A DNA stretch of 64,000 bases from a virus. Taxonomy: Duplodnaviria > Caudoviricetes. Below are positions 1 through 64,000 of this stretch, one piece after another. The position numbers were made by a program, and so were the translations under genes. Each line of letters begins with the position of its first letter. The stretch's first letter is position 1. The notes below the pieces were generated by a model, which saw only the letters and a list, made by a program, of their open reading frames with translations, was not told the DNA's origin and did no database searches. Location: the IMG/VR virus record IMGVR_UViG_3300008450_000030, positions 2,208 to 66,207 of that record. One strand, given 5' to 3'.

Positions 1-127
1 CTTTGAGGTTGCTGCCTGTGGCAGCATTGTATTTCTCTCTTCCCTTGGCGGTCAAGCCCGCACCCTTAGATACCGGGAGTTTTTCGCCTCGACCAACGGC
101 TAGGGATGGGGTCTTCTTCTTGGGCAT
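1..127 (-). CDS. Small basic phage protein (partial, runs off window)
   Basis: ATG at 127 after a GGA RBS; reads MPKKKTPSLAVGRGEKLPVSKGAGLTAKGREKYNAATGSNLK... Confidence 0.7.
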   Translation of the reverse strand, partial: MPKKKTPSLAVGRGEKLPVSKGAGLTAKGREKYNAATGSNLK

Positions 128-135
128 AGTGAGTC

Positions 136-1095
136 CTACTGTAGCGTAACGACCAAATAATTGTTCAAGACCTTGACAAATCGCCCGTATTCAATGTCAT
201 ACAGTATCAGTCCGTCAAGATTGACTCCGCTTCCTTCAACGAAATTGAGCGTTCCGGTGACGACAATCGCGGACACAGAACCAGACATGGAAAGGGCATC
301 AGCGCCGTTCAGATAGGCCAGTGAACCAGCGTTAGACAGATTGCCAGTAAACGATGGGGTGTCAGCGCCATCTGTGGTGGCTATAGTTCCGTTGACAGAT
401 ACCGCACCACTAAACGATGGGGTGTCTGCACCGTCTGTTGTGGAGATTGTTCCGCTGACAGATATTGCGCCGTTGAACGCTGGAGTATCTGCGCCGTCAG
501 TGGTTGCTATTGACCCTGTATTGGTCAACAAGCCTGCAAACGAAATGATGTCTGTGCCGTCTGTGGTGTTTAGCGTACCCGCAAGGATCAGTGAACCAGA
601 AGCATTAAGAACGTCTGCGCCGTCTGTTGTGGCAATAGTGCCAGTGACAGCAAGGCTAGCCGTTCCCGAAGCAATGAGAACATCCGCACCGTCAGTGGTG
701 GCGCTTGTACCTGTATTGGTCAGTACAGCGTTGGCCGCGAGTACGTCTGCGCCATCTGTGGTTGCTAGTGTGCCAGTAACATTAAGGCTAGCCGTTCCCG
801 AAGCATTGAGAACATCCGCACCGTCAGTGGTGTTTGATGTACCTGTATTGGTTAGTACACCAGCAGAAGCAAGAACGTCTGCGCCATCGGTCTTGGTTAG
901 CGAGGCAGTGTTGGTAAGGGTTCCGCTGGCAGCAAGAACGTCTGCGCCGTCTGTGGACGCTAGAGTTCCAACAATCCCAGTGACGCCAGCGGTCTGAAAT
1001 GCGTCATTCTGAAACGCATCCGCTTGAAAGGCTGGGTCAGCCGCCGCAGGTGCTGAAGAGGCTGCGCCACCAAGTAATAGTGGCGTGAACCACAT
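136..1095 (-). CDS. Thr/Gly-rich repeat virion fibre protein
   Basis: About 11 tandem 20-24 aa repeats with core TTDGAD; N-terminal AFQxDAFQxDAFQ; lies in the structural operon. Confidence 0.75.
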   Translation of the reverse strand: MWFTPLLLGGAASSAPAAADPAFQADAFQNDAFQTAGVTGIVGTLASTDGADVLAASGTLTNTASLTKTDGADVLASAGVLTNTGTSNTTDGADVLNASGTASLNVTGTLATTDGADVLAANAVLTNTGTSATTDGADVLIASGTASLAVTGTIATTDGADVLNASGSLILAGTLNTTDGTDIISFAGLLTNTGSIATTDGADTPAFNGAISVSGTISTTDGADTPSFSGAVSVNGTIATTDGADTPSFTGNLSNAGSLAYLNGADALSMSGSVSAIVVTGTLNFVEGSGVNLDGLILYDIEYGRFVKVLNNYLVVTLQ

Positions 1096-1455
1096 TTAAG
1101 CCACCTGTCTAATCGACCAAGAAATTGCTCTGTCCGTACCTTGCAACTTCGTCAAGGTGTATGTCCAGCCATGCATGAGCAAGAGGGCTGAGGTAACGTA
1201 AACAGGTGCTGTCTGCACTCCGCTAATCGTGGTGTCGTCAATGACGCGCTGCGTACTTCCCGGCGAACCAGACGACACAACCTTCTCATAAATCCTGAGT
1301 TGATAGGACTCCGTAGCCGTCAGGTTACTGAAGTCGAGGAACAGTTGGTAAATACCATCAGCGGTCTGGGCAGATACCGTGGTGCTGTTCGACGGCAGGT
1401 CGTACTGGGTCGTGCTGATGGTGGCAGAGCCGCTAAATGCCTCAGTAATAGCCAT
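1096..1455 (-). CDS. Hypothetical virion-associated protein
   Basis: 119 aa, beta-rich, tightly coupled to its neighbours. Confidence 0.7.
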   Translation of the reverse strand: MAITEAFSGSATISTTQYDLPSNSTTVSAQTADGIYQLFLDFSNLTATESYQLRIYEKVVSSGSPGSTQRVIDDTTISGVQTAPVYVTSALLLMHGWTYTLTKLQGTDRAISWSIRQVA

Positions 1456-2396
1456 TAGTCTACACTCCAGTAGGTGATAGCCACAAAACCGGGAGCCCCG
1501 TTCCCGCCAGCAGCGTCCCCCCCGCCGCCACTACCACCACCCCCAAAGCCGTAAGTTGGAGCCGTACCTGCTGCCCCTCCATTTGCCCCCGGAGCACCAA
1601 AACCAAACAAAGAGTGCCCACCAGCCCCACCAGCCCCGCGAGACAATGTGCCTGTTGTATTGCCAGTGCCTCCGGAAGGATTAACAGTTTGCTCTAAATT
1701 TGTACCGCCGAGGGTAATAAAAGAGCGTGCAACAAACGTGTTCCCACCGCCAGCAACGCTCCCAGTTGCGGCCCCCGCACAACCCCCAGAACCCCCCCAG
1801 TTGAAAATAATCGCATCAACGCCAAGCGGGTATATCCGCGAAGTAACATACGTTCCCATTGACCCTGCCGCACCCGCTGTGGCTCCACCGTTTCCAGTTG
1901 GTGATCCAGCATTACCTCCAGCGGCAAAGGTGGTTGGACTAGACCCCCCAGCAGTGCCTGCGGTAGGGTTTCCAGCAGTATTAGTAAGCAAGACTCTGCC
2001 AGATACGTTTTGACTAAACGCAATCGGCAAACCAGCCACAGACGTATTACCCGGCGTTCCACCTGCGGCTCCAATAGCGCCTCCAGCACCTCCAGCGGCT
2101 ATTGTGATCGTTAACGTGCTTTTTGGGGTGACTGCGACAAAAGGCGCATTAAAACAATAACCACCCGCTCCCCCACCTCCTCCCCCAACAGATATAGCCC
2201 CGCTGCCGTTTCCGCCGCCGCAACCGCCAGCACCTGCATTGGTCATGCCTAAAGTAATAGAGGCCACTCCATCTGGGACTGTCCATGTCCACGGCCCGGA
2301 CGTTGATGTGGCGTCAACAACGCCATCAGTAACTAGCCCCGTTCCGACCTTGAACTCAACAATATGCTGACGCAGTATTGGTGAACCGTAACTCAT
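1455..2396 (-). CDS. Glycine-rich tail fibre / receptor-binding protein
   Basis: WTVPDGVASIT...GAGGCGG start and GGGGSGGG...GAPGFVAITY end are typical of phage glycine-rich fibre domains. Confidence 0.75.
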   Translation of the reverse strand: MSYGSPILRQHIVEFKVGTGLVTDGVVDATSTSGPWTWTVPDGVASITLGMTNAGAGGCGGGNGSGAISVGGGGGGAGGYCFNAPFVAVTPKSTLTITIAAGGAGGAIGAAGGTPGNTSVAGLPIAFSQNVSGRVLLTNTAGNPTAGTAGGSSPTTFAAGGNAGSPTGNGGATAGAAGSMGTYVTSRIYPLGVDAIIFNWGGSGGCAGAATGSVAGGGNTFVARSFITLGGTNLEQTVNPSGGTGNTTGTLSRGAGGAGGHSLFGFGAPGANGGAAGTAPTYGFGGGGSGGGGDAAGGNGAPGFVAITYWSVD

Positions 2397-2806
2397 ACCG
2401 TCACCCCCAGAATTCGATCCGCATCAGCGGTGGTGATGTATCCCTGACTGGCGCAATGGTTGACGAAGTACACGGTGTCTGGGTCTTGCAGGTTGACATC
2501 CTCGGCCAGATCAAGCAGTTGAAGCCCGTCCACGATCACCGGGTCATTGGCTGCGCGAATACTGATGCGCTGCTGGGCCGTGAAACGGCGCAAGAACTCC
2601 AGCCTCGACACTGGGCCGGGAGGCAAGATCACCACCGGAGCCTTGCTGAAGTCCACCCCGTCGTACAAATCACCGGGGCCGAACTGGGTCAGATCACCAG
2701 TGCGCTCGATGCAGATATGGTCGGGGTAGAACTGCTGCGCCCTTGCCACTGAGTCGGCACAGATGCAGTTCTCGACGATGCCGTTGGCGATGAGGAAAAC
2801 GTCCAT
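2393..2806 (-). CDS. Putative tail-fibre assembly/chaperone protein
   Basis: GPGDLYDGVDF and SRLEFLRRFT...ITTADADRIL resemble proteins encoded beside Gly-rich fibres. Confidence 0.6.
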   Translation of the reverse strand: MDVFLIANGIVENCICADSVARAQQFYPDHICIERTGDLTQFGPGDLYDGVDFSKAPVVILPPGPVSRLEFLRRFTAQQRISIRAANDPVIVDGLQLLDLAEDVNLQDPDTVYFVNHCASQGYITTADADRILGVTV

Positions 2807-2808
2807 AC

Positions 2809-3360
2809 TTAATCCACTACTTTTACAGGCTTGACCAAAGTAGCATACAGATCAGTAGCCGCTTCTTTGTAGTTCTGAAGCGCAAACTGGACATGATCTG
2901 GATGCCTTGCGCCGAGTTCTGGGCTAAACGAATAGCCCCACGTTGCATCGAAATTGCAGGAGTACCCCTCTGGGTTCCATTTTATATCGGTGTGGGAAGC
3001 GTTGGTAGCCCTCCACTCCCGCTTCAGGTAGTAATAGAACATCTCAGCCACCGGGGGCCATTGATGGGTGAAGTCCCCATAGGCCCGATTTGACGCCCAA
3101 TGAGGCGTGGCAATGATGGCTTTGCCACCGTCCTTCAGCACCCGGAAGGCTTCGTTCATAAAGTGAACGCGCTGCCGAGCAGTCAGATGCTCAAGGAAGT
3201 GGCTGGCGTTTATCTCTTCCACCGTGCCATCTTCCCAAGGCCACGGGTCAACACCGATGTTCAGAACGACATCGACACCTTCCATAGCGTACTGATCGAC
3301 GCCGAGGAATCCTTCTTTCTTGCGTGGGCCACAGCCGAGGTCAAGTTTCATAGTCACCAA
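2809..3360 (-). CDS. Class I SAM-dependent methyltransferase (type 11-like)
   Basis: Motif I LDLGCG, then SHFLEHL and EAFRVLKDGG. Confidence 0.88.
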   Translation of the reverse strand: MVTMKLDLGCGPRKKEGFLGVDQYAMEGVDVVLNIGVDPWPWEDGTVEEINASHFLEHLTARQRVHFMNEAFRVLKDGGKAIIATPHWASNRAYGDFTHQWPPVAEMFYYYLKREWRATNASHTDIKWNPEGYSCNFDATWGYSFSPELGARHPDHVQFALQNYKEAATDLYATLVKPVKVVD

Positions 3361-4088
3361 GTGTAGTCAGGAATCCCGCCGCGCTTGCCTTCAAGGTCAT
3401 AGTGCCCGACCTTTACTGAACAATCTATAGCGCACCGATAGCCGTGTTTACGAGCTTCGGCCCAGAAGTAGAGGTCTTGAGTAGCCACGCCGCCTTCAGT
3501 CTGGGTCACAAACCACGGCTTGCGGAGTTTCTCATCCTTGAACATATCCAGACGCCAGACATTAAACCCCATCCCCGTGCCGTAGCACTCGACCAGCCCA
3601 CCGTTGGGATCAGGCTTTTGGGGGCGGAAGTTCTGGATCGGGTCTTTGATGTCACCCCAGATTTGAGCGCAGCCTCCCGGCCCTTGGGTGAAGTACAAAC
3701 CACCAATACAAGCGTACTCAGGATGCGCTTCCATCTGGGCCAACAACTTGATGATCCCGTCTGCTGGCGGGATGTTGTCGTGTTCCAGCGTGATGATGTA
3801 CTTCCACTTGGACAGATCAGGATGCGCGAGGATGCTCTCGATGGCAGAACTAAACGCTTTGCCTACTTCCATCCCAACTGCCCATAGCCGAGTGAACTTG
3901 GCGTTAGGTGGGGCGTACAGGTTCATCCAACTGGCGACTGCCTTAGTCGGAATTTGACCGAAACACGGCACGATCTGGATGCATGACAGGTCTTTGTAGG
4001 ACTTGTCTGCCGTCAACCGGGAGATGGTTTCGTCCAGATCAGCGTTGTGTTTGCCACCGTCATAGGATGAAATGATTTGTGGCTGCAT
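3354..4088 (-). CDS. Glycosyltransferase, GT-A/GT2-like
   Basis: YIITLEHDN (DxD equivalent), GTGMGF, TQDLYF and IDCSVKVGH. The ATG at 4088 overlaps the upstream TGA. Confidence 0.8.
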   Translation of the reverse strand: MQPQIISSYDGGKHNADLDETISRLTADKSYKDLSCIQIVPCFGQIPTKAVASWMNLYAPPNAKFTRLWAVGMEVGKAFSSAIESILAHPDLSKWKYIITLEHDNIPPADGIIKLLAQMEAHPEYACIGGLYFTQGPGGCAQIWGDIKDPIQNFRPQKPDPNGGLVECYGTGMGFNVWRLDMFKDEKLRKPWFVTQTEGGVATQDLYFWAEARKHGYRCAIDCSVKVGHYDLEGKRGGIPDYTW

Positions 4089-4249
4089 CAAGGCATCCCG
4101 ACAACCAACGTGGCAACGTAAACGGCCCCGCCTGTTACGTCATACTCCCGAACGCAAAGTGCGATATTGGGCACGGGGTTGCTCAGTACGATGTAGACCA
4201 CCTCGTCAACCGTAATGCGTTGGCAACTAGCAAAATCATTGATGTCCAT
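4088..4249 (-). CDS. Small hypothetical protein (53 aa, not in ORF track)
   Basis: MDINDFASCQRITVDEVVYIVLSNPVPNIALCVREYDVTGGAVYVATLVVGMP exactly fills the gap, with a TGATG overlap. Confidence 0.65.
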   Translation of the reverse strand: MDINDFASCQRITVDEVVYIVLSNPVPNIALCVREYDVTGGAVYVATLVVGMP

Positions 4250-4250
4250 C

Positions 4251-5201
4251 TTAGACCGTGCCGTTTATGAACATGACCGCTGGGGCGCGGAACGCAAGCG
4301 AATCAGAACCGCGAATTTGACTAAAGGCAACGCTGTTTGGCATCCCTGATGTAGTCGCACTATAAACGCCCTGCCCCAACGTCCATTGCTGCGTGGTGCT
4401 ATGCGCTTGACCGAAGAAGCCCACAAAGTTGCTGTTGACGTTGGAAACCAACATCTGCGAAACGGACGCATTACCCCCGGCTGTTGTGGTTCGAGACAAG
4501 TGCCCAATCCAGATTTCACTTTCTGGGACGGTCAAAGACCACGGGAACGTGAGCAAACGCATACCGGAGTGCAAAGAGTAACTACCAACCGTGCCAGAAA
4601 ATGTCAACGCGGTGCTAAACGAAGTGCTTGCGCTCAATGACAGGGTGCTGACGTTTTGCGTGTAGAACCCCATCCAGTAACTCAACGTGACTGAGCCTGT
4701 GGAGTTGGTAGCGTTGGTGTAGGCAACTGGAACGCCAACACGGTTTTGGAAGTAATACGGCGAGTGTTCTGGCTCGAAATACAGAGTTCCCTGACCTTGC
4801 TGACCCGCAACCATCATCAGGTCGGAGTAAGGTGTCCAGCCGTCGTAGGTGGCATTGGGGATGATTGAAGCAGTTACCGTGCTGCCCGCCATGCCAAACG
4901 TAACGCCGTTGGCGTTGCTGAACAAAGCAGTACCGCTGGACAAAGTTGATCCGGCTACTGCCAGACCGATACCACCCCCGCCATTGCCGCCGCTGATGAT
5001 GATGGTGCTGCCCGTCCCGCTCAGAGTGACGTTGTTGCCGCCCTGATAGACGATGTTTGTACCGCTGATAGTGGATGCACCAGCGGTGTTCCCTGCAAGG
5101 GTCACAAACTGATTGTGGCCGCTGTTCCAATCAGATGGGCGAACTACAGATGTGGCTGTACCGTCGCCTACCGTTTGGCTATACGCATGGTACAGAGCCA
5201 T
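4251..5201 (-). CDS. Ser/Thr-rich virion fibre/spike protein
   Basis: N-terminal VRPSDWNxxH anchor-like motif and FSNANGVTFG segment; structural operon. Confidence 0.65.
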   Translation of the reverse strand: MALYHAYSQTVGDGTATSVVRPSDWNSGHNQFVTLAGNTAGASTISGTNIVYQGGNNVTLSGTGSTIIISGGNGGGGIGLAVAGSTLSSGTALFSNANGVTFGMAGSTVTASIIPNATYDGWTPYSDLMMVAGQQGQGTLYFEPEHSPYYFQNRVGVPVAYTNATNSTGSVTLSYWMGFYTQNVSTLSLSASTSFSTALTFSGTVGSYSLHSGMRLLTFPWSLTVPESEIWIGHLSRTTTAGGNASVSQMLVSNVNSNFVGFFGQAHSTTQQWTLGQGVYSATTSGMPNSVAFSQIRGSDSLAFRAPAVMFINGTV

Positions 5202-5203
5202 GA

Positions 5204-5611
5204 TTACGCTCCGAAGGCGGTAATCGTAGCGAAGTTAGTTACAGCAACCGTCAAACCGATGCTAATGGTGGTGGTGTTCAAATTCAGATCAGAACCAGAA
5301 GTACCGCACAGACCTTGCAACACCGCATTGGTAGTGGTCACTGCGGATGGGTAAATGCGGAAATACCCCGCCGTCCCCGCGCCAGTTGCCGTGGCTGAAG
5401 TAATGGCGTTAAACGTCAACACCCCGCTAGACGCCGTCCCAAGTCCCGATACGCTACAAGTAAGCGTAGCCAACAAAGACCCAGAATCAGCCGTACCGCA
5501 GTTGGCAGGGGGCGAGCCCGTGAAAATTTTCATTACCGCAGACGTACCCGCTTGGGTAGCAATGTCCGTCATTGCGTTGGTGCGGTGCGTAGTTGAGTAC
5601 TGGAGAGCCAT
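5204..5611 (-). CDS. Small beta-rich virion structural protein
   Basis: IFTGSPPANC...GTAGYFRI...GTSGSDLNL; common phage structural family. Confidence 0.7.
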   Translation of the reverse strand: MALQYSTTHRTNAMTDIATQAGTSAVMKIFTGSPPANCGTADSGSLLATLTCSVSGLGTASSGVLTFNAITSATATGAGTAGYFRIYPSAVTTTNAVLQGLCGTSGSDLNLNTTTISIGLTVAVTNFATITAFGA

Positions 5612-5630
5612 GTTGAATCCTTAAATAGGC

Positions 5631-5864
5631 CTATGAATAAGACAATGATGCTCGATCATTCCATACATTGACAGAACCATCATTACCGTTCGCCCATGTA
5701 ATAGACATACTGCCGCCAGTATTGTCTAGCTTGTAGATCGACCACACAGGGGAAGAAAGAGCGGCCCCAGTAGCGGCCCTACCAATGTAGTAAATGGGGG
5801 CAGCAGAAGCATCCAGTTGGGTAGCCGTGCCTTCTGGGGCGCGGTAACTTACTTGGCTGCTCAT
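5631..5864 (-). CDS. Hypothetical structural protein
   Basis: YYIGRA...W.I.K...WADG-like...WNDRASLSY pattern. Confidence 0.7.
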   Translation of the reverse strand: MSSQVSYRAPEGTATQLDASAAPIYYIGRAATGAALSSPVWSIYKLDNTGGSMSITWANGNDGSVNVWNDRASLSYS

Positions 5865-5867
5865 GCA

Positions 5868-6407
5868 TTACTCTACCGTAAAGGAGTCAGCGAACTTCTT
5901 AGCTTGTGCCTTTGCCTTCTCCAACTTAGCTTCCAATTGCGTAATTGAAGCATCCAACTCGGCTTGCCGGATTTGGGCTTGAACTACACTAGAGTCATGC
6001 CGCTTCTGGTTCGCCTCAATCTTCGCGGCGATATCAGCCTGTGCAGCAGCAAACGCTGCCTGAGCTTTGGTTGACTCTGTTTCAACAGCAGTCAAGATGT
6101 CCGCAATCTTCGCGCTAGCTTGTTGTTGAGCTTCAGCAATCGCTTGAACAGACTCAGCTTTAGCCTGAGTAGCCGCTGCAATGCTAGCGACAACCGCTTC
6201 CTTGTTCGTAGCAATCTCACCCTTGAGGTCTTCCACCGTCTTTTGGAGATCGGCTACTTCCTTAGTTAGAGCATCTTTATGGTTAGTAGCGTTTGCAAGT
6301 ACGGAAAATACTTCATCCGCGCCATTTAGCGCCGTGACCATAGGAGCAAAGAAGCTAATAGCTTGCGTCAATGTAGCCGCTGCTTTACTAACATCGTTCT
6401 TGTTCAT
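5868..6407 (-). CDS. Coiled-coil hypothetical protein
   Basis: A/K/Q/E-rich heptad sequence, 179 aa. Confidence 0.7.
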   Translation of the reverse strand: MNKNDVSKAAATLTQAISFFAPMVTALNGADEVFSVLANATNHKDALTKEVADLQKTVEDLKGEIATNKEAVVASIAAATQAKAESVQAIAEAQQQASAKIADILTAVETESTKAQAAFAAAQADIAAKIEANQKRHDSSVVQAQIRQAELDASITQLEAKLEKAKAQAKKFADSFTVE

Positions 6408-6408
6408 G

Positions 6409-6741
6409 TTAATACCCCGCCTGAATGACTGTAAGCGTTGCTGAACCAGAAGTCCATGCTGTGATCTCCAACCTGACGGCGGTTACTGGGTACGTAAGAT
6501 TGCCCGTCTTGTTAGCTGTTTGCGCCACCAGAGCCGTCAGATCAGTATACCAAGTAGCAGTGCTAGGGTTAAAATCCGAAGCATACACATTATCAAATGT
6601 GTAGGTGACAGAATATGTCAACCCAGCGCCCGAGGAAATCTTTACGCCCATACCCACATTAAACGGGTCGGCGTAATTATTCAGGGGGATCGGAGGGGAT
6701 ACGCTGATAGCGGATAGCGTAACTCGTACTGGCCTTGCCAT
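6409..6741 (-). CDS. Virion structural protein (decoration-like)
   Basis: Ends PVTAVRL...SATLTVIQAG; AGGAG RBS. Confidence 0.7.
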   Translation of the reverse strand: MARPVRVTLSAISVSPPIPLNNYADPFNVGMGVKISSGAGLTYSVTYTFDNVYASDFNPSTATWYTDLTALVAQTANKTGNLTYPVTAVRLEITAWTSGSATLTVIQAGY

Positions 6742-6760
6742 AATTTATCTCCTATGAAAT

Positions 6761-6776
6761 GGGGGCCGAAGCCCCC
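6761..6776 (-). terminator. GC hairpin (cUUCGg loop on the minus strand), weak terminator or stabiliser
   Basis: GGGGGC-TTCG-GCCCCC on the minus strand between genes, with only a short U tail. Confidence 0.5.
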
Positions 6777-6784
6777 GAGACTAA

Positions 6785-7273
6785 TTAGGCAGTAAAGGCG
6801 GTTGGAGCAATCGCACCGTCAGGGTTACGCACGATATACGCGATGGAGAACACTCCAGCGCCCGTACCACCACCGCCGTTGGTTTGCGTAAACGAGACAA
6901 TTGCGTCAGTCGAACCAACATTGGCGACGAGGCCGGGGTTAGTCGTACCGAGAGCAAGCGCAGCAACACCAGTAGCGCCCGCAGCAGGGGAGGCAACCGT
7001 GATTGCCGCCGTGATAGCCGTACCGTTCACGAAGATCGTGAGCGTTGGGTTCGTGGTGGTGTACGCGGTAGTAATCAGAAACTGGACGTTCTGAATGGCT
7101 GCTCCAGCGGGGAGAACAGCCAGAACGGTATTAGCCGTGGTGTCAGCGTAAGCGACAGTTTTGAACTGCACAGAGGGGCAAGCACCGATATTGCGGATCG
7201 TGCCAGCGGTAGTGCCAGTCGTGTCCTTAACAGTGCCGAGCAGCCAAGGGCCAAGGTGAGTTGCGAATCCCAT
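6785..7273 (-). CDS. Virion structural protein downstream of the capsid gene
   Basis: MGFATHLGPWLLGTVK N-terminus; GAGG RBS. Confidence 0.75.
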   Translation of the reverse strand: MGFATHLGPWLLGTVKDTTGTTAGTIRNIGACPSVQFKTVAYADTTANTVLAVLPAGAAIQNVQFLITTAYTTTNPTLTIFVNGTAITAAITVASPAAGATGVAALALGTTNPGLVANVGSTDAIVSFTQTNGGGGTGAGVFSIAYIVRNPDGAIAPTAFTA

Positions 7274-7290
7274 GATATATCCTCATTTGC

Positions 7291-7346
7291 GGCTTGCTGT
7301 CTTGAGGGAAGTCTGCCAAGTCAGTCAACAAGCCAAGTAGTCTTGG
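7291..7346 (-). ncRNA. Putative structured RNA downstream of the gpT-type capsid gene (possibly the Mu-gpT-DE motif)
   Basis: On the minus strand GGCTTGTT pairs with AGCAAGCC, and CCAAG can pair with a CTTGG inside the loop. The position matches the named motif, but identity was not verified. Confidence 0.4.
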
Positions 7347-7371
7347 TACTACGGTTGTACCACACCCAAAC

Positions 7372-7405
7372 AAAAAAGAAAAGGGGTAGGCTTGTGACCT
7401 ACCCC
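7372..7405 (-). terminator. Rho-independent terminator after the major capsid gene
   Basis: GGGGTAGG-TCACAAG-CCTACCCC followed by TTTTCTTTTTT. Confidence 0.85.
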
Positions 7406-7440
7406 CAATCCAGCCGGGAACCCCCAACCCTATCTAACTA

Positions 7441-8352
7441 TCAGGTCGAACCTGACGATCCCCACATACCCAGAGGATCAGACCAGCCGAACGAATAACG
7501 CTCGCGGGACTTGTAGCGGACATTGCCCGTGTCGAAGTCACCGTCCATGCTGTTAGACAGCGGGGTGCGAACGAAATGCTTCATGCCGTTAGGAACGTCC
7601 GTGGTCAGGAACCAAGCGTTGTTGTCGGTCAAGAAGTTGTTAATGGTATAGCCTTCTGGGACTGAACCATTGTTCTTCAGAGCGTTGATATCGTTATCGG
7701 TAGTACCAACACGGAGGCTGGTTTCCAACAGACGGGTAGCAACGAACTGCAGAGCAGGAGGAACAATCATCTTCTTGGGCTTAGCAGCGATCAGCAGACC
7801 ACGCTCATCCGTCCAAGCAGCGATCTGAATAACGGCGGCTTCAAGCGAAGTCTCGTTCAGGTCAGCTTGGGTAGTAGGCGTGTTGCTGTTCGTACCACCA
7901 GACACCAGAGGGTGAGCCGCGCTGAACAGAGCCACGCCATCGCCACCGAGGTAGCCATTGGAGAAACCGTTGTTCAGAACTGCAGCAGCCTTAACCTGCT
8001 TGGTGTAGGCCATAGCCCGTGCCAAAGACTTCGTGTAACGAGCCGAAAGGCTGTCATACAGATTGTCTTCAACAGCTTCTTCGGTAATCGAGAAGCCCAG
8101 AGCGATAGTCTCGTGGTTGTATCGAGTCGTCCAAGCTTCCTGCGCATTGTCGTAGGAAATGGCAGAGCCTTCGTTCTTGACTGGAGCAGCCGAGAAGCCA
8201 GACAGCTTGGTTTCTTCTTCAAAGGAACGCTCAGAGGTTTCAGTCTCGTAGATTTCCTTGTGTTGCTCGCCGTAGCGAGAATACTCCATACCAAACAAGG
8301 CGTTGAGGCCGGGGAGGAGTTCTTTAAGTAGTTGTGCGCGTGAAATAGCCAT
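7441..8352 (-). CDS. Major capsid protein (HK97 fold, Mu gpT-like family)
   Basis: MAISRAQLLKELLPGLNALFG...ERYSFGWSDPLG; strong RBS and downstream terminator. Confidence 0.93.
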   Translation of the reverse strand: MAISRAQLLKELLPGLNALFGMEYSRYGEQHKEIYETETSERSFEEETKLSGFSAAPVKNEGSAISYDNAQEAWTTRYNHETIALGFSITEEAVEDNLYDSLSARYTKSLARAMAYTKQVKAAAVLNNGFSNGYLGGDGVALFSAAHPLVSGGTNSNTPTTQADLNETSLEAAVIQIAAWTDERGLLIAAKPKKMIVPPALQFVATRLLETSLRVGTTDNDINALKNNGSVPEGYTINNFLTDNNAWFLTTDVPNGMKHFVRTPLSNSMDGDFDTGNVRYKSRERYSFGWSDPLGMWGSSGST

Positions 8353-8365
8353 TTTGTATTACTCC

Positions 8366-9211
8366 TTAGACAGCAGCAGCCGTGTAGTACGAATGACTAG
8401 CGAAGTTAATCTTCACCAACATTTCGGGAATCTGCGTGAACAGAATCGTAGAGCTAGCGGGGATAACCGTTGCGCTGTTGCCCAAAGAGCTAGTTGCCAC
8501 GTTGATAGTGACAGACGTAGCGCCAGCGGCGGCTGCGACGGAAACGAACGAACCCGTACGGACGATCTGACCGTTAGGCGTAGCACCACCGAAGATGTAC
8601 GAGACATCAGTACCGACAGGGATTGCCGAAGGCAGTGCGCTGCAAGTGATAGTCGTAGAAGACGAAGAACCCGTTGCGGCAATCGAAACAGCCGTATCAG
8701 GAACAACACCAACCACACGTACTGGGAACGCTGCGGTAGTCAGGGTAGCAGAGTACAGCAAGGCATTTGCCGAGTTGCCCGTGTTGACGTTACCCGTATT
8801 GTCGATCATGGAATAGTTCTGACCGAGCATAGCGTAGTTGCCAGAAGCCATCACCGTGGTTGCTGAGCAAACAGCAGCCTTGAAGACCGTATCAGGATCA
8901 TCACAGACGATTGCAGTACCGCCAGCAGCCGTACCAGCGGGCCAAGACTGTGAGTACACAGTTTGCTTGGTGCTTGGGTTGGTGTAGTAGCAACCGAGGA
9001 AGATACCAACCATTGCAGCACTTTGGCCGCTGGTGGTAACTGCGAAGCGCGACACGTTGCCACGGATGATCTTCACGAAATCGCCGTAGAAGATGCCCGT
9101 AGTGTCGCCGTATTGGATTGGATATTCACGGGTAGAACCCGCGAACACTTGACCACCAATCAGATTGATTGGCTTTAGGCCATATGGTTTATCAATAGTG
9201 GGATATGCCAT
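8366..9211 (-). CDS. Capsid-associated (cement/decoration) protein
   Basis: MAYPTIDKPYGLKPINLIGGQ...GIFLGCYYT...DDPD; directly upstream of the capsid gene. Confidence 0.7.
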   Translation of the reverse strand: MAYPTIDKPYGLKPINLIGGQVFAGSTREYPIQYGDTTGIFYGDFVKIIRGNVSRFAVTTSGQSAAMVGIFLGCYYTNPSTKQTVYSQSWPAGTAAGGTAIVCDDPDTVFKAAVCSATTVMASGNYAMLGQNYSMIDNTGNVNTGNSANALLYSATLTTAAFPVRVVGVVPDTAVSIAATGSSSSTTITCSALPSAIPVGTDVSYIFGGATPNGQIVRTGSFVSVAAAAGATSVTINVATSSLGNSATVIPASSTILFTQIPEMLVKINFASHSYYTAAAV

Positions 9212-9225
9212 TTAAGACTCCTGTT

Positions 9226-9705
9226 TTAAGAACCAGAACCGAAAGTGACCTTCGACTTCTTCTCTGCGAACAGAGGCATACGAGGGTCACTATCACGAAA
9301 GAAGTTGTTGTCTACCGATTCCATCTGAGACTTGTTCTGGTTGGAGTAGTGAGCTTCACGCTGATCCAAGAACTCTTTAGGAATACGGCAAAGCAACAGC
9401 CCACCCATTTCGATGTTTCCCTTGAAACGACCTTCTGTGGTGGCGTGCATCATCATCTCAGGATAGTCCTCTGCCTTGCAGGGTTCGTATCCTTCGCGTA
9501 ACTTGGAAGAAATGTTTGATGGATCAGATACGCCAACCGTAGCAGTGCGAATCCACCTGTGTTTCCATCCCTCACGTTCGTCAGGGCTAGGAAGTGTCTC
9601 AGGAGGACGCCATGCTTGCTGGCGCTTGGTTGTAGAGCGTGACTCCAACTCGCGGTTGATGCGTGTCTGGGCCTTCTCGGAAGCAACGGTTTGATCCATA
9701 TTCAT
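9226..9705 (-). CDS. Conserved head-module protein
   Basis: WRPPETLP...HRWIR...KLREGYEP...GGLLLCRIP. Confidence 0.75.
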   Translation of the reverse strand: MNMDQTVASEKAQTRINRELESRSTTKRQQAWRPPETLPSPDEREGWKHRWIRTATVGVSDPSNISSKLREGYEPCKAEDYPEMMMHATTEGRFKGNIEMGGLLLCRIPKEFLDQREAHYSNQNKSQMESVDNNFFRDSDPRMPLFAEKKSKVTFGSGS

Positions 9706-10649
9706 TCACCTCTTTTCAGTTGAGCAACCTGTTTTGCGTATAGTTCCAAAGGAACCCCAAGTCTGCGAGCTATCGCGGCTTCGGATGCCTTCAACTTAAT
9801 ACGGTTAGGCGGTGTACTGCGCGTAGCCGGAGCTACTACAGTAGATGGTTTTGTGGCACGGCGTGGGGTACTATCCTCGTCCGGTTCATCGCTCTGAGCG
9901 GTTTCAAACTGCTCAGGAAATCTCTTACGCATCGTCTTATCAATAACATCAAAGTATTCTTTGCTACCGATAAAGTCTGCACCATACTCGCGTTGCAAAC
10001 GCCTGTCAAGTCCCATCGCTGCGGCGGTCATTTCTTCATCCTTACCCCACCAATCACTATTGGCCTCGACCCAGCGTTGGGTACGTGGATGCTCGATGGG
10101 TTTCGCTGCGGCGGGCTGATACTCTTTCTCTTCAACCTCGATTGGCTGCATACCAGCAGCACGCTCCAGACGGAGGGCTGCTTTGGTAATCTCAGCATTG
10201 GCTTCCGTTAGCGCGTCGGCATCGCCACTCTCGTATGCCTCTTTGTACTTCTTCTTCGCTACCTGAAGATCAGTTTCAGCCGCGCCCTTGGACGTTTCAA
10301 TATAGGCTTTGCTGCCATTAGCAAGCTGCTGTTGAAGGCGTTTGTTCTCCTCAAACACCTGTTTGGCGAAGGTTTCTGCAGCGGTGCGCTCACGCACAGC
10401 CTCTTCCTTGGCCCTACGCTCATCGTGATAGCCACGAGTGAATTTCTTGATCCTTGCCTGTACTTTCTCGTCGTACGTAGCAAGTTCTTCCTCCGTAGGG
10501 TCCTCAACGGGCTCCTTCATTGGCTTGCGATTGCGGTCCCCCGTGGGGGTGTCATCCTCAATCTCTACCTCAAACTTGTCGTCTTCGACAACAGCCTTAG
10601 CCGCTTTCTTCTCTTCGATCTCGTCGGGAAACTCAAAGTCGTCGTTCAT
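9702..10649 (-). CDS. Capsid scaffolding protein
   Basis: Acidic coiled coil ending AIARRLGVPLELYAKQ; lies between portal and capsid genes. Confidence 0.75.
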   Translation of the reverse strand: MNDDFEFPDEIEEKKAAKAVVEDDKFEVEIEDDTPTGDRNRKPMKEPVEDPTEEELATYDEKVQARIKKFTRGYHDERRAKEEAVRERTAAETFAKQVFEENKRLQQQLANGSKAYIETSKGAAETDLQVAKKKYKEAYESGDADALTEANAEITKAALRLERAAGMQPIEVEEKEYQPAAAKPIEHPRTQRWVEANSDWWGKDEEMTAAAMGLDRRLQREYGADFIGSKEYFDVIDKTMRKRFPEQFETAQSDEPDEDSTPRRATKPSTVVAPATRSTPPNRIKLKASEAAIARRLGVPLELYAKQVAQLKRGE

Positions 10650-10658
10650 GTTTGCTCC

Positions 10659-11078
10659 TTAACTAGCACGTGTAATGCCACGGGGGTCTTCAACTACCGC
10701 CTCAACTGAGTCGTCGTTGATGATGCGGAATTCACGGTTTTGAATCTTCAAGCGTGTACCGGAATTAGGGCGGCAGATGATGAAATCGCCTTCCTTGCAA
10801 GATGGACCACTAGGGAACCGAGTCTTGTCCTTGTACGCATCTGGGCCAACCTTGACCACGAACAGTACTGGGGTCAGCATCTCTTCGTAGTACATGGTCT
10901 TAGCATCTTTGACGATGCCAACTTCGCTGTTCTGATACTCCTCTATAGCGTCGGGAACAACGCACAGGAGGTGAAACGTCTTGGGGTCTGGCAACTGCTT
11001 GGCCTTCTGCTCGGTATCCTTGTTGAGGATTCCAGACAAATCTACGGCAGCGTTTTGGAACTTGAAGAGATCATTCAT
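10659..11078 (-). CDS. groES: GroES-like co-chaperonin
   Basis: VVKVGPDAY...CKEGDFI...GTRLKI...FRIINDDSVEAVV matches the Cpn10 pattern. Confidence 0.85.
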   Translation of the reverse strand: MNDLFKFQNAAVDLSGILNKDTEQKAKQLPDPKTFHLLCVVPDAIEEYQNSEVGIVKDAKTMYYEEMLTPVLFVVKVGPDAYKDKTRFPSGPSCKEGDFIICRPNSGTRLKIQNREFRIINDDSVEAVVEDPRGITRAS

Positions 11079-11268
11079 CGGCGTATTCTGCTTTCTGCAC
11101 TAGGTCGTTGATTGTGTTTTCTGCGAGGCTTAGACCAAGGATCACCCCGCAGACATGACGATACTCATCATGGCTGGACGCTCTACCGGAGGAGATGAAC
11201 GTGATTCGCTCATCACGAAGCTTGTGCATCTCCTTAACCGCTATCGCTAATACTTTGTACCCATCCAA
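11071..11268 (-). CDS. Small hypothetical protein
   Basis: 65 aa with EYRHVCGVILGL; coupled to portal and GroES genes. Confidence 0.75.
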   Translation of the reverse strand: MDGYKVLAIAVKEMHKLRDERITFISSGRASSHDEYRHVCGVILGLSLAENTINDLVQKAEYADE

Positions 11269-13782
11269 TTAACGCTCCTTCGAGAAGGGATTGCTGGGCT
11301 GGTTTCGTTGCGCTGCCCGTTGCGCTGCGTTCTGAGACATCTGAGCTTTGTGCTTGGCAATGTCTACGCCAACTTTGGCACTATCAAGTTCAATCTGACG
11401 ATCCAGTTTGTCCCGTGCAGCGGCTGCAGTAGCACCAACCTGCATAGCCGCGATCTCTTTCTGTGACTCAATGCGCTCACGCTCGATCTCAATCTGGTCA
11501 GCTTTGGCTGCAGCGTCGATCTGCTGCTTCTGTTGCTTGAGTTCCAACTCCTTCATCTTCAGTTGGAGTTCTTGCTGCTGCATCTGCACGATTGGGTCTT
11601 GTGCTTGTTGCTGTGCTTTTTGCTGCTGAGACTCTTGCTGGTTCTGCTGGAGAAGCTGCTCCGCAGCTTGCATAGTCATCATGGCAAGTTGCTCGGCCAT
11701 CTCGGGAGGCATGTTCTTGGTCTGGTCCTCAGTTGGCAGTGGCATACCCATAATCTGCTCGATGCGCCTACGGTATGCGAACGCAATGTGCTCGTTAATG
11801 TGGTCCATAAGCGCACCAGCGATAAGCTGCGCCTTGGGGTTGTTTGCCATCAACTGCTGAATCTGAGGGTCCTGCATCGCAGCCATATGCACTTTGATAT
11901 GCGCTTCTTGGTTCTGGATAAGGAACGCCTTGACGGACTTGCCAGTCAGCAGGTTCTGGTTCTCCTGCACTGGGTCAGTAGGTACTTGATCTTCCTCTAC
12001 AGGGACCAGCTTCGCCGCATCCTTGACCCCAAGGACCTCAATCATGCTGCGGTGCAGCAAAGGCAAGTTGTAGAGTTGCGGTGCGCTCTGGGCCAACTGG
12101 AACACGGCTTGGTAGGTCACGATCTTCTGTGCCATCGTCGCTGCGTTCGGGTCCGACACAGGGATAACGTCCACCATGTCGTAGTCGGCTTTCTTAACCT
12201 GACGGTTACCTTCTACTGGGTCGTAGTCATACTCCTCGGGCGTATAGTCAGCAATGATGACCTTCAGGAGCTTGAACTCCTGCTTCATGGCGTAGTGCAT
12301 CCGTGACTGCACAGCCGTCATCACCTTGAGGGTTCGCTCCAGAATCGCCAGCGTTGTCCCTACTGGGGCATTGCTAGACATATCCGATACCTTCATGTCT
12401 CCCGCAGATGCAAACGCACGCCCTTCCTGCACGATTCTGTCGAACAGGGTGTAGAGAACTTGGCTTGGTTCTTTGTACGGCAGCGGTAGAATGTTGTCTC
12501 GGATGCTTCCTGAAGGCACATCTACGTCTCGGAATTCTCCGGGAGCGATTGGGGTATCGTCACCCTTGATCCGCAAGCCCCGTGACTTCAAGCCACCGGG
12601 GAGGTTAGACAGCGTACCTGCATCCACCAACTGACGAATCAGCATGGTGGCGCTCTTGGCGTAGCCACCGATGAGGTGGATCAGACCGTACCCGTAGAAG
12701 CCGAAGCCGGGGATGTATTGGTAGTGGACGAAGTGCTGGCGCTTGGTGTGGAGTTCATCCCCCTCGTACCAATTTCTACGAATGGCTAGGATTTCTCCTG
12801 TGCTTTTTTCTACTGTGACTACGTAAGGAAGGGCAATCCCAGTCTCCTTCCCCTTCTTGTCCGTATGCTCAAACCCCGGCAGGTCCAAGTCAACGTGCAT
12901 CTCCAAGATGCGGAACCGATCATCGTTCAGGGCAGTCATGCCCATCTCTTCGGCTTTCTGCTTCTCGATGTCGTCAAGCTCGTGGGTGGGCTCACCCAAC
13001 TCCACATCGCAATAGAACCCAGCTTCCTGCAGCTTGAGAATCTCGTTCTTGGTCTTGCGCATCACGTGCGTGACCCGCTCGGCGGTTTCCAAAGACGATG
13101 CTCCGTACGGAACCACGATGTCCTCAGCAGGGATAAACATCGCCGTCTGACGCCCCTTGCTTGGGTCGTAGTACACCTTCTTGAAGGCAGAGCCAGCCAG
13201 AGGCAGGTTCCACAGCAACTTCTCATGCTCTGGGCGGTACTCGCTCATCACCTCAGTAAGCTGGTAGTTCATGTCCTCGCGCACACGGGAGGCTGCTTCT
13301 TCCCGCTTACGGTCAATAGCACCGACGATCAGGGTCTTGACTGGCCCCGCTGCGGGGAAAGTCTCCATCATGGACTCGGACTGGAACCGCACTACTGACT
13401 CTGTGAGCATGGGGTGGAACACTCCACAAGCTCCGTTCCACGGTTCAGTGCGCTCTTCGTACTTCAGCCCAAGCAACTTCAGCCCGTCTACATAGGTAGA
13501 AATCCAGTCCTTGCGGTCACCGATGTCTTTGGTGAAGTCATCAATCAGGTCCCCACCCAGCAGCTTCAGGGCTGAGTCGTCCATGTAATCAGCGAGGTTC
13601 GCATCGAACGTATCAGCGGTTTCCTTCTCGGGCATGAGGTCAATCTCAAGGTCACCGATGCCGATGCTCACAGCTTCAGGGTCTTCGATCTCAATTTCTA
13701 TCTCTGGAGCTTGATTCTCCATGTCCAGTTCATCCAACCCCATAGGGGCTGCGTACAACCCTTTGTCCATATTGCCAGCCAT
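11269..13782 (-). CDS. Portal protein (P22-like, long C-terminal coiled coil)
   Basis: 837 aa directly after TerL; GSAFKKVYYD; Q-rich C-terminal barrel region. Confidence 0.88.
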   Translation of the reverse strand: MAGNMDKGLYAAPMGLDELDMENQAPEIEIEIEDPEAVSIGIGDLEIDLMPEKETADTFDANLADYMDDSALKLLGGDLIDDFTKDIGDRKDWISTYVDGLKLLGLKYEERTEPWNGACGVFHPMLTESVVRFQSESMMETFPAAGPVKTLIVGAIDRKREEAASRVREDMNYQLTEVMSEYRPEHEKLLWNLPLAGSAFKKVYYDPSKGRQTAMFIPAEDIVVPYGASSLETAERVTHVMRKTKNEILKLQEAGFYCDVELGEPTHELDDIEKQKAEEMGMTALNDDRFRILEMHVDLDLPGFEHTDKKGKETGIALPYVVTVEKSTGEILAIRRNWYEGDELHTKRQHFVHYQYIPGFGFYGYGLIHLIGGYAKSATMLIRQLVDAGTLSNLPGGLKSRGLRIKGDDTPIAPGEFRDVDVPSGSIRDNILPLPYKEPSQVLYTLFDRIVQEGRAFASAGDMKVSDMSSNAPVGTTLAILERTLKVMTAVQSRMHYAMKQEFKLLKVIIADYTPEEYDYDPVEGNRQVKKADYDMVDVIPVSDPNAATMAQKIVTYQAVFQLAQSAPQLYNLPLLHRSMIEVLGVKDAAKLVPVEEDQVPTDPVQENQNLLTGKSVKAFLIQNQEAHIKVHMAAMQDPQIQQLMANNPKAQLIAGALMDHINEHIAFAYRRRIEQIMGMPLPTEDQTKNMPPEMAEQLAMMTMQAAEQLLQQNQQESQQQKAQQQAQDPIVQMQQQELQLKMKELELKQQKQQIDAAAKADQIEIERERIESQKEIAAMQVGATAAAARDKLDRQIELDSAKVGVDIAKHKAQMSQNAAQRAAQRNQPSNPFSKER

Positions 13783-13791
13783 TTTGTGTCC

Positions 13792-15315
13792 TTAAACTGT
13801 GTAGTACCGCTCTTTGCGGGAGCTTTTGAACCATTGAACTTCTTCGGGCTCGTCTGTAGGCAGACGGAGGAAACCCCCCTGCCTGAACCGCATCAGGGCT
13901 AGAGTCGTTGCGTCCACCAAGTCATCGTGCTCGCCTGAGGGAAACTCAGCGACTTCATCCACTAACTCCTCAGCCCAGCGAGTTTGAGGGACCCACACTT
14001 TCCCAGAGGCGATTATGTCCGAGACTGCGTTCAAACGGGCGATCTTGTCCTGACCCTTGGATGGCGTGTATTCCTGTACTGGTATGCCCATCGCCCGTAG
14101 GTCGTAGATCAGCGGAGCCCCCGATGCCTTCTTCTCGATCAGCACACCGTCAGGCTCGTACTTGTTGTACTCCTTGAGCACATCTTTCTTCAGGTCTGGG
14201 TACTCAACTCGCTTCTTGTATGTGTTGAGCAAGATGATGTTCGGCCTGTTGCCATCTTTCAGATGGTTAAATATCCCCCACGTAGTACCTGCGGAATAGT
14301 CGGCGCGGTTGTTTTTCTCGAACGCCGTGTCCCAAGTCTGGAGAATATAGTCGCATTTAGGTGGGTCGTCCTCCTCCCACCACTGCCACCAATCTCGCTT
14401 GACAATAGCACTCTCATTACCAACAGGGTTCTGCTGATACTGTGCTTGCCACTTCGCGTTGGGTAGTTCTTCCTTGAGGGCCTCTAGCTCCTCAATACCC
14501 CAGAACTGAGGCCACAGTGGGTTACCACTCGGCAGAATCGCCGGGAATTCAATAACCTCCCACTCTTCACCGCCCCGTTGAGCCGCACTCTTTAGTACCT
14601 GCCCAGTCAAATCCCTCTGACTCCAGCGCGTCATCACAACTACGATGGCTCCTCCCGGCTGCAGACGCTGCCGTGGTCCTGATGTGTACCACTCGTACAC
14701 CTTATCGTATACGTCTGGGTTGATAGCTGCCTGTGCAGCCTCTTGTTCTGAGTGTGGGTCGTCAATAATGAGTACGTCAGCACCCTTACCCGTCACCGCG
14801 CCGCCCACACCGATAGCGAAGTAGTCACCGCCCTTGCTGGTGTTCCATCTACCAGCCGCTTTCGAGTCCACTTGAAGCGAAAGCTCGGGGAAAATGTCCT
14901 TATACGCCTCGGAATCGACCAAATTTCGTACTTTTCGACCAAAACCGACAGCCAACTCAGCAGTGTGGGACGTTTGAATGACTTTCTTGGCAGGAAACTT
15001 GCCCAAGAACCACGCAGGGAGCAGATAAGAGGCAAATTCGCTCTTGGTATGGCGCGGAGGCATGTTGATGATGAGCCTCTTGCACGATCCAGAGGCCACT
15101 CTCTCGAACGCATCAGCCATTCTGCGGTGGTGAGCACCCGAAATGAACGAAGGCCACGCTTTCTCCACGAACTTGATGAACTTGGTCTGGCAGAGTTCTC
15201 GCTCTTTCAGCTTCTCCAGCCGAATTAGCTGCGCCTCAAGTACCCGCAAGTCCGACTCGCTCAGTTTCCCTGAGTTAATCAGAGTTTCTATGTCTGAGAG
15301 GGTTACTTCACTCAT
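13792..15315 (-). CDS. terL: Terminase large subunit
   Basis: Walker A variant MPPRHTKS, Walker B IIDDPH, VMTRW coupling motif, RNase H-like WDTA...HDDLVD. Confidence 0.96.
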   Translation of the reverse strand: MSEVTLSDIETLINSGKLSESDLRVLEAQLIRLEKLKERELCQTKFIKFVEKAWPSFISGAHHRRMADAFERVASGSCKRLIINMPPRHTKSEFASYLLPAWFLGKFPAKKVIQTSHTAELAVGFGRKVRNLVDSEAYKDIFPELSLQVDSKAAGRWNTSKGGDYFAIGVGGAVTGKGADVLIIDDPHSEQEAAQAAINPDVYDKVYEWYTSGPRQRLQPGGAIVVVMTRWSQRDLTGQVLKSAAQRGGEEWEVIEFPAILPSGNPLWPQFWGIEELEALKEELPNAKWQAQYQQNPVGNESAIVKRDWWQWWEEDDPPKCDYILQTWDTAFEKNNRADYSAGTTWGIFNHLKDGNRPNIILLNTYKKRVEYPDLKKDVLKEYNKYEPDGVLIEKKASGAPLIYDLRAMGIPVQEYTPSKGQDKIARLNAVSDIIASGKVWVPQTRWAEELVDEVAEFPSGEHDDLVDATTLALMRFRQGGFLRLPTDEPEEVQWFKSSRKERYYTV

Positions 15316-15919
15316 CGTTTTGGATATCTTCTGGGGTATCTTTGGGCATATCTATCTGCATCTCTTGGCTTGGGCTCATACCCAGTTGCGCATCGAGGTC
15401 ATCAATAGGGCCAATATCCGTAATGTCTGCGTTCAATAGTCGTTTTACTCGCTCCTTGATACTATTTTCAAGGGCTATGGATGTCTTATGGTGGATAGTT
15501 ACTTCACTACGCTCAGTGAACAGCCCAATATCGCTGTGCTTACCTAGCAATTCCAACGCACGGAGTTCTAGCTTCGGGTCGCCGCAATCCGCAAGGCTTA
15601 CTAGCTTGTTGGTAATGAAGTTCCGAGCTTGCAGCGCATCTGCAAACGAACTGAAGTCGAACCGCCTGATTAGCGCATGGGCTGCAGCGGCTTCTGGAGA
15701 AGACGACAAATGCTTCGGGACGTTCGGTTTGTCCGTACCTTGGATGAGTTCTGCTGCTTTGTGCAGGTCATCGTCGTCGTAGCTGATGTCCCCACCGAGT
15801 TCCTTAATGAAGTCGATAGTGTTCGCAGCAACAGCGAGGCTATCTGAATGGGTCTTGGGCTGCTCATCAGATATGTCGAACGGCAGAGGCACTGCCGTAG
15901 TTGGCTCAATTTTCTGCAT
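15308..15919 (-). CDS. terS: Putative terminase small subunit
   Basis: Immediately upstream of terL; LRALELLGKHSDIGLF motif. Start reassigned to the ATG at 15919. Confidence 0.65.
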   Translation of the reverse strand: MQKIEPTTAVPLPFDISDEQPKTHSDSLAVAANTIDFIKELGGDISYDDDDLHKAAELIQGTDKPNVPKHLSSSPEAAAAHALIRRFDFSSFADALQARNFITNKLVSLADCGDPKLELRALELLGKHSDIGLFTERSEVTIHHKTSIALENSIKERVKRLLNADITDIGPIDDLDAQLGMSPSQEMQIDMPKDTPEDIQNDE

Positions 15920-16235
15920 ATGCACCGTGGTTAGCGGGAAGTTGCCCGAAATGTACCAGAAAAATATATGGGGGTGGGGGGTGTACGAAAAGAAAAATGA
16001 TGGGGGTGGGTTCTGGAATACAGATTTCCGTAGGAGAGTATAGAAAAAGTGAAGGGGGGTGGGGGGTGAAATGAAAAACTCGAATCTTTGTGATCGAGTG
16101 AGCGGAACACTGTGTATGGGGGCCCCACCTCCTTGCCCTGCCAAAATGGGGTCATGGGGTCTTTCTACCCGTCAACCCTAACATTGTGAGGCCACTCCCC
16201 ACCATTCCACACCTGAATTATTCTTTACGGGAAAC

Positions 16236-16264
16236 TTGAATTGTACCCTATTTTGCGATATAAT
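16236..16264 (+). promoter_or_regulatory. Sigma70 promoter for the first early gene
   Basis: TTGAAT-17 nt-TATAAT. Confidence 0.75.
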
Positions 16265-16343
16265 AGCGGCATGGCATCGGAATCGTTGTCATCCGGTTAG
16301 GCGGTCCCCCTAACATTGTTAGAGTAATTAGAAGGGTTTCATC

Positions 16344-16973
16344 ATGTCTCAAGTTCAAGTAATCCGCGCAGATGCTGCGCCCGAGTTGGCCCCTCTCCGC
16401 GCTGCTATCGCAGACGCTGCCGCTACTGTCTACGGGGCCAAGATTCGGTACGCCGAATCGTTGAATCTTTCGTTCGGCGTGACTCTCGAAGCACTCGAAG
16501 TCAAGTCGGCGGATGGTTCGATAATTGATCTGCGCCCGTCTGTCACGGGTTGGTTTGATGTCGAACATGGTTCGACGGCCCCTGATGCTAAGCCCATCTT
16601 GACCGAGAAGGAGGCTTTGTATAACGTGCTCAAGGGTTCAAAGCACTCGAACCCGTCGAAAGTCTGGGCAGATATCCGAAAGTATGGTCGCGCAGATGCG
16701 ATGAAACAGGCAGAGGGCATCTGTCTGGCCGGAATCAAAGCGCAGTCCATTGTCATGCCAGAGGGCACAACACGGCCTGACCCGTTGGCGGCAGATGCTA
16801 AGGGCGCGAACGACTCGAAGTCAATCCGTCTGCGAATGATGGATGATCTGAAAGTGCTCTACAAAGCAGCGAAGCGCGAGAAGTCGCTGAGCACGGAGGA
16901 GGCAAACTGTCTGGTGCATATCAGTAGCGCGCTGATTGCACTCGGCGTTGATCTGTCAACCCTCACGAAGTAA
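16344..16973 (+). CDS. Hypothetical early protein (monocistronic)
   Basis: 209 aa with its own promoter and terminator; no family recognised. Confidence 0.8.
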   Translation: MSQVQVIRADAAPELAPLRAAIADAAATVYGAKIRYAESLNLSFGVTLEALEVKSADGSIIDLRPSVTGWFDVEHGSTAPDAKPILTEKEALYNVLKGSKHSNPSKVWADIRKYGRADAMKQAEGICLAGIKAQSIVMPEGTTRPDPLAADAKGANDSKSIRLRMMDDLKVLYKAAKREKSLSTEEANCLVHISSALIALGVDLSTLTK

Positions 16974-17040
16974 TCTAGCAAGACGGGACCGCCTAACATT
17001 GTTAGGCGGTTTCCCCCTAAACCCTCTCCCGCTAGCCTCA

Positions 17041-17066
17041 AGCCCGCCACTCGGCGGGCTTTTTTT
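17041..17066 (+). terminator. Rho-independent terminator
   Basis: AGCCCGCC-ACTC-GGCGGGCT followed by a T run. Confidence 0.9.
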
Positions 17067-17123
17067 CGTCCGTCATTTTGCTTCACGGCCTAACAATGTT
17101 AGGCCATCGTCGGCCCGCTTCGC

Positions 17124-17395
17124 GGACCAGTTCTCTGTGCGGGGGTAGGGGCAAGCATGGCGTCTAGGCGCGTTACGTTTCCGCAGCGGCTAACAATGTT
17201 AGGCCGCGCTGGACCAGTTCTCTGTGCGGGGGTAGGGGCAAGGCGGCGTTACGTTTTTGCCTGTGGTAGGGGATACCCTAGTTTTCGATCACTATCTGTA
17301 GTTTGTTACGTTTTTCAGAGCCAGATGAGAATGATTCTCACAGTAGGCCCAGAAACGTAACGCCACCGCTGGACCAGTTCTCTGCGCGGGGGTAG
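17124..17395 (+). repeat. Three direct repeats GGACCAGTTCTCTGYGCGGGGGTAG
   Basis: Copies at 17124, 17211 and 17371; the first two extend identically through GGGCAAG. Confidence 0.9.
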
Positions 17396-17740
17396 TGCCT
17401 AACAATGTTATGTTTTTGGGCGTTATGTTACGTTTTTGGCGTCGTTGTTACGCCACACTTTTCGCTAAGTCCTTGTCAGCAAAGGGATGTTACGTTGTTA
17501 CGTTTTTGGCGAAAATGTATGGAAGTCCACCAAGCCGGAAAAAAGCATAACGGACAGCAAGCGCAATTCGCACTACACGTTCAATTTTCTGGCGCCATTC
17601 ATATATTTTCTAAAAAACGTAACAACGTAACATACCCCATTTTTCGTCTCTAAGTCATTGATTTATATGGCGATGTTGCGTTACGTTTTCCGTTACGTTT
17701 TCATTTCCCCCTCGTAACATCAGAACGCGCCAAACGTAAC
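17172..17740. other. Putative replication origin: GTTACG iterons, 21-bp inverted repeat, IHF site
   Basis: 14 GTTACG/CGTAAC hexamers; perfect inverted repeat 17487-17507 / 17613-17633; IHF consensus match at 17651-17663. Confidence 0.6.
17326..17340. promoter_or_regulatory. Fur-box-like 7-1-7 palindrome
   Basis: TGAGAAT-G-ATTCTCA versus the Fur consensus TGATAATnATTATCA. Confidence 0.5.
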
Positions 17741-17804
17741 GCGACCCCCCTCTTGCTCCCGCTCTTGCTTCCGCCCCAACTTTACTCTGCGTAGTATAGT
17801 TTGC

Positions 17805-17833
17805 TTGACATTCATACCTTTTTGTGTTATACT
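17805..17833 (+). promoter_or_regulatory. Strong sigma70 early promoter
   Basis: TTGACA-17 nt-TATACT with extended -10 TG. Confidence 0.9.
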
Positions 17834-17909
17834 TTAGGTTGAGTGGGAATTTCTCCTACTCGCGGCAACTACCCCTAACAAAGTTAGGTGTACATCAGAA
17901 AGGTTAGCG

Positions 17910-18149
17910 ATGAGCAGCAGATCAGGAAACAACCCAGACCTAGACTGGGGCGAGTGCGGGCTGTGTGGAGATGACGTATCAAGCGAGAGGCTTCGGCTTG
18001 GGTACGTACTGTGCCTATGCTGCGGTGAGCAAGCAGCAGTCGAGGCCCGCAGTTCATGGTGCGTTGTGCCCATGAACAAGAGCAACTACATCCTAGTCAC
18101 CGACCTAACTTTGTTAGCCCAACTCAACCCAAAGAGGACCACACCATGA
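17910..18149 (+). CDS. DksA/TraR-like C4 zinc-finger protein
   Basis: CGLCGDDVSSERLRLGYVLCLCCGE. Confidence 0.65.
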   Translation: MSSRSGNNPDLDWGECGLCGDDVSSERLRLGYVLCLCCGEQAAVEARSSWCVVPMNKSNYILVTDLTLLAQLNPKRTTP

Positions 18150-18313
18150 ACACCCGCGAAGTAACCAACCAACTCCTGCGATGGATGGATGATGGCTTGA
18201 TTTCCCCCAAAGCCCTAGCCGAAGCCTGTCTCAAGTACATGAGCGAATCCGATGTCGCAGACATGGCGCATTGCAACGAACTCATCTGCAACGATGAGGA
18301 GGAACAAGAATGA
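18146..18313 (+). CDS. Small hypothetical early protein
   Basis: ATG at 18146 overlaps the upstream TGA; GAGG RBS; reads MNTREVTNQLL...CLKYMSESDVADM. Confidence 0.7.
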   Translation: MNTREVTNQLLRWMDDGLISPKALAEACLKYMSESDVADMAHCNELICNDEEEQE

Positions 18314-18537
18314 ACACCCGATTCGCAAACAAGTATGAGAAGGCTCTCATGTTGTGCCTTACTGCTAAGTTAGCAGGTGAAGTGCTCAACTACGACGTAA
18401 CCAAGGACAGCCGTGGCTATCGCTACATCATGGCCGAAACCGATAGCGGGTGGAGCGAGTGGTTCAACGAGGCGATGGAAGATGAGTTCAGCGATGAGTA
18501 CCGCGACTCATGGATGCACAGGGGGTGTGATGCGTAA
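18310..18537 (+). CDS. Small hypothetical early protein
   Basis: 75 aa; ATGA overlap; GAGGAGG RBS. Confidence 0.7.
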   Translation: MNTRFANKYEKALMLCLTAKLAGEVLNYDVTKDSRGYRYIMAETDSGWSEWFNEAMEDEFSDEYRDSWMHRGCDA

Positions 18538-18631
18538 CTCAGACTCTACGGGCACGTGGCTGCTCGCCATCGTCTATTGGGCCGCAGCCATCGTGCTGCT
18601 ACTTGACCTTTTCTATTGGAGGCCGTTGTGA
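18530..18631 (+). CDS. Small membrane peptide (33 aa)
   Basis: MRNSDSTGTWLLAIVYWAAAIVLLLDLFYWRPL; one TM helix. Confidence 0.55.
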   Translation: MRNSDSTGTWLLAIVYWAAAIVLLLDLFYWRPL

Positions 18632-18915
18632 TATTCGTAGACCTGAAGAAATTCAAGAGCCCTTCGCTCATCAGCCCCGTGTTCCACCAGCCTAACTTTG
18701 TTATGCGGGACCATAAGCACAGGGACGCTCTGCTCCGACTCATAGAGTTGGAGGTTGGTGTGCAGCAGATGGGGCAGTACATCCTGCAGTTGATGCGTAA
18801 CCCCGAGGCAACGGACGAGCAGATCACGACTGTCCGTACCATGTACGTTGACATCTACAAGAAGTTTTCCGAGGCACAGGATGCCGTGTTCAAGTACAAA
18901 GGAGAAACGAAGTGA
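18628..18915 (+). CDS. Hypothetical early protein
   Basis: GTG start after GGAGG, overlapping the upstream TGA. Confidence 0.6.
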   Translation: MIFVDLKKFKSPSLISPVFHQPNFVMRDHKHRDALLRLIELEVGVQQMGQYILQLMRNPEATDEQITTVRTMYVDIYKKFSEAQDAVFKYKGETK

Positions 18916-19091
18916 CCAAGAAGAAAACCTTCTGGGTGCAGATGGTCAAGACCATTCACGTGCCTATCGTCGCCGCAGATGAGGATGCTGCTTCTAACGC
19001 AGCCAAAGAGAACGATGTGGCCGGAGGCAACGCGCTGAAGTGGGCTGTTGCCGACGCTATTGTGTATGACGTAAACCAAGAGGGGGCATGA
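18912..19091 (+). CDS. Small hypothetical protein (59 aa, not in track)
   Basis: GTG start after AAGGAG; reads MTKKKTFWVQMVKTIHVPIVAADED... Confidence 0.6.
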   Translation: MTKKKTFWVQMVKTIHVPIVAADEDAASNAAKENDVAGGNALKWAVADAIVYDVNQEGA

Positions 19092-19092
19092 G

Positions 19093-19206
19093 ATGCACGG
19101 ACTTATGCAAGATGGCATCGAGGATCGGGAGACACGTAGGCTTTCTATGTGGTTCGCTACCCGCTTGGGCGACTTCCGAGAGTGGCAACCAAAAAGGGAG
19201 GCCTAA
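19093..19206 (+). CDS. Small hypothetical protein (37 aa)
   Basis: MHGLMQDGIEDRETRRLSMWFATRLGDFREWQPKREA; its stop TAA lies inside the palindrome at 19203. Confidence 0.5.
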   Translation: MHGLMQDGIEDRETRRLSMWFATRLGDFREWQPKREA

Positions 19207-19208
19207 CA

Positions 19209-19367
19209 ATGTTAGCCTTTCACGTTGAAGGCAGGAGTCGAGGCGGGGACTTGTCCATCGCCGAGATCATTGAGTCACGCACCGCTAGAGGTGCGCGTCA
19301 ACAGTTCGCTGCTCTCTACCCCACGCTTAGGGGTATCAGGGTATACCGACTGCAGACTATTAACTAA
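19209..19367 (+). CDS. Small hypothetical protein
   Basis: ATG inside the palindrome, after a GGGAGG RBS. Confidence 0.55.
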   Translation: MLAFHVEGRSRGGDLSIAEIIESRTARGARQQFAALYPTLRGIRVYRLQTIN

Positions 19368-19398
19368 TCAACTAACCAACCTATCAGGAGAAACGATC

Positions 19399-20553
19399 AT
19401 GTGGGGAAACAACGGAATGAACAGCACCATGCGGGCACTCCCGTATGTGCGCGAGTACTCACTCGCAAAGCGCATCCTTGACTCGACCACCCCCGTGCGC
19501 GGGAGTGGGGTGAACGCTGGCATCAAGCCATTGGGGGCACGTAACAATGTTACGGCGTACTCGGTGCGGGCGGGTACTGTTGACGCTACGGACGTAGAGT
19601 TTATGCTCTACAAAACACCCGTCATTACGTTCAAGAAAGACGGGCGCATCCTCGTAAGGATGGAGCGGTGGAACACGAACACCACCCGTGAATTCATAAA
19701 CTCTATCCTCAACGTGTCCTGCTACGCCAAGAGTGGCAAGAGCGTGATGGAACTACACGGAGGCGGTGGTTTGTCCGTCATCCCGCCGACTGGATTGGTG
19801 CTGCGCTACGATGTAGATGCAACACCTCCACGCCTTGTCTTCGACGCCAAACCCAAGTTCACGGGCTATGCGGTCAGCCGAGCGAAGGCTAACAAAGTTA
19901 GGGCGCAGTTCTCTGAGTTCGCCAAGTACTTCAAGGGGTGTGTGAATCTGCGCTCCGTCGAGATGATCGAGAAGTCGTACTACGGAGGAGGGCACACGAA
20001 GTACAACGCCATCGAGTACACGGGCGCTGAGATCGCCGAGGTTCTCGGTGATGAGGATGAGAGTACCGCTGTGGTGGCGAACCCTTGGACTGAGTGGGAA
20101 TTGCTCAAGCACAGGCCCTTCCACCAATTCCGTCCGATGGGGTACAACACGTACGCCAACTGGATCGCCGAGTACAACGCCAAGTGTGCGGAGTTCTTAG
20201 ACCTCATCAAGAATGACCAGCCCGACGACACGAAGACACAGAACTTCTACAAGGCTATGGTCATCTGCATGATCCTCAACGGGAAAAAGCCCAACAAGGA
20301 AACTCCCCACGTAGTTGTTCGTAACCTCACCACCATCGTGGTCGAGAACTTCGAGACTATCTGGAAGATGTACTTCGCTAAGGATATTCTGGAAGAAGTA
20401 GTGCTCAAGGATGGGGTCACACCCAATCAGACCTACACCAACTGGATGTGGATGTATGACCAAGTGAAGGTAGCCGAGGCCGAGGCGCAAGAGCGCAAGT
20501 ACAAGGGCGAACTGCCGTTCAACCCCGGCGAGAGCGTCCAGTACTTTGCTTGA
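19399..20553 (+). CDS. Hypothetical early protein (about 384 aa)
   Basis: Start reassigned to the ATG at 19399 after ATCAGGAG. Confidence 0.8.
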   Translation: MWGNNGMNSTMRALPYVREYSLAKRILDSTTPVRGSGVNAGIKPLGARNNVTAYSVRAGTVDATDVEFMLYKTPVITFKKDGRILVRMERWNTNTTREFINSILNVSCYAKSGKSVMELHGGGGLSVIPPTGLVLRYDVDATPPRLVFDAKPKFTGYAVSRAKANKVRAQFSEFAKYFKGCVNLRSVEMIEKSYYGGGHTKYNAIEYTGAEIAEVLGDEDESTAVVANPWTEWELLKHRPFHQFRPMGYNTYANWIAEYNAKCAEFLDLIKNDQPDDTKTQNFYKAMVICMILNGKKPNKETPHVVVRNLTTIVVENFETIWKMYFAKDILEEVVLKDGVTPNQTYTNWMWMYDQVKVAEAEAQERKYKGELPFNPGESVQYFA

Positions 20554-20579
20554 ACTTTACTTTCCGTAGTAAAGTTTGC

Positions 20580-20608
20580 TTGACATTCACACCTTATTGT
20601 GTTATACT
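20580..20608 (+). promoter_or_regulatory. Strong sigma70 early promoter (near-copy of the 17805 promoter)
   Basis: TTGACA-17 nt-TATACT within about 70 bp nearly identical to 17778-17850. Confidence 0.9.
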
Positions 20609-20728
20609 TTAGGTTGAATGGGATTTCGTGTGTTAGTTGTTAGTTGTTAGTCGTTAGTCCGCGCCCTACCCCTAACAAAGTTAGGCGGGCATCATTAGTG
20701 TTCATTAGTGTTTATCAGGAGTTAGAAA

Positions 20729-21796
20729 ATGGCTGAGATCAAGTTCGGTAAGACTGTCACCCTCAAGCAAGCCGCACGGCTCATCTTCACCAACCCAGAG
20801 GTTCGGTTCCTTGTTCGCGGCGAACCAGGAATTGGGAAGTCCTCGCTGTTGGAGGACGTTGCTGCTCAGGCTGGTTGCGAGTATGCCTATATCGACGTAC
20901 CAAACATGGATTTGGGTGACATCGCGATGCCCGTGATAGATCACGTGGAGAAGGTCACTCGCTATTACCCTAACGCTAGGTTCGGACTTCACACGGGTCG
21001 CCCGATGGCGATCATGTTGGACGAGTTCAGCAAGGGCATGGATGCGGTCAAAAACATGTTGCATCCCATGTTGGAAAAGAAGAACCCGCGACTGGCCGAC
21101 AAGCCAATCGTTAAGGGTACTTACGTATTCCTGACTGGCAACCTGTCTTCGGACGGGGTGGGCGATGTGGTCAAGTCTCACTCGCAGAACCGCATCGTTG
21201 AGATCGTGGTGCAGAAACCTACAGCGGAGGAGTGGATCGAGTGGGCGATCCAGAAGGGGACCATCGAGCCTGAGATTATTGCGTGGGTCAATCAGTACCC
21301 CCACGCTCTTGCTTCGTACACGGATGCCGCACAAGCGGACAACCCGTACATCTACCACCCACGGCGTACCCAGAATGGGTTCGTCACCCCGCGCTCACTC
21401 GAAACGGCATCTAACATTGTTAGCACCCGTGGGTTGAACGACACCGACGCTGTTATCGCCGCTCTGATTGGTGCTTTGGGTGAGAGCGCAGCGCGTGACG
21501 TTCAGGCGTACATCGAGTTCAGCGATCAACTCCCATCGTGGGACGCGATGATTAAGAACCCTAAGACTACGACTGTACCGACTAGCCCTGCTGCCTGCGC
21601 CATTGTGGTGTTCGGTGCTATCGCACGTATGACCAAGGAGACTATCGCTCCGTTCATGGAGTACCTCGAACGCTTCGATGCCGAGTGGCAAGCAGTCTTT
21701 GCGATCAACATCGCCAAGGCTACGGCTAAGCAGAGCATCGCCTTCTCTAGTAAGGCGTTCGCCGAGTGGGTCGCTAAGAATCAGGACCTGTTGTGA
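20729..21796 (+). CDS. MoxR/dynein-related AAA+ ATPase
   Basis: Walker A GEPGIGKS, Walker B IMLDE, sensor TGN, TPRS motif. Confidence 0.9.
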   Translation: MAEIKFGKTVTLKQAARLIFTNPEVRFLVRGEPGIGKSSLLEDVAAQAGCEYAYIDVPNMDLGDIAMPVIDHVEKVTRYYPNARFGLHTGRPMAIMLDEFSKGMDAVKNMLHPMLEKKNPRLADKPIVKGTYVFLTGNLSSDGVGDVVKSHSQNRIVEIVVQKPTAEEWIEWAIQKGTIEPEIIAWVNQYPHALASYTDAAQADNPYIYHPRRTQNGFVTPRSLETASNIVSTRGLNDTDAVIAALIGALGESAARDVQAYIEFSDQLPSWDAMIKNPKTTTVPTSPAACAIVVFGAIARMTKETIAPFMEYLERFDAEWQAVFAINIAKATAKQSIAFSSKAFAEWVAKNQDLL

Positions 21797-21981
21797 AAGT
21801 TTTCTGGCGGTACAACATGACGCCAAATAATTGGCGTGATGGAGATACACCCTTCATGGTAGAAGTATGCCGTGTTACGGGTAAGGGCGAATACGGAATC
21901 GAGGTAATTGCTGAGATTCCGTATGAAGAGTTGAGCATTGCCAAGGTAATGATTGAGTTAGCAAACAACGAGGAGTCCTAA
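21793..21981 (+). CDS. Small hypothetical protein
   Basis: 62 aa between the ATPase and VWA genes. Confidence 0.6.
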   Translation: MKVFWRYNMTPNNWRDGDTPFMVEVCRVTGKGEYGIEVIAEIPYEELSIAKVMIELANNEES

Positions 21982-21983
21982 CA

Positions 21984-23243
21984 ATGTTAGAAGAACGCAA
22001 ATTGCAGAAGGCCAAGATCAGCCTGATGCGTAACCCACGGTTCGCGCTGTGGTCTGGCATCCTGATGGTGGGTAAGACCTCCATTGTGGATAACGTAGCA
22101 ACAGCATCGACAAACGGACGCGACGAGGTGTATGGTCGCGGGTTCGTCAAGGAACTTTCCGACAAGGAGTTGTGCTTCCTTGTACTGCACGAGTCCTTGC
22201 ACAAGGCTCTTCGTCATCTCACTACGTGGAAGAAACTCCACGATGAGAACCACAAGTTGGCGAACGCTGCCTGTGACTACGTGATTAACCTCATGCTGAT
22301 CGAACTCGACCCGAACGGCGAAACCATCGTCATGCCTAAGATCAAGGATGGTCCGCTGAAGGGTCAGCCGATGGGTCTGATCGACGCTCGGTTCAAGGGG
22401 ATGAACGCCAAGCAGGTGTTCGACATTCTCAAGCAGGAGCAGAAGGAAGGTGGCGACGAGGGTGACGAGCCCATCGACGGAAGCGGGCGTGTTCCCAGCA
22501 AAGGCGACGGCAATGGCGACCCGAAGGGGGGCGCAGGGTTGGACGAGCACGACTGGGATGGTGCTGCCGAGATGACTGCCGACGAGCGCAAGCAGTTGGA
22601 GCGTGAAGTCGATCAGGCTATTAGGCAAGGGCTAATGGCTGAGAAGAAGGTAGGCAAGGGTGGCGGTGGGATGGGCCGCGAGTTGATGGACCTGATGGAG
22701 CCGAAGATCAACTGGCGCGATGCGTTGCGCGAGTTCGTCAAGGCTACGTGCAACGCCAAGGATACGTCCTCTTGGCGTAAGGTGAACCGCCGCTACTTGG
22801 CCGACGATGTGTATATGCCCTCGCTGGTTGGCGAGAAGGTTAGGCATATCGTTGTAGGCATTGACACCTCAGGCTCCATCGGTGACAAGGAGTTGGCCGA
22901 AGCATTGGCCGAGGTCAAGGCTATCTCCGAGGAAGTCAACCCTGATGTGGTGGACTTGATCTACTGGGACGGTGGCGTTGCTGCCCATGAAATCTACGAG
23001 GGCGCTGATGTATCTAACATTGTTAGTTCCACCAAGCCGAAAGGTGGTGGGGGTACTTCGCCATCTTGTGTGTCTACTTACCTCAAGAATAAGCACATCG
23101 TTCCAGAGTGCGTTCTCATGCTCACAGATGGATACGTGGGTAGCGATTGGGGTACGGGATGGACGGCTCCTGTGCTCTGGGTCGTCTTTGGTGGCAATAC
23201 TGTTGTCGCGCCTAACGGCAAGACAATTCATGTTCGGGATTAA
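21984..23243 (+). CDS. Metallopeptidase-like + VWA protein (DUF2201 type)
   Basis: HESLH, ANAACDYVIN, MIDAS DTSGS, GGGT, LTDG. Confidence 0.88.
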   Translation: MLEERKLQKAKISLMRNPRFALWSGILMVGKTSIVDNVATASTNGRDEVYGRGFVKELSDKELCFLVLHESLHKALRHLTTWKKLHDENHKLANAACDYVINLMLIELDPNGETIVMPKIKDGPLKGQPMGLIDARFKGMNAKQVFDILKQEQKEGGDEGDEPIDGSGRVPSKGDGNGDPKGGAGLDEHDWDGAAEMTADERKQLEREVDQAIRQGLMAEKKVGKGGGGMGRELMDLMEPKINWRDALREFVKATCNAKDTSSWRKVNRRYLADDVYMPSLVGEKVRHIVVGIDTSGSIGDKELAEALAEVKAISEEVNPDVVDLIYWDGGVAAHEIYEGADVSNIVSSTKPKGGGGTSPSCVSTYLKNKHIVPECVLMLTDGYVGSDWGTGWTAPVLWVVFGGNTVVAPNGKTIHVRD

Positions 23244-23253
23244 GGAGAGAGAA

Positions 23254-23475
23254 GTGGTAGTGCTTTCGTTTGGATACGGGGACTACGTAGTTTCCCCGAA
23301 GGATGCAGTCACCATCATGGAGATACTGCAGAAATCAGAACGCTATGAGTGCAAGTACGTGAGCGGGGGGGACAACACCCATCACGTGTACTCATCGGGC
23401 GAGAGTCTCACCGCTAAGTTGATTAGCGATGATATGTACCGCATGGCGAAGTTGGCTGGCAAGCCAGATCGGTAA
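23254..23475 (+). CDS. Small hypothetical protein
   Basis: GTG start after TAAGGAG; ends LISDDMYRMAKLAGKP. Confidence 0.7.
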   Translation: MVVLSFGYGDYVVSPKDAVTIMEILQKSERYECKYVSGGDNTHHVYSSGESLTAKLISDDMYRMAKLAGKPDR

Positions 23476-23533
23476 CACCACGGGCGCACGATAACAACAC
23501 CCTTGTTATCGTGCCTAACAATGTTAGCAACCA

Positions 23534-23685
23534 AGTCGAGGGGGAACATAAGGCAACGCTTGCAAGCCTAGCAGATGCGAACAAGCGATGTTGGAACCGT
23601 TGGTCCCTCGACTGCTGGAAGTGTATCCAACGGTTCCCCTTTCATACATTGAACAGGGGCGGCAATGAATCTGCTTTTCCGCCCC
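23534..23685 (+). ncRNA. Putative doubly pseudoknotted structured RNA
   Basis: Five complementary segments, including two long-range pseudoknot pairings (see findings). Strand assumed from the flanking genes. Confidence 0.65.
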
Positions 23686-23768
23686 ACTATTTCTTAGGAC
23701 CAGTTCCCCAAGTTCCCCAACCCGCCTAACAAAGTTAGGTATCACATTTCAATCATCAGGAGAAACGT

Positions 23769-24632
23769 ATGAGTATTAGCGCATCAGCAGTATTAGTGGA
23801 GTTGAACATCTCTGTGTGGCCCGCATCAAAGATTGATCGGGAGACTACAGACCGAGTTAACTTCGACGCATCAGCCGTGTCGAACGCATCGCAAACCAAG
23901 AAGAACCTTTTCGCTGGCACGGGTCTGCGTAAGGACATCGAGAAGTTCGCCGCTCGTGTCCGTCTGTACCACAACCTCAACACGTTGCCGTGGGCAGACA
24001 AGGGTGAGCGACTCGCGCCGACCAAGATTTTCATGGAGTACAAGACGGCGATGAACGCCTTCGAGTCTCAGTTCGGTGCTATGTGCAACAACTTCTACGC
24101 GGAGTACCCGCGTCTGGTTGCGGAAGCACCCACAAACCTCGGCAAGTTGTTCAAGGCTGAGGACTACCCACCCCTTGATGAGGTGCGGTGCAAGTTCGGG
24201 TTCCGTCGCTCGACTAACCCCCTGTCGGATGCTGGCGACTTCCGCCTAGACATACCAGCGCAGGACTTGGTAGAGATTCAGGCGGCGTACGAAAAGCAGT
24301 TCGAGGAGCGGCTCGCCGACGCGATGAAGGCTCCGTGGGATCGACTGCACAAGATGTTGACGGGCATCAGCGAGAAGTTGACCGACGACACGGCTGAGGA
24401 TAGCGACGTACCCAAGAAGCGGTACTACGACTCCCTCATCACCAACCCGCTTGAGTTGTGCGAGTTGTTGACCAAACTCAACGTGACCAACGATCCAAAG
24501 TTGGAGGAGGCACGGCGTCAACTTGAGGTAACAATGTTAGGTGCAGATATCGAGAGGATCAAGGAGGATGCAGATGTACGTAGCAACGTGAAGTCCAAGG
24601 TCGATGCGATCCTTAGCAAGTTCGAGTGGTAA
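23769..24632 (+). CDS. DUF3150-like phage protein
   Basis: SAVLVELNISVW...TLPWADKGERL...LNVTNDPKLEEAR. Confidence 0.65.
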   Translation: MSISASAVLVELNISVWPASKIDRETTDRVNFDASAVSNASQTKKNLFAGTGLRKDIEKFAARVRLYHNLNTLPWADKGERLAPTKIFMEYKTAMNAFESQFGAMCNNFYAEYPRLVAEAPTNLGKLFKAEDYPPLDEVRCKFGFRRSTNPLSDAGDFRLDIPAQDLVEIQAAYEKQFEERLADAMKAPWDRLHKMLTGISEKLTDDTAEDSDVPKKRYYDSLITNPLELCELLTKLNVTNDPKLEEARRQLEVTMLGADIERIKEDADVRSNVKSKVDAILSKFEW

Positions 24633-24657
24633 TCAACAATCATCAGGAGTAACGAAA

Positions 24658-25533
24658 ATGATACTAGGACTTACGAACACCAACGTGCGCTTCAGCACGA
24701 AACTCGCCGAGAAAGCCGCTCAACGAGAGAAGGACGGGCAGGAGCCTATGCTTTGTGGCGACATGCTCAAGAAGGTCATAACTAAGTTAGCCACAGACAA
24801 ACCTCTGTGGGACTTCATTGCTTTCAAGACGAACAACTCACGCGATGTGATCGAGTTCGCGGTGTTGGGGGCGAACGCCGAGAGGCTCGGTGAGATCGGC
24901 TTTGACTGGCATGGTAGGAACTACTGCATCTACGTCAAGAACAAGCGTATTTCGGACAAGTTGACCCGAAACGACAGGTACAAGACTATGGACATAGACA
25001 AAGCGGTACTCAAGGTGAAGAAGATGTTCGGGTCTATGAGTACCAACGAACGCATAGCCCAAGAGACTTCCAAAGCCTCGGTGCTAACCGACAAGGTGCG
25101 AAACGCTAAGTGGGCACAGATACGTGATGTCGAGGCCAAGATCGAACGTGTTGCTCATCAATACATCATGGAGGAGGGGTACGAGACTTTCCTTGCTTGG
25201 CTGAAGGAACATCCAAGCCAGAAGGCTAAGGACACTTTGGAAGGGATAGATAACAAAGTTAGGCTTGGCGTCGAGATGTTGACCATCGAGAAGGTTCGGA
25301 ATCATTTCAACGAAGGCAAGGCTGTGCTGGTCATCAAAGACGGCTCGAAATATATTGTCAAAGTGGGTGACAAAGTGGACCTTTACGACGATACTTCGCT
25401 TCCCCAAGAAATGCGGGGGAAGTTAGGGATGCTGAAATTGGTGGAGGCCGAGCAATTCTTGACCGACATCGGTTGCCGCATCAACGACGAGACTTTTGTT
25501 CTCATTCTTGAGGAGGTGCAGCATGAGAGTTGA
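24658..25533 (+). CDS. Hypothetical protein
   Basis: Start reassigned to the ATG at 24658 after ATCAGGAG; ends LPQEMRGKLGMLKLV...IGCR. Confidence 0.8.
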   Translation: MILGLTNTNVRFSTKLAEKAAQREKDGQEPMLCGDMLKKVITKLATDKPLWDFIAFKTNNSRDVIEFAVLGANAERLGEIGFDWHGRNYCIYVKNKRISDKLTRNDRYKTMDIDKAVLKVKKMFGSMSTNERIAQETSKASVLTDKVRNAKWAQIRDVEAKIERVAHQYIMEEGYETFLAWLKEHPSQKAKDTLEGIDNKVRLGVEMLTIEKVRNHFNEGKAVLVIKDGSKYIVKVGDKVDLYDDTSLPQEMRGKLGMLKLVEAEQFLTDIGCRINDETFVLILEEVQHES

Positions 25534-25681
25534 ACTACTGAAAACATCGCGTCGGTTGTGGCAACCGATGGACTACATCCCTGCGGACCTGACTCGCAAG
25601 AATCAGTTGAAGTGGGCACAGGCCGTGCAGAAACTTGGAGACAAGTGGCTGCTAGCGCAGGGTGTGCAGAGGAAGGAATGA
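25523..25681 (+). CDS. Small hypothetical protein
   Basis: RKNQLKWAQAVQKLGDKWLLA; GGAGG RBS. Confidence 0.65.
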   Translation: MRVELLKTSRRLWQPMDYIPADLTRKNQLKWAQAVQKLGDKWLLAQGVQRKE

Positions 25682-25870
25682 GTGAAGACGACTACAGCAG
25701 GTTTTCCATGCCCCCAGTGTGGGACATGGACGAGAGTTCTGGAAACCCGAAACGGCAACATACGGAGAAGGGTGTGCGTGAACTCACACCGTTTCTCTAC
25801 CGAGGAGAAAGTCCTTGGCCCTTCAAATACAGTATCACCACAGGAGAAGTTAGATGACGACAGGAATTGA
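25682..25870 (+). CDS. NrdR-N-like zinc-ribbon protein
   Basis: CPQCG...VLETR...RRRVC...HRFSTEE. Confidence 0.75.
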   Translation: MKTTTAGFPCPQCGTWTRVLETRNGNIRRRVCVNSHRFSTEEKVLGPSNTVSPQEKLDDDRN

Positions 25871-26102
25871 AAACTTAAAGTTGCCCGTAGTTAAGAAGGG
25901 TCGCGGCCCCGGCAAGAAGCCAGCCTTGATCTGCACTAGCCTACGGCTGTCGAGAGAAGTAATGGACTACTACAAGCAGTTCGAGAACCAGCAAGTGAAG
26001 ATGCGGCAAGTCCTGACGGACTACTGCCTGAACGAGCAAGCCCTAACAAAGTTAGGCTTTAACAACGTAACCATTAGCGAAGGAGAAGAGCATGTTGGCT
26101 AA
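25854..26102 (+). CDS. BrnA-antitoxin-like ribbon-helix-helix DNA-binding protein
   Basis: GRGPGKKP...TSLRLSREVMDYYK...MRQVL. Confidence 0.6.
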   Translation: MTTGIENLKLPVVKKGRGPGKKPALICTSLRLSREVMDYYKQFENQQVKMRQVLTDYCLNEQALTKLGFNNVTISEGEEHVG

Positions 26103-26571
26103 AGAAAAGAAAGATGAAGTTCGGGCGTTCCTAAAGGAGAGTCCGCATATCAGTTTGCAGAACGTAGCGTTGCTGTATGACGTTACGTATGCGCAGGTAT
26201 ACGCACTCAACCGTGAAGTCCACGGCGTTAAGCCGAGGGCCAAGAAGGCTGCGAAGAAGCCAGCGGTCAAGGCCAAGGCAAAGATGGGCCGCAAGGCTAT
26301 TCTTGCGAAGGCGGCGGATCAGTATCCCATGCCGCTGCTCCCCCCTGCGCCAGTAATGGTTTACGGGCCTGACATGGTGAACCAGCCACCGCACTACACG
26401 TATGGCGGCATCGAGACTATCGACTTCATCGAGGCCAAGGACTTGAACTACAACTTGGGCAATGTGGTTAAGTACGTAACCCGTAGCGGACTCAAGGGTA
26501 CGCGCATCGAAGACCTCAAGAAAGCCAAGTGGTACTTGGAGCGCGAGATCGGTTCGCTGCTCGGCGACTAA
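26092..26571 (+). CDS. DUF3310 (SaV-like) domain protein
   Basis: DMVNQPPHY..GGIETIDFI...GNVVKY..R...EDLKKAKWYL. Confidence 0.85.
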   Translation: MLAKEKKDEVRAFLKESPHISLQNVALLYDVTYAQVYALNREVHGVKPRAKKAAKKPAVKAKAKMGRKAILAKAADQYPMPLLPPAPVMVYGPDMVNQPPHYTYGGIETIDFIEAKDLNYNLGNVVKYVTRSGLKGTRIEDLKKAKWYLEREIGSLLGD

Positions 26572-26597
26572 CAAAGTTAGGGTTTCCTCTCCCACTA

Positions 26598-26621
26598 AGC
26601 CACCTTCGGGTGGCTTTTTTT
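26598..26621 (+). terminator. Rho-independent terminator
   Basis: AGCCACC-TTCG-GGTGGCT followed by a T run. Confidence 0.9.
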
Positions 26622-26625
26622 CGTC

Positions 26626-26653
26626 TTGACTTTGTAAAGGGTTGTGCTACGAT
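26626..26653 (+). promoter_or_regulatory. Promoter for the replication operon
   Basis: TTGACT-16 nt-TACGAT with extended TG. Confidence 0.6.
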
Positions 26654-26681
26654 CATGGCTTGAAAACTACTGGAGGATGAG

Positions 26682-27008
26682 ATGCCCGCAACACCTGAGG
26701 CCAAGGTCAAGGCCAAGATCAAAGCCATTCTCAAGGCACACAACGCCTACTACGTTATGCCCATAGGTACGGGCTACGGCAATTCAGGCGTCCCCGACTT
26801 CATCTGCTGCGTCAATGGTCAGTTCCTCGCTATCGAGGCTAAGGCTGGCAAGGGCAAGCCGACTGCATTGCAGGACAAGAACATCCGAGACATACGCACC
26901 GCTGGCGGCTACGCTATGGTGGTCAACGAAGACAACCTCGAAGAACTCGAAACGCTGATCGCTAACTATGTTAGGTGGGGTGAGAGTTATCAAGATCGGC
27001 ACGTATGA
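26682..27008 (+). CDS. VRR-NUC domain nuclease (Holliday-junction resolvase-like)
   Basis: TPEAKVK...GVPD...AIEAK...PTALQ. Confidence 0.9.
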   Translation: MPATPEAKVKAKIKAILKAHNAYYVMPIGTGYGNSGVPDFICCVNGQFLAIEAKAGKGKPTALQDKNIRDIRTAGGYAMVVNEDNLEELETLIANYVRWGESYQDRHV

Positions 27009-28816
27009 TTCTGACAATCGACTTCGAGACTTTCTACTCGCAGGAGTTCAGCCTAACAAAGTTAACCACGGAGGAGTACATCCGCTCTTCCGAGTTCGAG
27101 GTTATCGGTGTTGCAGTACAGGTAGACGATGGGGAGCCCGAGTGGTTCAGCGGCGATGCTTTGAAGACCCATGCGTTCCTGAGCAAATTCGACTGGGGTA
27201 ACTCCACAGCGGTAGCGCACAACGCTGTGTTCGACGGGGCTATCCTTAATTGGTTGTACGGTATACGCCCTAAGGGGTGGGTGGACACCCTCAGCATGGC
27301 ACGTGCTCTGCACGGTACTGAAGTAGGCGGTAGTCTCAAGGTGCTAGCCGAGCACTACAAGATAGGCGTGAAGGGCACGGAGGTAGTCGATGCCATTGGG
27401 CTGAGGCGTGAGCAGTTCGGTGCTGAGCAACTAGCGCAGTATGGCGAGTACTGCAAGAACGATGTGGCCCTGACTTGGAAGTTGTACAAGGCGATGGGTG
27501 ACTTCCCCGCAGTTGAGTTGAGCCTGATTGATATCACGCTGCGGATGTTCACCGAGCCCGTACTGCAGTTGGACAGGATGGCATTATCCGCGCACCTTAT
27601 CCGTATAAAGGCGCACAAAGTCCAACTCCTTGGCGAGTTCGACAAAGACACGCTGATGAGCAACCCCAAGTTTGCCGGGGCCCTAACAGAGTTAGGGGTC
27701 ACTCCTCCTATGAAGGTTAGCCCAGCGAACGGCAAGCAGACCTATGCCTTCTCTAAGTCCGACGAAGAGTTCACGGCACTACTTGAGCACGACAATCTGA
27801 GGGTGCAAGCCCTTGTCGCTGCACGGCTAGGTACTAAGTCCACCCTCGAAGAGACACGAACCGAGCGGCTGATAGGGACCGCCGAGCGAGGCCCTTTGCC
27901 AGTTCCCCTCCGGTACTACGCTGCCCATACTGGGCGATGGGGTGGCGACGACAAGTTGAACCTCCAGAACCTCCCACGGGGTTCGCTGCTCAAGAAGTGC
28001 ATCATCGCGCCAATGGGCTACTACGTCCTTGACTCAGACTCTTCCCAGATTGAAGCGCGTACGCTGGCATGGCTAGCGGGGCAGACTGATCTAGTCGAAG
28101 CGTTTGATCGGGGCGAGGATGTGTACCGCATTATGGCTGCTCGCATATACACCAAGGCCGAAGCAGACATCACGAAGGAAGAACGCTTTGTGGGTAAGAC
28201 AACCATCCTTGGCGCAGGGTACGGGATGGGTGCGGCTAGGTTCCAAACGCAACTCAAGACGTTCGGCGTAACCATTGAGTTGGATGAGTGCCAGCGGATC
28301 ATCGACACGTACCGCACAACGTACGGCAGTATAAAAAAGTTATGGGCCGAGGCGGGTAAGGCTATAGATGCCATCATGGAAGACAAGCACACCACACTAG
28401 GAGTGAACGGAGTGCTGAACGTAGACGGCAAGAAGGGCATCCTTCTGCCTAACGGCCTACGCCTAAAGTACCCCAATCTACGCAACCATCAGGACGACGA
28501 TGGGGATACTGAAACTGTGTACGACACGAGGAAAGGGAAAGCCACTATCCTCACGCGCATTTATGGGGGTAAGGTCGTAGAGAACGTGTGCCAAGCACTC
28601 GCTCGAATTATCATTGGCGACCAGATGCTCATCGTCAATAAGAAGTACCGTGTTGTGATGACTGTGCATGATGCCATTGCGTGTGTAGTGCCAGAGGAAG
28701 AGATACATACGGCCAAAGAGTACATCGAAATGTGTATGAGATTACGCCCATCGTGGGCGCTGGATTTACCACTAAATTGTGAGGCTGGATATGGAGAAAG
28801 TTACGGCGATTGTTGA
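27005..28816 (+). CDS. polA: Family A DNA polymerase with 3'-5' exonuclease
   Basis: Exo DFET and HNAVFD; motif A DSSQIEAR; motif B KTTILGAGYG; motif C VHDA. Confidence 0.95.
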   Translation: MILTIDFETFYSQEFSLTKLTTEEYIRSSEFEVIGVAVQVDDGEPEWFSGDALKTHAFLSKFDWGNSTAVAHNAVFDGAILNWLYGIRPKGWVDTLSMARALHGTEVGGSLKVLAEHYKIGVKGTEVVDAIGLRREQFGAEQLAQYGEYCKNDVALTWKLYKAMGDFPAVELSLIDITLRMFTEPVLQLDRMALSAHLIRIKAHKVQLLGEFDKDTLMSNPKFAGALTELGVTPPMKVSPANGKQTYAFSKSDEEFTALLEHDNLRVQALVAARLGTKSTLEETRTERLIGTAERGPLPVPLRYYAAHTGRWGGDDKLNLQNLPRGSLLKKCIIAPMGYYVLDSDSSQIEARTLAWLAGQTDLVEAFDRGEDVYRIMAARIYTKAEADITKEERFVGKTTILGAGYGMGAARFQTQLKTFGVTIELDECQRIIDTYRTTYGSIKKLWAEAGKAIDAIMEDKHTTLGVNGVLNVDGKKGILLPNGLRLKYPNLRNHQDDDGDTETVYDTRKGKATILTRIYGGKVVENVCQALARIIIGDQMLIVNKKYRVVMTVHDAIACVVPEEEIHTAKEYIEMCMRLRPSWALDLPLNCEAGYGESYGDC

Positions 28817-28994
28817 CTACGCTTACCCCTGCATGATGGCAGAGAAGGGTTTACGTAAAGTGCATGACGCGATGTTGAACAATGATTTTGATACCGCTAT
28901 AGAGGCTGCTATACAAACGCTAGTAGATACGAAGTTGATGGTCAATGCGATCAAAGACATGAAAGACATGAATGAGAAATTGAGGTCGGTATGA
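28791..28994 (+). CDS. Small hypothetical protein
   Basis: IVDYAYPCMMAEKGL...; fills the gap between polA and the nuclease gene. Confidence 0.65.
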   Translation: MEKVTAIVDYAYPCMMAEKGLRKVHDAMLNNDFDTAIEAAIQTLVDTKLMVNAIKDMKDMNEKLRSV

Positions 28995-29656
28995 AGCCAA
29001 TCATCTGGTCGTTCAGTAGTCTGAAGACATTCCAGCAGTGCCCCAAAAAGTACTACCACACCAAGGTAGCGAAGGACATTGTTGAACCTGATACGGTAGC
29101 AACCTTATACGGGAAGTCTGCCCATACCGCCGCAGAAGACTTCATTCGGGAGGGCAAACCAATCGAGCCCAAGTTCGATTACATGAAGTCCACGCTAGAT
29201 GAGTTGGCAAAGATTCCCGGCGAGAAGTTGGTCGAGGTCAAGTTAGGGCTAACGAAAGACTTGAAAGCCTGTGACTTCAACGCCCCAGACGTATGGTGGC
29301 ACGGCATCGCCGACTTGGTTGTGCTGGACCATGAACGGCAGTTGGCCTACTCGGTGGACTACAAGACCAGCAAGAGCGCACGGTATGCGGACGTTAAGCA
29401 GTTGGACCTTGTGGCGGTGGGTATCTTCGCCAAGTTCCCTAACATTGTTAGAGTGAAGTCTGCTTTGATATTTGTAGTGAGCAAAGAGTTTGTTAGGGCT
29501 GAGCACCATGTAAATATGATTCACAAGTACATGGAGAAGCCAGCGCAAGATGTGGCGCGGATCGAGCAAGCGTATGAGTCGGGTGTTTGGAATCCAGTCC
29601 AAGGCCCGTTGTGTAAGTTCTGCTCTGTTTCCTCGTGTATGTATAACCGCAACTAG
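28991..29656 (+). CDS. PD-(D/E)XK exonuclease, Cas4/RecB-like with Fe-S cysteines
   Basis: WSFSSL...CPKKY, GIAD, VDYKT, QL, CKFC..C. Confidence 0.9.
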   Translation: MKPIIWSFSSLKTFQQCPKKYYHTKVAKDIVEPDTVATLYGKSAHTAAEDFIREGKPIEPKFDYMKSTLDELAKIPGEKLVEVKLGLTKDLKACDFNAPDVWWHGIADLVVLDHERQLAYSVDYKTSKSARYADVKQLDLVAVGIFAKFPNIVRVKSALIFVVSKEFVRAEHHVNMIHKYMEKPAQDVARIEQAYESGVWNPVQGPLCKFCSVSSCMYNRN

Positions 29657-29665
29657 GAGAAGCGG

Positions 29666-29848
29666 ATGATTCCAACGGATATGTGTAGTGGGTCGTGCCA
29701 AGGCAAGAGAGAAAACTGCCCTGCGCCACAAGCGTGTGGGTGGCCTGACCCAGAGGGTGAGGATAAGGGGTTTCTAGACGCAGTTGTGTTCGTATTAGCG
29801 GTGTTGAGTTTAGTTGTACTTTGTTTTGGAGTAATGATATGGCTTTGA
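29666..29848 (+). CDS. Small Cys-rich membrane protein
   Basis: CSGSCQG..CPAPQAC plus a C-terminal TM helix. Confidence 0.65.
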   Translation: MIPTDMCSGSCQGKRENCPAPQACGWPDPEGEDKGFLDAVVFVLAVLSLVVLCFGVMIWL

Positions 29849-30030
29849 TTTGGCGGTGTGCTGCACAGGCAGCGAAAGACTCTATGCGTAACCGTGTACC
29901 TATTCAGGAAATCCTAAAGGCCACGGGGGCTGGGTGGGAGATACCCAACAATATGCAGCCACCCGAGGATGCAACTGCTAAGGAATTAGCGTTGTGGGTA
30001 CGCGAGGTTGCTAGGCCATGCGCTTCTTAA
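29839..30030 (+). CDS. Small hypothetical protein
   Basis: Starts MALIWRCAAQAA after a GGAG RBS. Confidence 0.55.
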   Translation: MALIWRCAAQAAKDSMRNRVPIQEILKATGAGWEIPNNMQPPEDATAKELALWVREVARPCAS

Positions 30031-30194
30031 TCTTAGCGTTGTCTTCGGTGCTTTGGCTGTATGCGTGTTCGCAGCCGCCTGAAATAGTACCCGAGGACGA
30101 TGAGAACGACATCTATCGTTGCTATCTCAACAAGGACGGCACGTTACTCATCTGCCCCGAGAAGACAAAGCCAACGAGGATGGCGCGTGATTAG
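30018..30194 (+). CDS. Small putative lipoprotein (58 aa, not in track)
   Basis: MRFLILALSSVLWLYA-CSQPPE has a signal peptide II lipobox; GAGG RBS. Confidence 0.55.
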   Translation: MRFLILALSSVLWLYACSQPPEIVPEDDENDIYRCYLNKDGTLLICPEKTKPTRMARD

Positions 30195-30378
30195 CTGGGA
30201 GAAGGCACTGGAGATAACAAAGTTATTGGAGGTAGTCAAAGAAGACTGCCGCCGAGAGTCTTTGGCGATGCTGCTCAAAGCCGAGGGGTTTCAACTGCCA
30301 CGGGCTGTACCTACAGATACGCTGCATGACTTACATAAACTTGCCGAGTTCATCAGGCTGCACTCAAGGATACTTTAA
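30187..30378 (+). CDS. Small hypothetical protein
   Basis: GTG start after GAGGA, in the frame of track ORF 30100-30378. Confidence 0.5.
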   Translation: MISWEKALEITKLLEVVKEDCRRESLAMLLKAEGFQLPRAVPTDTLHDLHKLAEFIRLHSRIL

Positions 30379-30380
30379 CA

Positions 30381-30686
30381 ATGGGAACACCCATCTTAGG
30401 GTACATCTACAGACAAGCCCCCACACCGGAAGGTGAGGAGCACCCCAATATAGAGAGATTAGCCGTATTTGCGAAGGAGGATAAAGTGACGAAAACAACG
30501 ATGAACCTATACCCAGTCAAGTTCGAGTGCATCTGCCAAGACACTGCTGAACAGTTGTTCATCATAGAGAACAACGATGGGCCGACAGCCAATGTGTATA
30601 TCAAAACCCCCGTCACAGTTGAATACTGGGATGAGATCGCAGCCAAGGTTCGAGAGGCTTTGGTGATGATGGACTTGGGGAATTGA
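30381..30686 (+). CDS. Hypothetical protein
   Basis: 101-aa ORF in the accessory cluster. Confidence 0.6.
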   Translation: MGTPILGYIYRQAPTPEGEEHPNIERLAVFAKEDKVTKTTMNLYPVKFECICQDTAEQLFIIENNDGPTANVYIKTPVTVEYWDEIAAKVREALVMMDLGN

Positions 30687-30687
30687 G

Positions 30688-31071
30688 ATGGCGACGATAG
30701 GCTTTACTCGAATATGTTTTGTATGCGATAAGAAGAAGGTCGCGTTAGGTGGCACGTTCAATCCACGCCAAAAGGTGTGGAAGTGCGCTGGTTGTTCCGG
30801 CAATACTACGAAATGGAATATGGAAGATTTGTATAAACCTAGATGGCACAAAGGCCCACCCCCGAGCATCGGCTGGTGGCCGACAAAGAACACGTTAAAC
30901 ACACACCAAGGTGCGTACCGTTGGTGGGATGGAGAGGTATGGAGTTGGCCCGCATTTATGCATGAGTCCGCAGCCAAGGCTGCACACTGGGCGGCTAAAA
31001 AAGAACTTGGACGCAACGACATCGAGTGGACTGACCGCCCTAAAAATTGGCCCGAGAGAAGCAAAACTTAG
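30688..31071 (+). CDS. Hypothetical protein (Zn-knuckle + Trp-rich domain)
   Basis: CFVC..CAGC, then WHKGPPPSIGWWP...RWWDG..WS. Confidence 0.65.
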   Translation: MATIGFTRICFVCDKKKVALGGTFNPRQKVWKCAGCSGNTTKWNMEDLYKPRWHKGPPPSIGWWPTKNTLNTHQGAYRWWDGEVWSWPAFMHESAAKAAHWAAKKELGRNDIEWTDRPKNWPERSKT

Positions 31072-31080
31072 GAGAGAAAT

Positions 31081-31308
31081 ATGTACAACGACAAAGATTT
31101 AGACATTGTGAACGTGCTGCGTATGTACGCAGACGATCTTCATTCGGATGGCGGGTTCAACGGTTATGCACGGGCAATGTCTCTTGCAGCCGATGAGATC
31201 GTGAAACTGCGCGATCACGCTAAAGCAACGGAGGAAGACTTGGTGGCAACCATCGAGCAGCGCGATGCAGCACGGGCGGTTTTGAAGGACTGGCATGAAA
31301 CTCGATAA
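31081..31308 (+). CDS. Hypothetical protein
   Basis: DIVNVLR...AADEIVKLR pattern; AGGAG RBS. Confidence 0.7.
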   Translation: MYNDKDLDIVNVLRMYADDLHSDGGFNGYARAMSLAADEIVKLRDHAKATEEDLVATIEQRDAARAVLKDWHETR

Positions 31309-31570
31309 GGAATTACTAAAAAATGTTTCATCAAACAGTGATGTCTTACCCGGAAACATCTACCCCGCGAAGGGGGGTCGCAAGTCCCCCGGCACTGAGT
31401 TCTGGCTTGTGGTGTCATGCTCCACGAACGGGGCGCACTGTATCGGGTTTAGTGCCGATGGTGAGCCTGTGTCTACAACCTCATACCTCAAGTCAGCGAT
31501 GCGAGAGCGTCCGGTGGTGGGGAGAGTTGATATGGCATCTTTGATACTGAAAGAGTTGAACAATGAGTGA
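31295..31570 (+). CDS. Hypothetical protein
   Basis: 91 aa, overlapping and coupled to its neighbours. Confidence 0.65.
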   Translation: MKLDKELLKNVSSNSDVLPGNIYPAKGGRKSPGTEFWLVVSCSTNGAHCIGFSADGEPVSTTSYLKSAMRERPVVGRVDMASLILKELNNE

Positions 31571-31940
31571 CCTACGCAAAGCAGCAGAGGCTGCACTGGC
31601 TGCAATGAACTCCGGGCCTGACGTTGACCCGATCTTTGCTGGTGAAACCATCACCGCCCTCCGCGCTGCCCTCGCGCAGCCTGAGCAAGACTTGCAGTTG
31701 GTTGCCAACCTGTTGAAAGAGTATGGGCTGGAAACGCTGGAAGTTATTGCCGCACTCAAAACGCAGCCTGAGCAGGAGCCTGTGGCGGTGGTAGCAATGG
31801 ATGTTTCAGGTGTGCATATGTCCTATGGTGGTCAATACCTTGGACAGAAGCCTGATACCAAGATTGCAATGCTGCTGAAAGACTTGCCAGTAGGGACACA
31901 TCTTTACGTTGCTGTAGGGATGGGGGTCAGTAATGAGTGA
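31563..31940 (+). CDS. Hypothetical modular protein (AQPEQEPVA type)
   Basis: Starts MSDLRK; contains repeated QPEQ. Confidence 0.7.
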   Translation: MSDLRKAAEAALAAMNSGPDVDPIFAGETITALRAALAQPEQDLQLVANLLKEYGLETLEVIAALKTQPEQEPVAVVAMDVSGVHMSYGGQYLGQKPDTKIAMLLKDLPVGTHLYVAVGMGVSNE

Positions 31941-32295
31941 CCTACGCAAGATGGCGCGGGATGCTGGGTTCAACACAGAGTTTGATGACTATGTGATAGA
32001 CCATTGGCAACGTTTTGAAAAGTTTGCTCGACTCATAAATGCTGAAGCCCTCGCGCAGCATGAAGAGCCTGTACTTTGGGTGATGCCAGACGGCAAGACT
32101 GCTGATAAGTGGGCACTTCAGTTTTATGGGGGTCAAGCAGGAGAACCTTTATACAAGGCTCCTCCCCAGCGCAACACCTTGCCGTTGTCAGATGACGAGA
32201 TCAAGTGCATCAAACCAATATGCGCTGACTTTGTGAGTTTCCGTGCTGGTGTGCGACACGCCGAGCGAGAGCATGGAATTGGGGGTGAGAAATGA
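31933..32295 (+). CDS. Hypothetical modular protein
   Basis: Starts MSDLRK; ends AEREHGIG. Confidence 0.7.
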   Translation: MSDLRKMARDAGFNTEFDDYVIDHWQRFEKFARLINAEALAQHEEPVLWVMPDGKTADKWALQFYGGQAGEPLYKAPPQRNTLPLSDDEIKCIKPICADFVSFRAGVRHAEREHGIGGEK

Positions 32296-32639
32296 ACGCA
32301 AGACTTTTGGAACTTGCCGAACAATCCGGCATAGCCAAAGTACTTAACCAACACGCATGGGAATTCGGCAGTGGCAAGTTTGAACTAGACCATTACCCAG
32401 AGTTAACCAAGTTTGCTGAGTTGGTTATTGCTGCCTACACACCACCGCCCCACCCCATCTATCTTGCAAGCGACAGCAGGTTTTACGAAATCCCTCAACG
32501 GCAGAAGCCGCTGCCGGAGTCCGAGGTGAATGAAATGTATAGAGAAATGTTCTGTGTCCCGAAAGGCAAAACGCTGACACACCAAAATTGGTTTCAAGCA
32601 GGTGTTGCGTGGGCAGAAAACGCGCACGGGATTCGTTAA
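32292..32639 (+). CDS. Hypothetical modular protein
   Basis: MNARLLELAEQ...KFAELV; ends AENAHGI. Confidence 0.7.
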   Translation: MNARLLELAEQSGIAKVLNQHAWEFGSGKFELDHYPELTKFAELVIAAYTPPPHPIYLASDSRFYEIPQRQKPLPESEVNEMYREMFCVPKGKTLTHQNWFQAGVAWAENAHGIR

Positions 32640-32804
32640 ATGGACAAGCCGAAGCCCGACCTCATCAAGAAAGCGATGATGACCGAGATGGATCGACGGC
32701 TTGATCTAATGCGGGAGTACCTGCTTATGCAGGAGAAGATGACCCCGCTTGCTGCGCTTGAGTACAACGTGTTGATGGCTAAATTAACTAAGGAGACAAA
32801 ATGA
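32640..32804 (+). CDS. Small hypothetical protein (54 aa, not in track)
   Basis: MDKPKPDLIKKAMM... exactly fills the gap. Confidence 0.55.
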   Translation: MDKPKPDLIKKAMMTEMDRRLDLMREYLLMQEKMTPLAALEYNVLMAKLTKETK

Positions 32805-33019
32805 GTGTAGATAACGGTGGACCAGCGTTTCCCTTGGACCTGACGGTTGAAGGCGATCACCGCTGGGGGTACGGCATGATGCTGAGAGATTACTTTGCAG
32901 CGAAGGCGCTGCCAAGTTTAATCACAAGATTTGCCCCTGATGATTCGGGTATAGAAAGAGCAGCAACGCTAGCGTATGCCTACGCCGACGCAATGATCGA
33001 AGCAAGGAAGGTGAAATAA
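32801..33019 (+). CDS. Common small phage protein
   Basis: GGPAFP...[12 protein letters not shown]...[12 protein letters not shown]. Confidence 0.8.
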
Positions 33020-33276
33020 TGCAGACCGACAGCCCAGCAGAAATCCTTATGCGTTTGTACTCCCAGAAAAGTGATCTGGCAGCAGACGCAGCAGCAGAGA
33101 TCATTCGCCTACGCCAAGCACTACGCTGGCAGCAGGATCGGGAAGGTAGAATTGGCACACATAGCCCCGACTGCTATACGTTCGGGCATAACCATTACGA
33201 GTGCGCCCTCCGCAAGATCAAGTCGCTGGAGGAGGATCATAGGTTTGCACAGGCGCTAGGCCCGTGCGGTAAATAA
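33019..33276 (+). CDS. Hypothetical protein
   Basis: [19 protein letters not shown], a putative metal-binding motif. Confidence 0.7.
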
Positions 33277-33286
33277 CGGAGTCATC

Positions 33287-33562
33287 ATGCCCTACGTCAA
33301 CAAGCCCCGCCCGTACAAAAAAGAGTACGCACAACAAGTCGCTAGGGGTGAAGGTCCAACACGAGCGAAGCGAGGGCAAGCACGTGCCGAAATGGACAAA
33401 AAGGGGATTGACCGCACAGGTAAAGACATAGATCATACGGTCCCACTGTCAAAAGGTGGAACCAACGCACCGAGCAACCTAAAGCTGAAAGCACCGAGCG
33501 CAAATCGTTCGTTCAGCAGGAATTCGGACCACACCGTGAAAGTCAACAAGCCTAAAAAATGA
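33287..33562 (+). CDS. Small HNH-type nuclease protein
   Basis: KDIDHTVPLSKGGTN...NL....SANRSF. Confidence 0.8.
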   Translation: MPYVNKPRPYKKEYAQQVARGEGPTRAKRGQARAEMDKKGIDRTGKDIDHTVPLSKGGTNAPSNLKLKAPSANRSFSRNSDHTVKVNKPKK

Positions 33563-34956
33563 ACCTATCAGAGTACAAGTGGCCCCGTCCGCACGGGTTC
33601 ACACCGTTCGATCATCAGAAAGTTACATCAGAATTCCTCATCGCCAACCGCAAGGCCTTCTGCTTCAACGAGCAGGGTACGGGGAAGACAGCATCAGTGA
33701 TTTGGTCAGTAGACTATTTGATGCAAGTAGGGTTAGTGAAGCGTGTGTTAGTGATCTGCCCGCTGTCAATCATGAAGTCGGCATGGCAGAACGATTTGTT
33801 CAAGTTTGCGTTGCACCGCAGCGTTGCGGTTGCTTATGGTTCGGCTAAGAAGCGTAAAGAGATCATCGACTCCGGTGCAGAGTTCGTCATCATCAATTTC
33901 GATGGTGTGGGCATCGTGAAGGAAGAGATCATGGCTGGCGGGTTCGATCTTGTCGTAGTAGATGAAGCATCAGCATATAAGAACGCACAGACAACTAGAT
34001 GGAAGACCCTTCGTGACATCATGAAGGTGGTCAAGGGGCTGTGGATGTTGACGGGTACTCCCGCCGCTCAGTCCCCCGTAGACGCATACGGTTTAGCCAA
34101 GTTGGTTAACCCTAAGTCAGTTGCCCCGTTCTTGGGGCAGTTCCGCGACACCGTGATGTTCAAGGTGAGCGACTATCGGTACATCCCCAGACCCGAAGCG
34201 AAGCACATAGTCCACAAGATTCTGCAGCCAGCGATCAGGTTTGAGAAGGCCCAGTGCCTAGACCTCCCACCAGTTATCCACGTGGATCGGGACGCACCGC
34301 TCACTTCACAGCAGTATGCGTACTACAAGACGCTCAAGAAGGAAATGTTCTTCGAGGCGGCTGGGGAAGAAATCTCTGCCGTCAACGCTGCGGTGAAGAT
34401 CAACAAACTACTGCAGATTTCCAGCGGCGCGGTCTACACCGACAACAAGAGCGTCATCGAGTTCGACGTAAGCAACAGGCTTAACGTAGTACAAGAAGTG
34501 ATTGAGGAAGCAAGCCACAAGGTGCTTGTGTTCGTTCCGTTCACTCACACGATAGCCCTACTGAAGAACCACCTAGACAAGAACAACATCAGTTGCGAAG
34601 TCATCAACGGTTCGGTATCGGTGAACAAGCGATCTGAGATCGTGAGGATGTTCCAAGAGAATGAGTCCCCAAGAGTGCTCATCATCCAACCGCAAGCAGC
34701 CTCCCACGGGCTAACACTAACGGCAGCGAACACAATCATTTGGTACGCTCCGTGCTCTAGTGTGGAAACGTACCTTCAAGCCAATGCACGTATTGACCGC
34801 CCCGGTCAGGTCAACAACATGACCATCGTGCATATATCGGGCTCCCCGGTTGAGGCCAAGATGTACGCACTTCTGCGTAACAACGTAGACAACCACCAGC
34901 ATGTGATTGATCTTTACCGCCAAGAAATTTCTGACGCGCCCGTAGAAATCGCTTGA
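33559..34956 (+). CDS. SNF2-family superfamily 2 helicase
   Basis: QGTGKT, VVDEAS, LTGTP, HGLTLT, QANARIDRPGQ. Confidence 0.92.
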   Translation: MNLSEYKWPRPHGFTPFDHQKVTSEFLIANRKAFCFNEQGTGKTASVIWSVDYLMQVGLVKRVLVICPLSIMKSAWQNDLFKFALHRSVAVAYGSAKKRKEIIDSGAEFVIINFDGVGIVKEEIMAGGFDLVVVDEASAYKNAQTTRWKTLRDIMKVVKGLWMLTGTPAAQSPVDAYGLAKLVNPKSVAPFLGQFRDTVMFKVSDYRYIPRPEAKHIVHKILQPAIRFEKAQCLDLPPVIHVDRDAPLTSQQYAYYKTLKKEMFFEAAGEEISAVNAAVKINKLLQISSGAVYTDNKSVIEFDVSNRLNVVQEVIEEASHKVLVFVPFTHTIALLKNHLDKNNISCEVINGSVSVNKRSEIVRMFQENESPRVLIIQPQAASHGLTLTAANTIIWYAPCSSVETYLQANARIDRPGQVNNMTIVHISGSPVEAKMYALLRNNVDNHQHVIDLYRQEISDAPVEIA

Positions 34957-34980
34957 CAATGTAAAGAGTCTTGCTAAGAT
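34953..34980 (+). promoter_or_regulatory. Promoter for the SSB/primase operon
   Basis: TTGACA-16 nt-TAAGAT with extended TG; palindrome at 34990 overlaps the AGGAG RBS. Confidence 0.7.
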
Positions 34981-35011
34981 AGACCTCCCGTAACAAAGTT
35001 AGGAGATTAGG

Positions 35012-35434
35012 ATGAACGAAGAGGTTCAGGCAGAGTCATCTGTGTCTGTAGACAAGCTGGCCGAGGCTTACATCAAGATTAGAGATGCCAAGGACATGCT
35101 GACAGGCAAGTACAAGGCAGAGTGCGCCGAGATGGACGCACAGATGGATGTTCTGGAAGGGGCGATGCTTGACACGTGCAAGCAGCTAAACGCCGACAGC
35201 ATCCGCACACAACATGGCACAGTCATTCGCTCGGTCAAGTCTAAGTACTGGACGGGCGACTGGGATTCGATGTATCAGTTCATCCGTGAACATGATGCGT
35301 TCGGCCTGTTGGAGAAGAGACTTCATCAAACCAATATGAAGGAGTTCCTCTCTGAGAATCCAGATTCATTCCCGATGGGGATGAACGTAGAAAACTCGTA
35401 CACCATTGTTGTTAGACGCGCAAAAGGAAACTGA
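35012..35434 (+). CDS. Conserved phage replication-module protein
   Basis: YIKIRD...SIRTQHGT...DWDSMYQFI...LLEKRL. Confidence 0.75.
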   Translation: MNEEVQAESSVSVDKLAEAYIKIRDAKDMLTGKYKAECAEMDAQMDVLEGAMLDTCKQLNADSIRTQHGTVIRSVKSKYWTGDWDSMYQFIREHDAFGLLEKRLHQTNMKEFLSENPDSFPMGMNVENSYTIVVRRAKGN

Positions 35435-35436
35435 AA

Positions 35437-36342
35437 ATGAGCAACCTCACTATTTTGAACCAAGAACTCCCCGACTTCCTGCAGAACGCTGGCCTCAGCG
35501 AACTGACCAAGCAAATCGCTGGTAAGAGCGGGGTCAAGCGTATCGTCCCCAAGAACGGCATCTTCCGCAAGATGGTCGGTGGCGAAGAGATGGGCAAGGT
35601 CAAGGGTGCGATTAACGTGGTCATCGTTAACGCCTCGCCTAAGGTTGGTCGTATCTTCTACGCTAAGCAGTGGACTCCCGACGCCGAGCCGACTTCGCCA
35701 GATTGCTTCTCGAACGATGGTGCTGTGCCTGATGCTGGTGCTGCCAACCCTCAGTCGGATCGTTGCGACTCTTGCGACCAGAACATCAAGGGTTCGGGCA
35801 TGGCGAACTCCAAGGCTTGCCGCTACTCGCGCCGACTGGCCGTGATGCTGGAGGAGAACTTCAACTCCGCACTTGAGAACGATGTGTACCAGATGAATCT
35901 GGCCTCGAAGTCTTTGTTCGGTGATAGCCCTTCCGACAAGACGCACAAGTTCGAGAACTACTCGAAGTACCTCGCCAACAACGGCAAGAGCTTGGACTAC
36001 GTGGTTACGGAGATCAGCTTCAATGAGGACAACGATAACCAGTCGGTTATGTTCACTGCCACTAGGTTCATCAACAAGGCGGAACACGCAGTCACCAGCA
36101 AGCACTCTGCTGCGCCTGAGACGAAGAAGATGGTGATGATGACTCCGTATCAAGCGGATGCGTCTGGCAAGAACCAAGCGGCAGCAGCCCCTGCCCCTGC
36201 GTTGGCAGCACCTAAGGTTGATGTCGAGGATGCCGTGGAAGTCGCGCCCAAGAAGCGCGAAGTCAAGAAGACTGAGACGCCTGTGCCTACTGCCAAACCC
36301 GCTCTGGATTCGGTAGTTAAGGCGTGGACGGACGAGGAGTAA
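35437..36342 (+). CDS. Putative single-stranded DNA-binding protein
   Basis: PDCFSNDG...CDSC.QN.KGS...KACRYSRRLAV; acidic/aromatic tail WTDEE; replication context. Confidence 0.65.
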   Translation: MSNLTILNQELPDFLQNAGLSELTKQIAGKSGVKRIVPKNGIFRKMVGGEEMGKVKGAINVVIVNASPKVGRIFYAKQWTPDAEPTSPDCFSNDGAVPDAGAANPQSDRCDSCDQNIKGSGMANSKACRYSRRLAVMLEENFNSALENDVYQMNLASKSLFGDSPSDKTHKFENYSKYLANNGKSLDYVVTEISFNEDNDNQSVMFTATRFINKAEHAVTSKHSAAPETKKMVMMTPYQADASGKNQAAAAPAPALAAPKVDVEDAVEVAPKKREVKKTETPVPTAKPALDSVVKAWTDEE

Positions 36343-36344
36343 GC

Positions 36345-36584
36345 ATGAGCTATGGTTACAGCCAGAACTTAGTCAAAGCTAATAAAAAAGCGGATGCTGA
36401 GTCTCTGGGCGTAGCCTTGGGCAGAACGTGCATTGATTGCGGTATTTCTGTCAAACAGATAGCCCTCGAACTGGGGGTTAGCCGAATGACGATCTACAAC
36501 TGGTTTTGGGGGCTAAACACCCCCGCTCCACCACACCATGACCGCATCAAGCAATTCATAGAGTGCCACAAGAAACGCAAATAA
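36345..36584 (+). CDS. Cro/CI-type HTH protein
   Basis: ISVKQIALELGVSRMTIYNWF. Confidence 0.85.
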   Translation: MSYGYSQNLVKANKKADAESLGVALGRTCIDCGISVKQIALELGVSRMTIYNWFWGLNTPAPPHHDRIKQFIECHKKRK

Positions 36585-36585
36585 T

Positions 36586-39441
36586 ATGTCCACATTCGAT
36601 CTGCTCGACGCCGTACTGCCCCCCGAGGGACGGTTCTGCGCACTGGGGTTAGGTCGATACGCAGATCAGCACTTTGTAGAAACTAGAGAAGAGGTTACCA
36701 AGCTAGCCCAGCGTTTTGTTAAGGCGAAGTTCGATGCGTTCTTTGGATGCGCTAAGTACGGACCTCTCAATAACAGAGAACACAAAAATGCTATCTACTT
36801 CCGAGCCCTATGGGTGGACATCGACTGTGGACCTAGTAAGGCCGAGCCAGATGAGAAGGGTAGAGTCAAGGGCTACATCGACCAATCCACTGGATTAGCC
36901 GAGCTTCAGAAGTTTTGCAAAACTGTAGGTCTACCGCGCCCTATCTTAGTAAGTTCCGGTTACGGGGTACACGCTTACTGGCTACTCGACAGCACGATTG
37001 AGCAGTGGCAATGGAAGCCTCTTGCCGAGCGGCTCCGAGAATTGTGCAACGAGCACCAACTGATTGTTGATCCATCAGTATTTGAGCCATCGCGTGTACT
37101 GCGTATTCCCGGTACGTTTAACTTCAAAAACGGAGAAACAAAAGAAGTAGTAGTTCTGAACGAGGAGACTCTGCGCATGAGTTATGCGCAGGTTCAAGGC
37201 ATCCTTTCAGCAGAAGCACCTAAGCCAGTAGAAGAAAGACCAGCCTTCATCCCGGCAGTTAGTCCGATGATGGAAGCGTTGCTTGCCAACAAGATAAAAC
37301 GCTTCAAGACCATCATGATGAAGACGGCCAACGGAGTCGGCTGCAATCAACTACTGCACTGCTACGAGAACCAAGCATCTATAGAGGAACCGCTCTGGCG
37401 ATCCGCACTATCAATCACCGCCTTCTGCGTAGACAAGGACACGGCATCTCACAAGATGTCCAACAAGCATCCCGAGTACAACCCAGCAGAAGTAGACGGG
37501 AAGATAGCGCACCTAGTAGCGAAGGGTGGCCCACACCATTGCGCTACGTTCGAGAAGCAGAACCCGACAGGCTGCGACGGCTGCACACATAAAGGCAGCA
37601 TCAAGTCACCGATTGTGCTTGGCGTGGAGATTGCCGAGGCTACAGAAGAAGACAACGAAGTAGAGGTAGAGACTGAGGAGGGCTCTCAGACAGTAACCAT
37701 ACCCGAGTACCCATTCCCGTACTTCAGGGGTAAGAACGGCGGCATCTACATAAAGCCGGGGGCTGATGAGGAAGATGGCCCTAAGCTCGTATACGAACAT
37801 GACCTGTATGTGGTCAAACGGATGAGGGACCCTGAGATGGGTGAGGTTGCGCTGTTCAGGCTGCACTTGCCCCACGATGGGATTAAAGAGTTTGCTATTT
37901 CTACCGCTGTAATTTCATCCAAGGATGAACTCCGAAAGATGCTAGCGCAGCAGGGTGTAGTAGCACATCCGAAGCAGTACGAATCACTATCTTCGTTCGT
38001 TGTTATGTGCATCAAGAATCTACAGTATGAGAAGAAAGCCGACACTATGAGAACACAATTTGGTTGGATCGACAACGACAGCAAGTTCATTATGGGTGAC
38101 AAAGAGATCACCAAGGACGGTATGTTCTACAGCCCACCTACGCTAGCTACCGAGTCTTTAGCACATAAGATTCATGCCAAGGGGAGCATGGAGAAGTGGA
38201 GGGAAGTCTACGACCTGTATGGGTTGCCGGGGATGGAGGGTCAGGCTTTCGGTGCGCTTACCGCCTTTGGTTCACCGATATTCAAGTTCACTGGATTGGA
38301 TGGTGCTCTCATCAACCTTATCTATGAATTCGCTGGTTCTGGTAAGTCCACGGTTCTGCGTATGTGCAACAGTGTCTACGGTATGCCTAAAGAGCTAATG
38401 GCTACCGCAGCAGATACATTGAACGCCAAGATACAGCAGTTGGGTGTGCTTAATAACATGCCCAACACGATTGACGAAATCACCAACATGAAGGGGTTGG
38501 AGTTTTCGGATATGGCCTACGCAGTCTCTCAAGGGCGAGGCAAGAACCGTATGCGTGGGTCTGTGAACCAGATGCGGACCAACAACACCACGTGGCAGAA
38601 CATGAGCCTGTGCTCATCTAACGCCAGCTTTTACGAGAAACTAGGCTCAGTAAAGAGTTCCCCCGATGGAGAGTCAGTTCGTTTGATCGAGTATCGGATT
38701 GAGCCTAGCGACATCATCAGTGTGGCGCATGGTAAACAGATGTTTGACCATCAACTGAACGAGAACTACGGTCACGCAGGAGTTATCTACGTCCAGTGGC
38801 TAGTGAATAACTTGGAGGAGGCAAAGCAGTTGCTTGCTAAGGTACAGGCTAGGCTTGACCGTGACCTTCAACTCACTTCCCGTGAGCGGTTCTGGTCTGC
38901 TTCCGTGGCTTCCAACATCACGGGCGGACTGATAGCCAAGGGCTTGGGGCTCATTAACTTCGACATGAAGGCTGTATACGCATGGGCACTGACCATGATT
39001 AAAAACATCCGCAATGACGTTAAGACACCGCAATCCAACCCAGTAGCCACCCTCGGCGAGTTCATAAATGAGCACATCAACAACACCCTCGTTGTCAGCG
39101 GCAATGTGGATACAAGAAGTGGGATGAACGCTCTGCCGACGCTAGAGCCCCGTGGGGAGCTATTGATTCGCTACGAGCCAGATACCAAGATGATCTACAT
39201 AGCAGCCAAGCAGTTCAAGAGTTATTGCGTAGAACAGCAGACAAACTACAGCAATTTGCTGCAAGAGTTAAAGGCTCTTGGGGTCTACCAGAAAGCTGAG
39301 AACAAACGCATGGCTGCGGGGATGAAGGTCAAATCTCCATCAGTCCGTGCGCTGTGGTTCGATGGGTCTACGTCAGAATTCCTTCAAGTGGATTCTATGA
39401 TTGGTACAGATGAAGGTCGAGACAGTCTCGTATCAGATTGA
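36586..39441 (+). CDS. Primase-helicase (RepB-like primase + DUF927/SF3-like helicase)
   Basis: WVDIDC, SGYGVHAYW, RVLRIPGT, AGSGKST, IDEIT, ENYGHAG. Confidence 0.88.
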   Translation: MSTFDLLDAVLPPEGRFCALGLGRYADQHFVETREEVTKLAQRFVKAKFDAFFGCAKYGPLNNREHKNAIYFRALWVDIDCGPSKAEPDEKGRVKGYIDQSTGLAELQKFCKTVGLPRPILVSSGYGVHAYWLLDSTIEQWQWKPLAERLRELCNEHQLIVDPSVFEPSRVLRIPGTFNFKNGETKEVVVLNEETLRMSYAQVQGILSAEAPKPVEERPAFIPAVSPMMEALLANKIKRFKTIMMKTANGVGCNQLLHCYENQASIEEPLWRSALSITAFCVDKDTASHKMSNKHPEYNPAEVDGKIAHLVAKGGPHHCATFEKQNPTGCDGCTHKGSIKSPIVLGVEIAEATEEDNEVEVETEEGSQTVTIPEYPFPYFRGKNGGIYIKPGADEEDGPKLVYEHDLYVVKRMRDPEMGEVALFRLHLPHDGIKEFAISTAVISSKDELRKMLAQQGVVAHPKQYESLSSFVVMCIKNLQYEKKADTMRTQFGWIDNDSKFIMGDKEITKDGMFYSPPTLATESLAHKIHAKGSMEKWREVYDLYGLPGMEGQAFGALTAFGSPIFKFTGLDGALINLIYEFAGSGKSTVLRMCNSVYGMPKELMATAADTLNAKIQQLGVLNNMPNTIDEITNMKGLEFSDMAYAVSQGRGKNRMRGSVNQMRTNNTTWQNMSLCSSNASFYEKLGSVKSSPDGESVRLIEYRIEPSDIISVAHGKQMFDHQLNENYGHAGVIYVQWLVNNLEEAKQLLAKVQARLDRDLQLTSRERFWSASVASNITGGLIAKGLGLINFDMKAVYAWALTMIKNIRNDVKTPQSNPVATLGEFINEHINNTLVVSGNVDTRSGMNALPTLEPRGELLIRYEPDTKMIYIAAKQFKSYCVEQQTNYSNLLQELKALGVYQKAENKRMAAGMKVKSPSVRALWFDGSTSEFLQVDSMIGTDEGRDSLVSD

Positions 39442-39604
39442 TTGGTCCAAGTTCAGGAAAGGGTACTCGTTCTTTGTACCCTGCATAGACCACGAGGAGG
39501 CTAGGAAATCCCTAGCCAAGACCATGAAACGCCTGAAGATGTCCATAGTCACCAGAGTTGTGGTGGAAGAGGGCATCAAGGGCTTGCGGGTCTGGAGAGT
39601 CTAG
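39410..39604 (+). CDS. Small hypothetical DNA-binding-like protein
   Basis: IDWSKF..GYSFFVPC...GLRVWRV. Confidence 0.7.
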   Translation: MKVETVSYQIDWSKFRKGYSFFVPCIDHEEARKSLAKTMKRLKMSIVTRVVVEEGIKGLRVWRV

Positions 39605-39634
39605 GCTAGAGTAGAACCCTCCTTTGTTCAGTTG

Positions 39635-39662
39635 AGCCCCGCCCTAGAGCGGGGCTTTTTTT
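39635..39662 (+). terminator. Terminator at the convergence of the two arms
   Basis: AGCCCCGC-CCTAGA-GCGGGGCT followed by a T run. Confidence 0.85.
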
Positions 39663-42600
39663 ATTCCTTACTCTTTTCCTTGGCCTTTTTCTCCCTGCCC
39701 GCTTTTTCTGCCTCAGACGCAGCCCTACGGGATGGTGTTACCGCCTTAATAAACAGTGGTATATTTTTATCGTTCAAGGTCACTCCACGGAAAGAAGTGG
39801 CACGTTGCTCTGCCTTAGCCATTATTGAGTTCTCGATATCGTCCCCCTCAATGTTGTAGGTAGGGAACCGCATATTCCATTTAGCTACGTCTTTAGCAAC
39901 GATGTCCGAGAACTTCTTGAAGTTCTTATCCTTGAACTCTCGTTCCATGTTGTCCAAGAGTACCTGACGTTCGTTGAGGATTTTCTGCTCAAGCCCGATT
40001 ACCTTAAACGTAACGTACTGCGTATTAGCAAGTAGGTCAGAACGGAAACCAACTGCTTGTGCGATCAACAGCCCAGTAGAGAAGGCATCCTTGGAAAGAA
40101 TCTGAGTGCCCTTGCTATCCTTGGCTCCTTCCGTCCACAGCTTGTTTGCGGTTATCACGTTGCGGAATCCAGCGGGGGCCATCTTACGCACCCCTTTGTC
40201 TATGTCTCCTCTAGAGAACGCTTCCCACGCTTCTGCCCCTGCAAGCAGCATATTAGGGCTAGGACCGATGTGGTCTATGGCAAACGCTATTGCCGTATCC
40301 TTTAACGTCTTCTCTTCTTTGCTCTCACGGAGCCAAAGGTTGTTAAGGCTCGTGCGGCTAGAGAAGTCTATTCCAGAGAACGCATTGACTGGACCACGTT
40401 CAACGATTGTTGCCAGACTAACCCCACCAATCTTGGTACTGCCAAGCTGCTCTTGCAAATACACAGTACGGAACCAAAGCTCGAAGCTCAAGGACTTGAT
40501 ATCTTCAGGCCAGTCGTCTTCCCTAAGTTCATCCCAAGCCCAGCCGAGTATGCCCATGATCGTGCTGAACATTGGGAGGCCGACAACACCCGCAAGTACG
40601 TAAGTAGCAGCAAGAGTACCGAAGAACTTCTTAGCGGCTTCGCCTCTGGTGTGCCCATCCATCGGCTTAATCATCTCCTTGAAGTTTTTCAGCAAGAAGA
40701 GCGTTACGTGGAGGCTGTAGAACATGAACTGAGTAAGCACCTTACCCGTAGCACTCTTCATCCAGAGTGGGCGGTTGTAGTCTCCGTAGTTGCCGAGAGC
40801 CTCATTGGTATCGTGGACAGCAGCATCAACTGCTTTCTCTCTTGTCATCCCCGGCTGGCGCATATTTAGCCTGAACGAGGATAGGAACATAACTTCACGA
40901 GACATCCGTTCGGTGGAGTGCATCAAGCCACCGAGGACCAGCAGATCAACTGTGTCCTTACCAAACTGAACTATCGGAGCACTTTGCTTGCCAGTCGGTG
41001 TTTCCTTGTAGTCGAACACGCTACCAGCGAATGTAGAAGACGCTACATCACGAGAAGTCATCTGCTTGACTGCCCAGACTTCCTCTGGCGATAACCCCAT
41101 ACCGTGCTCAATAGATGGCGCAACCCAAGACTTAGACCCGTCTGGGTTAGTAACGTATACGCCAAAGTGCTGCCAGACTTTCAGCATCCGCAGCATCTCC
41201 TTGTTGGCATCGACCACGCCGTACTTAGAGAGCACAGGCATACCTTGCTGGAAGATACTGAGCGGCTGGATCAGTGCAGTTGAAGCACCGCCGAGGTAGT
41301 AGATGTACGCTGCTTTGTTGAGCCACTTCGCAATAGTTTGCGCCACAGAATCATCGTTGGCGAACTTCAGGGAGTCCTTTACCCGAGCTTCCATCTCAGC
41401 AACGAACGGCTCTTGGTTAGGACGATTGACAATCGAATCCCGCGCTTGAGACAGCGAGTTACGCAGCAATGGAGAGTACTTGATGCGGGCAAGCTGAGTT
41501 GCCATCTTTGCGGTAGTCGTTGCTACATCGCGCAAGAAGTCTGTGCTAGCCCCTGCGATACCTTCACGGTGGATGAACTGCTTGCGGAAACTCTGCTCGG
41601 GCATCGTCTGCAGGTAGATTTGGTACATGGCGTCCTTCAACGCCTCTTTTGCCTCCGCATCTTGCAGGTTCGATTTTTCAACAAGGTCAAAGATTTCCCG
41701 CAGCATCTCGCTGTTGTCTACCGTAGCCCTACGCAAAGAGGAGATGTCGTTGCCGTAGGTGAACTCTTGGTCTTCCAGCAGTAGTCCAAGTTTGTCTGCG
41801 CGGCGGGTTTCCCACGCTTTGTTTGTCTCATTGGGCTTGCGCTTGATCTGTTCATCAGCAAGGGCACGCATAAGCCGATCACGCTCGGCCATAGTCTCCC
41901 GCATATAGAACTTGCGGGTCTTGCCTTTGCCGACGCTAAGCCAGTACTCGCCTCGGCGAACCAGAGCAAAATACGGGGTGATCTTCGGACCCTTCTCATA
42001 CATGGCCCGAATCTTCTTCATTATCACCTTCTGCTCAACCAACGTCAGCTTGCTGCTAGAAATCTGATCGTCTAGGAGCTTGGAGAAGTACTGAGACAGA
42101 GCAACGAAGTGATCCCTAACACGCTTGTATACACGCTGGCCTTCACTACCCAGATCGGTATACATTCTGTCAAGACTAGCGTTACGCTCCTTGGCCTTAG
42201 GGTCGGCAGGATCAACTTCCGCAAGAGTAGCTATCTGCGTAATGCGTTCCAGTTTCCCTCTGAGCGCAGGGTCGTTACGGAAGGCGCGGTCAACGTCCGT
42301 TACTAGATTACTCGCAGACTTGAGAAGCTGCTGCGTCATGCCACTCATCTGCTGCATCAGCTTAGATGTGTACTGCAAGGAAGGCACGGACGAAGAAGCC
42401 CAATCCACCAAGAACTGAGTCGTGGGGATTTTTACCAAGAACTTGCGGGTGGCTACGTCGAGGACGTTGTAGATGTCTTGAAGAAGGGGGATAACCTTCC
42501 GAGGGTCCTGTGCCATCTGCAGCATGGTTGCTGCCTTGGCGAACTGCTCGGCTTTGTTCGACTCCTCGAACTTATGTGTAGCTACAGCTACCGCAGCATC

Positions 42601-45600
42601 TACTTCCTTCTGGCTCCTTACTGCCTCTCGGACCTCTTCAGCTTCGCCAGAAATTCCGGCAGAGATGCCGACTTGTCCAGTATCTTTAGGGCCTTTTCCA
42701 GAGCTAGGGGGTAGGCTTTGTCTGAGCGTTCCTGCTCCGCTAGGGTCTGAGTTGTCAGCAGAAACACTTCCATTTTCGATTTGTTCGTTGCCATCGTCTT
42801 TGAAGCGGTTTCCACGAGCCTCGAAATTTCCATTTTTGAACTCCGTATGCAAGAAGAGGAACACATCAAGATTATCTTTGATATGTTTAGTGAGGTTATC
42901 TAAAACCTGATCCATGTTTATGCCGGGGAATGTCCGCAGCAGCGCCATGATGGTTTGAAACTCTGTTACAAAATTAGCATCGTGGCTACGTACTTTGAAG
43001 TGCGCCAACTCATGTTGCATTGTGGTAAACATAGCAAGAGCAATCGTGGCAGGGTCTTTACCTCTGTTCCCTTTATCCGCTATGTAGGGGGAAATAGCGC
43101 ATGGGTTTATGAATAAACCCTTAAATGGTATTACTGTGCTGGCCCCAAGATATTTAATATCAACGCTTACGCCAACTACTACCCCATCTAACCCTTCATA
43201 ATCCCCTTCCCCCGCAGCGATTAGCGCATTGCGCAGAAGCATAAAGATGTTACCTACCTCTGCTACATACTTGTTGTAGCGTTCCTCACCAAATTTTGCG
43301 CGAGCAACATCAGACAAAGACGCATCCAAAGGTAGAGCATCAGCTTGATCTTCTACCTTAGGGATAATACCTCTATTAGTAAGCTCTGCGATGATTTCAG
43401 TAGCCGTACCCCCTACAGCGCGAAAGTCGTCTTCATTCCATTCGTTTTTGTATGCGTAAGTAAAACGGTATTCCGACGATTCAGGGCGATAGCTAGACTC
43501 CCATGTTCTAGTGAGTATGTACGTGTCGGGGGGGTTAGAAGTAACAAGTTTGTTTAACCTAGCAAGGTTGGCGTGGTGTTTGGTAAGGGTTTCGCGGCGT
43601 TCAGTCTGCTTAGTATTATCATGAACCATAACCATATTAGGGTCAAGATTCTCTTGCGGTATGGTTAGTTCATCTATGTTTATATGAGTTCCAGCCAAAT
43701 CCTCGTTAGTGATTTCTGGAACCTCTCGACCATTTATGTAAACTACCCCATCACGCACTTCGACTTTATCCCCTGCGCGTATAAGCGTGAAGGCATTATC
43801 TGTAACAGGTACTTTAGGCTCCAGTGTTGCTGCGTTTGTAAGCTTCCCATTAGGTTTTACATACTGCACAGTGCCAAAATTTGTGGCCTCTTTTGACAAG
43901 TCTACATGGCGGTATAGAGCTACTAAATAGTTAAATATCTTACCAAAGTCATTCTTTGCAGCTTCAGAAAAACCTTGCCGATTGAGGTCAAAAGGATAGC
44001 CGGGGTCTTCTGGTTTAGCTACAGAAGCTACGTCTATGTAGAAAACATACGGCAGCTTATCAGCGTTCCACGCCTGTGTCTCTTTTAATGCCGTGCTAAA
44101 CTGCCATAACCCATTTGATAGGATGTGAGTATTGTCCCCATATTGTTTACTAGGTATTTTGCTTGCGTAAATACGCGCTATACCCCAGTTAAACTTAACA
44201 TTAGCGAATGGGGTATATGTATCTAAATCAAACTTAGAGCCTATAGGTGCTTGATATAAATATGGGTCTTCGCTGTTTAACTTCTCAACCCACACATCAA
44301 TGTTGTCAAACAACGGGCTCCTTTTGAGCACTGGGCTATTTACGAGGCTACCCTCTTCAAACGGTATCTCTTTTACTGCCCCCGTGGATGCTTCTTCGTA
44401 AGTTTCAGGTATTTCAACCGTTATAGAAGTACCATGCCCATCAGGGAAAAGAGTATCCCTGTAGTACTTTACTGTTTCAGGATCAGAAGTAGTAATGACT
44501 TTGATCTCGGGTATTTTTACACCACTTTTTTCCCTAGCTTCTTCTATAGCTTTTTCGATTGCGGGTAGCATGGCAAGGACTATAGGATCATCTCCGATAG
44601 CGTCTTTTATGCTTTGCAGTGCCGCTTGCGGACTACCGGCCATAGCTAAGCCAAGTTCTTCTCCAGTAGTAGATAGTTTAGAGATAACCCCATTGCGCAA
44701 AGATACAGCTTCAAGACTTTTGTTTTCAAACAAAAACAGCATTTTTGCAATGCCAAGCCCACCCGAAGCACGTTCAGTACCTTTGACCGTACCAGCAATC
44801 TGTAGGAACTGTTTCCCCATCACGCTGCTAGGCATACCGGGGCCATTGTCAATTATCTGTACTTTACGATTAGCCTTGTCAACTTTTACATCTACCCTGC
44901 CTTTAATAAGCCCATGTTTTTCTATACCCTCTTTAATGGCGTCAAATCCATTCTGAAATAGCTCCTTAATAGATACCCGTGCAATATCAGTAGGTTCACC
45001 ATACAGTTTAGACCCAAGCAACTTAGCAAGTCGGCGTAAATCACCTCCGGGGGTAGCAGTTTGTTCCTCATATATGTCTGCCGCTGCGCTAACAAGGTCA
45101 TACGCAAGCCTAGTACCGACTGGCTCCCGTGCGGACAACAGCCTATCTGTAACTACAATAAGGTCAGACAGGGCGTTGGTATCCCCATCATCCATGCCGA
45201 ACAGGTCACGGATAGAGCGCACAAAACGGTTGAAGAAGCTCGTATCTTCCTCATACCCCTCAGCCGTCATGAGAAACTCTTGCATATCCTCATCGGTCAG
45301 ACCGTAGGCTATGAACTCCTCAGGGCGAGAGAAAGCCTCGCCAAATTGGTTGAGTGCTCCAATCTGAGGTGACAGTTTTCTTTTTTGTGTAGCTACATCC
45401 CACTGCGCGTTGAGTCTCTTGTACTGGTAATTCGCACTAGCCATAGTACGCATGAGGTCGTTAGCCGCCTGTACCAGAGGCGAGTCGAGCCGCATACCAT
45501 TTGCGATGAGTTCAAGAGCAAGCGTTATCTTGCGGTTAGTAGCTGCGTGCAGTAGTTCGTGCAGGACGGTGACGTTGTTTACGCCTTGGCCCGCACCAAA

Positions 45601-48600
45601 CGATGCCCCGCGCACATAGATGACCTTCTCTTTGGTCTTGTAGCTCTCAGTGTAGAGAGCAAGCGCACGGTTCCAATGCCGCAGATTCTTGCTTTTCTGC
45701 AGTTCCGCAGGTAGCGGTTGCCCCTTTTCGATTACAACAAACTTGACCCCAGAGACAAAACTCTTGAGCCTCCGACCAAGCTTACGCTGGAAGGGATTAC
45801 CAGTCTTGATGATGTGGGAGAGGGCCTGAGAGCCCGTAGTGAACTGAGCAAACTTAGGGTCAGCAACACCCTGCCCGATCTTAGAGTACAGGTTTTTACC
45901 CTGCTTCTGAAGGTCCATGCCCTTCTTGATCTCTGCCTTCTCTCTGGCATCAGAAGTTTGTGGGTGCTCAAGCGCAGCCTTGACCCGCTCGGCTACTTTA
46001 GTCCCGCGCAGAAGAGGGTCACCTTGCAGGGCAAGCAACTCACGGGTGTGCTGCCGCCTCTGAGAAACTCTTTCTGCTTGCGCTTCCTTTAGGTCGTTCT
46101 CATCCTTGAACGCCCCCTCATCAATAGGGGTAGCCAGCTTCTCTAGAGCTTTCAGAATACGGGTAACTGCACGTTCTGCACGCGCCTTTGCTGCCTGTAC
46201 TGGCCTACTCTCGGTTAGCTTTTGCTCTCGCTGCTCTTCTGTGAGGACAGTTGGCCGACCCCGTTTGGTCTTTGGGGTTGTGGAAACAGCGGGTGCTGCC
46301 GCTCCTTGCGCTTCTGCTTGCTGGGTTTCAGGGGTTTCAGTGCCACTTGCGGTTTCCTCAGTAGTGGTTGTGGAGGTAGTAGGTTTCGGCGCACGGATCA
46401 TCGCGCCATCGTCTTGGGGTTCAAAGCCATTACGGGCGTACCAGCTAACTAGAGCGTCTTGCTGTAGTTCTCCGCTGGCCTTAGGCATGATGACAAGACG
46501 TTCATTGTTCTCGTCTGCCCATGAGGTGAGCTTGTTCAGGACTTCTGACGCCCTACCACTCTGCCCGCCCGCTTGTTTGTTCATGCTGTACAGCATGACC
46601 GCGCCATCACGATCTGGGTACTCAGAGACAATATCGTCGTCTTCCCCAAGGCGTTTAATGCCAGCGAGGACAGATTCATTCCCAACAACACCCCTGTCAT
46701 TCTCAAAGCTAAGCAGGGTTTTTTCCGTCTTTACTGCAGTCGGCTGTGTTCCTTCTCCTCCATCAACCCGTCCAGCATCCTGCTCAGTAGAAACCACTCC
46801 ATCTGGTTCAGTTCCGGGAGTTCCCTCGGCAGTGACGACTGCACTGGGCTGCTCAGCCACAGAAACGCCTGTTCCAGTTGTAGTAGTGACAGGTTTGTTA
46901 GCTGGTTTCTTTGATCGGGTACGCGATTCCTTCTCAGCTTGCGCATCTGCTTCAGCCTCCTCATTAGCTTGTTGGGTAGCCTGTTGGAGAGCTACTTGTG
47001 GTTCTACACCAGCATCAATGAACCCCTGAGTAAGTTCGTCAATACGACCTTGCGGGGCAGAAGTTACCAGCTTGGCAGTAGCATCCTTAGAGCGTTGGGC
47101 CTTCGCCGCTTGCTCGGCCTCAAAGTCCTGCATCTGCCGTTCGGCCATCTGCATGGCGTCGTCTTCGGGAACACCAGTGGCTGCGATTTGTGTTGCCAGT
47201 TCCTCTACTTGCTTTCTACGCTGTAGCGTACTTTGCAGTTTCTGCAGTCTTTCTTCGTCTGGTGTAAATGGTGCGCCGACAGTAGTGGCGGCTGGCGGTG
47301 GGGCAGCGGGGCGTTGCCCGATAGGATTCAAGAACCCCTTAGACCGAGCAATCATTTCGCTCAAGCCTTCGTAGCTTCTGTCTTCCTTGTAGCCCTTAGG
47401 CTCCAGAGCACTCTGCAGTTTCTGTATGCCTTTAACCGCACCGATAGTAGTACCCGCAGTCACCCCAGACTGCAGCACGGTCTGGCGCAGAGTCTCTTCG
47501 AGTTGTTGGTACAGGCCCAACAGGGAAGGGTTTTTATTAAGCCCCACACTAGGAAGTACATCAATGCCGTACTGAGTAAGAGTAGTAGCAAGTTCTGACG
47601 GTATCTCCCCGGCAATAGACTTACCAACGTACTTGGCAATGTCGTTACCGCCATCGGCTACGTACTTCTTGAGTCCAGCTAGGGCCTTGGTCATACCGAA
47701 GCGTTCAAAGAATACTTCAGCCGCTGCCATTGGTACGGATCGACCAAGGGCTTCCGTTGGTTTGACCCCCGCATCCCTAGACTCGTTGTAGGACTGCGCG
47801 AATTGGTTGAATCCAGCTTGCAACAACACAGGAGCAGCCGTACCCGTAAGCGCACCTAGTACCAGCATAGGAGCTTGAGTGGCGAAAGACGCCATCGCGT
47901 GCTGAGCCGACTTAGCAAAGATGGACTCGCCTTCAGGGATCGCCCCTGCTCGCTCTTTTTCGATACGGGAAAGGCCAGCGGTGTATCTTTGGAGGTCTTC
48001 GTTTCCGGTAACGTCAGCGTACATACGCTGCAGACCAAGACCCGTTTGCGTATTTAGCGCACCTATCTCAGCACCAACTCGGCGAACGAACCCAGCGCCT
48101 TCAAGTTCTTTCTTGCGTATAGCTGCTTCTCTACCAGCAACCTCACCGACTACATCCCGATCCATGCCTTGCACTCTAGGGTTAAGTGTCAGCCCAGATA
48201 GCGCATCCCCCATAGCACGGTTTCTAGCCGCTTCGGGGTTCATACCGTTTTTAATGTAGTACGCAGTACGTGCCTCAATACTTGCGTCAGTCAGTCCTTG
48301 GACAGTAGGCAGGGCTTTTTCGGTAGCGGCGTACTGTGCAGCTATGTCCCTAGCCGCAGTCCCGTAGACCCCCGGCTGCTTAGTAAGGTTCTGGAGTGAG
48401 ACTGCCCGCTTATCCTCAGGCATGGCATCGAGGCGAGCCTTGATAGCACTAACAAAGTTAGGATCAATAGCCGAACGCCCAACGGCTTCTTGCGTAGGCG
48501 TACGCTCGGGGACGGTAGCGCCCTTGAACTCAAAGGGCTTATCCTTGTCTTCCATCCCGAACAGTTTGCCGAGCATGGAGTTGGGAGCGATACCCAACCC

Positions 48601-48843
48601 TTTGGTAGCGGTCTGCGCTAGCCCTTCTCCTGCTATCTTGAAGAAGCCGGGGCGTTCTTCAGCGGGAGGGGTTTCTTGCTCAAGCGGGGTGTACTCTACC
48701 CCTTCTGCGCTAGTCGTGTTTGATTCAAACGGGGTGTACTCTACCCCCTCTGCACTAGCGTCAAGCGGGGTGTACTCTAGCCCCTCCGCACTCTCCACTT
48801 TTTTGTTTACGGGAGTTTTTGCGGCGGGGCTAGAGGGTGTCAT
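39661..48843 (-). CDS. Giant (3060 aa) polyvalent internal virion/ejection protein
   Basis: GNAT-like segment (LVSWYARNGF), HELLH zincin, GHKL ATPase (ELFQNGFDA, DNGPGM, GGLGIA), second HELAH; last gene of the ejection cluster. Confidence 0.8.
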   Translation of the reverse strand: MTPSSPAAKTPVNKKVESAEGLEYTPLDASAEGVEYTPFESNTTSAEGVEYTPLEQETPPAEERPGFFKIAGEGLAQTATKGLGIAPNSMLGKLFGMEDKDKPFEFKGATVPERTPTQEAVGRSAIDPNFVSAIKARLDAMPEDKRAVSLQNLTKQPGVYGTAARDIAAQYAATEKALPTVQGLTDASIEARTAYYIKNGMNPEAARNRAMGDALSGLTLNPRVQGMDRDVVGEVAGREAAIRKKELEGAGFVRRVGAEIGALNTQTGLGLQRMYADVTGNEDLQRYTAGLSRIEKERAGAIPEGESIFAKSAQHAMASFATQAPMLVLGALTGTAAPVLLQAGFNQFAQSYNESRDAGVKPTEALGRSVPMAAAEVFFERFGMTKALAGLKKYVADGGNDIAKYVGKSIAGEIPSELATTLTQYGIDVLPSVGLNKNPSLLGLYQQLEETLRQTVLQSGVTAGTTIGAVKGIQKLQSALEPKGYKEDRSYEGLSEMIARSKGFLNPIGQRPAAPPPAATTVGAPFTPDEERLQKLQSTLQRRKQVEELATQIAATGVPEDDAMQMAERQMQDFEAEQAAKAQRSKDATAKLVTSAPQGRIDELTQGFIDAGVEPQVALQQATQQANEEAEADAQAEKESRTRSKKPANKPVTTTTGTGVSVAEQPSAVVTAEGTPGTEPDGVVSTEQDAGRVDGGEGTQPTAVKTEKTLLSFENDRGVVGNESVLAGIKRLGEDDDIVSEYPDRDGAVMLYSMNKQAGGQSGRASEVLNKLTSWADENNERLVIMPKASGELQQDALVSWYARNGFEPQDDGAMIRAPKPTTSTTTTEETASGTETPETQQAEAQGAAAPAVSTTPKTKRGRPTVLTEEQREQKLTESRPVQAAKARAERAVTRILKALEKLATPIDEGAFKDENDLKEAQAERVSQRRQHTRELLALQGDPLLRGTKVAERVKAALEHPQTSDAREKAEIKKGMDLQKQGKNLYSKIGQGVADPKFAQFTTGSQALSHIIKTGNPFQRKLGRRLKSFVSGVKFVVIEKGQPLPAELQKSKNLRHWNRALALYTESYKTKEKVIYVRGASFGAGQGVNNVTVLHELLHAATNRKITLALELIANGMRLDSPLVQAANDLMRTMASANYQYKRLNAQWDVATQKRKLSPQIGALNQFGEAFSRPEEFIAYGLTDEDMQEFLMTAEGYEEDTSFFNRFVRSIRDLFGMDDGDTNALSDLIVVTDRLLSAREPVGTRLAYDLVSAAADIYEEQTATPGGDLRRLAKLLGSKLYGEPTDIARVSIKELFQNGFDAIKEGIEKHGLIKGRVDVKVDKANRKVQIIDNGPGMPSSVMGKQFLQIAGTVKGTERASGGLGIAKMLFLFENKSLEAVSLRNGVISKLSTTGEELGLAMAGSPQAALQSIKDAIGDDPIVLAMLPAIEKAIEEAREKSGVKIPEIKVITTSDPETVKYYRDTLFPDGHGTSITVEIPETYEEASTGAVKEIPFEEGSLVNSPVLKRSPLFDNIDVWVEKLNSEDPYLYQAPIGSKFDLDTYTPFANVKFNWGIARIYASKIPSKQYGDNTHILSNGLWQFSTALKETQAWNADKLPYVFYIDVASVAKPEDPGYPFDLNRQGFSEAAKNDFGKIFNYLVALYRHVDLSKEATNFGTVQYVKPNGKLTNAATLEPKVPVTDNAFTLIRAGDKVEVRDGVVYINGREVPEITNEDLAGTHINIDELTIPQENLDPNMVMVHDNTKQTERRETLTKHHANLARLNKLVTSNPPDTYILTRTWESSYRPESSEYRFTYAYKNEWNEDDFRAVGGTATEIIAELTNRGIIPKVEDQADALPLDASLSDVARAKFGEERYNKYVAEVGNIFMLLRNALIAAGEGDYEGLDGVVVGVSVDIKYLGASTVIPFKGLFINPCAISPYIADKGNRGKDPATIALAMFTTMQHELAHFKVRSHDANFVTEFQTIMALLRTFPGINMDQVLDNLTKHIKDNLDVFLFLHTEFKNGNFEARGNRFKDDGNEQIENGSVSADNSDPSGAGTLRQSLPPSSGKGPKDTGQVGISAGISGEAEEVREAVRSQKEVDAAVAVATHKFEESNKAEQFAKAATMLQMAQDPRKVIPLLQDIYNVLDVATRKFLVKIPTTQFLVDWASSSVPSLQYTSKLMQQMSGMTQQLLKSASNLVTDVDRAFRNDPALRGKLERITQIATLAEVDPADPKAKERNASLDRMYTDLGSEGQRVYKRVRDHFVALSQYFSKLLDDQISSSKLTLVEQKVIMKKIRAMYEKGPKITPYFALVRRGEYWLSVGKGKTRKFYMRETMAERDRLMRALADEQIKRKPNETNKAWETRRADKLGLLLEDQEFTYGNDISSLRRATVDNSEMLREIFDLVEKSNLQDAEAKEALKDAMYQIYLQTMPEQSFRKQFIHREGIAGASTDFLRDVATTTAKMATQLARIKYSPLLRNSLSQARDSIVNRPNQEPFVAEMEARVKDSLKFANDDSVAQTIAKWLNKAAYIYYLGGASTALIQPLSIFQQGMPVLSKYGVVDANKEMLRMLKVWQHFGVYVTNPDGSKSWVAPSIEHGMGLSPEEVWAVKQMTSRDVASSTFAGSVFDYKETPTGKQSAPIVQFGKDTVDLLVLGGLMHSTERMSREVMFLSSFRLNMRQPGMTREKAVDAAVHDTNEALGNYGDYNRPLWMKSATGKVLTQFMFYSLHVTLFLLKNFKEMIKPMDGHTRGEAAKKFFGTLAATYVLAGVVGLPMFSTIMGILGWAWDELREDDWPEDIKSLSFELWFRTVYLQEQLGSTKIGGVSLATIVERGPVNAFSGIDFSSRTSLNNLWLRESKEEKTLKDTAIAFAIDHIGPSPNMLLAGAEAWEAFSRGDIDKGVRKMAPAGFRNVITANKLWTEGAKDSKGTQILSKDAFSTGLLIAQAVGFRSDLLANTQYVTFKVIGLEQKILNERQVLLDNMEREFKDKNFKKFSDIVAKDVAKWNMRFPTYNIEGDDIENSIMAKAEQRATSFRGVTLNDKNIPLFIKAVTPSRRAASEAEKAGREKKAKEKSKE

Positions 48844-51338
48844 CTTACTTTTCCTTTTGGTTTGCCGTCAGCGCCGTAGACGATACCGTCCTTAACGTAG
48901 TCGCCCTTAGCGCCTACTGCTTTGGGTGGTACTGTATCAGGTTTCGCCGAATTAGGCTTTACGCCAGAACCCATTCTTGTGTTAGCTGCTTCAGTAAGCC
49001 TATCTAGCGCCGCAGCCATAGCCTCAGGGTCTTCTTCCATCAACGCCTGTCGATATCCGGGGTCAAGCAGTTTTTGTTTCTGTACGTCTGCTGCCACAGC
49101 AGCACTAGCTGCCTGAACAGTTCTGGCCGTTTGCACCGCCACTGCGCGTGCCCCCATGTCCTTGCGCTCCGTTGTCGCAATAGTGCCAGCTTCGTTTCGT
49201 ATCTGCGCGTCGGTCCAGTCAGGGTGCTGCTCTCTAAGAAAATCTACTTTTGCTTGGAAGTTCAATTCGTCCAGTTTTACTTGCGCGGTTTTACCGGAAC
49301 CAGAGCCAGAACCCGACCCCCTACCAATCGGCCTAAGAGCCTGAGCAAGTTTTGCCCCAACAGTACCTCTGTTAAGAAGCGTAGTGCGTTTTTCCTTGAC
49401 CGCTGCCAACTTAGCCGCTTCTGCCAGCCGAATAGATTCCTGAGCGCCTTTGATGTCACCGATGCTCTGCTTGTATTCCGCGTCGGCAAGCTGGTACTGA
49501 TATTCCTCGATAGCATCCCGCTGTTTGCCGCTTTCTTTCAAGTTCTGGCCGTATTCCCCAGCGAATTTAGGTAGAGCATTACTCAGGCCACTACTGAGAT
49601 TAGACCCCTGTAGTAGGTTTCCAGCAGCACCCAAGAGCGCAACACCAAGACCCTTTTTCTCTTGCTCTCCAATTTTGGCCTCCCTAGCCGCGAGTTTTTC
49701 TCGCATCGGGGCGTATGGGCTAGGTCCGGCCAAATCACGCATTTCGTCGCGTTCCTTTATGATGGAAGCGCGACGTTGCTCATCGGTCAGCGGAGTTGGT
49801 TCTTTAAGGTTGTCGAATTGATCGAACGCATCTGCTGTTCTAAGCGCAACCCTACGGTACTGCTCTGGGATACCGGGAGACTCTAGATACCGATCCTCCC
49901 TATCGTCTTCGTATTCATCCTCTGAACTACCACCCCCACGAGCAAAAGCAACGATGCCACCGTTAGCCATGCTCTCTTGTGTAGGCACGATGTTGTTGAC
50001 CATATCCTGTGAGGCCATAGCAGAAATGCTATTAGGTGCGATTTGTTCTGCGGGGGCTTCCGGGGGTTGGGTTATAGCAGGGAGCACTGCTTGTCCTGTA
50101 CCACCCTCAGCACCTACACCACGTTTCTGCATCTCTTCAGCAATAACTCTGATCCGCTCGGGATCACCCATCCGCACAGCAATATCGTAAGCCTGTTTAA
50201 GTTGCTCGTTACTTAACATAGGGACAATAGCGGCTACGTTATCGTCACCCGTGATACCGCCACTAGTAATACCACCATCAGCATAGGCCAGACCGCCACG
50301 CGCAAACAGTTGGCTTGCTCCAGCAGCAGCAGTACCAGCAGCAGCTAGGTTCTGTGCAGTACTAGGGCCAGCACTGTACATTGAAGTAGTGGACGAAGAG
50401 CCAGACGGCACTGCGCGTAAGAGGTCAGACCTACGCATGATCTGATCCCAGTCGAAGTTCTTCTGGTTCATCCAGTCTTGATAACCAATATCAAGACCTT
50501 TTTGCGCTTGGGCTTGCTGCTGCTGTCCGTAGGTATTACGCAGCTTATTGATATCCATGCCTTGCTGGAACTGCTGCCCACCAAGCGTAGACAACACCTG
50601 AGCAGCGTTGAGCCCAGCGGTAGAACCAAACTGCCGTGACTGTTCCCGCGCCTGATCTGCTGAAAGACCGTACTGTGCGCGATTCTGCGCGTTCTGCATC
50701 TGCCGCTGTTGGTCCGCGCTGAACATCCCTGCGGCCTGATTGAAGGCGTCACTGTAGCCTCTGGCGTTGATGTCCGCCATGTTCTGCAGGGTGTTCTTTT
50801 CAGTCATAGACTGCTGCAACGCGCCGCGAGTACCACCAAAAGCACCCATGCCCACTGCTTTGGCAGCGTTCAGGTTCTGTGCTTGCATACCCGCACTAGC
50901 CGCTTCCCGTATCTGCGGAGCCAGTGCGCCCTGAAGAAACGGGTTCATGTACTGATCGACATTCGCACCCGTGTACTGCTGAAGCTGGTTGTTGTACTGG
51001 TTCTGGAAATCAGCGGGGTTGTACTGCCCTGCCTGAGTAGCCATTTGCGTAGCAGTACCGATCTGCGGCGCAACACCCATGTTTTGAGCGTCTGTATAAG
51101 ACTGCTGCTGCATCGGGTCAAAACCCGCCAGCCTATTACCGCCGTACTGTTCGTACCCTTGCTCGGTAAGCTCCATACCCTTAGCAAGGGTTTCCTTAGC
51201 GGCTTCACGAGCCCACGGCGCAACATCGCTGATTACGGTTTGCGTAGTATTCGCAGGAGTCTTTCCACCCCCACCACCGCCGAGGTTCAACCCGAAAACT
51301 CCAGCCCAGCGCAGTGCGCTCAACAACAACTTAACCAT
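48840..51338 (-). CDS. Internal virion (ejection/pilot) protein
   Basis: Poly-Gly after a short leader; Q/A/G-rich, YMNPF, GAFGGTR. Confidence 0.7.
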   Translation of the reverse strand: MVKLLLSALRWAGVFGLNLGGGGGGKTPANTTQTVISDVAPWAREAAKETLAKGMELTEQGYEQYGGNRLAGFDPMQQQSYTDAQNMGVAPQIGTATQMATQAGQYNPADFQNQYNNQLQQYTGANVDQYMNPFLQGALAPQIREAASAGMQAQNLNAAKAVGMGAFGGTRGALQQSMTEKNTLQNMADINARGYSDAFNQAAGMFSADQQRQMQNAQNRAQYGLSADQAREQSRQFGSTAGLNAAQVLSTLGGQQFQQGMDINKLRNTYGQQQQAQAQKGLDIGYQDWMNQKNFDWDQIMRRSDLLRAVPSGSSSTTSMYSAGPSTAQNLAAAGTAAAGASQLFARGGLAYADGGITSGGITGDDNVAAIVPMLSNEQLKQAYDIAVRMGDPERIRVIAEEMQKRGVGAEGGTGQAVLPAITQPPEAPAEQIAPNSISAMASQDMVNNIVPTQESMANGGIVAFARGGGSSEDEYEDDREDRYLESPGIPEQYRRVALRTADAFDQFDNLKEPTPLTDEQRRASIIKERDEMRDLAGPSPYAPMREKLAAREAKIGEQEKKGLGVALLGAAGNLLQGSNLSSGLSNALPKFAGEYGQNLKESGKQRDAIEEYQYQLADAEYKQSIGDIKGAQESIRLAEAAKLAAVKEKRTTLLNRGTVGAKLAQALRPIGRGSGSGSGSGKTAQVKLDELNFQAKVDFLREQHPDWTDAQIRNEAGTIATTERKDMGARAVAVQTARTVQAASAAVAADVQKQKLLDPGYRQALMEEDPEAMAAALDRLTEAANTRMGSGVKPNSAKPDTVPPKAVGAKGDYVKDGIVYGADGKPKGKVR

Positions 51339-51777
51339 TTAGGTGCTCCTTGCGGTACTCATCAAACCGTTCATGGAATATAGCTTTCCATACTTCCGGT
51401 AGAACTTCTCTAGCTTTTTCTGCCCCTACGCAAACATGCACAGCGTAGGCGATTATGTTCCCCGCAGCGTAGCGGAGTCCATGCGAAATCTCAATCCCGT
51501 GTGGGTCTTTGTCCGCCTCGTACCTGTTTGCTGTCTCGTAGGAGGAAACAACAACAAGCCACATAGGGAGGATGGCATCCTGAATGGAGCGGTAGAACGG
51601 ATTGGCGGGTAGATAAACCAGCGCCGTGAGAAAAGCCCTGTTGATCTCTATCTCAGAGACGGGCTTATCTTTGTCTACTAAGTCATCCCAAGTATGCAGC
51701 AAATCTACGAAAGCACGAAACATATTGAGGGCATGTTGATCGCCCCCAAACCACTCCAGTTTGCCCTCGTCGGTCAT
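51331..51777 (-). CDS. Hypothetical helical protein with DDxxD motif
   Basis: HTWDDLVDKD; LPANPFY. Confidence 0.75.
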   Translation of the reverse strand: MTDEGKLEWFGGDQHALNMFRAFVDLLHTWDDLVDKDKPVSEIEINRAFLTALVYLPANPFYRSIQDAILPMWLVVVSSYETANRYEADKDPHGIEISHGLRYAAGNIIAYAVHVCVGAEKAREVLPEVWKAIFHERFDEYRKEHLNG

Positions 51778-53039
51778 GCTGGGAGGTACTTCTCAGAGCG
51801 GCTGTTGTGAGCCACCTTGTTTTTCCCAGTGCTCTTCTTCCGTGCCTTCTGGATACGATCCATCATCGCGTACAGTTTACGAGCACCTGCTTCAGTAGAG
51901 CCATTACCAAGCTCAGACACTATGCGTGCAGGGATAACGAACTCACCATCAGCCAGCCGAGCGGGTTGTCTTTTGCCAATCACAGCAGGAATAGAGTCCG
52001 AGACACCATCGCCGGGGCCACGAAGCAGTCGGCCACCATCAGAGTAGCTGCCCAAATTGGACGAAGCTGAGTTCAACCCACGCATGACGCCGCCAGCAGC
52101 AGCAAGTTTAGTGAACCCACGGTTCTTGAAGTAACCCATCTCCTTGCCGCTTGCCAAGTTAGATTGGTAGTCTGGAGAGGAATACACGCTGTCGTCCGTA
52201 CCTTGGTTGTACGAGTACTCTGGCATAGAGGTATCTTCCTCTATTTCCTTAGGCTTCTTTTCTCCGGGCATCATGGACAGCAAAGTACCGCCCGTAATGA
52301 AAGGATGCTCTTTAGCAAACCCCATCAGGTTCTCACCAGAAAGCCCCCTGCCCATTGCTGCGGCGCGGTCAGACACACTACCTAAACCCTCAAACTTAGC
52401 AACATTAGCGGCGTTCATAGCCTCTGGGGAAGCAATTGGAGCAACTTGCGATACGCCAGTATTCGCCCCCAGAGAGGAGTATTTTGTATAAGCATCAGCA
52501 GGTGCGTTAAACCGTAAGCCTTGCCCCGCAGTGCCATCCATACCGAGAGGTGAGGTAGTAGCAAGATCGGTAGCAGCAATATCACCAACACCAGCAACAG
52601 GAGCACCAGCGCCAACACCAGCAACAGGAGCAACAGGAGCACCAGCACCAGCAACAGGAGCACCAGCACCAGCACTTCCAGCAGCACCAGCAGCACCCAA
52701 ACTCGCCCCCAAACTTGCACCGCCGTAAGCCCCAAGACCAGCCATCAGACCCTTTTTAAGACTACCTTTTGCAAGCCCCATGCCGCCACCAACCATCATA
52801 GCGGCTATATGCGGTGGGACCCCCATCATGGACAGGCCAACACCTGCAACAGTAGGAAGAATCTTAGACAGAAACCCCGCTTCGGCTAGGCCAGTTTCGG
52901 GGTTGATGGTCAACGAACCGCCATGTTTCCTAGCGATCTCTTGCAGGGCGTTGACCTCGCCACGACCCATGTGGACAAGTTCTGTATCTGGGCCTCGGCC
53001 TTGGCTGGCAAGATGACGGGCAGCGAGTTGAAGGCTCAT
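51774..53039 (-). CDS. Internal virion protein
   Basis: GRGPDTELVHM...LTINPETGL; hydrophobic Gly/Ala segment; GPGDGVSDSIPA...ARLADGEFVIPA. Confidence 0.7.
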   Translation of the reverse strand: MSLQLAARHLASQGRGPDTELVHMGRGEVNALQEIARKHGGSLTINPETGLAEAGFLSKILPTVAGVGLSMMGVPPHIAAMMVGGGMGLAKGSLKKGLMAGLGAYGGASLGASLGAAGAAGSAGAGAPVAGAGAPVAPVAGVGAGAPVAGVGDIAATDLATTSPLGMDGTAGQGLRFNAPADAYTKYSSLGANTGVSQVAPIASPEAMNAANVAKFEGLGSVSDRAAAMGRGLSGENLMGFAKEHPFITGGTLLSMMPGEKKPKEIEEDTSMPEYSYNQGTDDSVYSSPDYQSNLASGKEMGYFKNRGFTKLAAAGGVMRGLNSASSNLGSYSDGGRLLRGPGDGVSDSIPAVIGKRQPARLADGEFVIPARIVSELGNGSTEAGARKLYAMMDRIQKARKKSTGKNKVAHNSRSEKYLPA

Positions 53040-53072
53040 AGCTTCCTCACGGAATTATTGGGGTTGATGTTA

Positions 53073-53729
53073 TCACGCAGGTAGCGCGGATACAAATGAC
53101 ATCGTGGCTACGACAGAGGCGGTAGAGGGCTTGGTTGGCAAGATGGTGGCAATGTAGGTCGGGAGTGTCACTAGAATGTTTGTAGCCGACCAGTAAATTT
53201 CCACCTCATCTTCTGCTTCCATTGAGAGGAAGTAGTTCCAGCCCTTGATGTCGTGCGACGGGTCTAGTGGTGTTTTGTGGGCAGGCATACCGACTTTTCC
53301 CGTAGACCCAACAATGTCTACTCCGTTTTGCTTAAGCCAGATGAAAACATCCTGTGGAGCATTGTCATTGTTTTCTACCTGCACGCTGAACTGCATATTG
53401 TAGATACCAGCGTTTGCTACTTTCATAGCAGACGAGACAAGAGAGACTCCGTTGCTGAAGTCCGTTTGAGTCATCAGCACTTGCGTTGCTGTGTTAGCCG
53501 CTGTCATTGACTGTGAGGCATAACTGGAGAACGCCCCGTATGGGATGTTCAAAAACCTACCGCCTTGCCCCCCAGCCAACGGTCCTAGCGTCCCGTCAAT
53601 CTGATTGAAATACAGCCGCAGTACGTTGTTTAGCTGATCCAGATACCTCGCATCTGGCGGCTGTGGGCTAGACGGTAGCCTCGGGGCTACAGTTGGAATT
53701 AGCCGACTGATTAGTGGGCTAGTTGCCAT
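53073..53729 (-). CDS. Tail-associated structural protein (C1q/jelly-roll-like C-terminus)
   Basis: LNNVLRLYFNQID; GIYNMQFSVQ. Start reassigned to 53729. Confidence 0.65.
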   Translation of the reverse strand: MATSPLISRLIPTVAPRLPSSPQPPDARYLDQLNNVLRLYFNQIDGTLGPLAGGQGGRFLNIPYGAFSSYASQSMTAANTATQVLMTQTDFSNGVSLVSSAMKVANAGIYNMQFSVQVENNDNAPQDVFIWLKQNGVDIVGSTGKVGMPAHKTPLDPSHDIKGWNYFLSMEAEDEVEIYWSATNILVTLPTYIATILPTKPSTASVVATMSFVSALPA

Positions 53730-54358
53730 TAAATATCCCCCCAATGCAGTCGCTCAAGTTCCTTGCGAGCAGTAGCAGCTTCTTCGATACTGTGACAGGC
53801 TTTTGAGTAGAAACCTTTGCTTTTCACGGAGACTTTTCCATAGTACCGATTATTGCGAATGACTACCCCAACTACGCCGGTCTTGCTGTTTGCTCGCACT
53901 CTGACATTCCTATTTTGGGTTGTGGCCCCTGCCCACCGACAGTTTTCTGGTCCATAGTTTCCGTATGTATTGATCCTATCCAGCGTCTCATCCCCGTTTG
54001 GTTCGCCCATATCCGCAGCAAAGTTGATGTACTCATGCCAATGCTCGCATACAGTAATACCTTTGCCACCGTAGCGCGGATAGTCTTTATCTCTAGGATT
54101 GTTGCATCGGCGTAGCATTGCACGCCATGTATTGTAAGAACCTTTGTTAGTTCCGCCGTGCTTGGTAATCTGCTCCTGTAACCAACAACCGCACGATGTT
54201 GTATTGCCCGTAACCAAAGAGCCGGATGGAACGCACACTTCTGTACCACAATCACAACGACATCGCCAAAGTGCTTTCTTCAAGACGTTAGCCCCGTTGC
54301 GCTCAAGTGCAACCAACCTCCCAAAGCGCTGTCCAGTTCTATCAATAAGTTTAGGCAT
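53729..54358 (-). CDS. Free-standing HNH-AP2 homing endonuclease
   Basis: GQRFGRL, WRCRCDCG, YGGKGITVC, TLDRI...YGPENCRWA, AP2-like EEAATARKELE. Confidence 0.88.
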   Translation of the reverse strand: MPKLIDRTGQRFGRLVALERNGANVLKKALWRCRCDCGTEVCVPSGSLVTGNTTSCGCWLQEQITKHGGTNKGSYNTWRAMLRRCNNPRDKDYPRYGGKGITVCEHWHEYINFAADMGEPNGDETLDRINTYGNYGPENCRWAGATTQNRNVRVRANSKTGVVGVVIRNNRYYGKVSVKSKGFYSKACHSIEEAATARKELERLHWGDI

Positions 54359-54414
54359 TGCAGGACTCCGTAATTGAAGCCCCCATTGTATCGACATTTG
54401 ACAGGATGGCAAGG

Positions 54415-56865
54415 TCATTTCCTCCCATCAGGGCGGATATCAATACGGGTCACACCTAACTGCCACTGTACGCCGAGCGTGTCGGAACTGACCTTGAAGG
54501 CCATCTGCCTACCTCGAATCCGCACATAGACTTGCTCAGTGAACTGCTGAACGGTGTAGGTACGTTGGCTTTGGTAGTTCTGGGTACTTATCACATCCGG
54601 GACAGCAGACGTTCCGTAATCAGCACCGGGGAAGGTCCGTGGCCTAGTTGTGAACATTGCCGTTGGGTTGTTGACGAACGAGCCATCAAAGGTCAAGTCA
54701 GGAATCAGACGCCAGACGAACCCGTAGTTATGCCCATCCCCAATGTCAAAGTCGGAAGACTGTATGTACGCAGAGATGGGGTTTGGTGGATTGACTGTCG
54801 CATCGTCTGTGCCTGTCTCTTGGTAGACAAGCTGTGCGTTGGTTGTGCCCCCAGCCGCGCCATAGATCATGGACATAGGCACTTCCCGCAATGAGCTATC
54901 TAGCCAAGCGGTGCGCCCTTGATTGTCGCCCTCAAAGTTAGCCCAGTCCCCGTACCACCAGACTTGATCCAAGTAGTCATAGACAACATAACGATCTATC
55001 TCGGTAGAATTTGCGGAACAGTAGCTCCACCAGACTTCGCTGTAGCCTTCGTTAGTACCTGCGTGGAATTGGTACGCTTGGGATAAGTTGATGTCTGTGA
55101 AAACATACTCGCGCAACGTACATGGCAAAGTCTGCACTCGGCCTGAGTACATAAAGAACTTGTCCATCCCCATCCAGTAAGTGATATTGCTGGCAGTGGC
55201 AACAGCGTTGGGGCCATTGATAGATATATTGTCCTCAAGAATCTGAAAGCCCCACACATACGGTGGGCCAAGGTACTGCATAGAGTACAAAGCAGAGTCA
55301 GTGAAAACCAAAATCTCTTGTCGGGTTTGGATGGCAGTGATAATAGACGAGCCGTGGCTCAAACGGTAGTCACCCGCTTGGTTAGTTGTTGCGGGGTTCC
55401 ATGTGTAGTAGCTTTCCTGATCCGACCAGCGAATCTGCATGGGGTCAAGGGTGTTGGTAGCGTAAGTGTTCGTGGGGTCGTTACACCCAAGGGCAATCAC
55501 AAAGCGTGAAGCATCGGAAACAATCGCAAAGTTAACTACTGAGGGGCAGGTAGAGTCCACCAGAGCCCCACCCACGGTTGTACCCGCCCTAATCTCCACT
55601 CCTCGATCAAAAATAGTGGGGGCTGGGTTGGTGTCCCAGTAGTACATCGGACCACCGCGAGCGCAGAAAACAAGGTTCTCACCGAAGTTGGACTGACTCC
55701 ACAAGCGCATCTGCAAGCCAATACCCACACCAGATGTTGCCGCGACACCCCAACCAGTGAACAAAGTAGACAACTGAATGACAGCGCCTGTAAGGTGTAC
55801 GGCGGGAAAAGTCCCACTAGCCGCCCGGACGCAGCCAGTAAACGTAGTCGGCGAAGTGCCCGTATAGGAGATCAACTCTGAGTCAATCAGGAACGTACCT
55901 GCAGTACCAAAGCCTGTCGTACTGGCTACCGTAATCGTCGTAGTGACCAACTGAACAATAGCACCTGTGGCATGGGCTACAGCAAAAGTGCTGCTAGCCC
56001 CACGAACACAGCCAGTAAGCGTGTTGGTAGAAACTCCAGAAAAAGTAATCAGTTCGTTGTCAACAACGATTGTGCCCGGAGCAGTGAACCCAGTCGCGCT
56101 TGTCAGCACAATAGAAGTTGCAGAGGAAGTGATCGCTCCGTTAAGCGTAGTTTGTGTTACCGCGCCAAGCGTAGTGGACGCAACACCCGTGACTGCTCCG
56201 CCCCAAGCACCCGAACCCCAACCCACACCAGTCGTGTATATCTCATTACCTGTCGTAATCTGGAACGCAAATGTTGCGTTTACCGTTGGAGTGCCCGAAG
56301 TTGCAGCGGCTGTAGCTACAGTAATGTAGAAGGTGTTTGAGTCGTTATAGGTGACCTGATACTCACCATCCATCGTATCCTGTGAAATACCGTTAACTAC
56401 ACCAGTTGTCCCAGAGATGGTTACAAAGTCACCTGTCTGAGCGCCGTGAGAAGGGTAGTTAACTCTAACCTGTGTAGATGCGGCTGTAGTCGTGAACGCA
56501 TTAGTAGCAAGTGCAGGGGTCAGTCGTAACGGGGTAACGTCATAAAACGCACCGCCCGGACCATTCTGGATGTAGTACTTGAGGTTAGTACCAACGGCGA
56601 GCAAGTTGTAGGCTGACAGCGTGACCCAGTTCCACATCGCCCGCGCTATGCCCCAGAGCGTGCCCGTAGGCGGGGCGGATACATCGGTAGTTACCCCCGC
56701 GATTTCCGCAGATAGAACACCACTGTCGCTGACCCAACCCCCCATCTTTTCAGGTTGTCCTGAACGGAAGCGAATCTTGTTGCACTCATACCAGCCACCT
56801 TCGTTGCCATAAGTGGTGGTTTCCCTGTTTACACCGGGATTGAACTTGAGTTTCTGTAGTGGCAT
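54415..56865 (-). CDS. Tail tubular/nozzle protein (P22 gp10-like) with inserted surface domains
   Basis: MPLQKLKFNPGVNRE...IRWSDQE...RIRGRQ...RIDIRPDGR. Confidence 0.75.
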   Translation of the reverse strand: MPLQKLKFNPGVNRETTTYGNEGGWYECNKIRFRSGQPEKMGGWVSDSGVLSAEIAGVTTDVSAPPTGTLWGIARAMWNWVTLSAYNLLAVGTNLKYYIQNGPGGAFYDVTPLRLTPALATNAFTTTAASTQVRVNYPSHGAQTGDFVTISGTTGVVNGISQDTMDGEYQVTYNDSNTFYITVATAAATSGTPTVNATFAFQITTGNEIYTTGVGWGSGAWGGAVTGVASTTLGAVTQTTLNGAITSSATSIVLTSATGFTAPGTIVVDNELITFSGVSTNTLTGCVRGASSTFAVAHATGAIVQLVTTTITVASTTGFGTAGTFLIDSELISYTGTSPTTFTGCVRAASGTFPAVHLTGAVIQLSTLFTGWGVAATSGVGIGLQMRLWSQSNFGENLVFCARGGPMYYWDTNPAPTIFDRGVEIRAGTTVGGALVDSTCPSVVNFAIVSDASRFVIALGCNDPTNTYATNTLDPMQIRWSDQESYYTWNPATTNQAGDYRLSHGSSIITAIQTRQEILVFTDSALYSMQYLGPPYVWGFQILEDNISINGPNAVATASNITYWMGMDKFFMYSGRVQTLPCTLREYVFTDINLSQAYQFHAGTNEGYSEVWWSYCSANSTEIDRYVVYDYLDQVWWYGDWANFEGDNQGRTAWLDSSLREVPMSMIYGAAGGTTNAQLVYQETGTDDATVNPPNPISAYIQSSDFDIGDGHNYGFVWRLIPDLTFDGSFVNNPTAMFTTRPRTFPGADYGTSAVPDVISTQNYQSQRTYTVQQFTEQVYVRIRGRQMAFKVSSDTLGVQWQLGVTRIDIRPDGRK

Positions 56866-56872
56866 AGATGCC

Positions 56873-57379
56873 TCACATTGAAAGCGCGGCGGCTTTTACT
56901 TCATTGACCCTACGCTCCCAACCCTTACCGAAGGTGGGCCAAGTGGACAGCCCTTGCAGGAACTTCAGACGTTGGGCACTAAAGTTGGTGATTATGGTTG
57001 CTGGGGATGTAACTGAGGCAATAGCAAGAGTTTGTGGGCCGATTGACCCATCCGCTGTCACACCTAGAGCCGACTGAAGCCATTGAGATGCCCGACGAAC
57101 CCCGCTATTTACCGCCGCATCGAAGACACAATAGTCAACACCAGAGGGCAACTTGTCGCCCTTGACTCGCTCCCAGTATAAATCCTTGTACAGCGGCTTG
57201 ACCATGTCTTTGGTAAGCGCCTTCATCTCTTCTTCAGTCACGGAGCGATCAAGCCAATTCTCCCAGACTGTCTGCGTAACGCCAAGGTTTGTTCTGCCAC
57301 CGGGATCGCTGGGATGGTTAACGTATCCGCCCTCATGCTTGATAAGGTGATTGAAGCAAGCATCCCAGTTGGTGTTCAT
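56873..57379 (-). CDS. Endolysin, glycoside hydrolase family 108
   Basis: HEGGYVNHPSDPGGRTNLGVT; FDAAVNSG; FGKGWERR. Confidence 0.93.
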   Translation of the reverse strand: MNTNWDACFNHLIKHEGGYVNHPSDPGGRTNLGVTQTVWENWLDRSVTEEEMKALTKDMVKPLYKDLYWERVKGDKLPSGVDYCVFDAAVNSGVRRASQWLQSALGVTADGSIGPQTLAIASVTSPATIITNFSAQRLKFLQGLSTWPTFGKGWERRVNEVKAAALSM

Positions 57380-57597
57380 TTGGTATCTTCCTTGTTGTCC
57401 TTGCCGATTTTGATCCCGGCAATGGTTCCGACAAAAGCCCCGACAATGGTGTTAAAGGAAGGCTGGAGCATTTTGAACAACTCATCGTTGTTTACATTGA
57501 CATCAAACAGCCCGACCAAAGAAGCCATACAAGTCGCAACCAAAACAAGGGCCAAAGATAGGCAGCAAATGATGGTGATGTAGTCGGCTATCTTCAT
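57376..57597 (-). CDS. Putative holin (2 TM)
   Basis: Two hydrophobic helices and a basic C-terminus; adjacent to the endolysin. Confidence 0.6.
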   Translation of the reverse strand: MKIADYITIICCLSLALVLVATCMASLVGLFDVNVNNDELFKMLQPSFNTIVGAFVGTIAGIKIGKDNKEDTK

Positions 57598-58079
57598 TTC
57601 CTTAGTGCCTCAGCCTTTTCCTTGGAACCGATACTGCTGCCGAACCAGAAATTCAGCATAGTGGCAAGCACCGTTCCGAGGATAAACCCAAGAATGGTGT
57701 CCGCAAACCGAACGCTTTTATCTGGAATTACGCTGAACGTAATAAAACCAATGTAGATAGTGGCTGCAACTGACCAGTAGGCAGTCAGGTACATCGTGAA
57801 TCGCTTGGAGAAGATATCCGACTGATTGAGCGCAGCAACCTGCATGGCCCTAGCGTCGGCAGTGTTGGCGTACTGCATCTTCAGCTTCTCGACATCAATC
57901 TGCGCCAGCTTGAGTGCGGCTTCGGGATCGGCGGAAATGGCTTTGGTCACCGCCTCGACGGTATCTGCTACACCCAGCTTAGAAGCAATAGCCGATACAG
58001 CAGCACCCCCCAAGGGGCCAGCAACAATAGTTGCAAGAGCAGGGGCAACACTTCCAAGAAGTTTGAGCAGTTCATTCAT
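57594..58079 (-). CDS. Putative 3TM holin-like protein
   Basis: APALAT..GPLGGAA...DARAMQ...NFWFGSS. Confidence 0.7.
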   Translation of the reverse strand: MNELLKLLGSVAPALATIVAGPLGGAAVSAIASKLGVADTVEAVTKAISADPEAALKLAQIDVEKLKMQYANTADARAMQVAALNQSDIFSKRFTMYLTAYWSVAATIYIGFITFSVIPDKSVRFADTILGFILGTVLATMLNFWFGSSIGSKEKAEALRK

Positions 58080-59194
58080 TACGCCGTCCGCTTCCACATA
58101 TACACAGTGATGTACGGCTGGTAGTTGAGGTTCGTGCCTGCAACGCCTGCGCTGGTGATGGTCGTGGCCGCAGTCGGCGTTGCGGAGTTGTTGCCCGTTG
58201 TGATTGTGTGGGTATGCGCCCCAGCCAAGCTTGTAAGTCCCGCCGTTGCCGTTGCGCCAGAAGTTGCTGTCAGTCGATATTCTGAGTCTCCGCCCGGAGT
58301 TTTAAGGTATCCGATTGGGCTATTGGGCAACGAGATAACACTTGTATCAGAATCATTATTCGATGCGACATAGTGCTGATGGCCCCCAGCAGACACAGTG
58401 GTCCCCGAGTGCGTGTGGGTTGTATTCGAGAGGTTCGTCGTTGCTGTGTGCGTGTGGTCAATTACGACTGAATCCGCATAGCCGCCTGTTTCTTCTGCGG
58501 CGTCAAATAGCGGGTTTGTGCCATCAAAGCCTACAGGAACTCTACCCGCACCAAACGCTGTCCAAGTACCAAAACCAAGCAGGGTTCCGGGATTCGTGTT
58601 GTCCGTGGCGTTGGTGTAGATTGAACCAACAGGATAGAGCGCAAGCGCAGCGGCAGCAATCACCGCCTGTACAAATGCTGTTGTAGCAACTTGTGCTGTA
58701 TTAGTAACTGTAGCTGCAGTTGGCGCAAGTGGGGTTCCGGTCATAACCGGGGACGCCATCGTAGGGGAGATGAAGTGCGTGTTCTGCTGACGGAAGTTCG
58801 TCGCATCACTCCACACAGTCATCGTAGCCCCGGCAGGGATAGCAACCCCTGTACCCGCTGCTGTCGTATTGCCAATCACCGTGCTGTTGTAGATCGTAGC
58901 AACGTAGATTGTGTCGTTGAAAACCGTGTACTGTTTTGCTACAGGAGGCGCATAGACAGCAAAGGCCGCAGCCGTGGACGTAGTCAACCGGATCATCGCA
59001 TTGCGAGACTGGTCTGCTGCGCCATAAAGCGCGGTAAACGCCTGTGCTGCTGTGGTCACCGATACTGAGTTGTACCCAGAAACCGAAGCCTCAATCAGCG
59101 TGCCGATGTTCGTATTAGTAGTGTTGCCCCATGCACCAGCCTGCGTACCAGTAGTAATGAGTTCAAAACGAAGGTTAGGTGAAAAAGTACTCAT
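58079..59194 (-). CDS. Tail fibre/collar protein (gp10/11 C-terminal-like)
   Basis: LYPVGSIY...NPGTLLGFGTW...NYQPYITVYMWKRTA; HTH repeats. Confidence 0.8.
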   Translation of the reverse strand: MSTFSPNLRFELITTGTQAGAWGNTTNTNIGTLIEASVSGYNSVSVTTAAQAFTALYGAADQSRNAMIRLTTSTAAAFAVYAPPVAKQYTVFNDTIYVATIYNSTVIGNTTAAGTGVAIPAGATMTVWSDATNFRQQNTHFISPTMASPVMTGTPLAPTAATVTNTAQVATTAFVQAVIAAAALALYPVGSIYTNATDNTNPGTLLGFGTWTAFGAGRVPVGFDGTNPLFDAAEETGGYADSVVIDHTHTATTNLSNTTHTHSGTTVSAGGHQHYVASNNDSDTSVISLPNSPIGYLKTPGGDSEYRLTATSGATATAGLTSLAGAHTHTITTGNNSATPTAATTITSAGVAGTNLNYQPYITVYMWKRTA

Positions 59195-59206
59195 GGGGTT
59201 CCTTAC

Positions 59207-59380
59207 TTATATGAATCGGGGTTCTTGTGTAGCGGGTAGAGGTGGGGAGTCAGCACCGATCCCGTGAAGAATTTCGATAGAACGCGCAAAGTTGTGCAAC
59301 TCTATCTCACTAGGGATGCCCGGAAGACTCTTGATAAGTAGAGCAAGCACTTCAGGGTCTATGGGTTTGATGTCCACCAT
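59207..59380 (-). CDS. Small hypothetical protein (57 aa, not in track)
   Basis: MVDIKPIDPEVLALLIKSLPGIPSEIELHNFARSIEILHGIG... fills the gap. Confidence 0.6.
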   Translation of the reverse strand: MVDIKPIDPEVLALLIKSLPGIPSEIELHNFARSIEILHGIGADSPPLPATQEPRFI

Positions 59381-59381
59381 C

Positions 59382-60041
59382 TTAACCTTTGTAATTCAGC
59401 GCGTCCCCGACATCACAACGAGTCCACCCTAATGGGTTTTCTTCAGGATTATTGATCTCCCGAACCTCTTCTAGCAATCGGTACGAAGCACATATTAGAC
59501 TAAATCTTTCACGCCGTAACTCATCGCACCTAAGTTTGGCAGGCTCAAATGTGTCGAAACACTCGTACTGCCCTGTTGTGGGGTTGAAGACTTGATAGCA
59601 ATTAACTGGGTGGTCAAAGACACCATCCCCATCTAGGTCGCAATTCTCTAGTGTATGTACATCCGCACCTTCGGGGCATTGGGCCTGAACATGGAACATC
59701 CACTCTTCAGTGGCTATTTGCTCTGCTTGCTTTTGTTGGATTGTATCTATAGCTTCTTGTTGATTAAGAAATATAGTGTCAGTATATGTAATATTCATGC
59801 CTTCTACACGATACCTATTGGTTTTGACAAACTCACAAAGCTGCACAATAGCATCGCCGCTATAAAGGTACACCTTCGCCCAATTTACCCACCATTGAGG
59901 ATGTATATCTAGTCCCGCATCTTGTTGTAATTTCTGGACAAATTGAAGCCGACTTAATCCTGTATACCCAGAATCCTCAAGGTGTTGAACAATAATAGGA
60001 CAGCCGCCAACGGCAAGGAGTGCATCTTTGGTAACGATCAT
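59382..60041 (-). CDS. Hypothetical protein (possible fibre chaperone)
   Basis: 219 aa, more AT-rich; YQVFNPTTGQY; follows a Gly-rich fibre gene. Confidence 0.65.
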   Translation of the reverse strand: MIVTKDALLAVGGCPIIVQHLEDSGYTGLSRLQFVQKLQQDAGLDIHPQWWVNWAKVYLYSGDAIVQLCEFVKTNRYRVEGMNITYTDTIFLNQQEAIDTIQQKQAEQIATEEWMFHVQAQCPEGADVHTLENCDLDGDGVFDHPVNCYQVFNPTTGQYECFDTFEPAKLRCDELRRERFSLICASYRLLEEVREINNPEENPLGWTRCDVGDALNYKG

Positions 60042-61675
60042 GATGTTGCTCCGTAGGTTGTGCCTGTACCGGAAATGCCTACACTAAAACCACTAAAATC
60101 AATCGCTTTACCCCCAGCCGCACCAGCATTGGAAACTACGGCAGTACCGGACACTATAGTTGCATTTGTACCCGCAACTCCCCCCGCTCCACCTGTACCT
60201 CCAGTAACAGGAGATGTGAATGGGGTCCATATTAGGCCTGTACCACCATTAGACCCCCAACCACCCCCGCCACCACCTCCGTAGACTGGTGAATAAAGTC
60301 CAATACCCCCTCCACCACCAGCTTGACCCCCATTACCCGCGATTGCACCTGAAGTGTTAGTCGAGACTGCTGCGGCTGATGCGCCCGCAAATATCCTACC
60401 GCCACCACCCCCACTAGCTAGGGGTATGGGTAGGGTGGAGTTGGCGGTTCCATTCCCCCCGCTACCACCTAGCCCACCGCCGACACCACCAGCAAGGAAG
60501 ACTGGCCCTGTAGTGCGGTAAGCACTACCTCCAACACCACCTCCTGCCCCACCACCCCCACCAGCACTGGAGTCAGCAGCCCTTATTACACCACCACCAC
60601 CGCCACCTCCACCGCCAATAAAAGAACCCGCCTCCTTAACAACTGTAGTAGCAAATCCTATTTTAAGTGCAGTAGAACCGTTTGCCGCCGCTGCATAAGT
60701 TGTGCTAGCACCAGAACTTCCCCCACCAACCCCACCACATCCCATAATCTTACCGTTGTTTCTAAAGGTAAGTATATCCCCAGCAACCCCGCCGCTAAGT
60801 GTGAGGGCGGGAGTCCCCGGAGAGTCGGAGTAAATATAAACATTATTAACAATGACGTTAATGTTTGTAAGCCCTGCCGAATACGTACCAGATGTAGTTT
60901 TGGTCAGGTTGGTGGAAGCAAAGGTTGCTACGTTGAGCGTAGCCGGACCAGTGGCATTGGCCGTTATTGTTATGGTAACGGTCTGGCGTATAACTGCTGT
61001 AACATTACGGACAGAGCCAGTTGCAGAATTACCAGAGATGGCTTTTAGTGTCTGTCTACCTAGCGTGTTAGCACTACTTGTGGCGCTAACAGGGACGATC
61101 TCTAGGGAGAGTTCTCCCGATACCGATGTAACAGACGCCGCTGCTGATGTTCCGGTAAGCGCCCTGCGGTTCTCTTCTGTGAACGTGTTTACGCTGGAGG
61201 TGGCGCTGACGAACGTGAGTCCTTTGGAGACTAGATCGGATACCGACGTAATAGACGCCGTTGCGCTAACCGATGTTAGTGCTTGCGTATTAGCCGCCGC
61301 AGATACAGCGCCAACCGTGCCCGGAGTCCCCGTGGCAGAGCGCCCCGTCAACTGCTTTAGAGTCGTTCGGGTAAAGGTTGTTACGGACCCTGTAGCAGTT
61401 AAGGACGCCGGGATTACCGTAACAAAAGGTGTGGCGAAGGCTGTTGGCGTGCCTGCACTACCCGTGGCAGATACGGCTGGTACGGCTACCTCTTTTTCAT
61501 AGCCGAGATCACCAACGCTTCCAGACGCACTGACACCGGACAGCACCCCAGTAGGTACGGCATCTATGTCCCGTATGATCGTCGTACCGCTTACCCCACT
61601 TAACGCAACCGTTGTGGGGCGTGTAACTGGGCTCCATGAATCACTCGGCCCAGTATCAATAACCGACCAAGACAT
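60038..61675 (-). CDS. Fibre protein: Thr/Ser repeats plus Gly-rich receptor-binding domain
   Basis: About 10 (L)TxVSATxSV repeats, then NNGKIMGCGG...GGGGGGGG. Confidence 0.75.
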   Translation of the reverse strand: MSWSVIDTGPSDSWSPVTRPTTVALSGVSGTTIIRDIDAVPTGVLSGVSASGSVGDLGYEKEVAVPAVSATGSAGTPTAFATPFVTVIPASLTATGSVTTFTRTTLKQLTGRSATGTPGTVGAVSAAANTQALTSVSATASITSVSDLVSKGLTFVSATSSVNTFTEENRRALTGTSAAASVTSVSGELSLEIVPVSATSSANTLGRQTLKAISGNSATGSVRNVTAVIRQTVTITITANATGPATLNVATFASTNLTKTTSGTYSAGLTNINVIVNNVYIYSDSPGTPALTLSGGVAGDILTFRNNGKIMGCGGVGGGSSGASTTYAAAANGSTALKIGFATTVVKEAGSFIGGGGGGGGGVIRAADSSAGGGGGAGGGVGGSAYRTTGPVFLAGGVGGGLGGSGGNGTANSTLPIPLASGGGGGRIFAGASAAAVSTNTSGAIAGNGGQAGGGGGIGLYSPVYGGGGGGGWGSNGGTGLIWTPFTSPVTGGTGGAGGVAGTNATIVSGTAVVSNAGAAGGKAIDFSGFSVGISGTGTTYGATS

Positions 61676-61684
61676 CGTGGAACC

Positions 61685-62140
61685 TTAAGCGATATTGATA
61701 AGCGCAGTACCTGCGCCGTTCACAGGCATAGTCAGCGTGAATGTGCCAGTGGTTACGCTCTGCGAACCGAAGTTATGTACGCTGACAGCGCGGTTACCTT
61801 GGCTGGAGTTGTACACAAGCAGTGCGTCGGCGGCAGCGAACGTAATAGAAGTCCACTGCAACTGTGCGGATGGGGTCCAGTACGCCGTAGTTCCAGTAAT
61901 CGCTGGAGGAGTCGCATTGGTGATCGTAGCCCCGCCCGCCGCATAAGTACCGCTGTTTGCGATCTCGCTGGTAGCCGAGTACACCGTAGTGCCCGCGCCA
62001 AGAGAACCGCTGGCGAGATAGATAGCGCCTTTGAACACATCAGCGGTGGTTACGCCACGGGTCACCGTAGTGCCGAAATTGTGGTAAGCCTGAAGAATCT
62101 CAGACTTGAAAGAGGTACACATTGCTTGGGTATTAGCCAT
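61685..62140 (-). CDS. Small virion structural protein
   Basis: MCTSFKSEIL...YAAGG...LLVYN...NFG...GTFTLTMP. Confidence 0.8.
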   Translation of the reverse strand: MANTQAMCTSFKSEILQAYHNFGTTVTRGVTTADVFKGAIYLASGSLGAGTTVYSATSEIANSGTYAAGGATITNATPPAITGTTAYWTPSAQLQWTSITFAAADALLVYNSSQGNRAVSVHNFGSQSVTTGTFTLTMPVNGAGTALINIA

Positions 62141-62151
62141 TTTTTAGCTCC

Positions 62152-62361
62152 TTAGATTTCACCAGTAGCGGCTTCACCTGCCACACCTGCCATACTATAA
62201 ACATGAGCGTTCTGACGAACGATCTCCCCACTACTTTTGTCCGTATACTTCTCAACAAACTTAATGTACGTTGGGGTGATATCCCATTCCGCCACGTAGA
62301 CTAGCGAGTCAACGGGGACATTTCCAAGCAACGTATGGATCAAAGGTGTTTCGGTGTTCAT
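62152..62361 (-). CDS. Small hypothetical protein
   Basis: PLIHTLLGNVPVDSL...GEIVRQNAHV. Confidence 0.7.
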   Translation of the reverse strand: MNTETPLIHTLLGNVPVDSLVYVAEWDITPTYIKFVEKYTDKSSGEIVRQNAHVYSMAGVAGEAATGEI

Positions 62362-62771
62362 GCGATACGAAGTAGTGCAGAGGTTGAAGAGTTTGCGGGG
62401 AGTGTAACAGTAAACGTAGTCGTAGAAGTCTTGTCAGCCCCAAAGTCAAGGACCGCAATAGACTTGCCCGCTTGTGTTACGTTGTAGATCAGTGCCCCAC
62501 GCGCAGTCAATGCAGCGTTAAACACGGGGTTGTCAAAACTGATGTACGCCACATTGTTTGCTGCGAGTATGGTCGCGTTAGTCAGCACAATTCCGCCCGC
62601 TGTATAGCCATCCGCTACAACTTCATTGTCTGTGGTGTACACAGTGGTATCAGCGTTCAGCGTTGCTTCAGAGGTATAGAGTGCCATCTGAATTGTGTCA
62701 GACAAGAGGTTATGAACTGCTTGTGGCAGTTCAACCTTGAAGCTTGTCGTCATCGTTTGGGAAAGAGACAT
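62358..62771 (-). CDS. Small virion structural protein (paralog of 61685-62140)
   Basis: MTTSFKVEL...YTAGG...ARGALIYN...VLDFG. Confidence 0.8.
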   Translation of the reverse strand: MSLSQTMTTSFKVELPQAVHNLLSDTIQMALYTSEATLNADTTVYTTDNEVVADGYTAGGIVLTNATILAANNVAYISFDNPVFNAALTARGALIYNVTQAGKSIAVLDFGADKTSTTTFTVTLPANSSTSALLRIA

Positions 62772-62772
62772 A

Positions 62773-63429
62773 TCAATTCACGGGTTGCCGATACTGACCA
62801 GAACGATACGCATCCTGACGCTCCAACCCATCTCCCAGACGCTTGGCAAGGGCAAGGGCTTCCTTGTACTTCCCTTCGTATACCTGCATCATGTCCGTCT
62901 CACCCTTCATGAAGGTGTAAGCCTCGACAAGCGATCCGTACAACAGAACAGTGTCAAAGTTATCACCAAGCCAAGTCTGTCCACCTACTACTGTAGTGAT
63001 CGACTCTGGGTAGTAGAAGTAGTGAAGTTCTACGTTGTAGACGGTGTTCGGGGTGGGGCCGAGGAGGAAGACAAGTTCCTTGGCATCCGCAAACGCAGGA
63101 CCAAAAAGCGCGTAGCACGTAGGCATACCCGTAGTCTCTGGGAAAGGGTACGCCTCGCGGATGAAGTTCACATCCTTGTTCAGCAAGTACGTGTACGACC
63201 CCCCTACGGGGTACACCGCCATAGAGTAGACCGACAAGAAATCAAGCGGGCAATCCAAGTACTGATCTTGCGAAGTGGTCTGCCCCAAGACATTCTTGCG
63301 GAGCGACGGGAACTGAACCGTGTTGTAAATGCGCTGCTCTGCCTGTGTAATGAACACGTTCATGTCCACAGGGTCAAACTGATTCTCCGTGTAGGAGGTT
63401 ATCGCATTTACAAGCGCCGTGTAATTCAT
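62773..63429 (-). CDS. Head-tail adaptor / tail tubular protein A-like
   Basis: MNYTALVNAI...FITQAEQRI...LLYGSLVEAY. Confidence 0.75.
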   Translation of the reverse strand: MNYTALVNAITSYTENQFDPVDMNVFITQAEQRIYNTVQFPSLRKNVLGQTTSQDQYLDCPLDFLSVYSMAVYPVGGSYTYLLNKDVNFIREAYPFPETTGMPTCYALFGPAFADAKELVFLLGPTPNTVYNVELHYFYYPESITTVVGGQTWLGDNFDTVLLYGSLVEAYTFMKGETDMMQVYEGKYKEALALAKRLGDGLERQDAYRSGQYRQPVN

Positions 63430-63683
63430 GCCATCGGACCCCTAGCCATCAAGCCTTTAGTCGCGCAGCCTGTACCACGAATCTTGATGCCATCAGTCTT
63501 GACGGTATCGTTGTTGCCAATAGCAACACCAGCAAGAGGCGTCCAGTCCTTGCGAGTAGGCATATCCCGCTTGATGCCGTAGTCATCGGCCCCGAGAGTC
63601 TTACCGTCCATCGTGTGTGGCTTGGCGTAAACAGCAGCCTGACCGACTTCCTTGCCGCCTTGTTTCTGAGTGTACTTAGCCAT
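63426..63683 (-). CDS. Small basic virion-associated protein
   Basis: Ends GIKIRGTGCATKGLMARGPMA. Confidence 0.7.
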   Translation of the reverse strand: MAKYTQKQGGKEVGQAAVYAKPHTMDGKTLGADDYGIKRDMPTRKDWTPLAGVAIGNNDTVKTDGIKIRGTGCATKGLMARGPMA

Positions 63684-63686
63684 GAT

Positions 63687-63854
63687 TCAACCCGTCTTTT
63701 GGTTAGCAGCGCGAGACATACCCCGACCCATAGCCATGCGGTCTTTACCCGTGGGGCCACCTTTTTTCATGCCTTTTACAGCAGCATCGGGATGCGCCTT
63801 CGGCATAGGTTTCTTCATGTGCGCAGCGAGTGCGGCTTTAACGTCCTTAGGCAT
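63687..63854 (-). CDS. Small basic protein (55 aa, not in track)
   Basis: MPKDVKAALAAHMKK...GMKKGGPT...; TAAGGAGG RBS. Confidence 0.7.
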   Translation of the reverse strand: MPKDVKAALAAHMKKPMPKAHPDAAVKGMKKGGPTGKDRMAMGRGMSRAANQKTG

Positions 63855-63863
63855 ATGGCCTCC

Positions 63864-64000
63864 TTATGTCGTCACTACCGTGACTGTACCAACAATCCCT
63901 TGTGCTACCAAGTAGTTTGGTGTTAGCAAGGTATCGAAACTGCTGGCCCCGCCTATCGGATTCCAGCCCCATTGAAACACTCTACTGCCTTCGCCTAAAG
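63864..64000 (-). CDS. Hypothetical protein (3' end only)
   Basis: ...SRVFQWGWNPIGG...GIVGTVTVVTT then stop. Confidence 0.6.
   Translation of the reverse strand, partial: LGEGSRVFQWGWNPIGGASSFDTLLTPNYLVAQGIVGTVTVVTT

Follow-up and report, generated by a model that had tools for sequence, protein, structure and literature searches.

The palindrome array of the early arm

The window, that is the whole stretch of DNA analysed here, covers 64,000 nt of a freshwater phage genome (IMG/VR record IMGVR_UViG_3300008450_000030, positions 2,208-66,207; Duplodnaviria, Caudoviricetes), and the 2.2 kb beyond it, which complete the 66,207-bp genome, hold no more perfect copies of CTAACWWWGTTAG. The genome ends overlap by 114 bp, which has the appearance of assembly closure. 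In the window CTAACWWWGTTAG is matched exactly 19 times, while any match was found in 0 of 100 dinucleotide shuffles; with at most one mismatch allowed, CTAACNNNGTTAG is matched 28 times against a shuffle mean of 1.46 (largest 6), these being the 19 perfect copies, the copy at 27683 with an AGA centre and eight one-mismatch copies. Two symmetric double variants at 19541 (GTAAC..GTTAC) and 30214 (ATAAC..GTTAT) bring the total to 30, with 29 copies in 16178-35002 and a single outlier at 48449. The first-pass annotation had given the same counts, coordinates and variants, which our pattern scan reproduced.

At the divergent junction between terS and the early genes, a one-mismatch copy (CTAACATTGTGAG, 16178..16190) lies about 50 nt upstream of P1 (TTGAAT-17-TATAAT, 16236..16264, + strand), the sigma-70-type promoter serving the first early gene. 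The 5' leader of this gene bears a perfect copy (16310..16322), 46 nt past the -10 and with the ATG 22 nt on; the gene itself (16344..16973, +) encodes a protein of 209 aa without known family, subfamily A in our classification and the candidate palindrome-binding dimer. Another perfect copy (16993..17005) stands 20 nt past the stop codon, within a longer hairpin and upstream of the intrinsic terminator (9-bp stem and T-run, 17040..17071, +) that closes the first-gene unit. Two non-coding perfect copies (17090..17102 and 17190..17202) are each followed by a 32-nt repeat, and a third such repeat precedes the one-mismatch copy at 17399..17411 (…GTTAT). The sigma-70-type promoters P2 (17805..17833, +) and P3 (20580..20608, +), both TTGACA-17-TATACT, belong to the two copies of a duplicated 74-nt module; the P2 leader has a perfect copy (17875..17887) 42 nt past the -10 and 22 nt before the ATG at 17910, and the P3 leader has one (20672..20684) 64 nt past the -10 and 45 nt before the ATG of an AAA ATPase gene. 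Between these leaders are found a perfect copy with a TTT centre amid small early ORFs (18105..18117), a one-mismatch copy (18692..18704), a perfect copy 10 nt ahead of a 442-aa ORF (19203..19215) and, within this ORF, the double variant GTAACAATGTTAC (19541..19553) and a further perfect copy (19889..19901).

Downstream of P3, perfect copies lie within the ATPase gene (21411..21423, encoding SNIVS), over the start codon of a VWA-like gene (21978..21990), within that gene (23014..23026), in the gap between it and a 287-aa gene (23515..23527) and 31 nt before the start of the latter (23726..23738), while one-mismatch copies occupy the 3' end of the 287-aa gene (24528..24540, next start 64 nt on) and two places within a 309-aa gene (24778..24790 and 25250..25262). 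The gene of a conserved basic protein of 82 aa (25854..26102, +) has a perfect copy at its 3' end (26043..26055, next start 37 nt on), and another spans the DUF3310 stop codon (26568..26580), 16 nt upstream of an intrinsic terminator (26597..26621, +) whose stem shows compensatory changes across relatives; a sigma-70-type promoter (TTGACT-16-TACGAT, 26626..26653, +) would restart transcription past this terminator. A perfect copy with a TAT centre (26962..26974) precedes the start of polA by 31 nt, and polA contains a one-mismatch copy 48 nt in (27053..27065) as well as the copy with intact arms and AGA centre (27683..27695). Then follow a perfect copy within a PD-(D/E)XK nuclease gene (29439..29451), the double variant ATAACAAAGTTAT (30214..30226) and, 10 nt past the -10 of another sigma-70-type promoter (TTGACA-16-TAAGAT, 34953..34980, +) and over its likely start site, a one-mismatch copy (34990..35002) whose right arm merges into a Shine-Dalgarno sequence with the ATG 10 nt on. 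The lone late-region copy, also perfect (48449..48461), is within the gene of a 3060-aa virion protein, and the relatives are without late copies.

About a third of the copies are mid-gene, including those that the first-pass annotation had reported in the ATPase, VWA, polA and Cas4-like ORFs, all of which were located, the last being the nuclease gene. All such intragenic copies use frame 0 or 1, as a TAA would result in frame 2. The codon-shuffled control proposed in that annotation was run on the coding sequence of the arm (20,604 nt): it contains 8 perfect copies against a mean of 0.13 and a maximum of 2 in 300 synonymous-codon shuffles, and 13 copies with at most one mismatch against a mean of 1.59 (sd 1.23, maximum 6). 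These sequence counts support the palindrome as a real and selected candidate recognition site of the protein-binding type, restricted to the early-transcribed arm.

Conservation and turnover among relatives

For comparison, 80 IMG/VR loci of uncultured relatives were collected; five relatives are near-complete. The palindrome is the top palindrome in most of the 80, and 73 carry at least 3 core sites. In all 5 near-complete relatives the 11-14 perfect sites are all inside one segment of 11-14 kb, so that the early-arm restriction noted at first pass is conserved as well. In the class of the window the conserved unit is CTAACA-W-TGTTAG, and across the relatives it becomes CTAACA-(A/T)1-3-TGTTAG, giving spacer classes of 13, 14 and 15 bp. 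One spacer class accounts for at least 90% of the sites in 51 of 66 genomes, mixed genomes being for example L045 (4:3) and L017 (4:14), and the class has switched repeatedly among close relatives, down to single-A indels between phages that are 97% identical.

The sites themselves show both constancy and turnover. Column 257 of the ATPase alignment holds a site in 13-bp (30) and 14-bp (11) lineages with different codons, and the VWA-like start codon is embedded in the palindrome in the 13-, 14- and 15-bp classes; in the VWA-like and 287-aa genes the site columns differ between the 13-bp and 14-bp classes, and about one site per gene is maintained in the lineages, in positions that are not orthologous. 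As judged from these alignments, the sites appear to be re-created and not merely inherited. Moreover, some lineages are without any site, every one having been lost, and between L035 and L021 the sites differ at 4-7 of 13 positions while the flanks are about 90-95% identical, as if the sites had been purged.

Form of the site

Conservation is about 95% at the inner A and T and lowest at the outermost C/G, and a weak additional C/G flanks the site. Among 562 sites the outer pair is broken in 141 without preference for wobble (A.G 49, G.G 34, U.G 5), and covariation of the inner A/T was never seen; nor was compensatory variation of the stem seen within genomes, additional complementarity in the flanks of 678 unique sites, or a partner element at fixed distance within 60 nt on either side. 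In 13-bp lineages the centre reads AAT 173 times and ATT 133 times, and 16 versus 16 at leader sites only. These features suggest a symmetric binder that reads the duplex. The 14-bp lineages count against a duplex operator, since their centre is strand-biased: AAAT 149 versus ATTT 48 overall, and AACT 14 versus AGTT 0 in leaders.

Association with transcription units

The early arm carries strong sigma-70-type promoters that match the consensus, and each of its four best matches has a palindrome 10-64 nt past the -10. Over all loci there are 212 strong promoter-like matches, and 95 of these are followed by a site at 20-80 nt; in 74 unique leaders the distance from -10 to site is 55 +/- 12 nt, and the leader sites lie 23 +/- 10 nt ahead of the start codon. 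At the other end of the units, intrinsic terminators are preceded by a site at 0-20 nt in 35 of 73 cases, where 1.8 are expected, and the site ahead of the DUF3310 terminator is retained in most loci, as is its position over the stop codon. The sites are spaced more evenly than by chance (mean CV 0.59 for 45 loci versus 0.88 under random placement), with a mean gap of about 550-850 bp in all lineages.

By their placement the palindromes are tied to host-type transcription units. Because of these links to promoters, leaders and terminators, control of early transcription is favoured over a domain-marking system of the MatP, Noc or ParB type, which the first-pass annotation had taken as analogy; a domain search for ParB_N also found nothing.

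The first early gene as candidate binder

Three candidate binders had been named at first pass, among which the first early gene now stands out as the only one of eleven tested genes whose tree tracks the spacer class. With the same 31 taxa on every gene tree, the class changes once on the first-gene tree, 3-6 times on the trees of the 79-aa protein, p442, ATPase, VWA-like protein, p287, p309 and 82-aa protein, and 4 times on each of the TerS and TerL trees. Subfamily A is found with 13-bp sites in 15 of 15 loci and subfamily B with 14-bp sites in 14 of 16 (Fisher p = 5e-7, relatedness ignored). As this covariation comes from essentially one split in the first-gene tree, it amounts to one evolutionary event together with recombination of the other genes. 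The family HMM has no match in L043 and L079, two motif-free loci that cover the region; L030 has 13-bp sites and a unique first gene without detectable similarity, and in L001, L019 and L025 sites are present without a first-gene match, possibly for lack of coverage. Of the 32 first-gene copies, 27 are followed by a site no more than 80 nt past the stop, and in 12 a site lies no more than 80 nt before the start.

The proteins of this uncharacterised family have roughly 170-210 aa. Homodimer prediction for the first-gene protein scored 0.69 against 0.01 for the best control, a mark reached by 20 of 30 proteins solved as same-chain pairs and by 1 of 23 solved as single chains; at least 89% of contacts were shared between runs, with a partner pLDDT of at least 81, so a symmetric homodimer is predicted by the model. 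No recognisable DNA-binding domain was found, Pfam, PHROGs and a PDB sequence search gave no match, and Foldseek against PDB and BFVD gave nothing at E <=0.001; the best VIA-align Z of 6.0 extends over a 50-residue helical hairpin.

The 82-aa protein, called RHH at first pass, is disfavoured as determinant of the spacer length, since it is 98.5% identical in two phages with differing spacers and occurs in motif-free relatives; moreover, its RHH fold was not confirmed. The 86-aa HTH protein (HTH_23/HTH_7, 36324..36584, +), present in 5 of 5 near-complete relatives, is an alternative candidate.

Interpretation of the array

Judging from the sequence evidence, the palindromes are apparently binding sites of the first-expressed protein of the phage, and the array probably controls early transcription. 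Our preferred reading, with a probability of roughly 0.4, is an operator array for the first-gene dimer acting on early transcription by host RNA polymerase, which would combine an action like that of lambda Cro at its operators with that of the elongation-blocking "stoperators" of Cluster A mycobacteriophages. Host RNA polymerase would start at the strong sigma-70-type promoters; the first gene appears as a separate unit with its own promoter, leader site, post-stop site and terminator, and therefore its product should accumulate immediately. The dimer would then occupy 25-30 sites across the first 13-19 kb of the + strand arm, in all 5' leaders, ahead of terminators and within genes, and would limit or stop transcription of the early genes, its own included. 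We infer each of its parts, namely that the first-gene protein binds the sites, that it binds them as duplex DNA, and that it represses rather than antiterminates. Several points speak against it: a rigid dimer should not tolerate half-site spacings of 1, 2 or 3 bp, for which the mixed-class genomes are a counterpoint; a repressor as the very first product would be unusual, barring delayed or threshold action; and a roadblock does not predict the terminator-proximal sites, which an RNA-level or antitermination model does.

In the main rival, which we hold to be possible if somewhat unlikely, the palindrome would function as a small hairpin (stem of 4-5 bp, loop of 3-5 A/U), formed either by the transcript or by the non-template strand inside the transcription bubble, and the first-gene protein would bind it so as to alter the action of host RNA polymerase or RNases. 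The protein could be a short-range antiterminator like lambda N/nut that has to be reloaded ahead of every terminator, or the hairpin could be a signal for cleavage or stability, comparable to those of RegB or Csy4, by which early mRNAs lose their protective 5' and 3' hairpins. The antitermination model has a parallel in lambda, where N, likewise the first gene of the early region, has nutL in its leader and a terminator behind it; and lambdoid phages show covariation of N proteins with boxB hairpins, comparable to that of the first gene with spacer class in the present phages. The leader sites close to start codons, the excess before terminators, the retained DUF3310 site and the bias of the 14-bp centre on the sense strand all fit a hairpin, and a loop could grow from 3 to 4 or 5 nt, as in the single-A indels, more easily than a duplex half-site spacing could shift. 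However, two G-C pairs alone make for a weak stem, the outer pair is often broken and then by A.G and G.G far more than by U.G, compensatory variation is absent, and the 13-bp loop is about as often AAT as ATT, leaders included; sites also lie past terminators and upstream of P1, maybe untranscribed there, about a third are mid-gene, and the protein is a predicted symmetric dimer. Unlikely, in our estimation, is a reading after the first-pass annotation in which a phage protein would cover the arm so as to organise or protect the first-entering DNA or to ratchet it in, transcription control being secondary, for which phage T5, whose pre-early proteins are needed for second-step DNA transfer, offers a likeness. 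The candidate binder would be the first product made, the array begins at the divergent junction adjoining terS, where the genome ends lie in the N4 map, the gene order is Schitoviridae-like, and about one evenly spaced site per gene is kept; yet the spacing may just reflect gene length, the end overlap looks like assembly closure, some relatives have no site, and the strong links to promoters, leaders and terminators are not predicted.

Compared with the operator array, two further readings are quite improbable. A host protein (global regulator, nucleoid protein or restriction-modification enzyme) could read the sites, with class changes and site loss following host switches; the purge-like changes between L035 and L021, the fact that among arm genes only the first tracks the class, and the ability of Type I specificity subunits to change the spacer by 1 bp would agree with this. 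Nevertheless it is a phage gene that the class tracks, restriction sites are normally avoided and not accumulated by phages, the confinement to one arm and the leader placement favour a phage regulatory role, and we know of no host operator of this sequence. Least probable is a role as hairpin promoters, as in N4 or LUZ7, at which an RNA polymerase encoded by the phage would start. The vRNAP/RNAPII of these phages initiate on DNA extruded into hairpins whose stems measure at least 4-6 bp and whose loops have 3-4 nt (PMC4496689, PMC9163698), LUZ7 having nine early and at least four middle start sites of this type with 3-4-nt loops as a parallel (PMC9163698), and N4 requiring a G:C closing pair and a G..A loop (PMC4496689), a demand that tells against the present sites. 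Both the ATPase/VWA-like pair and the order of the replication genes do resemble Schitoviridae, and the 3060-aa virion protein lies at the map position of the N4 vRNAP. But the early genes own consensus sigma-70 promoters, the AT-rich stems are the same on both strands (AAT about as ATT) and therefore give no direction, and initiation 13-14 nt downstream of the conserved copy with the VWA-like start codon in it would come too late for that gene. No RNA polymerase was found, the search with PF00940 being without match and its control equally silent. As for the giant protein, its central 1,501 aa (residues 700-2200) match, over about 200 aa, only internal virion or ejectosome proteins of the phiKMV type, with no Schitoviridae record among the matches, and its C-terminal third (about residues 2200-3030) matches a DarB-like family that also occurs in Serratia phage Parlo.

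Palindromic sites in the early arm

Our analysis revealed that the early arm of this genome (16.3-39.4 kb, + strand) is tiled with copies of one short palindrome, in which the half-sites CTAAC and GTTAG are separated by three nucleotides. The pattern CTAACWWWGTTAG occurs in 19 exact copies in the window and in none of 100 dinucleotide shuffles, and with at most one mismatch CTAACNNNGTTAG gives 28 copies as compared with a shuffle mean of 1.46; in two more variants, at 19541 and 30214, both ends are altered symmetrically. Altogether 30 copies are found, 29 of them at 16178-35002 and one at 48449, in agreement with the perfect and near-perfect copies that the first-pass annotation had described for the early arm. 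The complete genome (66,207 bp, with an end overlap of 114 bp) adds no further perfect copy outside the window. The comparison with codon-shuffled controls that had been proposed for these sites was also carried out: the coding sequences of the arm (20.6 kb) have 8 perfect copies, or 13 if one mismatch is allowed, and the means of 300 synonymous-codon shuffles are 0.13 and 1.59, respectively. Constraints from the encoded proteins thus do not explain why these copies occur inside genes. As for the late region, its one perfect palindrome (48449-48461) stands where about zero chance copies are expected per 64 kb, and late-region copies of this kind are absent from the five near-complete relatives.

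When the window is taken together with 80 related loci (939 core sites, 678 of them unique), the conserved unit is CTAACA-(A/T)-TGTTAG, where the inner A and T are kept in 93-98%, the outermost C/G varies most, and a weak additional C/G can be observed in the flanks. Outside the motif, no position within 60 nt on either side exceeds 0.5 bit, and an activator box with a -10 partner was rejected on account of this lack of any informative position. Several intergenic copies in the window do have complementary flanks; however, the 678 unique sites show no excess of flank complementarity beyond the C/G at -1/+1, and so an extended hairpin was dropped as a general feature.

Spacer classes and turnover of the sites among related phages

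Searching IMG/VR with the VWA-like protein of the arm gave 212 relatives, of which 80 loci were retained. Most of these have this palindrome family as their most frequent 5-N-5 palindrome, and 73 of the 80 have at least three core sites. In each of the five near-complete relatives (60-65 kb), all of the 11-14 perfect sites are gathered in one segment of 11-14 kb, and a reversed-pattern control gives 0-1 matches. According to the spacer length, 37 loci belong to the 13-bp class (CTAAC-N3-GTTAG), 34 to the 14-bp class (N4, L071 counted here) and 2 to the 15-bp class (N5), with one mixed locus. Seven loci have fewer than four core sites, L023 and L060 among them, and the other five (L026, L035, L043, L076 and L079) are without any palindrome array. 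Altered half-sites are seen in single lineages, namely CTGACA..TGTCAG in L023, GTAACA..TGTTAC in L071 and CTTATA..TATAAG in L060. In the motif-free loci no other motif was found, except a TGTTAC/GTAACA cluster in a non-coding, origin-like region of L043. Within a genome the spacer class is rather uniform: of 66 genomes, 51 have at least 90% of their sites in one class, and 63 have at least 80%. Moreover, neighbouring sites are on average 550-850 bp apart in all lineages, and they are spaced more evenly than random, as the mean CV is 0.59 (45 loci) against 0.88 for random placement.

The positions of the sites inside genes are evidence that selection acts at the DNA level. The VWA-like gene has its start codon embedded in a site in nearly all lineages, and in the 14- and 15-bp classes the left arm there is moved by one or two A, giving CTAACA(A)(A)ATGTTAG. 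In the ATPase gene the same alignment column bears a site in both 13-bp (30) and 14-bp (11) lineages, which requires different codons on the left side. The VWA-like gene and the 287-aa gene, on the other hand, have site columns that differ by class (493 vs 456 and 289 vs 166, respectively), and therefore the lineages keep about one site per gene, not at the same place. The turnover is fast and concerted, and it is seen even between close relatives. For example, L042 (13-bp) and L052 (14-bp) are 84-89% identical in nucleotides with orthologous sites one spacer base apart, and L045 is 97-98% identical to L042, yet has the 14-bp form at the start of the VWA-like gene. Similarly, L021 (13-bp) and L035 (no sites) are 82-87% identical, and between them about 4-7 positions of the 13-mer have changed at each of the five orthologous places, whereas the flanks remain about 90-95% identical, as counted from the alignments. 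On each of ten arm protein trees the spacer class needs 5-11 changes. In short, spacers switch, sites are re-created in coding sequence at amino-acid cost, and whole arrays are lost, and this quickly evolving system is a clear case, found in nature, of selection on DNA prevailing over protein coding. On the somewhat unlikely reading of the array as a new kind of elongation or termination control (see below), the repeated spacer flips between near-identical phages, together with the purging of arrays, would point to an arms race, such as cross-repression or exclusion between co-infecting relatives, rather than housekeeping regulation. The turnover of the arrays may also record conflict between related phages.

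Transcription signals around the sites

Five consensus sigma-70-type promoters are predicted on the + strand of the arm, at 16236-16264, 17805-17833, 20580-20608, 26626-26653 and 34953-34980, along with two clear intrinsic terminators at 17040 and 26597. Each of the four best arm promoters has a site 10-64 nt downstream of its -10 element. In all loci together, without de-duplication, a site starts 20-80 nt downstream of 95 of the 212 strong promoter-like matches, and in the 74 unique leaders the distance is 55 +/- 12 nt from the -10 element to the site and 23 +/- 10 nt from the site to the start codon. As for terminators, the spans that carry sites contain 73 unique strong terminator-like hairpins, and a site ends 0-20 nt upstream of 35 of them, where 1.8 are expected. 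In most loci the site ahead of the terminator that follows the DUF3310 gene (26597 in the window) is retained, and sites are also located behind the terminator of the first gene in at least 18 loci, counting 14-bp sites only. RNAalifold on 21 loci found compensatory changes in the stem of the DUF3310-gene terminator and none in the palindrome; nor did it recover an alternative pairing of the site's right arm with pre-terminator sequence, which is visible in some loci (L021, L006).

Two of the promoters lie in a 74-nt module with a consensus sigma-70 promoter that is duplicated at 17778-17851 and 20553-20626 with 91% identity, and the downstream palindrome with its flanks is repeated as well (17869-17897 and 20666-20694, 90% identical). 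Judging from these repeats, promoter-leader-site cassettes appear to have been copied as units. Besides, many early genes in the window and the loci have a translation-start context ..AGG(A)(G)TTAGA(A/T)ATG. GTTAG outnumbers CTAAC about twofold on the + strand of the genome (89 vs 47), so that part of the right half-site also serves as ribosome-binding-site context. A second case of copied translation-start cassettes in this clade is seen in L035, where at 3757-4713 five consecutive small genes have the identical start context GAGCAAGCATG.

The first early gene and other candidate binders

The first early gene (16344-16973, 209 aa) forms a unit of its own, with a promoter, a leader site, another site 20 nt past the stop codon, and a terminator. 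Its family consists of two subfamilies that align full-length. Subfamily A is present in 15 loci, all 15 of the 13-bp class, and subfamily B in 16 loci, 14 of which are of the 14-bp class, the exceptions L002 and L004 being 13-bp. On the first-gene tree, one change of spacer class is sufficient. For the same 31 taxa, or fewer where stated, the number of changes is 6 on the tree of a 79-aa protein, 4 for the ATPase, 5 for the VWA-like protein, 5 and 3 for the 287-aa and 309-aa arm proteins, 3 for the 442-aa arm protein (24 taxa), 5 for the 82-aa protein discussed below (24 taxa), 4 for TerS (23 taxa) and 4 for TerL (22 taxa). The spacer class thus co-varies with the first gene, whose product is our candidate binder. 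Of the motif-free loci only L043 and L079 extend over this region, and the family HMM has no match in either. As exceptions, L030 has 13-bp sites together with a unique first gene, and L001, L019 and L025 have sites and no first-gene match, which may be due to a gene outside the retrieved DNA, as in their relative L002. Considering 32 copies of the gene, a site lies within 80 nt after the stop codon in 27 and within 80 nt before the start codon in 12. In L006, two tandem paralogues (4183-4755 and 5442-5930) each have their own sigma-70-type promoter and leader palindrome.

The candidate binder has at least 578 homologues, all labelled hypothetical, and no relative in Pfam, PHROG or PDB, profile searches included. 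Its structural model is confident (pLDDT 85.4), and Foldseek against PDB and BFVD gave no match at E <=0.001. A wide search with VIA-align reached at best Z 6.0 and rmsd 2.0 over 50 aligned residues, which cover only a helical hairpin, and the Atlas similarity to DUF3102 and Phage_Repressor_c is 0.80, in the range where chance hits occur. A homodimer is predicted with a score of 0.69, the best control having 0.01; the mark for this score is reached by 20 of 30 proteins solved as one-chain pairs and by 1 of 23 single chains. The dimer runs have at least 89% of their contacts in common, and the partner pLDDT is at least 81.

Other candidates were considered as well. The first-pass annotation had proposed an 82-aa protein (25854-26102) as a ribbon-helix-helix binder; this role is disfavoured, and the fold was not confirmed. 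The protein is 98.5% identical between L042 (13-bp) and L052 (14-bp), and its tree needs the 5 changes mentioned; the assignment to the RHH fold found no match in Pfam, PHROG or PDB, and the monomer model has a pLDDT of 64 and no strand. As a binder it is further disfavoured by its presence in the motif-free L043, L026 and L035. An 86-aa HTH protein (36324-36584), also a candidate binder, is kept in five of five relatives. In a presence/absence profile no ORF cluster separates the site-bearing loci from the five negative loci, which are partially covered, and several apparent clusters in this profile are alternative-frame ORFs.

Genome context

The genome is podophage-like, with TerS, TerL, portal, tail genes and a 3060-aa virion protein on the minus strand. 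The arm encodes an AAA ATPase, a DUF2201 metallopeptidase/VWA-like protein, a family-A DNA polymerase, a PD-(D/E)XK nuclease, a helicase and a primase-helicase; for the 442-aa, 287-aa and 309-aa arm proteins no family match was found. TerL is 48-57% identical to those of DSL-LC04, 023Pt_psg01, the Pelagibacter phages HTVC027P/023P and the Planktothrix phage Pag-Yong1. In DSL-LC04 the non-structural arm differs, and the early arm is thus not common to all TerL relatives. For the ATPase/VWA-like pair the best cultured relatives are N4-like phages with about 28% identity, the gene order matches Schitoviridae, and megablast of the arm against phages gave no match. The genome is a mosaic, whose structural module is like that of DSL-LC04, HTVC023P-type pelagiphages and Pag-Yong1. 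Its ATPase/VWA-like/replication arm resembles Schitoviridae in the genes present and their order, but the predicted early promoters are of the host sigma-70 type. The DNA sequencing runs containing this stretch are labelled mainly as freshwater metagenome, and no RNA run was listed as containing it. No integrase (PF00589) was found in the 66-kb genome, and ParB_N (PF02195) is absent as well, with a control that matched in 11 of 14 genomes; a search for a T7-type RNAP (PF00940) gave no match in the genome, its control also being silent.

The 3060-aa virion protein (39661-48843, - strand) sits at the map position of the N4 vRNAP. Its residues 700-2200 (1,501 aa) match phiKMV-type internal virion/ejectosome proteins and no Schitoviridae record, the resemblance at about residues 1020-1260 being to PDB 9sfn_G, an 'internal virion protein'. 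In the C-terminal 800 aa there is a match to a DarB-like PHROG, an LPD39 domain is present, and the first 1000 residues or so have no match (for the first 699, in Pfam, PHROGs and PDB sequences). That the protein is a vRNAP is not supported, as Pfam, PHROGs, PDB sequences and tblastn returned LPD39, DarB-like and phiKMV-type matches and no vRNAP.

Possible roles of the array

From the observed motif, its selection, its placement and its covariation with the first gene, we infer that the dimeric first-gene product would bind the palindromes as operators, reading them as duplex, and would thereby restrain transcription of the early arm by the host RNAP; we give this reading a probability of about 0.4. 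As the product accumulates it would occupy the array, and the restraint would combine Cro-like autoregulation with stoperator-like roadblocks. Cro of lambda is encoded by the first gene of an early operon, and as a small dimer on palindromic operators it lowers early transcription including its own. However, Cro has six operators at two promoters, whereas here about 30 sites lie mostly past the promoters and in genes, and the first-gene protein has neither sequence nor fold similarity to Cro. Reading as duplex by a symmetric binder is favoured by the near-equal orientations of the 13-bp centre (AAT 173 vs ATT 133 in all, 16 vs 16 in leaders). It is also favoured by the flanks without extra complementarity, by the outer pair, which fails to match in 141 of 562 sites, A.G (49) and G.G (34) being far more frequent than U.G (5), and by the inner A/T, which shows no covariation. 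The main rival view is that site and first-gene protein act through a hairpin in RNA or in the non-template strand, as a short-range antiterminator or RNA-processing signal, and this we regard as fairly unlikely, though it accounts best for the adjacency to terminators. The spacer toggling between 3, 4 and 5 nt and the sites adjoining leaders as well as terminators agree with a hairpin, as does the sense-strand bias of the 14-bp class (AAAT 149 vs ATTT 48; in leaders AACT 14 vs AGTT 0), but coding constraints and shared ancestry could account for part of this bias. In lambda, N is the first early product and acts at a 15-nt hairpin in leaders, after the early promoters and before terminators; N and hairpin co-vary among relatives. 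There are two nut sites per genome, whose RNA is recognised by N, a monomeric arginine-rich peptide that acts with host Nus factors. The sites here have a similar placement, in leaders that follow early promoters and ahead of terminators. Unlike nut, they number about 30, form a weak hairpin whose outer pair is often broken and have no boxA partner within 60 nt, and unlike N, the candidate is a predicted dimer of 170-210 aa.

The array could also serve domain organisation or DNA entry, which seems quite improbable, or be read by a host factor, which is very unlikely. As in MatP/matS, ParB/parS, Noc/NBS and SlmA/SBS, the palindromes are dispersed and often intragenic, and matS is itself a 5-3-5 palindrome with an ..AC-NNN-GT.. 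core. However, matS, parS, NBS and SBS are chromosomal, are spaced by tens of kb, and are read by host proteins for segregation or division; the phage array has one site per 0.5-0.8 kb, is tied to promoters and terminators, and comes with no ParB_N. That the sites are N4-type hairpin promoters is to our mind highly improbable. In common with N4-like phages (Schitoviridae) are inverted repeats of the 5-3-5 type with loops of 3-4 nt, their location in the early/middle region, and a related replication module. According to one study, the N4 hairpins have a GC-rich stem, a G:C closing pair, specific purine loop bases and strand asymmetry (PMC4496689). There are 3-13 of these directional hairpins in a genome, and they depend on vRNAP or RNAPII, whereas the stem here is CTAAC/GTTAG, the loop is A-W-T, and the two strands are identical.

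Comparison with other dispersed site arrays

Dispersed arrays of sites for a phage regulator are known mainly from temperate phages, as the stoperators, the C1 operators of P1 and the phiC31 repeats. In phiC31 and P1, both temperate, a repressor binds many copies of one site, in the early region (phiC31) or in the whole genome (P1). Phage_Repressor_c (PF25746) matches none of 22 first-gene proteins at E up to 1, so that membership in the phiC31 repressor family was not found and the Atlas similarity of 0.80 serves as a lead only. The nearest known system is the stoperator array of the Cluster A mycobacteriophages (PMC6550527). In L5 and Bxb1, 20-30 copies of a 13-bp core, intergenic as well as genic, are dispersed genome-wide (PMC6550527). 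Most stoperators are not at promoters, and repressor bound there blocks elongation; moreover, motif and repressor co-vary among the subclusters (PMC6550527, PMC9283540).

Our array resembles the stoperators by its number of dispersed sites (30 in the window, against at least 20-30 as the stoperator criterion, with 11-14 perfect ones in each of five relatives), by a core of 13-15 bp, by a motif uniform per genome, and by its covariation with a phage gene. It differs in that stoperators are asymmetric, oriented with transcription and present on both arms, whereas here a palindrome is confined to the early arm and only the 14-bp lineages have a centre bias. The stoperators are bound by a monomeric two-domain immunity repressor, with an HTH and a second domain, in temperate phages with integrase or parABS; here a homodimer without family is predicted, neither integrase nor ParB_N was found, the variable feature is the spacer length, and the sites are placed at leaders and terminators. 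The phage is lytic with an N4-related genome. The array does not show the features by which N4 hairpin promoters, lambda nut sites, ParB/parS systems and the phiC31 repressor family are defined, and no description of the motif was found in the literature searched.

A comparable array is present in an abundant, uncultured clade of freshwater podophages without sign of lysogeny; here the site is palindromic, the candidate binder is without known fold, and the placement relative to sigma-70 promoters and intrinsic terminators is consistent. It is tentatively conceivable, albeit somewhat unlikely, that this represents a new kind of two-component elongation or termination control in lytic phages, in which an immediate-early homodimer of new fold would act on about 30 tiled palindromes with its specificity set by spacer length; the sites would then be met in leaders, ahead of terminators and once per gene throughout the arm transcribed by host RNAP. 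Should the binder act on host RNAP during elongation or termination, lytic phages would have a further, new means of timing their early genes. The system is widespread, compact, fast-evolving and directly testable: the cis element has 13-15 bp, the candidate protein about 170-210 aa, and the natural 13-bp and 14-bp variants are ready specificity controls.

Other features of the early arm

The first gene after P2 (17805-17833), one of the predicted sigma-70-type promoters, encodes the 79-aa protein (17910-18149, +), which has homologues in 42 loci and a four-cysteine pattern that we take to be reminiscent of TraR/DksA-type zinc fingers; Pfam gives no match. Further downstream, the gene at 31933-32295 (+) has a weak, sub-cut-off match to the antirestriction protein Ral family (E 0.0046, 16.9 vs 25 bits). 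Between the terminator of the first gene and P2, the unit GTTACGTTTT(T) is repeated about 15 times, in direct and inverted orientation, in the non-coding stretch 17170-17750 (repeat families D8 and D9; inverted pairs I1, I17 and I18). This stretch has the appearance of a replication origin of the iteron type, or else of a further array of binding sites; the repeat unit has TGTTA in common with the half-site of the palindrome, and the similar TGTTAC/GTAACA cluster of the motif-free L043 lies at 4857-5400. In the same part of the arm, a 32-nt direct repeat occurs three times (17124-17155, 17211-17242 and 17371-17402; two identical, one 84%), each time adjoining a copy of the palindrome.

Follow-up and report, generated by a model that had tools for sequence, protein, structure and literature searches.

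A lineage-specific non-coding insert in the replication module of a freshwater phage, a candidate folded RNA

The question raised by this locus is what an uncultured freshwater tailed phage, with a 66.2-kb genome and direct terminal repeats, carries in an intergenic gap of its replication module, and whether the sequence found there might act as an RNA. The analysis was applied to a stretch of 64,000 nt of the phage DNA, referred to here as the window. An earlier note, made from the letters alone, had described a gap of ~290 bp holding a candidate RNA with three stems and two long-range pseudoknots, enclosed by two palindromes, and had proposed a ribozyme, riboswitch or protein-binding RNA upstream of a DUF3150-like gene. 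The gap measures 293 bp and separates the stop ending at 23475 from the ATG that begins at 23769, and all of the stems as well as both long-range complementarities were recovered in the sequence and in the list of inverted repeats. The genes around the gap are on the + strand throughout and include those for DNA polymerase, exonuclease, helicase and primase, so that a replication module surrounds the element; a family A DNA polymerase and a 3060-residue virion protein are among the genes of the phage. The upstream 73-codon gene has no PHROG match. The name of the downstream gene stands only in part: its own 287-codon protein gave no DUF3150 match, even at E up to 10, but the domain was matched by 3/9 aligned homologues (best E 3.3e-6), and a PDB profile search with the DUF3150-like alignment gave no match. 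The features of the locus, in window positions, are the following.

20580..20608, + strand: sigma-70-type promoter, TTGACA-17-TATACT (11/12), likely start of the transcript through the gap
23254..23475, + strand: 73-codon gene upstream of the gap, an open reading frame with homologues, whose stop (23473-75) opens the gap
23486..23514, + strand: 12-bp hairpin just 3' of the stop, loop CACCC, arms 23486-97 / 23503-14
23515..23527: palindrome 1, CTAACAATGTTAG, a TAAC-N3-GTTA copy at the left edge of the insert
23534..23542, + strand: AGTCGAGGG, 5' strand of long-range pairing 1, 9-nt complement of 23605-13
23541..23547, + strand: GGGGAAC, with GTTCCCC at 23633, 23703 or 23712 as alternative partner, competing with pairing 1
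23545..23592, + strand: hairpin 1, bulged stem of 5 + 6 bp (arms 23545-49/23588-92 and 23557-62/23582-87), 19-nt loop
23570-76, + strand: AGCAGAT in the loop of hairpin 1, complement of 23669-75
23593..23637, + strand: hairpin 2, perfect 11-bp stem (arms 23593-603 / 23627-37), 23-nt loop
23605-13, + strand: CCCTCGACT in the loop of hairpin 2, complement of 23534-42
23656..23685, + strand: hairpin 3, 7-bp G+C stem (arms 23656-62 / 23679-85), 16-nt loop
23669-75, + strand: ATCTGCT in the loop of hairpin 3, complement of 23570-76
23702..23719, + strand: tandem 9-nt repeat, AGTTCCCCA x2, in a C-rich tail
23725..23739: palindrome 2, CCTAACAAAGTTAGG (13-bp form 23726-38), a TAAC-N3-GTTA copy at the right edge of the insert
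23758..23762, + strand: AGGAG, Shine-Dalgarno sequence of the downstream gene, read from the sequence
23769..24632, + strand: 287-codon gene downstream of the gap, DUF3150-like solely via its relatives
26597..26616, + strand: canonical intrinsic terminator, 8-bp stem and T run, the first one downstream and the likely operon end

The core (23534-23685) contains five perfect inverted repeats of at least 7 nt with a summed length of 41, while 2,000 dinucleotide shuffles of the same letters gave a mean of 0.51 repeats and 3.7 nt, and none of them reached either five repeats or a sum of 41. When the three hairpins were held fixed and only the 94 unpaired letters were shuffled (5,000 shuffles), the probability of a complementary run of at least 9 nt was 0.0026, and that of such a run plus another of at least 7 nt was 0.0002 (1/5000). 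Since these shuffles practically never match what is observed, the interleaved self-complementarity is far beyond chance. Across the 64 kb, a sum of 41 is found in only 2 of the 2,554 segments of 152 nt, both of them in a non-coding region at 16.9-17.7 kb. The 9-bp helix crosses the 11-bp stem with a 1-nt junction (23604) and loops of 50 and 13 nt, and in the 9-nt and 7-nt pairings the two arms are separated by 62 and 92 nt, respectively, which would suit a single strand that folds on itself. As far as complementarity and geometry go, this corresponds to a putative H-type pseudoknot (helices ordered a-b-a'-b', 0-1 nt at the junction, loops of sufficient length to span the grooves).

Whether these letters fold as drawn is a separate matter, and here the three-hairpin, two-pseudoknot model is borne out for its pairings but not by the predicted fold. 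The isolated core is predicted to adopt a different structure, of -53.3 kcal/mol, compared with -37.4 kcal/mol for the three-hairpin model without pseudoknots, and the best predicted fold accounts for only 0.5% of the predicted ensemble. The fold is ambiguous because GGGGAAC has four possible partners, its pairing with GTTCCCC having escaped the earlier note. The z-scores of the minimum free energy are modest for the core (-2.06 on the + strand, -1.99 on the - strand) and similar on the two strands for the whole gap (-4.13 and -3.47), and the GC-adjusted folding energy of 23501-23700, at rank 215 of 1,277 segments, is ordinary for the genome. Every pairing of the core is perfect Watson-Crick, with no G-U pair; as G-U pairs are absent and the two strands score alike, these data do not tell whether the folded molecule would be RNA or DNA, or which of the two strands it would be.

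Compared with the relatives, 23528-23725 is a non-coding insert of ~200 bp that is specific to this lineage and occupies a variable slot within the early/replication cluster. The alignment with one relative stops exactly at 23514 and 23727, and the slot of the relatives is occupied by this core, by a 55-codon ORF, by a short spacer or by nothing. Upstream of the orthologues of the downstream gene, the element is absent from all 29 listed loci with upstream sequence (33 loci were found via this gene), as well as from all 9 listed loci of the 10 found via the upstream gene, and in the loci where it is missing often just 20-62 nt lie between the upstream and the DUF3150-like genes. It is also absent from 5/5 related virus records, in which only a 20-nt match was obtained (E 0.037), and blastn against all fetched loci returned only matches of 19-20 nt (E 0.22-0.77). 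The closest relatives, whose proteins from the neighbouring gene are 95% and 89% identical to that of the phage, lack it as well, and thus the element is dispensable. Two parts of the gap do recur: the CCAGTTCCCC of the C-rich tail is found again in the spacer of relative L020, and the 12-bp hairpin is common to L020 and to relatives L002/L003, with one of its pairs being A-T here, G-C in L002/L003 and G.T in L020.

Carriers of the insert were searched for among sequencing runs, and five DNA runs in three studies held at least half of the sampled words, the possible source run being excluded; no RNA run was found among the listed runs carrying the sequence. In contigs from four runs of three studies the insert is kept near-identical despite the direct repeats on its flanks, through which it could be lost, and the variation consists of two adjacent changes in an unpaired linker, seen in one contig of depth 3.1. 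The carrier strains thus differ too little to reveal selection. The carrier contigs break at the hairpin and the palindromes, which we read as behaviour of the assembly graph, and one loose contig end carries the 12-bp hairpin with its loop inverted.

Searches for homologues were extended to other data sets. The element is single copy in the genome of the phage itself, and blastn in a distant mode with 23300-23900 against GenBank phages gave no match, coding flanks included. Pattern scans for the 11-bp stem returned nothing in viral contigs and 16 matches in metagenome contigs, all of them unrelated hairpins in other contexts; the 9-nt pairing gave four unrelated matches in viral contigs, and hairpin 1 gave none in viral contigs and three unrelated ones in genome contigs, against ~4 expected by our own estimate. 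These scans demand exact letters, and diverged homologues may therefore be missed. No homologue came to light in the collections searched, and the element can be regarded as an evolutionarily isolated, statistically solid candidate for a folded RNA.

The strongest competing explanation of this distribution is that the insert is a foreign fragment, such as a piece of a structured RNA gene or of a regulatory region of another phage, recombined in at the palindromes, without function and not yet deleted. A single near-identical lineage carries it and none of the relatives examined does, and the junction where it sits varies among relatives through insertion, deletion or replacement; moreover, it has no promoter, terminator or Shine-Dalgarno sequence of its own, and its thermodynamic stability is unremarkable. 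However, five interleaved perfect repeats are unlike decaying DNA, the perfect stems implying either recent origin or maintenance, and no donor sequence was found in our searches. In addition, the insert is flanked by 15-nt direct repeats able to delete it, and phage genomes seldom keep 200 bp of useless DNA between direct repeats of this kind, which delete readily. We consider such a hitch-hiking remnant unlikely on balance, yet serious enough to be kept beside the preferred reading.

The two palindromes were said to enclose the element, but they are not part of it and represent merely two of the 29 copies that the 13-bp TAAC-N3-GTTA palindrome has in the window, many of them within genes. 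In 20 kb of each of two relatives, 27 and 22 copies were counted. The invariant core of the motif is 4 + 4 bases, and it is often placed between promoter and gene, with promoters and terminators being separate from it, at variable distance. Alignment breakpoints lie near motifs in 7/16 cases against 2.1 expected (P = 0.003), and in 9/26 against 3.7 expected (P = 0.008), although motifs and breakpoints alike favour intergenic DNA. The motif is probably a protein-binding site in DNA and a marker of module junctions, and the copies, themselves undescribed, are probably the recognition-site set of a phage regulator. A literature text search with the palindrome string gave no match, and a general keyword search brought nothing relevant. 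A role as RNA hairpins was rejected, given that the outer pair is not kept, the mismatches of imperfect copies show no wobble bias (10 A.G, 8 G.G, 7 C.T, 3 C.A and 1 T.G) and the orientation of the loop is unbiased over three genomes. The hairpin promoters of N4-like virion RNA polymerases had served as the first model for the palindromes, as far as the accounts drawn on describe them (PMC3715699, PMC4496689). Promoters of this type (5-bp stem, 3-nt loop) were likewise discarded, since consensus sigma-70 promoters precede early genes and none of the large ORFs could be recognised as a phage RNA polymerase, of the giant virion type or other: the 3060-residue ORF has PHROG matches only to DarB-like or unknown giant proteins. 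What had looked like an eye-catching enclosure is in this phage group a generic punctuation.

Considering that the flanking palindromes behave as DNA sites, the insert itself might be a DNA or single-stranded DNA element, either a control region between palindromes 211 bp apart or a set of hairpins used during replication and resembling those that load primases or primosomes. The perfect Watson-Crick pairing, equally good on both strands, would fit this, as would the position within a replication module, the five occurrences of GGAAC/GTTCC in ~180 bp, and the fact that the only places equally rich in inverted repeats lie in the 16.9-17.7 kb region with its ACGTAAC iterons. On the other hand, the repeat arms all differ in sequence and so are not iterons, an arm spacing of 62-92 bp cannot sensibly serve a DNA-binding dimer, the phage already has a candidate origin of 12 iterons at 17.2-17.7 kb, and the element is missing from relatives that share the replication genes. 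We judge a DNA element to be quite improbable, more so than a remnant. Two further ideas about the repeated words were dropped: GGAAC as the -35 of a sigma factor, for which there is no fitting -10, and a mimic of a CRISPR repeat, for which a shared 8-mer was the only ground.

The proposal of a self-cleaving ribozyme or a ligand-sensing riboswitch controlling the DUF3150-like gene draws on the non-random complementarities and on the location upstream of a gene. Many small ribozymes, and some riboswitches, have a topology with two pseudoknots, and the arrangement seen here would fit. Rfam 15 covariance models run on both strands of the 64 kb gave no match at gathering thresholds; over 23300-23900, with E up to 10, only sR58 (15.1 bits against a threshold of 55) and p27_CRE (14.8 against 42) appeared, both at chance level (E 1.3 and 4.2), so that no family reaches E = 1. 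As these models include the ribozyme families, the earlier failure to recognise a hammerhead, twister or pistol core is confirmed. ARAGORN found no tRNA or tmRNA gene in the window, and repeats of about 34-36 nt in tandem, as in the RNA arrays upstream of the toxin gene of type III toxin-antitoxin systems, were not seen in the element, the sole tandem repeat being 9 nt x2. The element stays clear of the Shine-Dalgarno sequence and start codon: with the start region there is a single possible pairing, of 9 nt (89% match), and the fold predicted for the gap leaves the Shine-Dalgarno sequence and AUG unpaired with the core. A palindrome of genome-wide occurrence and a further 30 nt separate the element from the gene, no terminator that could serve as an expression platform was found, and there is no conservation upstream of the orthologues. 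Thus, the non-coding and non-random character of the element was upheld, but a dedicated riboswitch or regulator of this gene seems unlikely, the element being absent at orthologous loci where often only a short spacer remains; as a whole, we give the ribozyme or riboswitch reading very little credence.

Least credible of all, and to our judgement almost negligible, is a small protein gene. Two frames are open over the entire insert, one of 72 codons on the + strand (23511-23729), which ends QPA-TAA inside palindrome 2 like the 55-codon ORF of L002/L003, and one of 73 codons on the - strand (23524-23745), but the sole start is a GTG within the 12-bp hairpin with no Shine-Dalgarno sequence, and codon usage is unlike that of the phage genes in every frame, all six scoring below every in-frame 66-codon segment of 24 long genes. 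Neither ORF has a homologue among 5.8 billion proteins or a Pfam match, and none of the small ORFs in the gap combines a start codon with a Shine-Dalgarno sequence. Extension of the upstream gene by a -1 frameshift was discarded as well, there being no slippery heptamer. The codon scores, protein searches and check of ribosome-binding sites agree that the gap is non-coding, as had been claimed.

There remains the question of how such a sequence could become RNA. No promoter-like site was detected within 23476-23768 on either strand, nor was a terminator-like site. Hairpin 3 is followed directly by ACTATTTCTT, not a canonical terminator, and neither this hairpin, with ACUAUUUCUU directly after it, nor the 12-bp hairpin, with the palindrome directly after it, qualifies as an intrinsic terminator; in the gap no promoter, terminator or processing site delimits a discrete RNA. 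Strong sigma-70 promoters also occur elsewhere in the window besides that at 20580, with consensus ones preceding early genes, and another canonical terminator stands at 17040. From these signals, the gap would be read through by the host RNA polymerase from the 20580 promoter and would remain untranslated within a polycistronic mRNA.

The reading that we tentatively prefer, at a level somewhat short of probable, is that of a non-coding cassette which is read through in an operon of the host RNA polymerase and folds as a pseudoknotted RNA. According to this reading, the insert sits between the 73-codon and the DUF3150-like genes, bounded by two TAAC-N3-GTTA palindromes, and host RNA polymerase starting at the sigma-70 promoter at 20580 would transcribe it as part of the polycistronic mRNA. 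The RNA would form the three hairpins; stacking of the 9-bp helix against the 11-bp stem would give an H-type pseudoknot, and the loops of hairpins 1 and 3 might kiss. Such an accessory structured RNA could act in cis, its fold separating the cistrons and so influencing the stability or processing of the mRNA, or it could be cut out of the transcript as a small stable RNA binding a protein. A more specific version, which we regard as doubtful, would make the insert a new single-member RNA of ~170-190 nt with an H-type pseudoknot and a loop-loop contact, a cassette swappable between operator-like palindromes, like the small protein genes of this phage group, and with an accessory function, be it as protein decoy or sponge, in anti-defence or as an RNA that processes itself. 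Should the fold prove real and functional, an accessory non-coding RNA would here take the place of a small protein gene in a hyperplastic slot, and ORF-less stretches in such phage slots would deserve screening for RNA. In the single-member case, non-coding RNAs would belong to the shuffled 'moron' repertoire of phages.

Known systems share individual traits with this locus. The pseudoknotted Rfam families (hammerhead, twister, pistol, HDV-like, preQ1 and SAM-II) resemble the element in size, ~150 nt, and in putative topology, whereas none of the covariance models rises above noise on it, on either strand. The KorA and KorB operators of plasmid RK2 are palindromes of 12-13 bp repeated around the replicon. 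Regarding the palindromes only, the similarity lies in the 13 bp, the about 25-29 copies per genome, the frequent position between promoter and gene, the invariant symmetric core and the lack of wobble-type tolerance, the difference in that many of the copies here are within genes. The pseudoknot in the mRNA leader of T4 gene 32 is an example of an H-type RNA in a phage leader or intercistronic region. Like it, the element would have crossing helices with a 0-1 nt junction allowing coaxial stacking (predicted here), in an untranslated part of the mRNA upstream of a gene of the replication module; unlike it, the helices would be of 9 and 11 bp with a hairpin inside loop 1 and a possible kissing contact with a third hairpin, and the element is located 80 nt from the ribosome-binding site and is not conserved with the downstream gene.

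The PeSL elements (promoter-early stem-loops) of T4-type phages are regulatory motifs in many copies, between which variable small genes lie, and they mediate modular shuffling, as far as the accounts drawn on describe them (PMC2839356, PMC4122927). Measured against that description, the present motif consists of a 13-bp palindrome alone instead of a sigma-70 early promoter plus terminator hairpin, a combination that its copies do not contain; in addition, copies lie inside coding sequence too, the content of the cassette is non-coding and the phage, with its family A DNA polymerase, 3060-residue virion protein and 66-kb genome, is not T4-like. What the two systems have in common, within the same description, is a short motif in many copies that in the early region flanks small variable cassettes, and here, too, variable segments are bounded by the motif, with relatives differing between two of its copies by insertion, deletion and replacement.

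A 293-bp gap separates the stop at 23475 from the ATG at 23769 and holds an insert of about 200 bp (23528-23725), within which lies the 152-nt core (23534-23685) that an earlier note, made from the sequence alone, had proposed as a candidate pseudoknotted non-coding RNA. When the sequence of 23300-23900 was read and its repeats listed, every pairing named in that note was found in place (+ strand coordinates):

23486-97 / 23503-14, 12-bp hairpin
23515-27 and 23726-38, palindromes
23534-42 / 23605-13, 9-nt pairing
23545-49 / 23588-92 plus 23557-62 / 23582-87, bulged stem
23570-76 / 23669-75, 7-nt pairing
23593-603 / 23627-37, perfect 11-bp stem
23656-62 / 23679-85, 7-bp stem

The 5' arm of the 11-bp stem is followed, after one base, by the 9-bp helix, with remaining loops of 13 and 50 nt, an arrangement that reads as the classical H-type pseudoknot layout with stacked helices. 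An alternative pairing, absent from the earlier note, joins GGGGAAC (23541-47) with GTTCCCC at 23633, 23703 or 23712, the last two lying within a tandem AGTTCCCCA x2.

The excess over chance depends on the measure, folding energy being unremarkable and perfect self-complementarity extreme. The 293-nt gap has a folding z of -4.13 (+ strand) and -3.47 (- strand), much of it due to the 12-bp hairpin and the palindromes; the core alone gives -2.06 and -1.99 on the two strands, and 23501-23700 ranks 215/1277 by energy on the + strand in a genome-wide, G+C-corrected slide of 200-nt windows. The predicted fold of the core (-53.3 kcal/mol) differs from the three hairpins proposed earlier (-37.4 kcal/mol before any pseudoknot). 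The core contains five perfect inverted repeats of at least 7 nt, with a sum of 41, against a mean of 0.51 and a sum of 3.7 in 2000 dinucleotide shuffles of the core, none of which reached the observed values; the sum is matched in only 2 of 2554 genome windows, both in the non-coding region at 16.9-17.7 kb. With the three hairpins kept fixed and the 94 unpaired letters shuffled, a complement of at least 9 nt arose with P = 0.0026, and one of at least 9 nt plus a second of at least 7 nt with P = 0.0002. As an observation, the set of pairings is sound and statistically strong.

The virus record (66,207 bp, with direct terminal repeats; the window is its bases 2208-66207) has a + strand cluster at 16.3-39.4 kb that includes an AAA ATPase, a DUF2201 metallopeptidase/VWA protein, DUF3310 and a VRR-NUC/Hjc-like nuclease, and also encodes a family A DNA polymerase, exonuclease, helicase and primase. 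Terminase, portal, ejection and tail proteins are encoded on the - strand, together with a 3060-residue protein. The signals and the large frame are:

16236 and 34953, + strand, sigma-70 promoters (10 of 12 each)
17805 and 20580, + strand, consensus sigma-70 promoters (11 of 12 each)
17040 and 26597, canonical terminators
39661-48843, - strand, 3060-residue ORF matching DarB-like or unknown giant-protein families

The phage-family matches of this ORF (DarB-like antirestriction, unknown giant proteins) are confined to its last ~800 residues; an N4 virion RNA polymerase, suggested by its size, was rejected for want of a match, and no phage RNA polymerase was found among the large ORFs. Separately, the ~900 bp at 16974-17900 are non-coding. 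Of the 22 ACGTAAC words in the window, 12 lie here in both orientations (17172-17740), along with three copies of a ~30-nt repeat starting GGACCAGTTC (17124, 17211, 17371), five palindromes, the terminator at 17040 and the promoter at 17805. The region may serve as a replication origin or a master control region.

No promoter or terminator signal was found within the gap; transcription starting at the 20580 promoter would run across it, in a polycistronic mRNA ending near 26597. Such long-range, interleaved, perfectly stacked pairings are sensible only in a folded single strand, and the + strand carries every neighbouring gene and the sole promoters. Our preferred reading, tentative and somewhat short of probable, is therefore that the insert would be transcribed as a non-coding cassette of the operon, its RNA folding into three hairpins joined by an H-type pseudoknot and possibly by a kissing contact. 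Such an RNA may be an accessory element, acting in cis as a barrier or in processing, or binding a protein as a small RNA. The structured-RNA interpretation of the earlier note is plausible as a hypothesis.

Four public DNA runs, drawn from three studies, yield contigs in which parts of the core recur nearly unchanged. These contigs depart from the window only at 23654-55, where one of them (depth 3.1) has two adjacent changes in the unpaired linker, and at a single letter in the loop of the second palindrome. Given these near-identical contigs, the element is genuinely carried by a phage in circulation rather than created by assembly. In one such run (X4), a contig's loose end at 23503 has the 12-bp hairpin with its loop inverted, most likely an assembly-graph effect at a palindrome.

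The core is single-copy in the phage's own genome, five related virus records yielded no homologue, and across all the loci retrieved the only matches were chance ones of 19-20 nt. Viral contigs, metagenome contigs and a set of one genome per prokaryote species, scanned for exact patterns, returned only unrelated sequences; since such scans require exact letters, they do not prove that homologues are absent. The 11-bp stem pattern met by chance an unrelated long-hairpin family in metagenome contigs (L041-L046, L050, L051, L053; GGTGTCA-GGAACCGTTGGCAA...TTGCCAACGGTTCC-TGACACC), with repeated TGCGCA-type words on its flanks, perhaps the origin of another mobile element.

The DUF3150-like protein retrieved 33 related loci, and none of the 29 compared over 330 nt upstream has the core (L018, L019, L021 and L032 begin inside the gene and were dropped). 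Likewise, the upstream 73-codon gene retrieved 10 loci, and the core is absent from all 9 compared (L062, with a score equal to L061, was left out). At 95% identity, the slot in L002 and L003 holds, in order, the 12-bp hairpin, a palindrome, a 55-codon ORF that has a Shine-Dalgarno sequence of its own, and a second palindrome, and that in L004 only a stop, a palindrome and the gene; at 89%, L020 has the hairpin and a 45-nt spacer. In L064 and L066-L070, 20-62 nt separate the homologues of the two genes. The alignment with the related genome G002 breaks exactly at 23514-23727 (212 nt here vs 45 nt). The 12-bp hairpin is common to the window, L002/L003 and L020, one of its pairs being A-T, G-C and G.T, respectively, which, with three distinct sequences only, is anecdotal. 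On these comparisons the core is a lineage-specific insert. Set beside its absence from these loci, a functionless fragment, recently acquired, is a serious alternative to the transcribed RNA cassette, if an unlikely one.

A role on DNA or on single-stranded DNA seems improbable, though the all-Watson-Crick pairings, the equal folding of both strands and the five GGAAC/GTTCC words speak for it.

The palindromes, which the earlier note had enclosing the element, were over-read, the motif being generic, with many copies along the genome. CTAAC-AWW-GTTAG with at most one mismatch gave 49 strand matches vs 0.24 expected, and the looser NTAAC-N3-GTTAN 29 sites, of which 27 fall in 16310-30214 and the other two at 34990 and 48449. 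The core of the 13-bp palindrome, TAAC-N3-GTTA, is invariant and its loop is A/T; copies lie in promoter-to-ribosome-binding-site intervals, directly 3' of stop codons and within ORFs, some of them providing the stop (TAA) or start codon, so that the palindromes are punctuation for translation too. The DUF2201 gene has its ATG (21984) in the loop of palindrome 21978-21990, the DUF3310 gene its TAA (26569-71) in the left arm of 26568-26580, and the L002/L003 small ORF its TAA also in a left arm (window counterpart 23726-23738).

Two relatives keep the palindrome (27 and 22 sites in the first 20 kb). Among 29 one-mismatch copies from three genomes, all but one have the inner TAAC/GTTA intact, the mismatches (10 A.G, 8 G.G, 7 C.T, 3 C.A, 1 T.G) are without wobble bias, and loop orientation in the three genomes is balanced (ATT 13, AAA 11, AAT 8, TTT 6). 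From these features we take the palindromes as likely DNA sites for a dimeric protein, outside the candidate RNA, and reject a reading as RNA hairpins; the 29 sites in the window are probably the site set of a putative phage DNA-binding regulator. Alignment-block edges fall near palindromes more often than at random in the first relative (7/16 vs 2.1 expected, P = 0.003) and the second (9/26 vs 3.7, P = 0.008), with the caveat that intergenic DNA is favoured by breakpoints and palindromes alike. At the same junction, about 5-20 nt past the 73-codon gene homologue, the more distant lineage L066-L068 (45% identity) has a different palindrome, CTGACATTTGTCAG, with changes symmetric across both arms, which suggests that site and binding protein may co-evolve. 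The motif string had no match in searchable literature, and this genome-wide system merits separate study.

The ribozyme or riboswitch of the earlier note is very unlikely, as the core matches no Rfam family, an expression platform is missing and the element is absent upstream of every orthologue examined. A small protein is hardly credible: two open frames (72 and 73 codons) span the insert, and the sole possible start in the + frame is a GTG within the 12-bp hairpin, lacking a Shine-Dalgarno sequence; no ribosome-binding site was found at the insert's small ORFs, neither product has a Pfam match or a homologue among 5.8 billion proteins, and in all six frames the codon-usage log-odds are lower than in any 66-codon in-frame window taken from 24 of the phage's long genes, so that a small-gene identity was rejected.

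The element stands as an orphan candidate RNA. The likeness of its putative fold to phage H-type pseudoknots is one of topology alone. The slot behaves much like the promoter-early stem-loop (PeSL) cassettes of T4-type phages, whose defining composition, as the cited accounts present it, is a promoter plus a terminator (PMC2839356, PMC4122927); the slot here lacks that composition and, on that description, is an analogue of the PeSL cassettes rather than a member.
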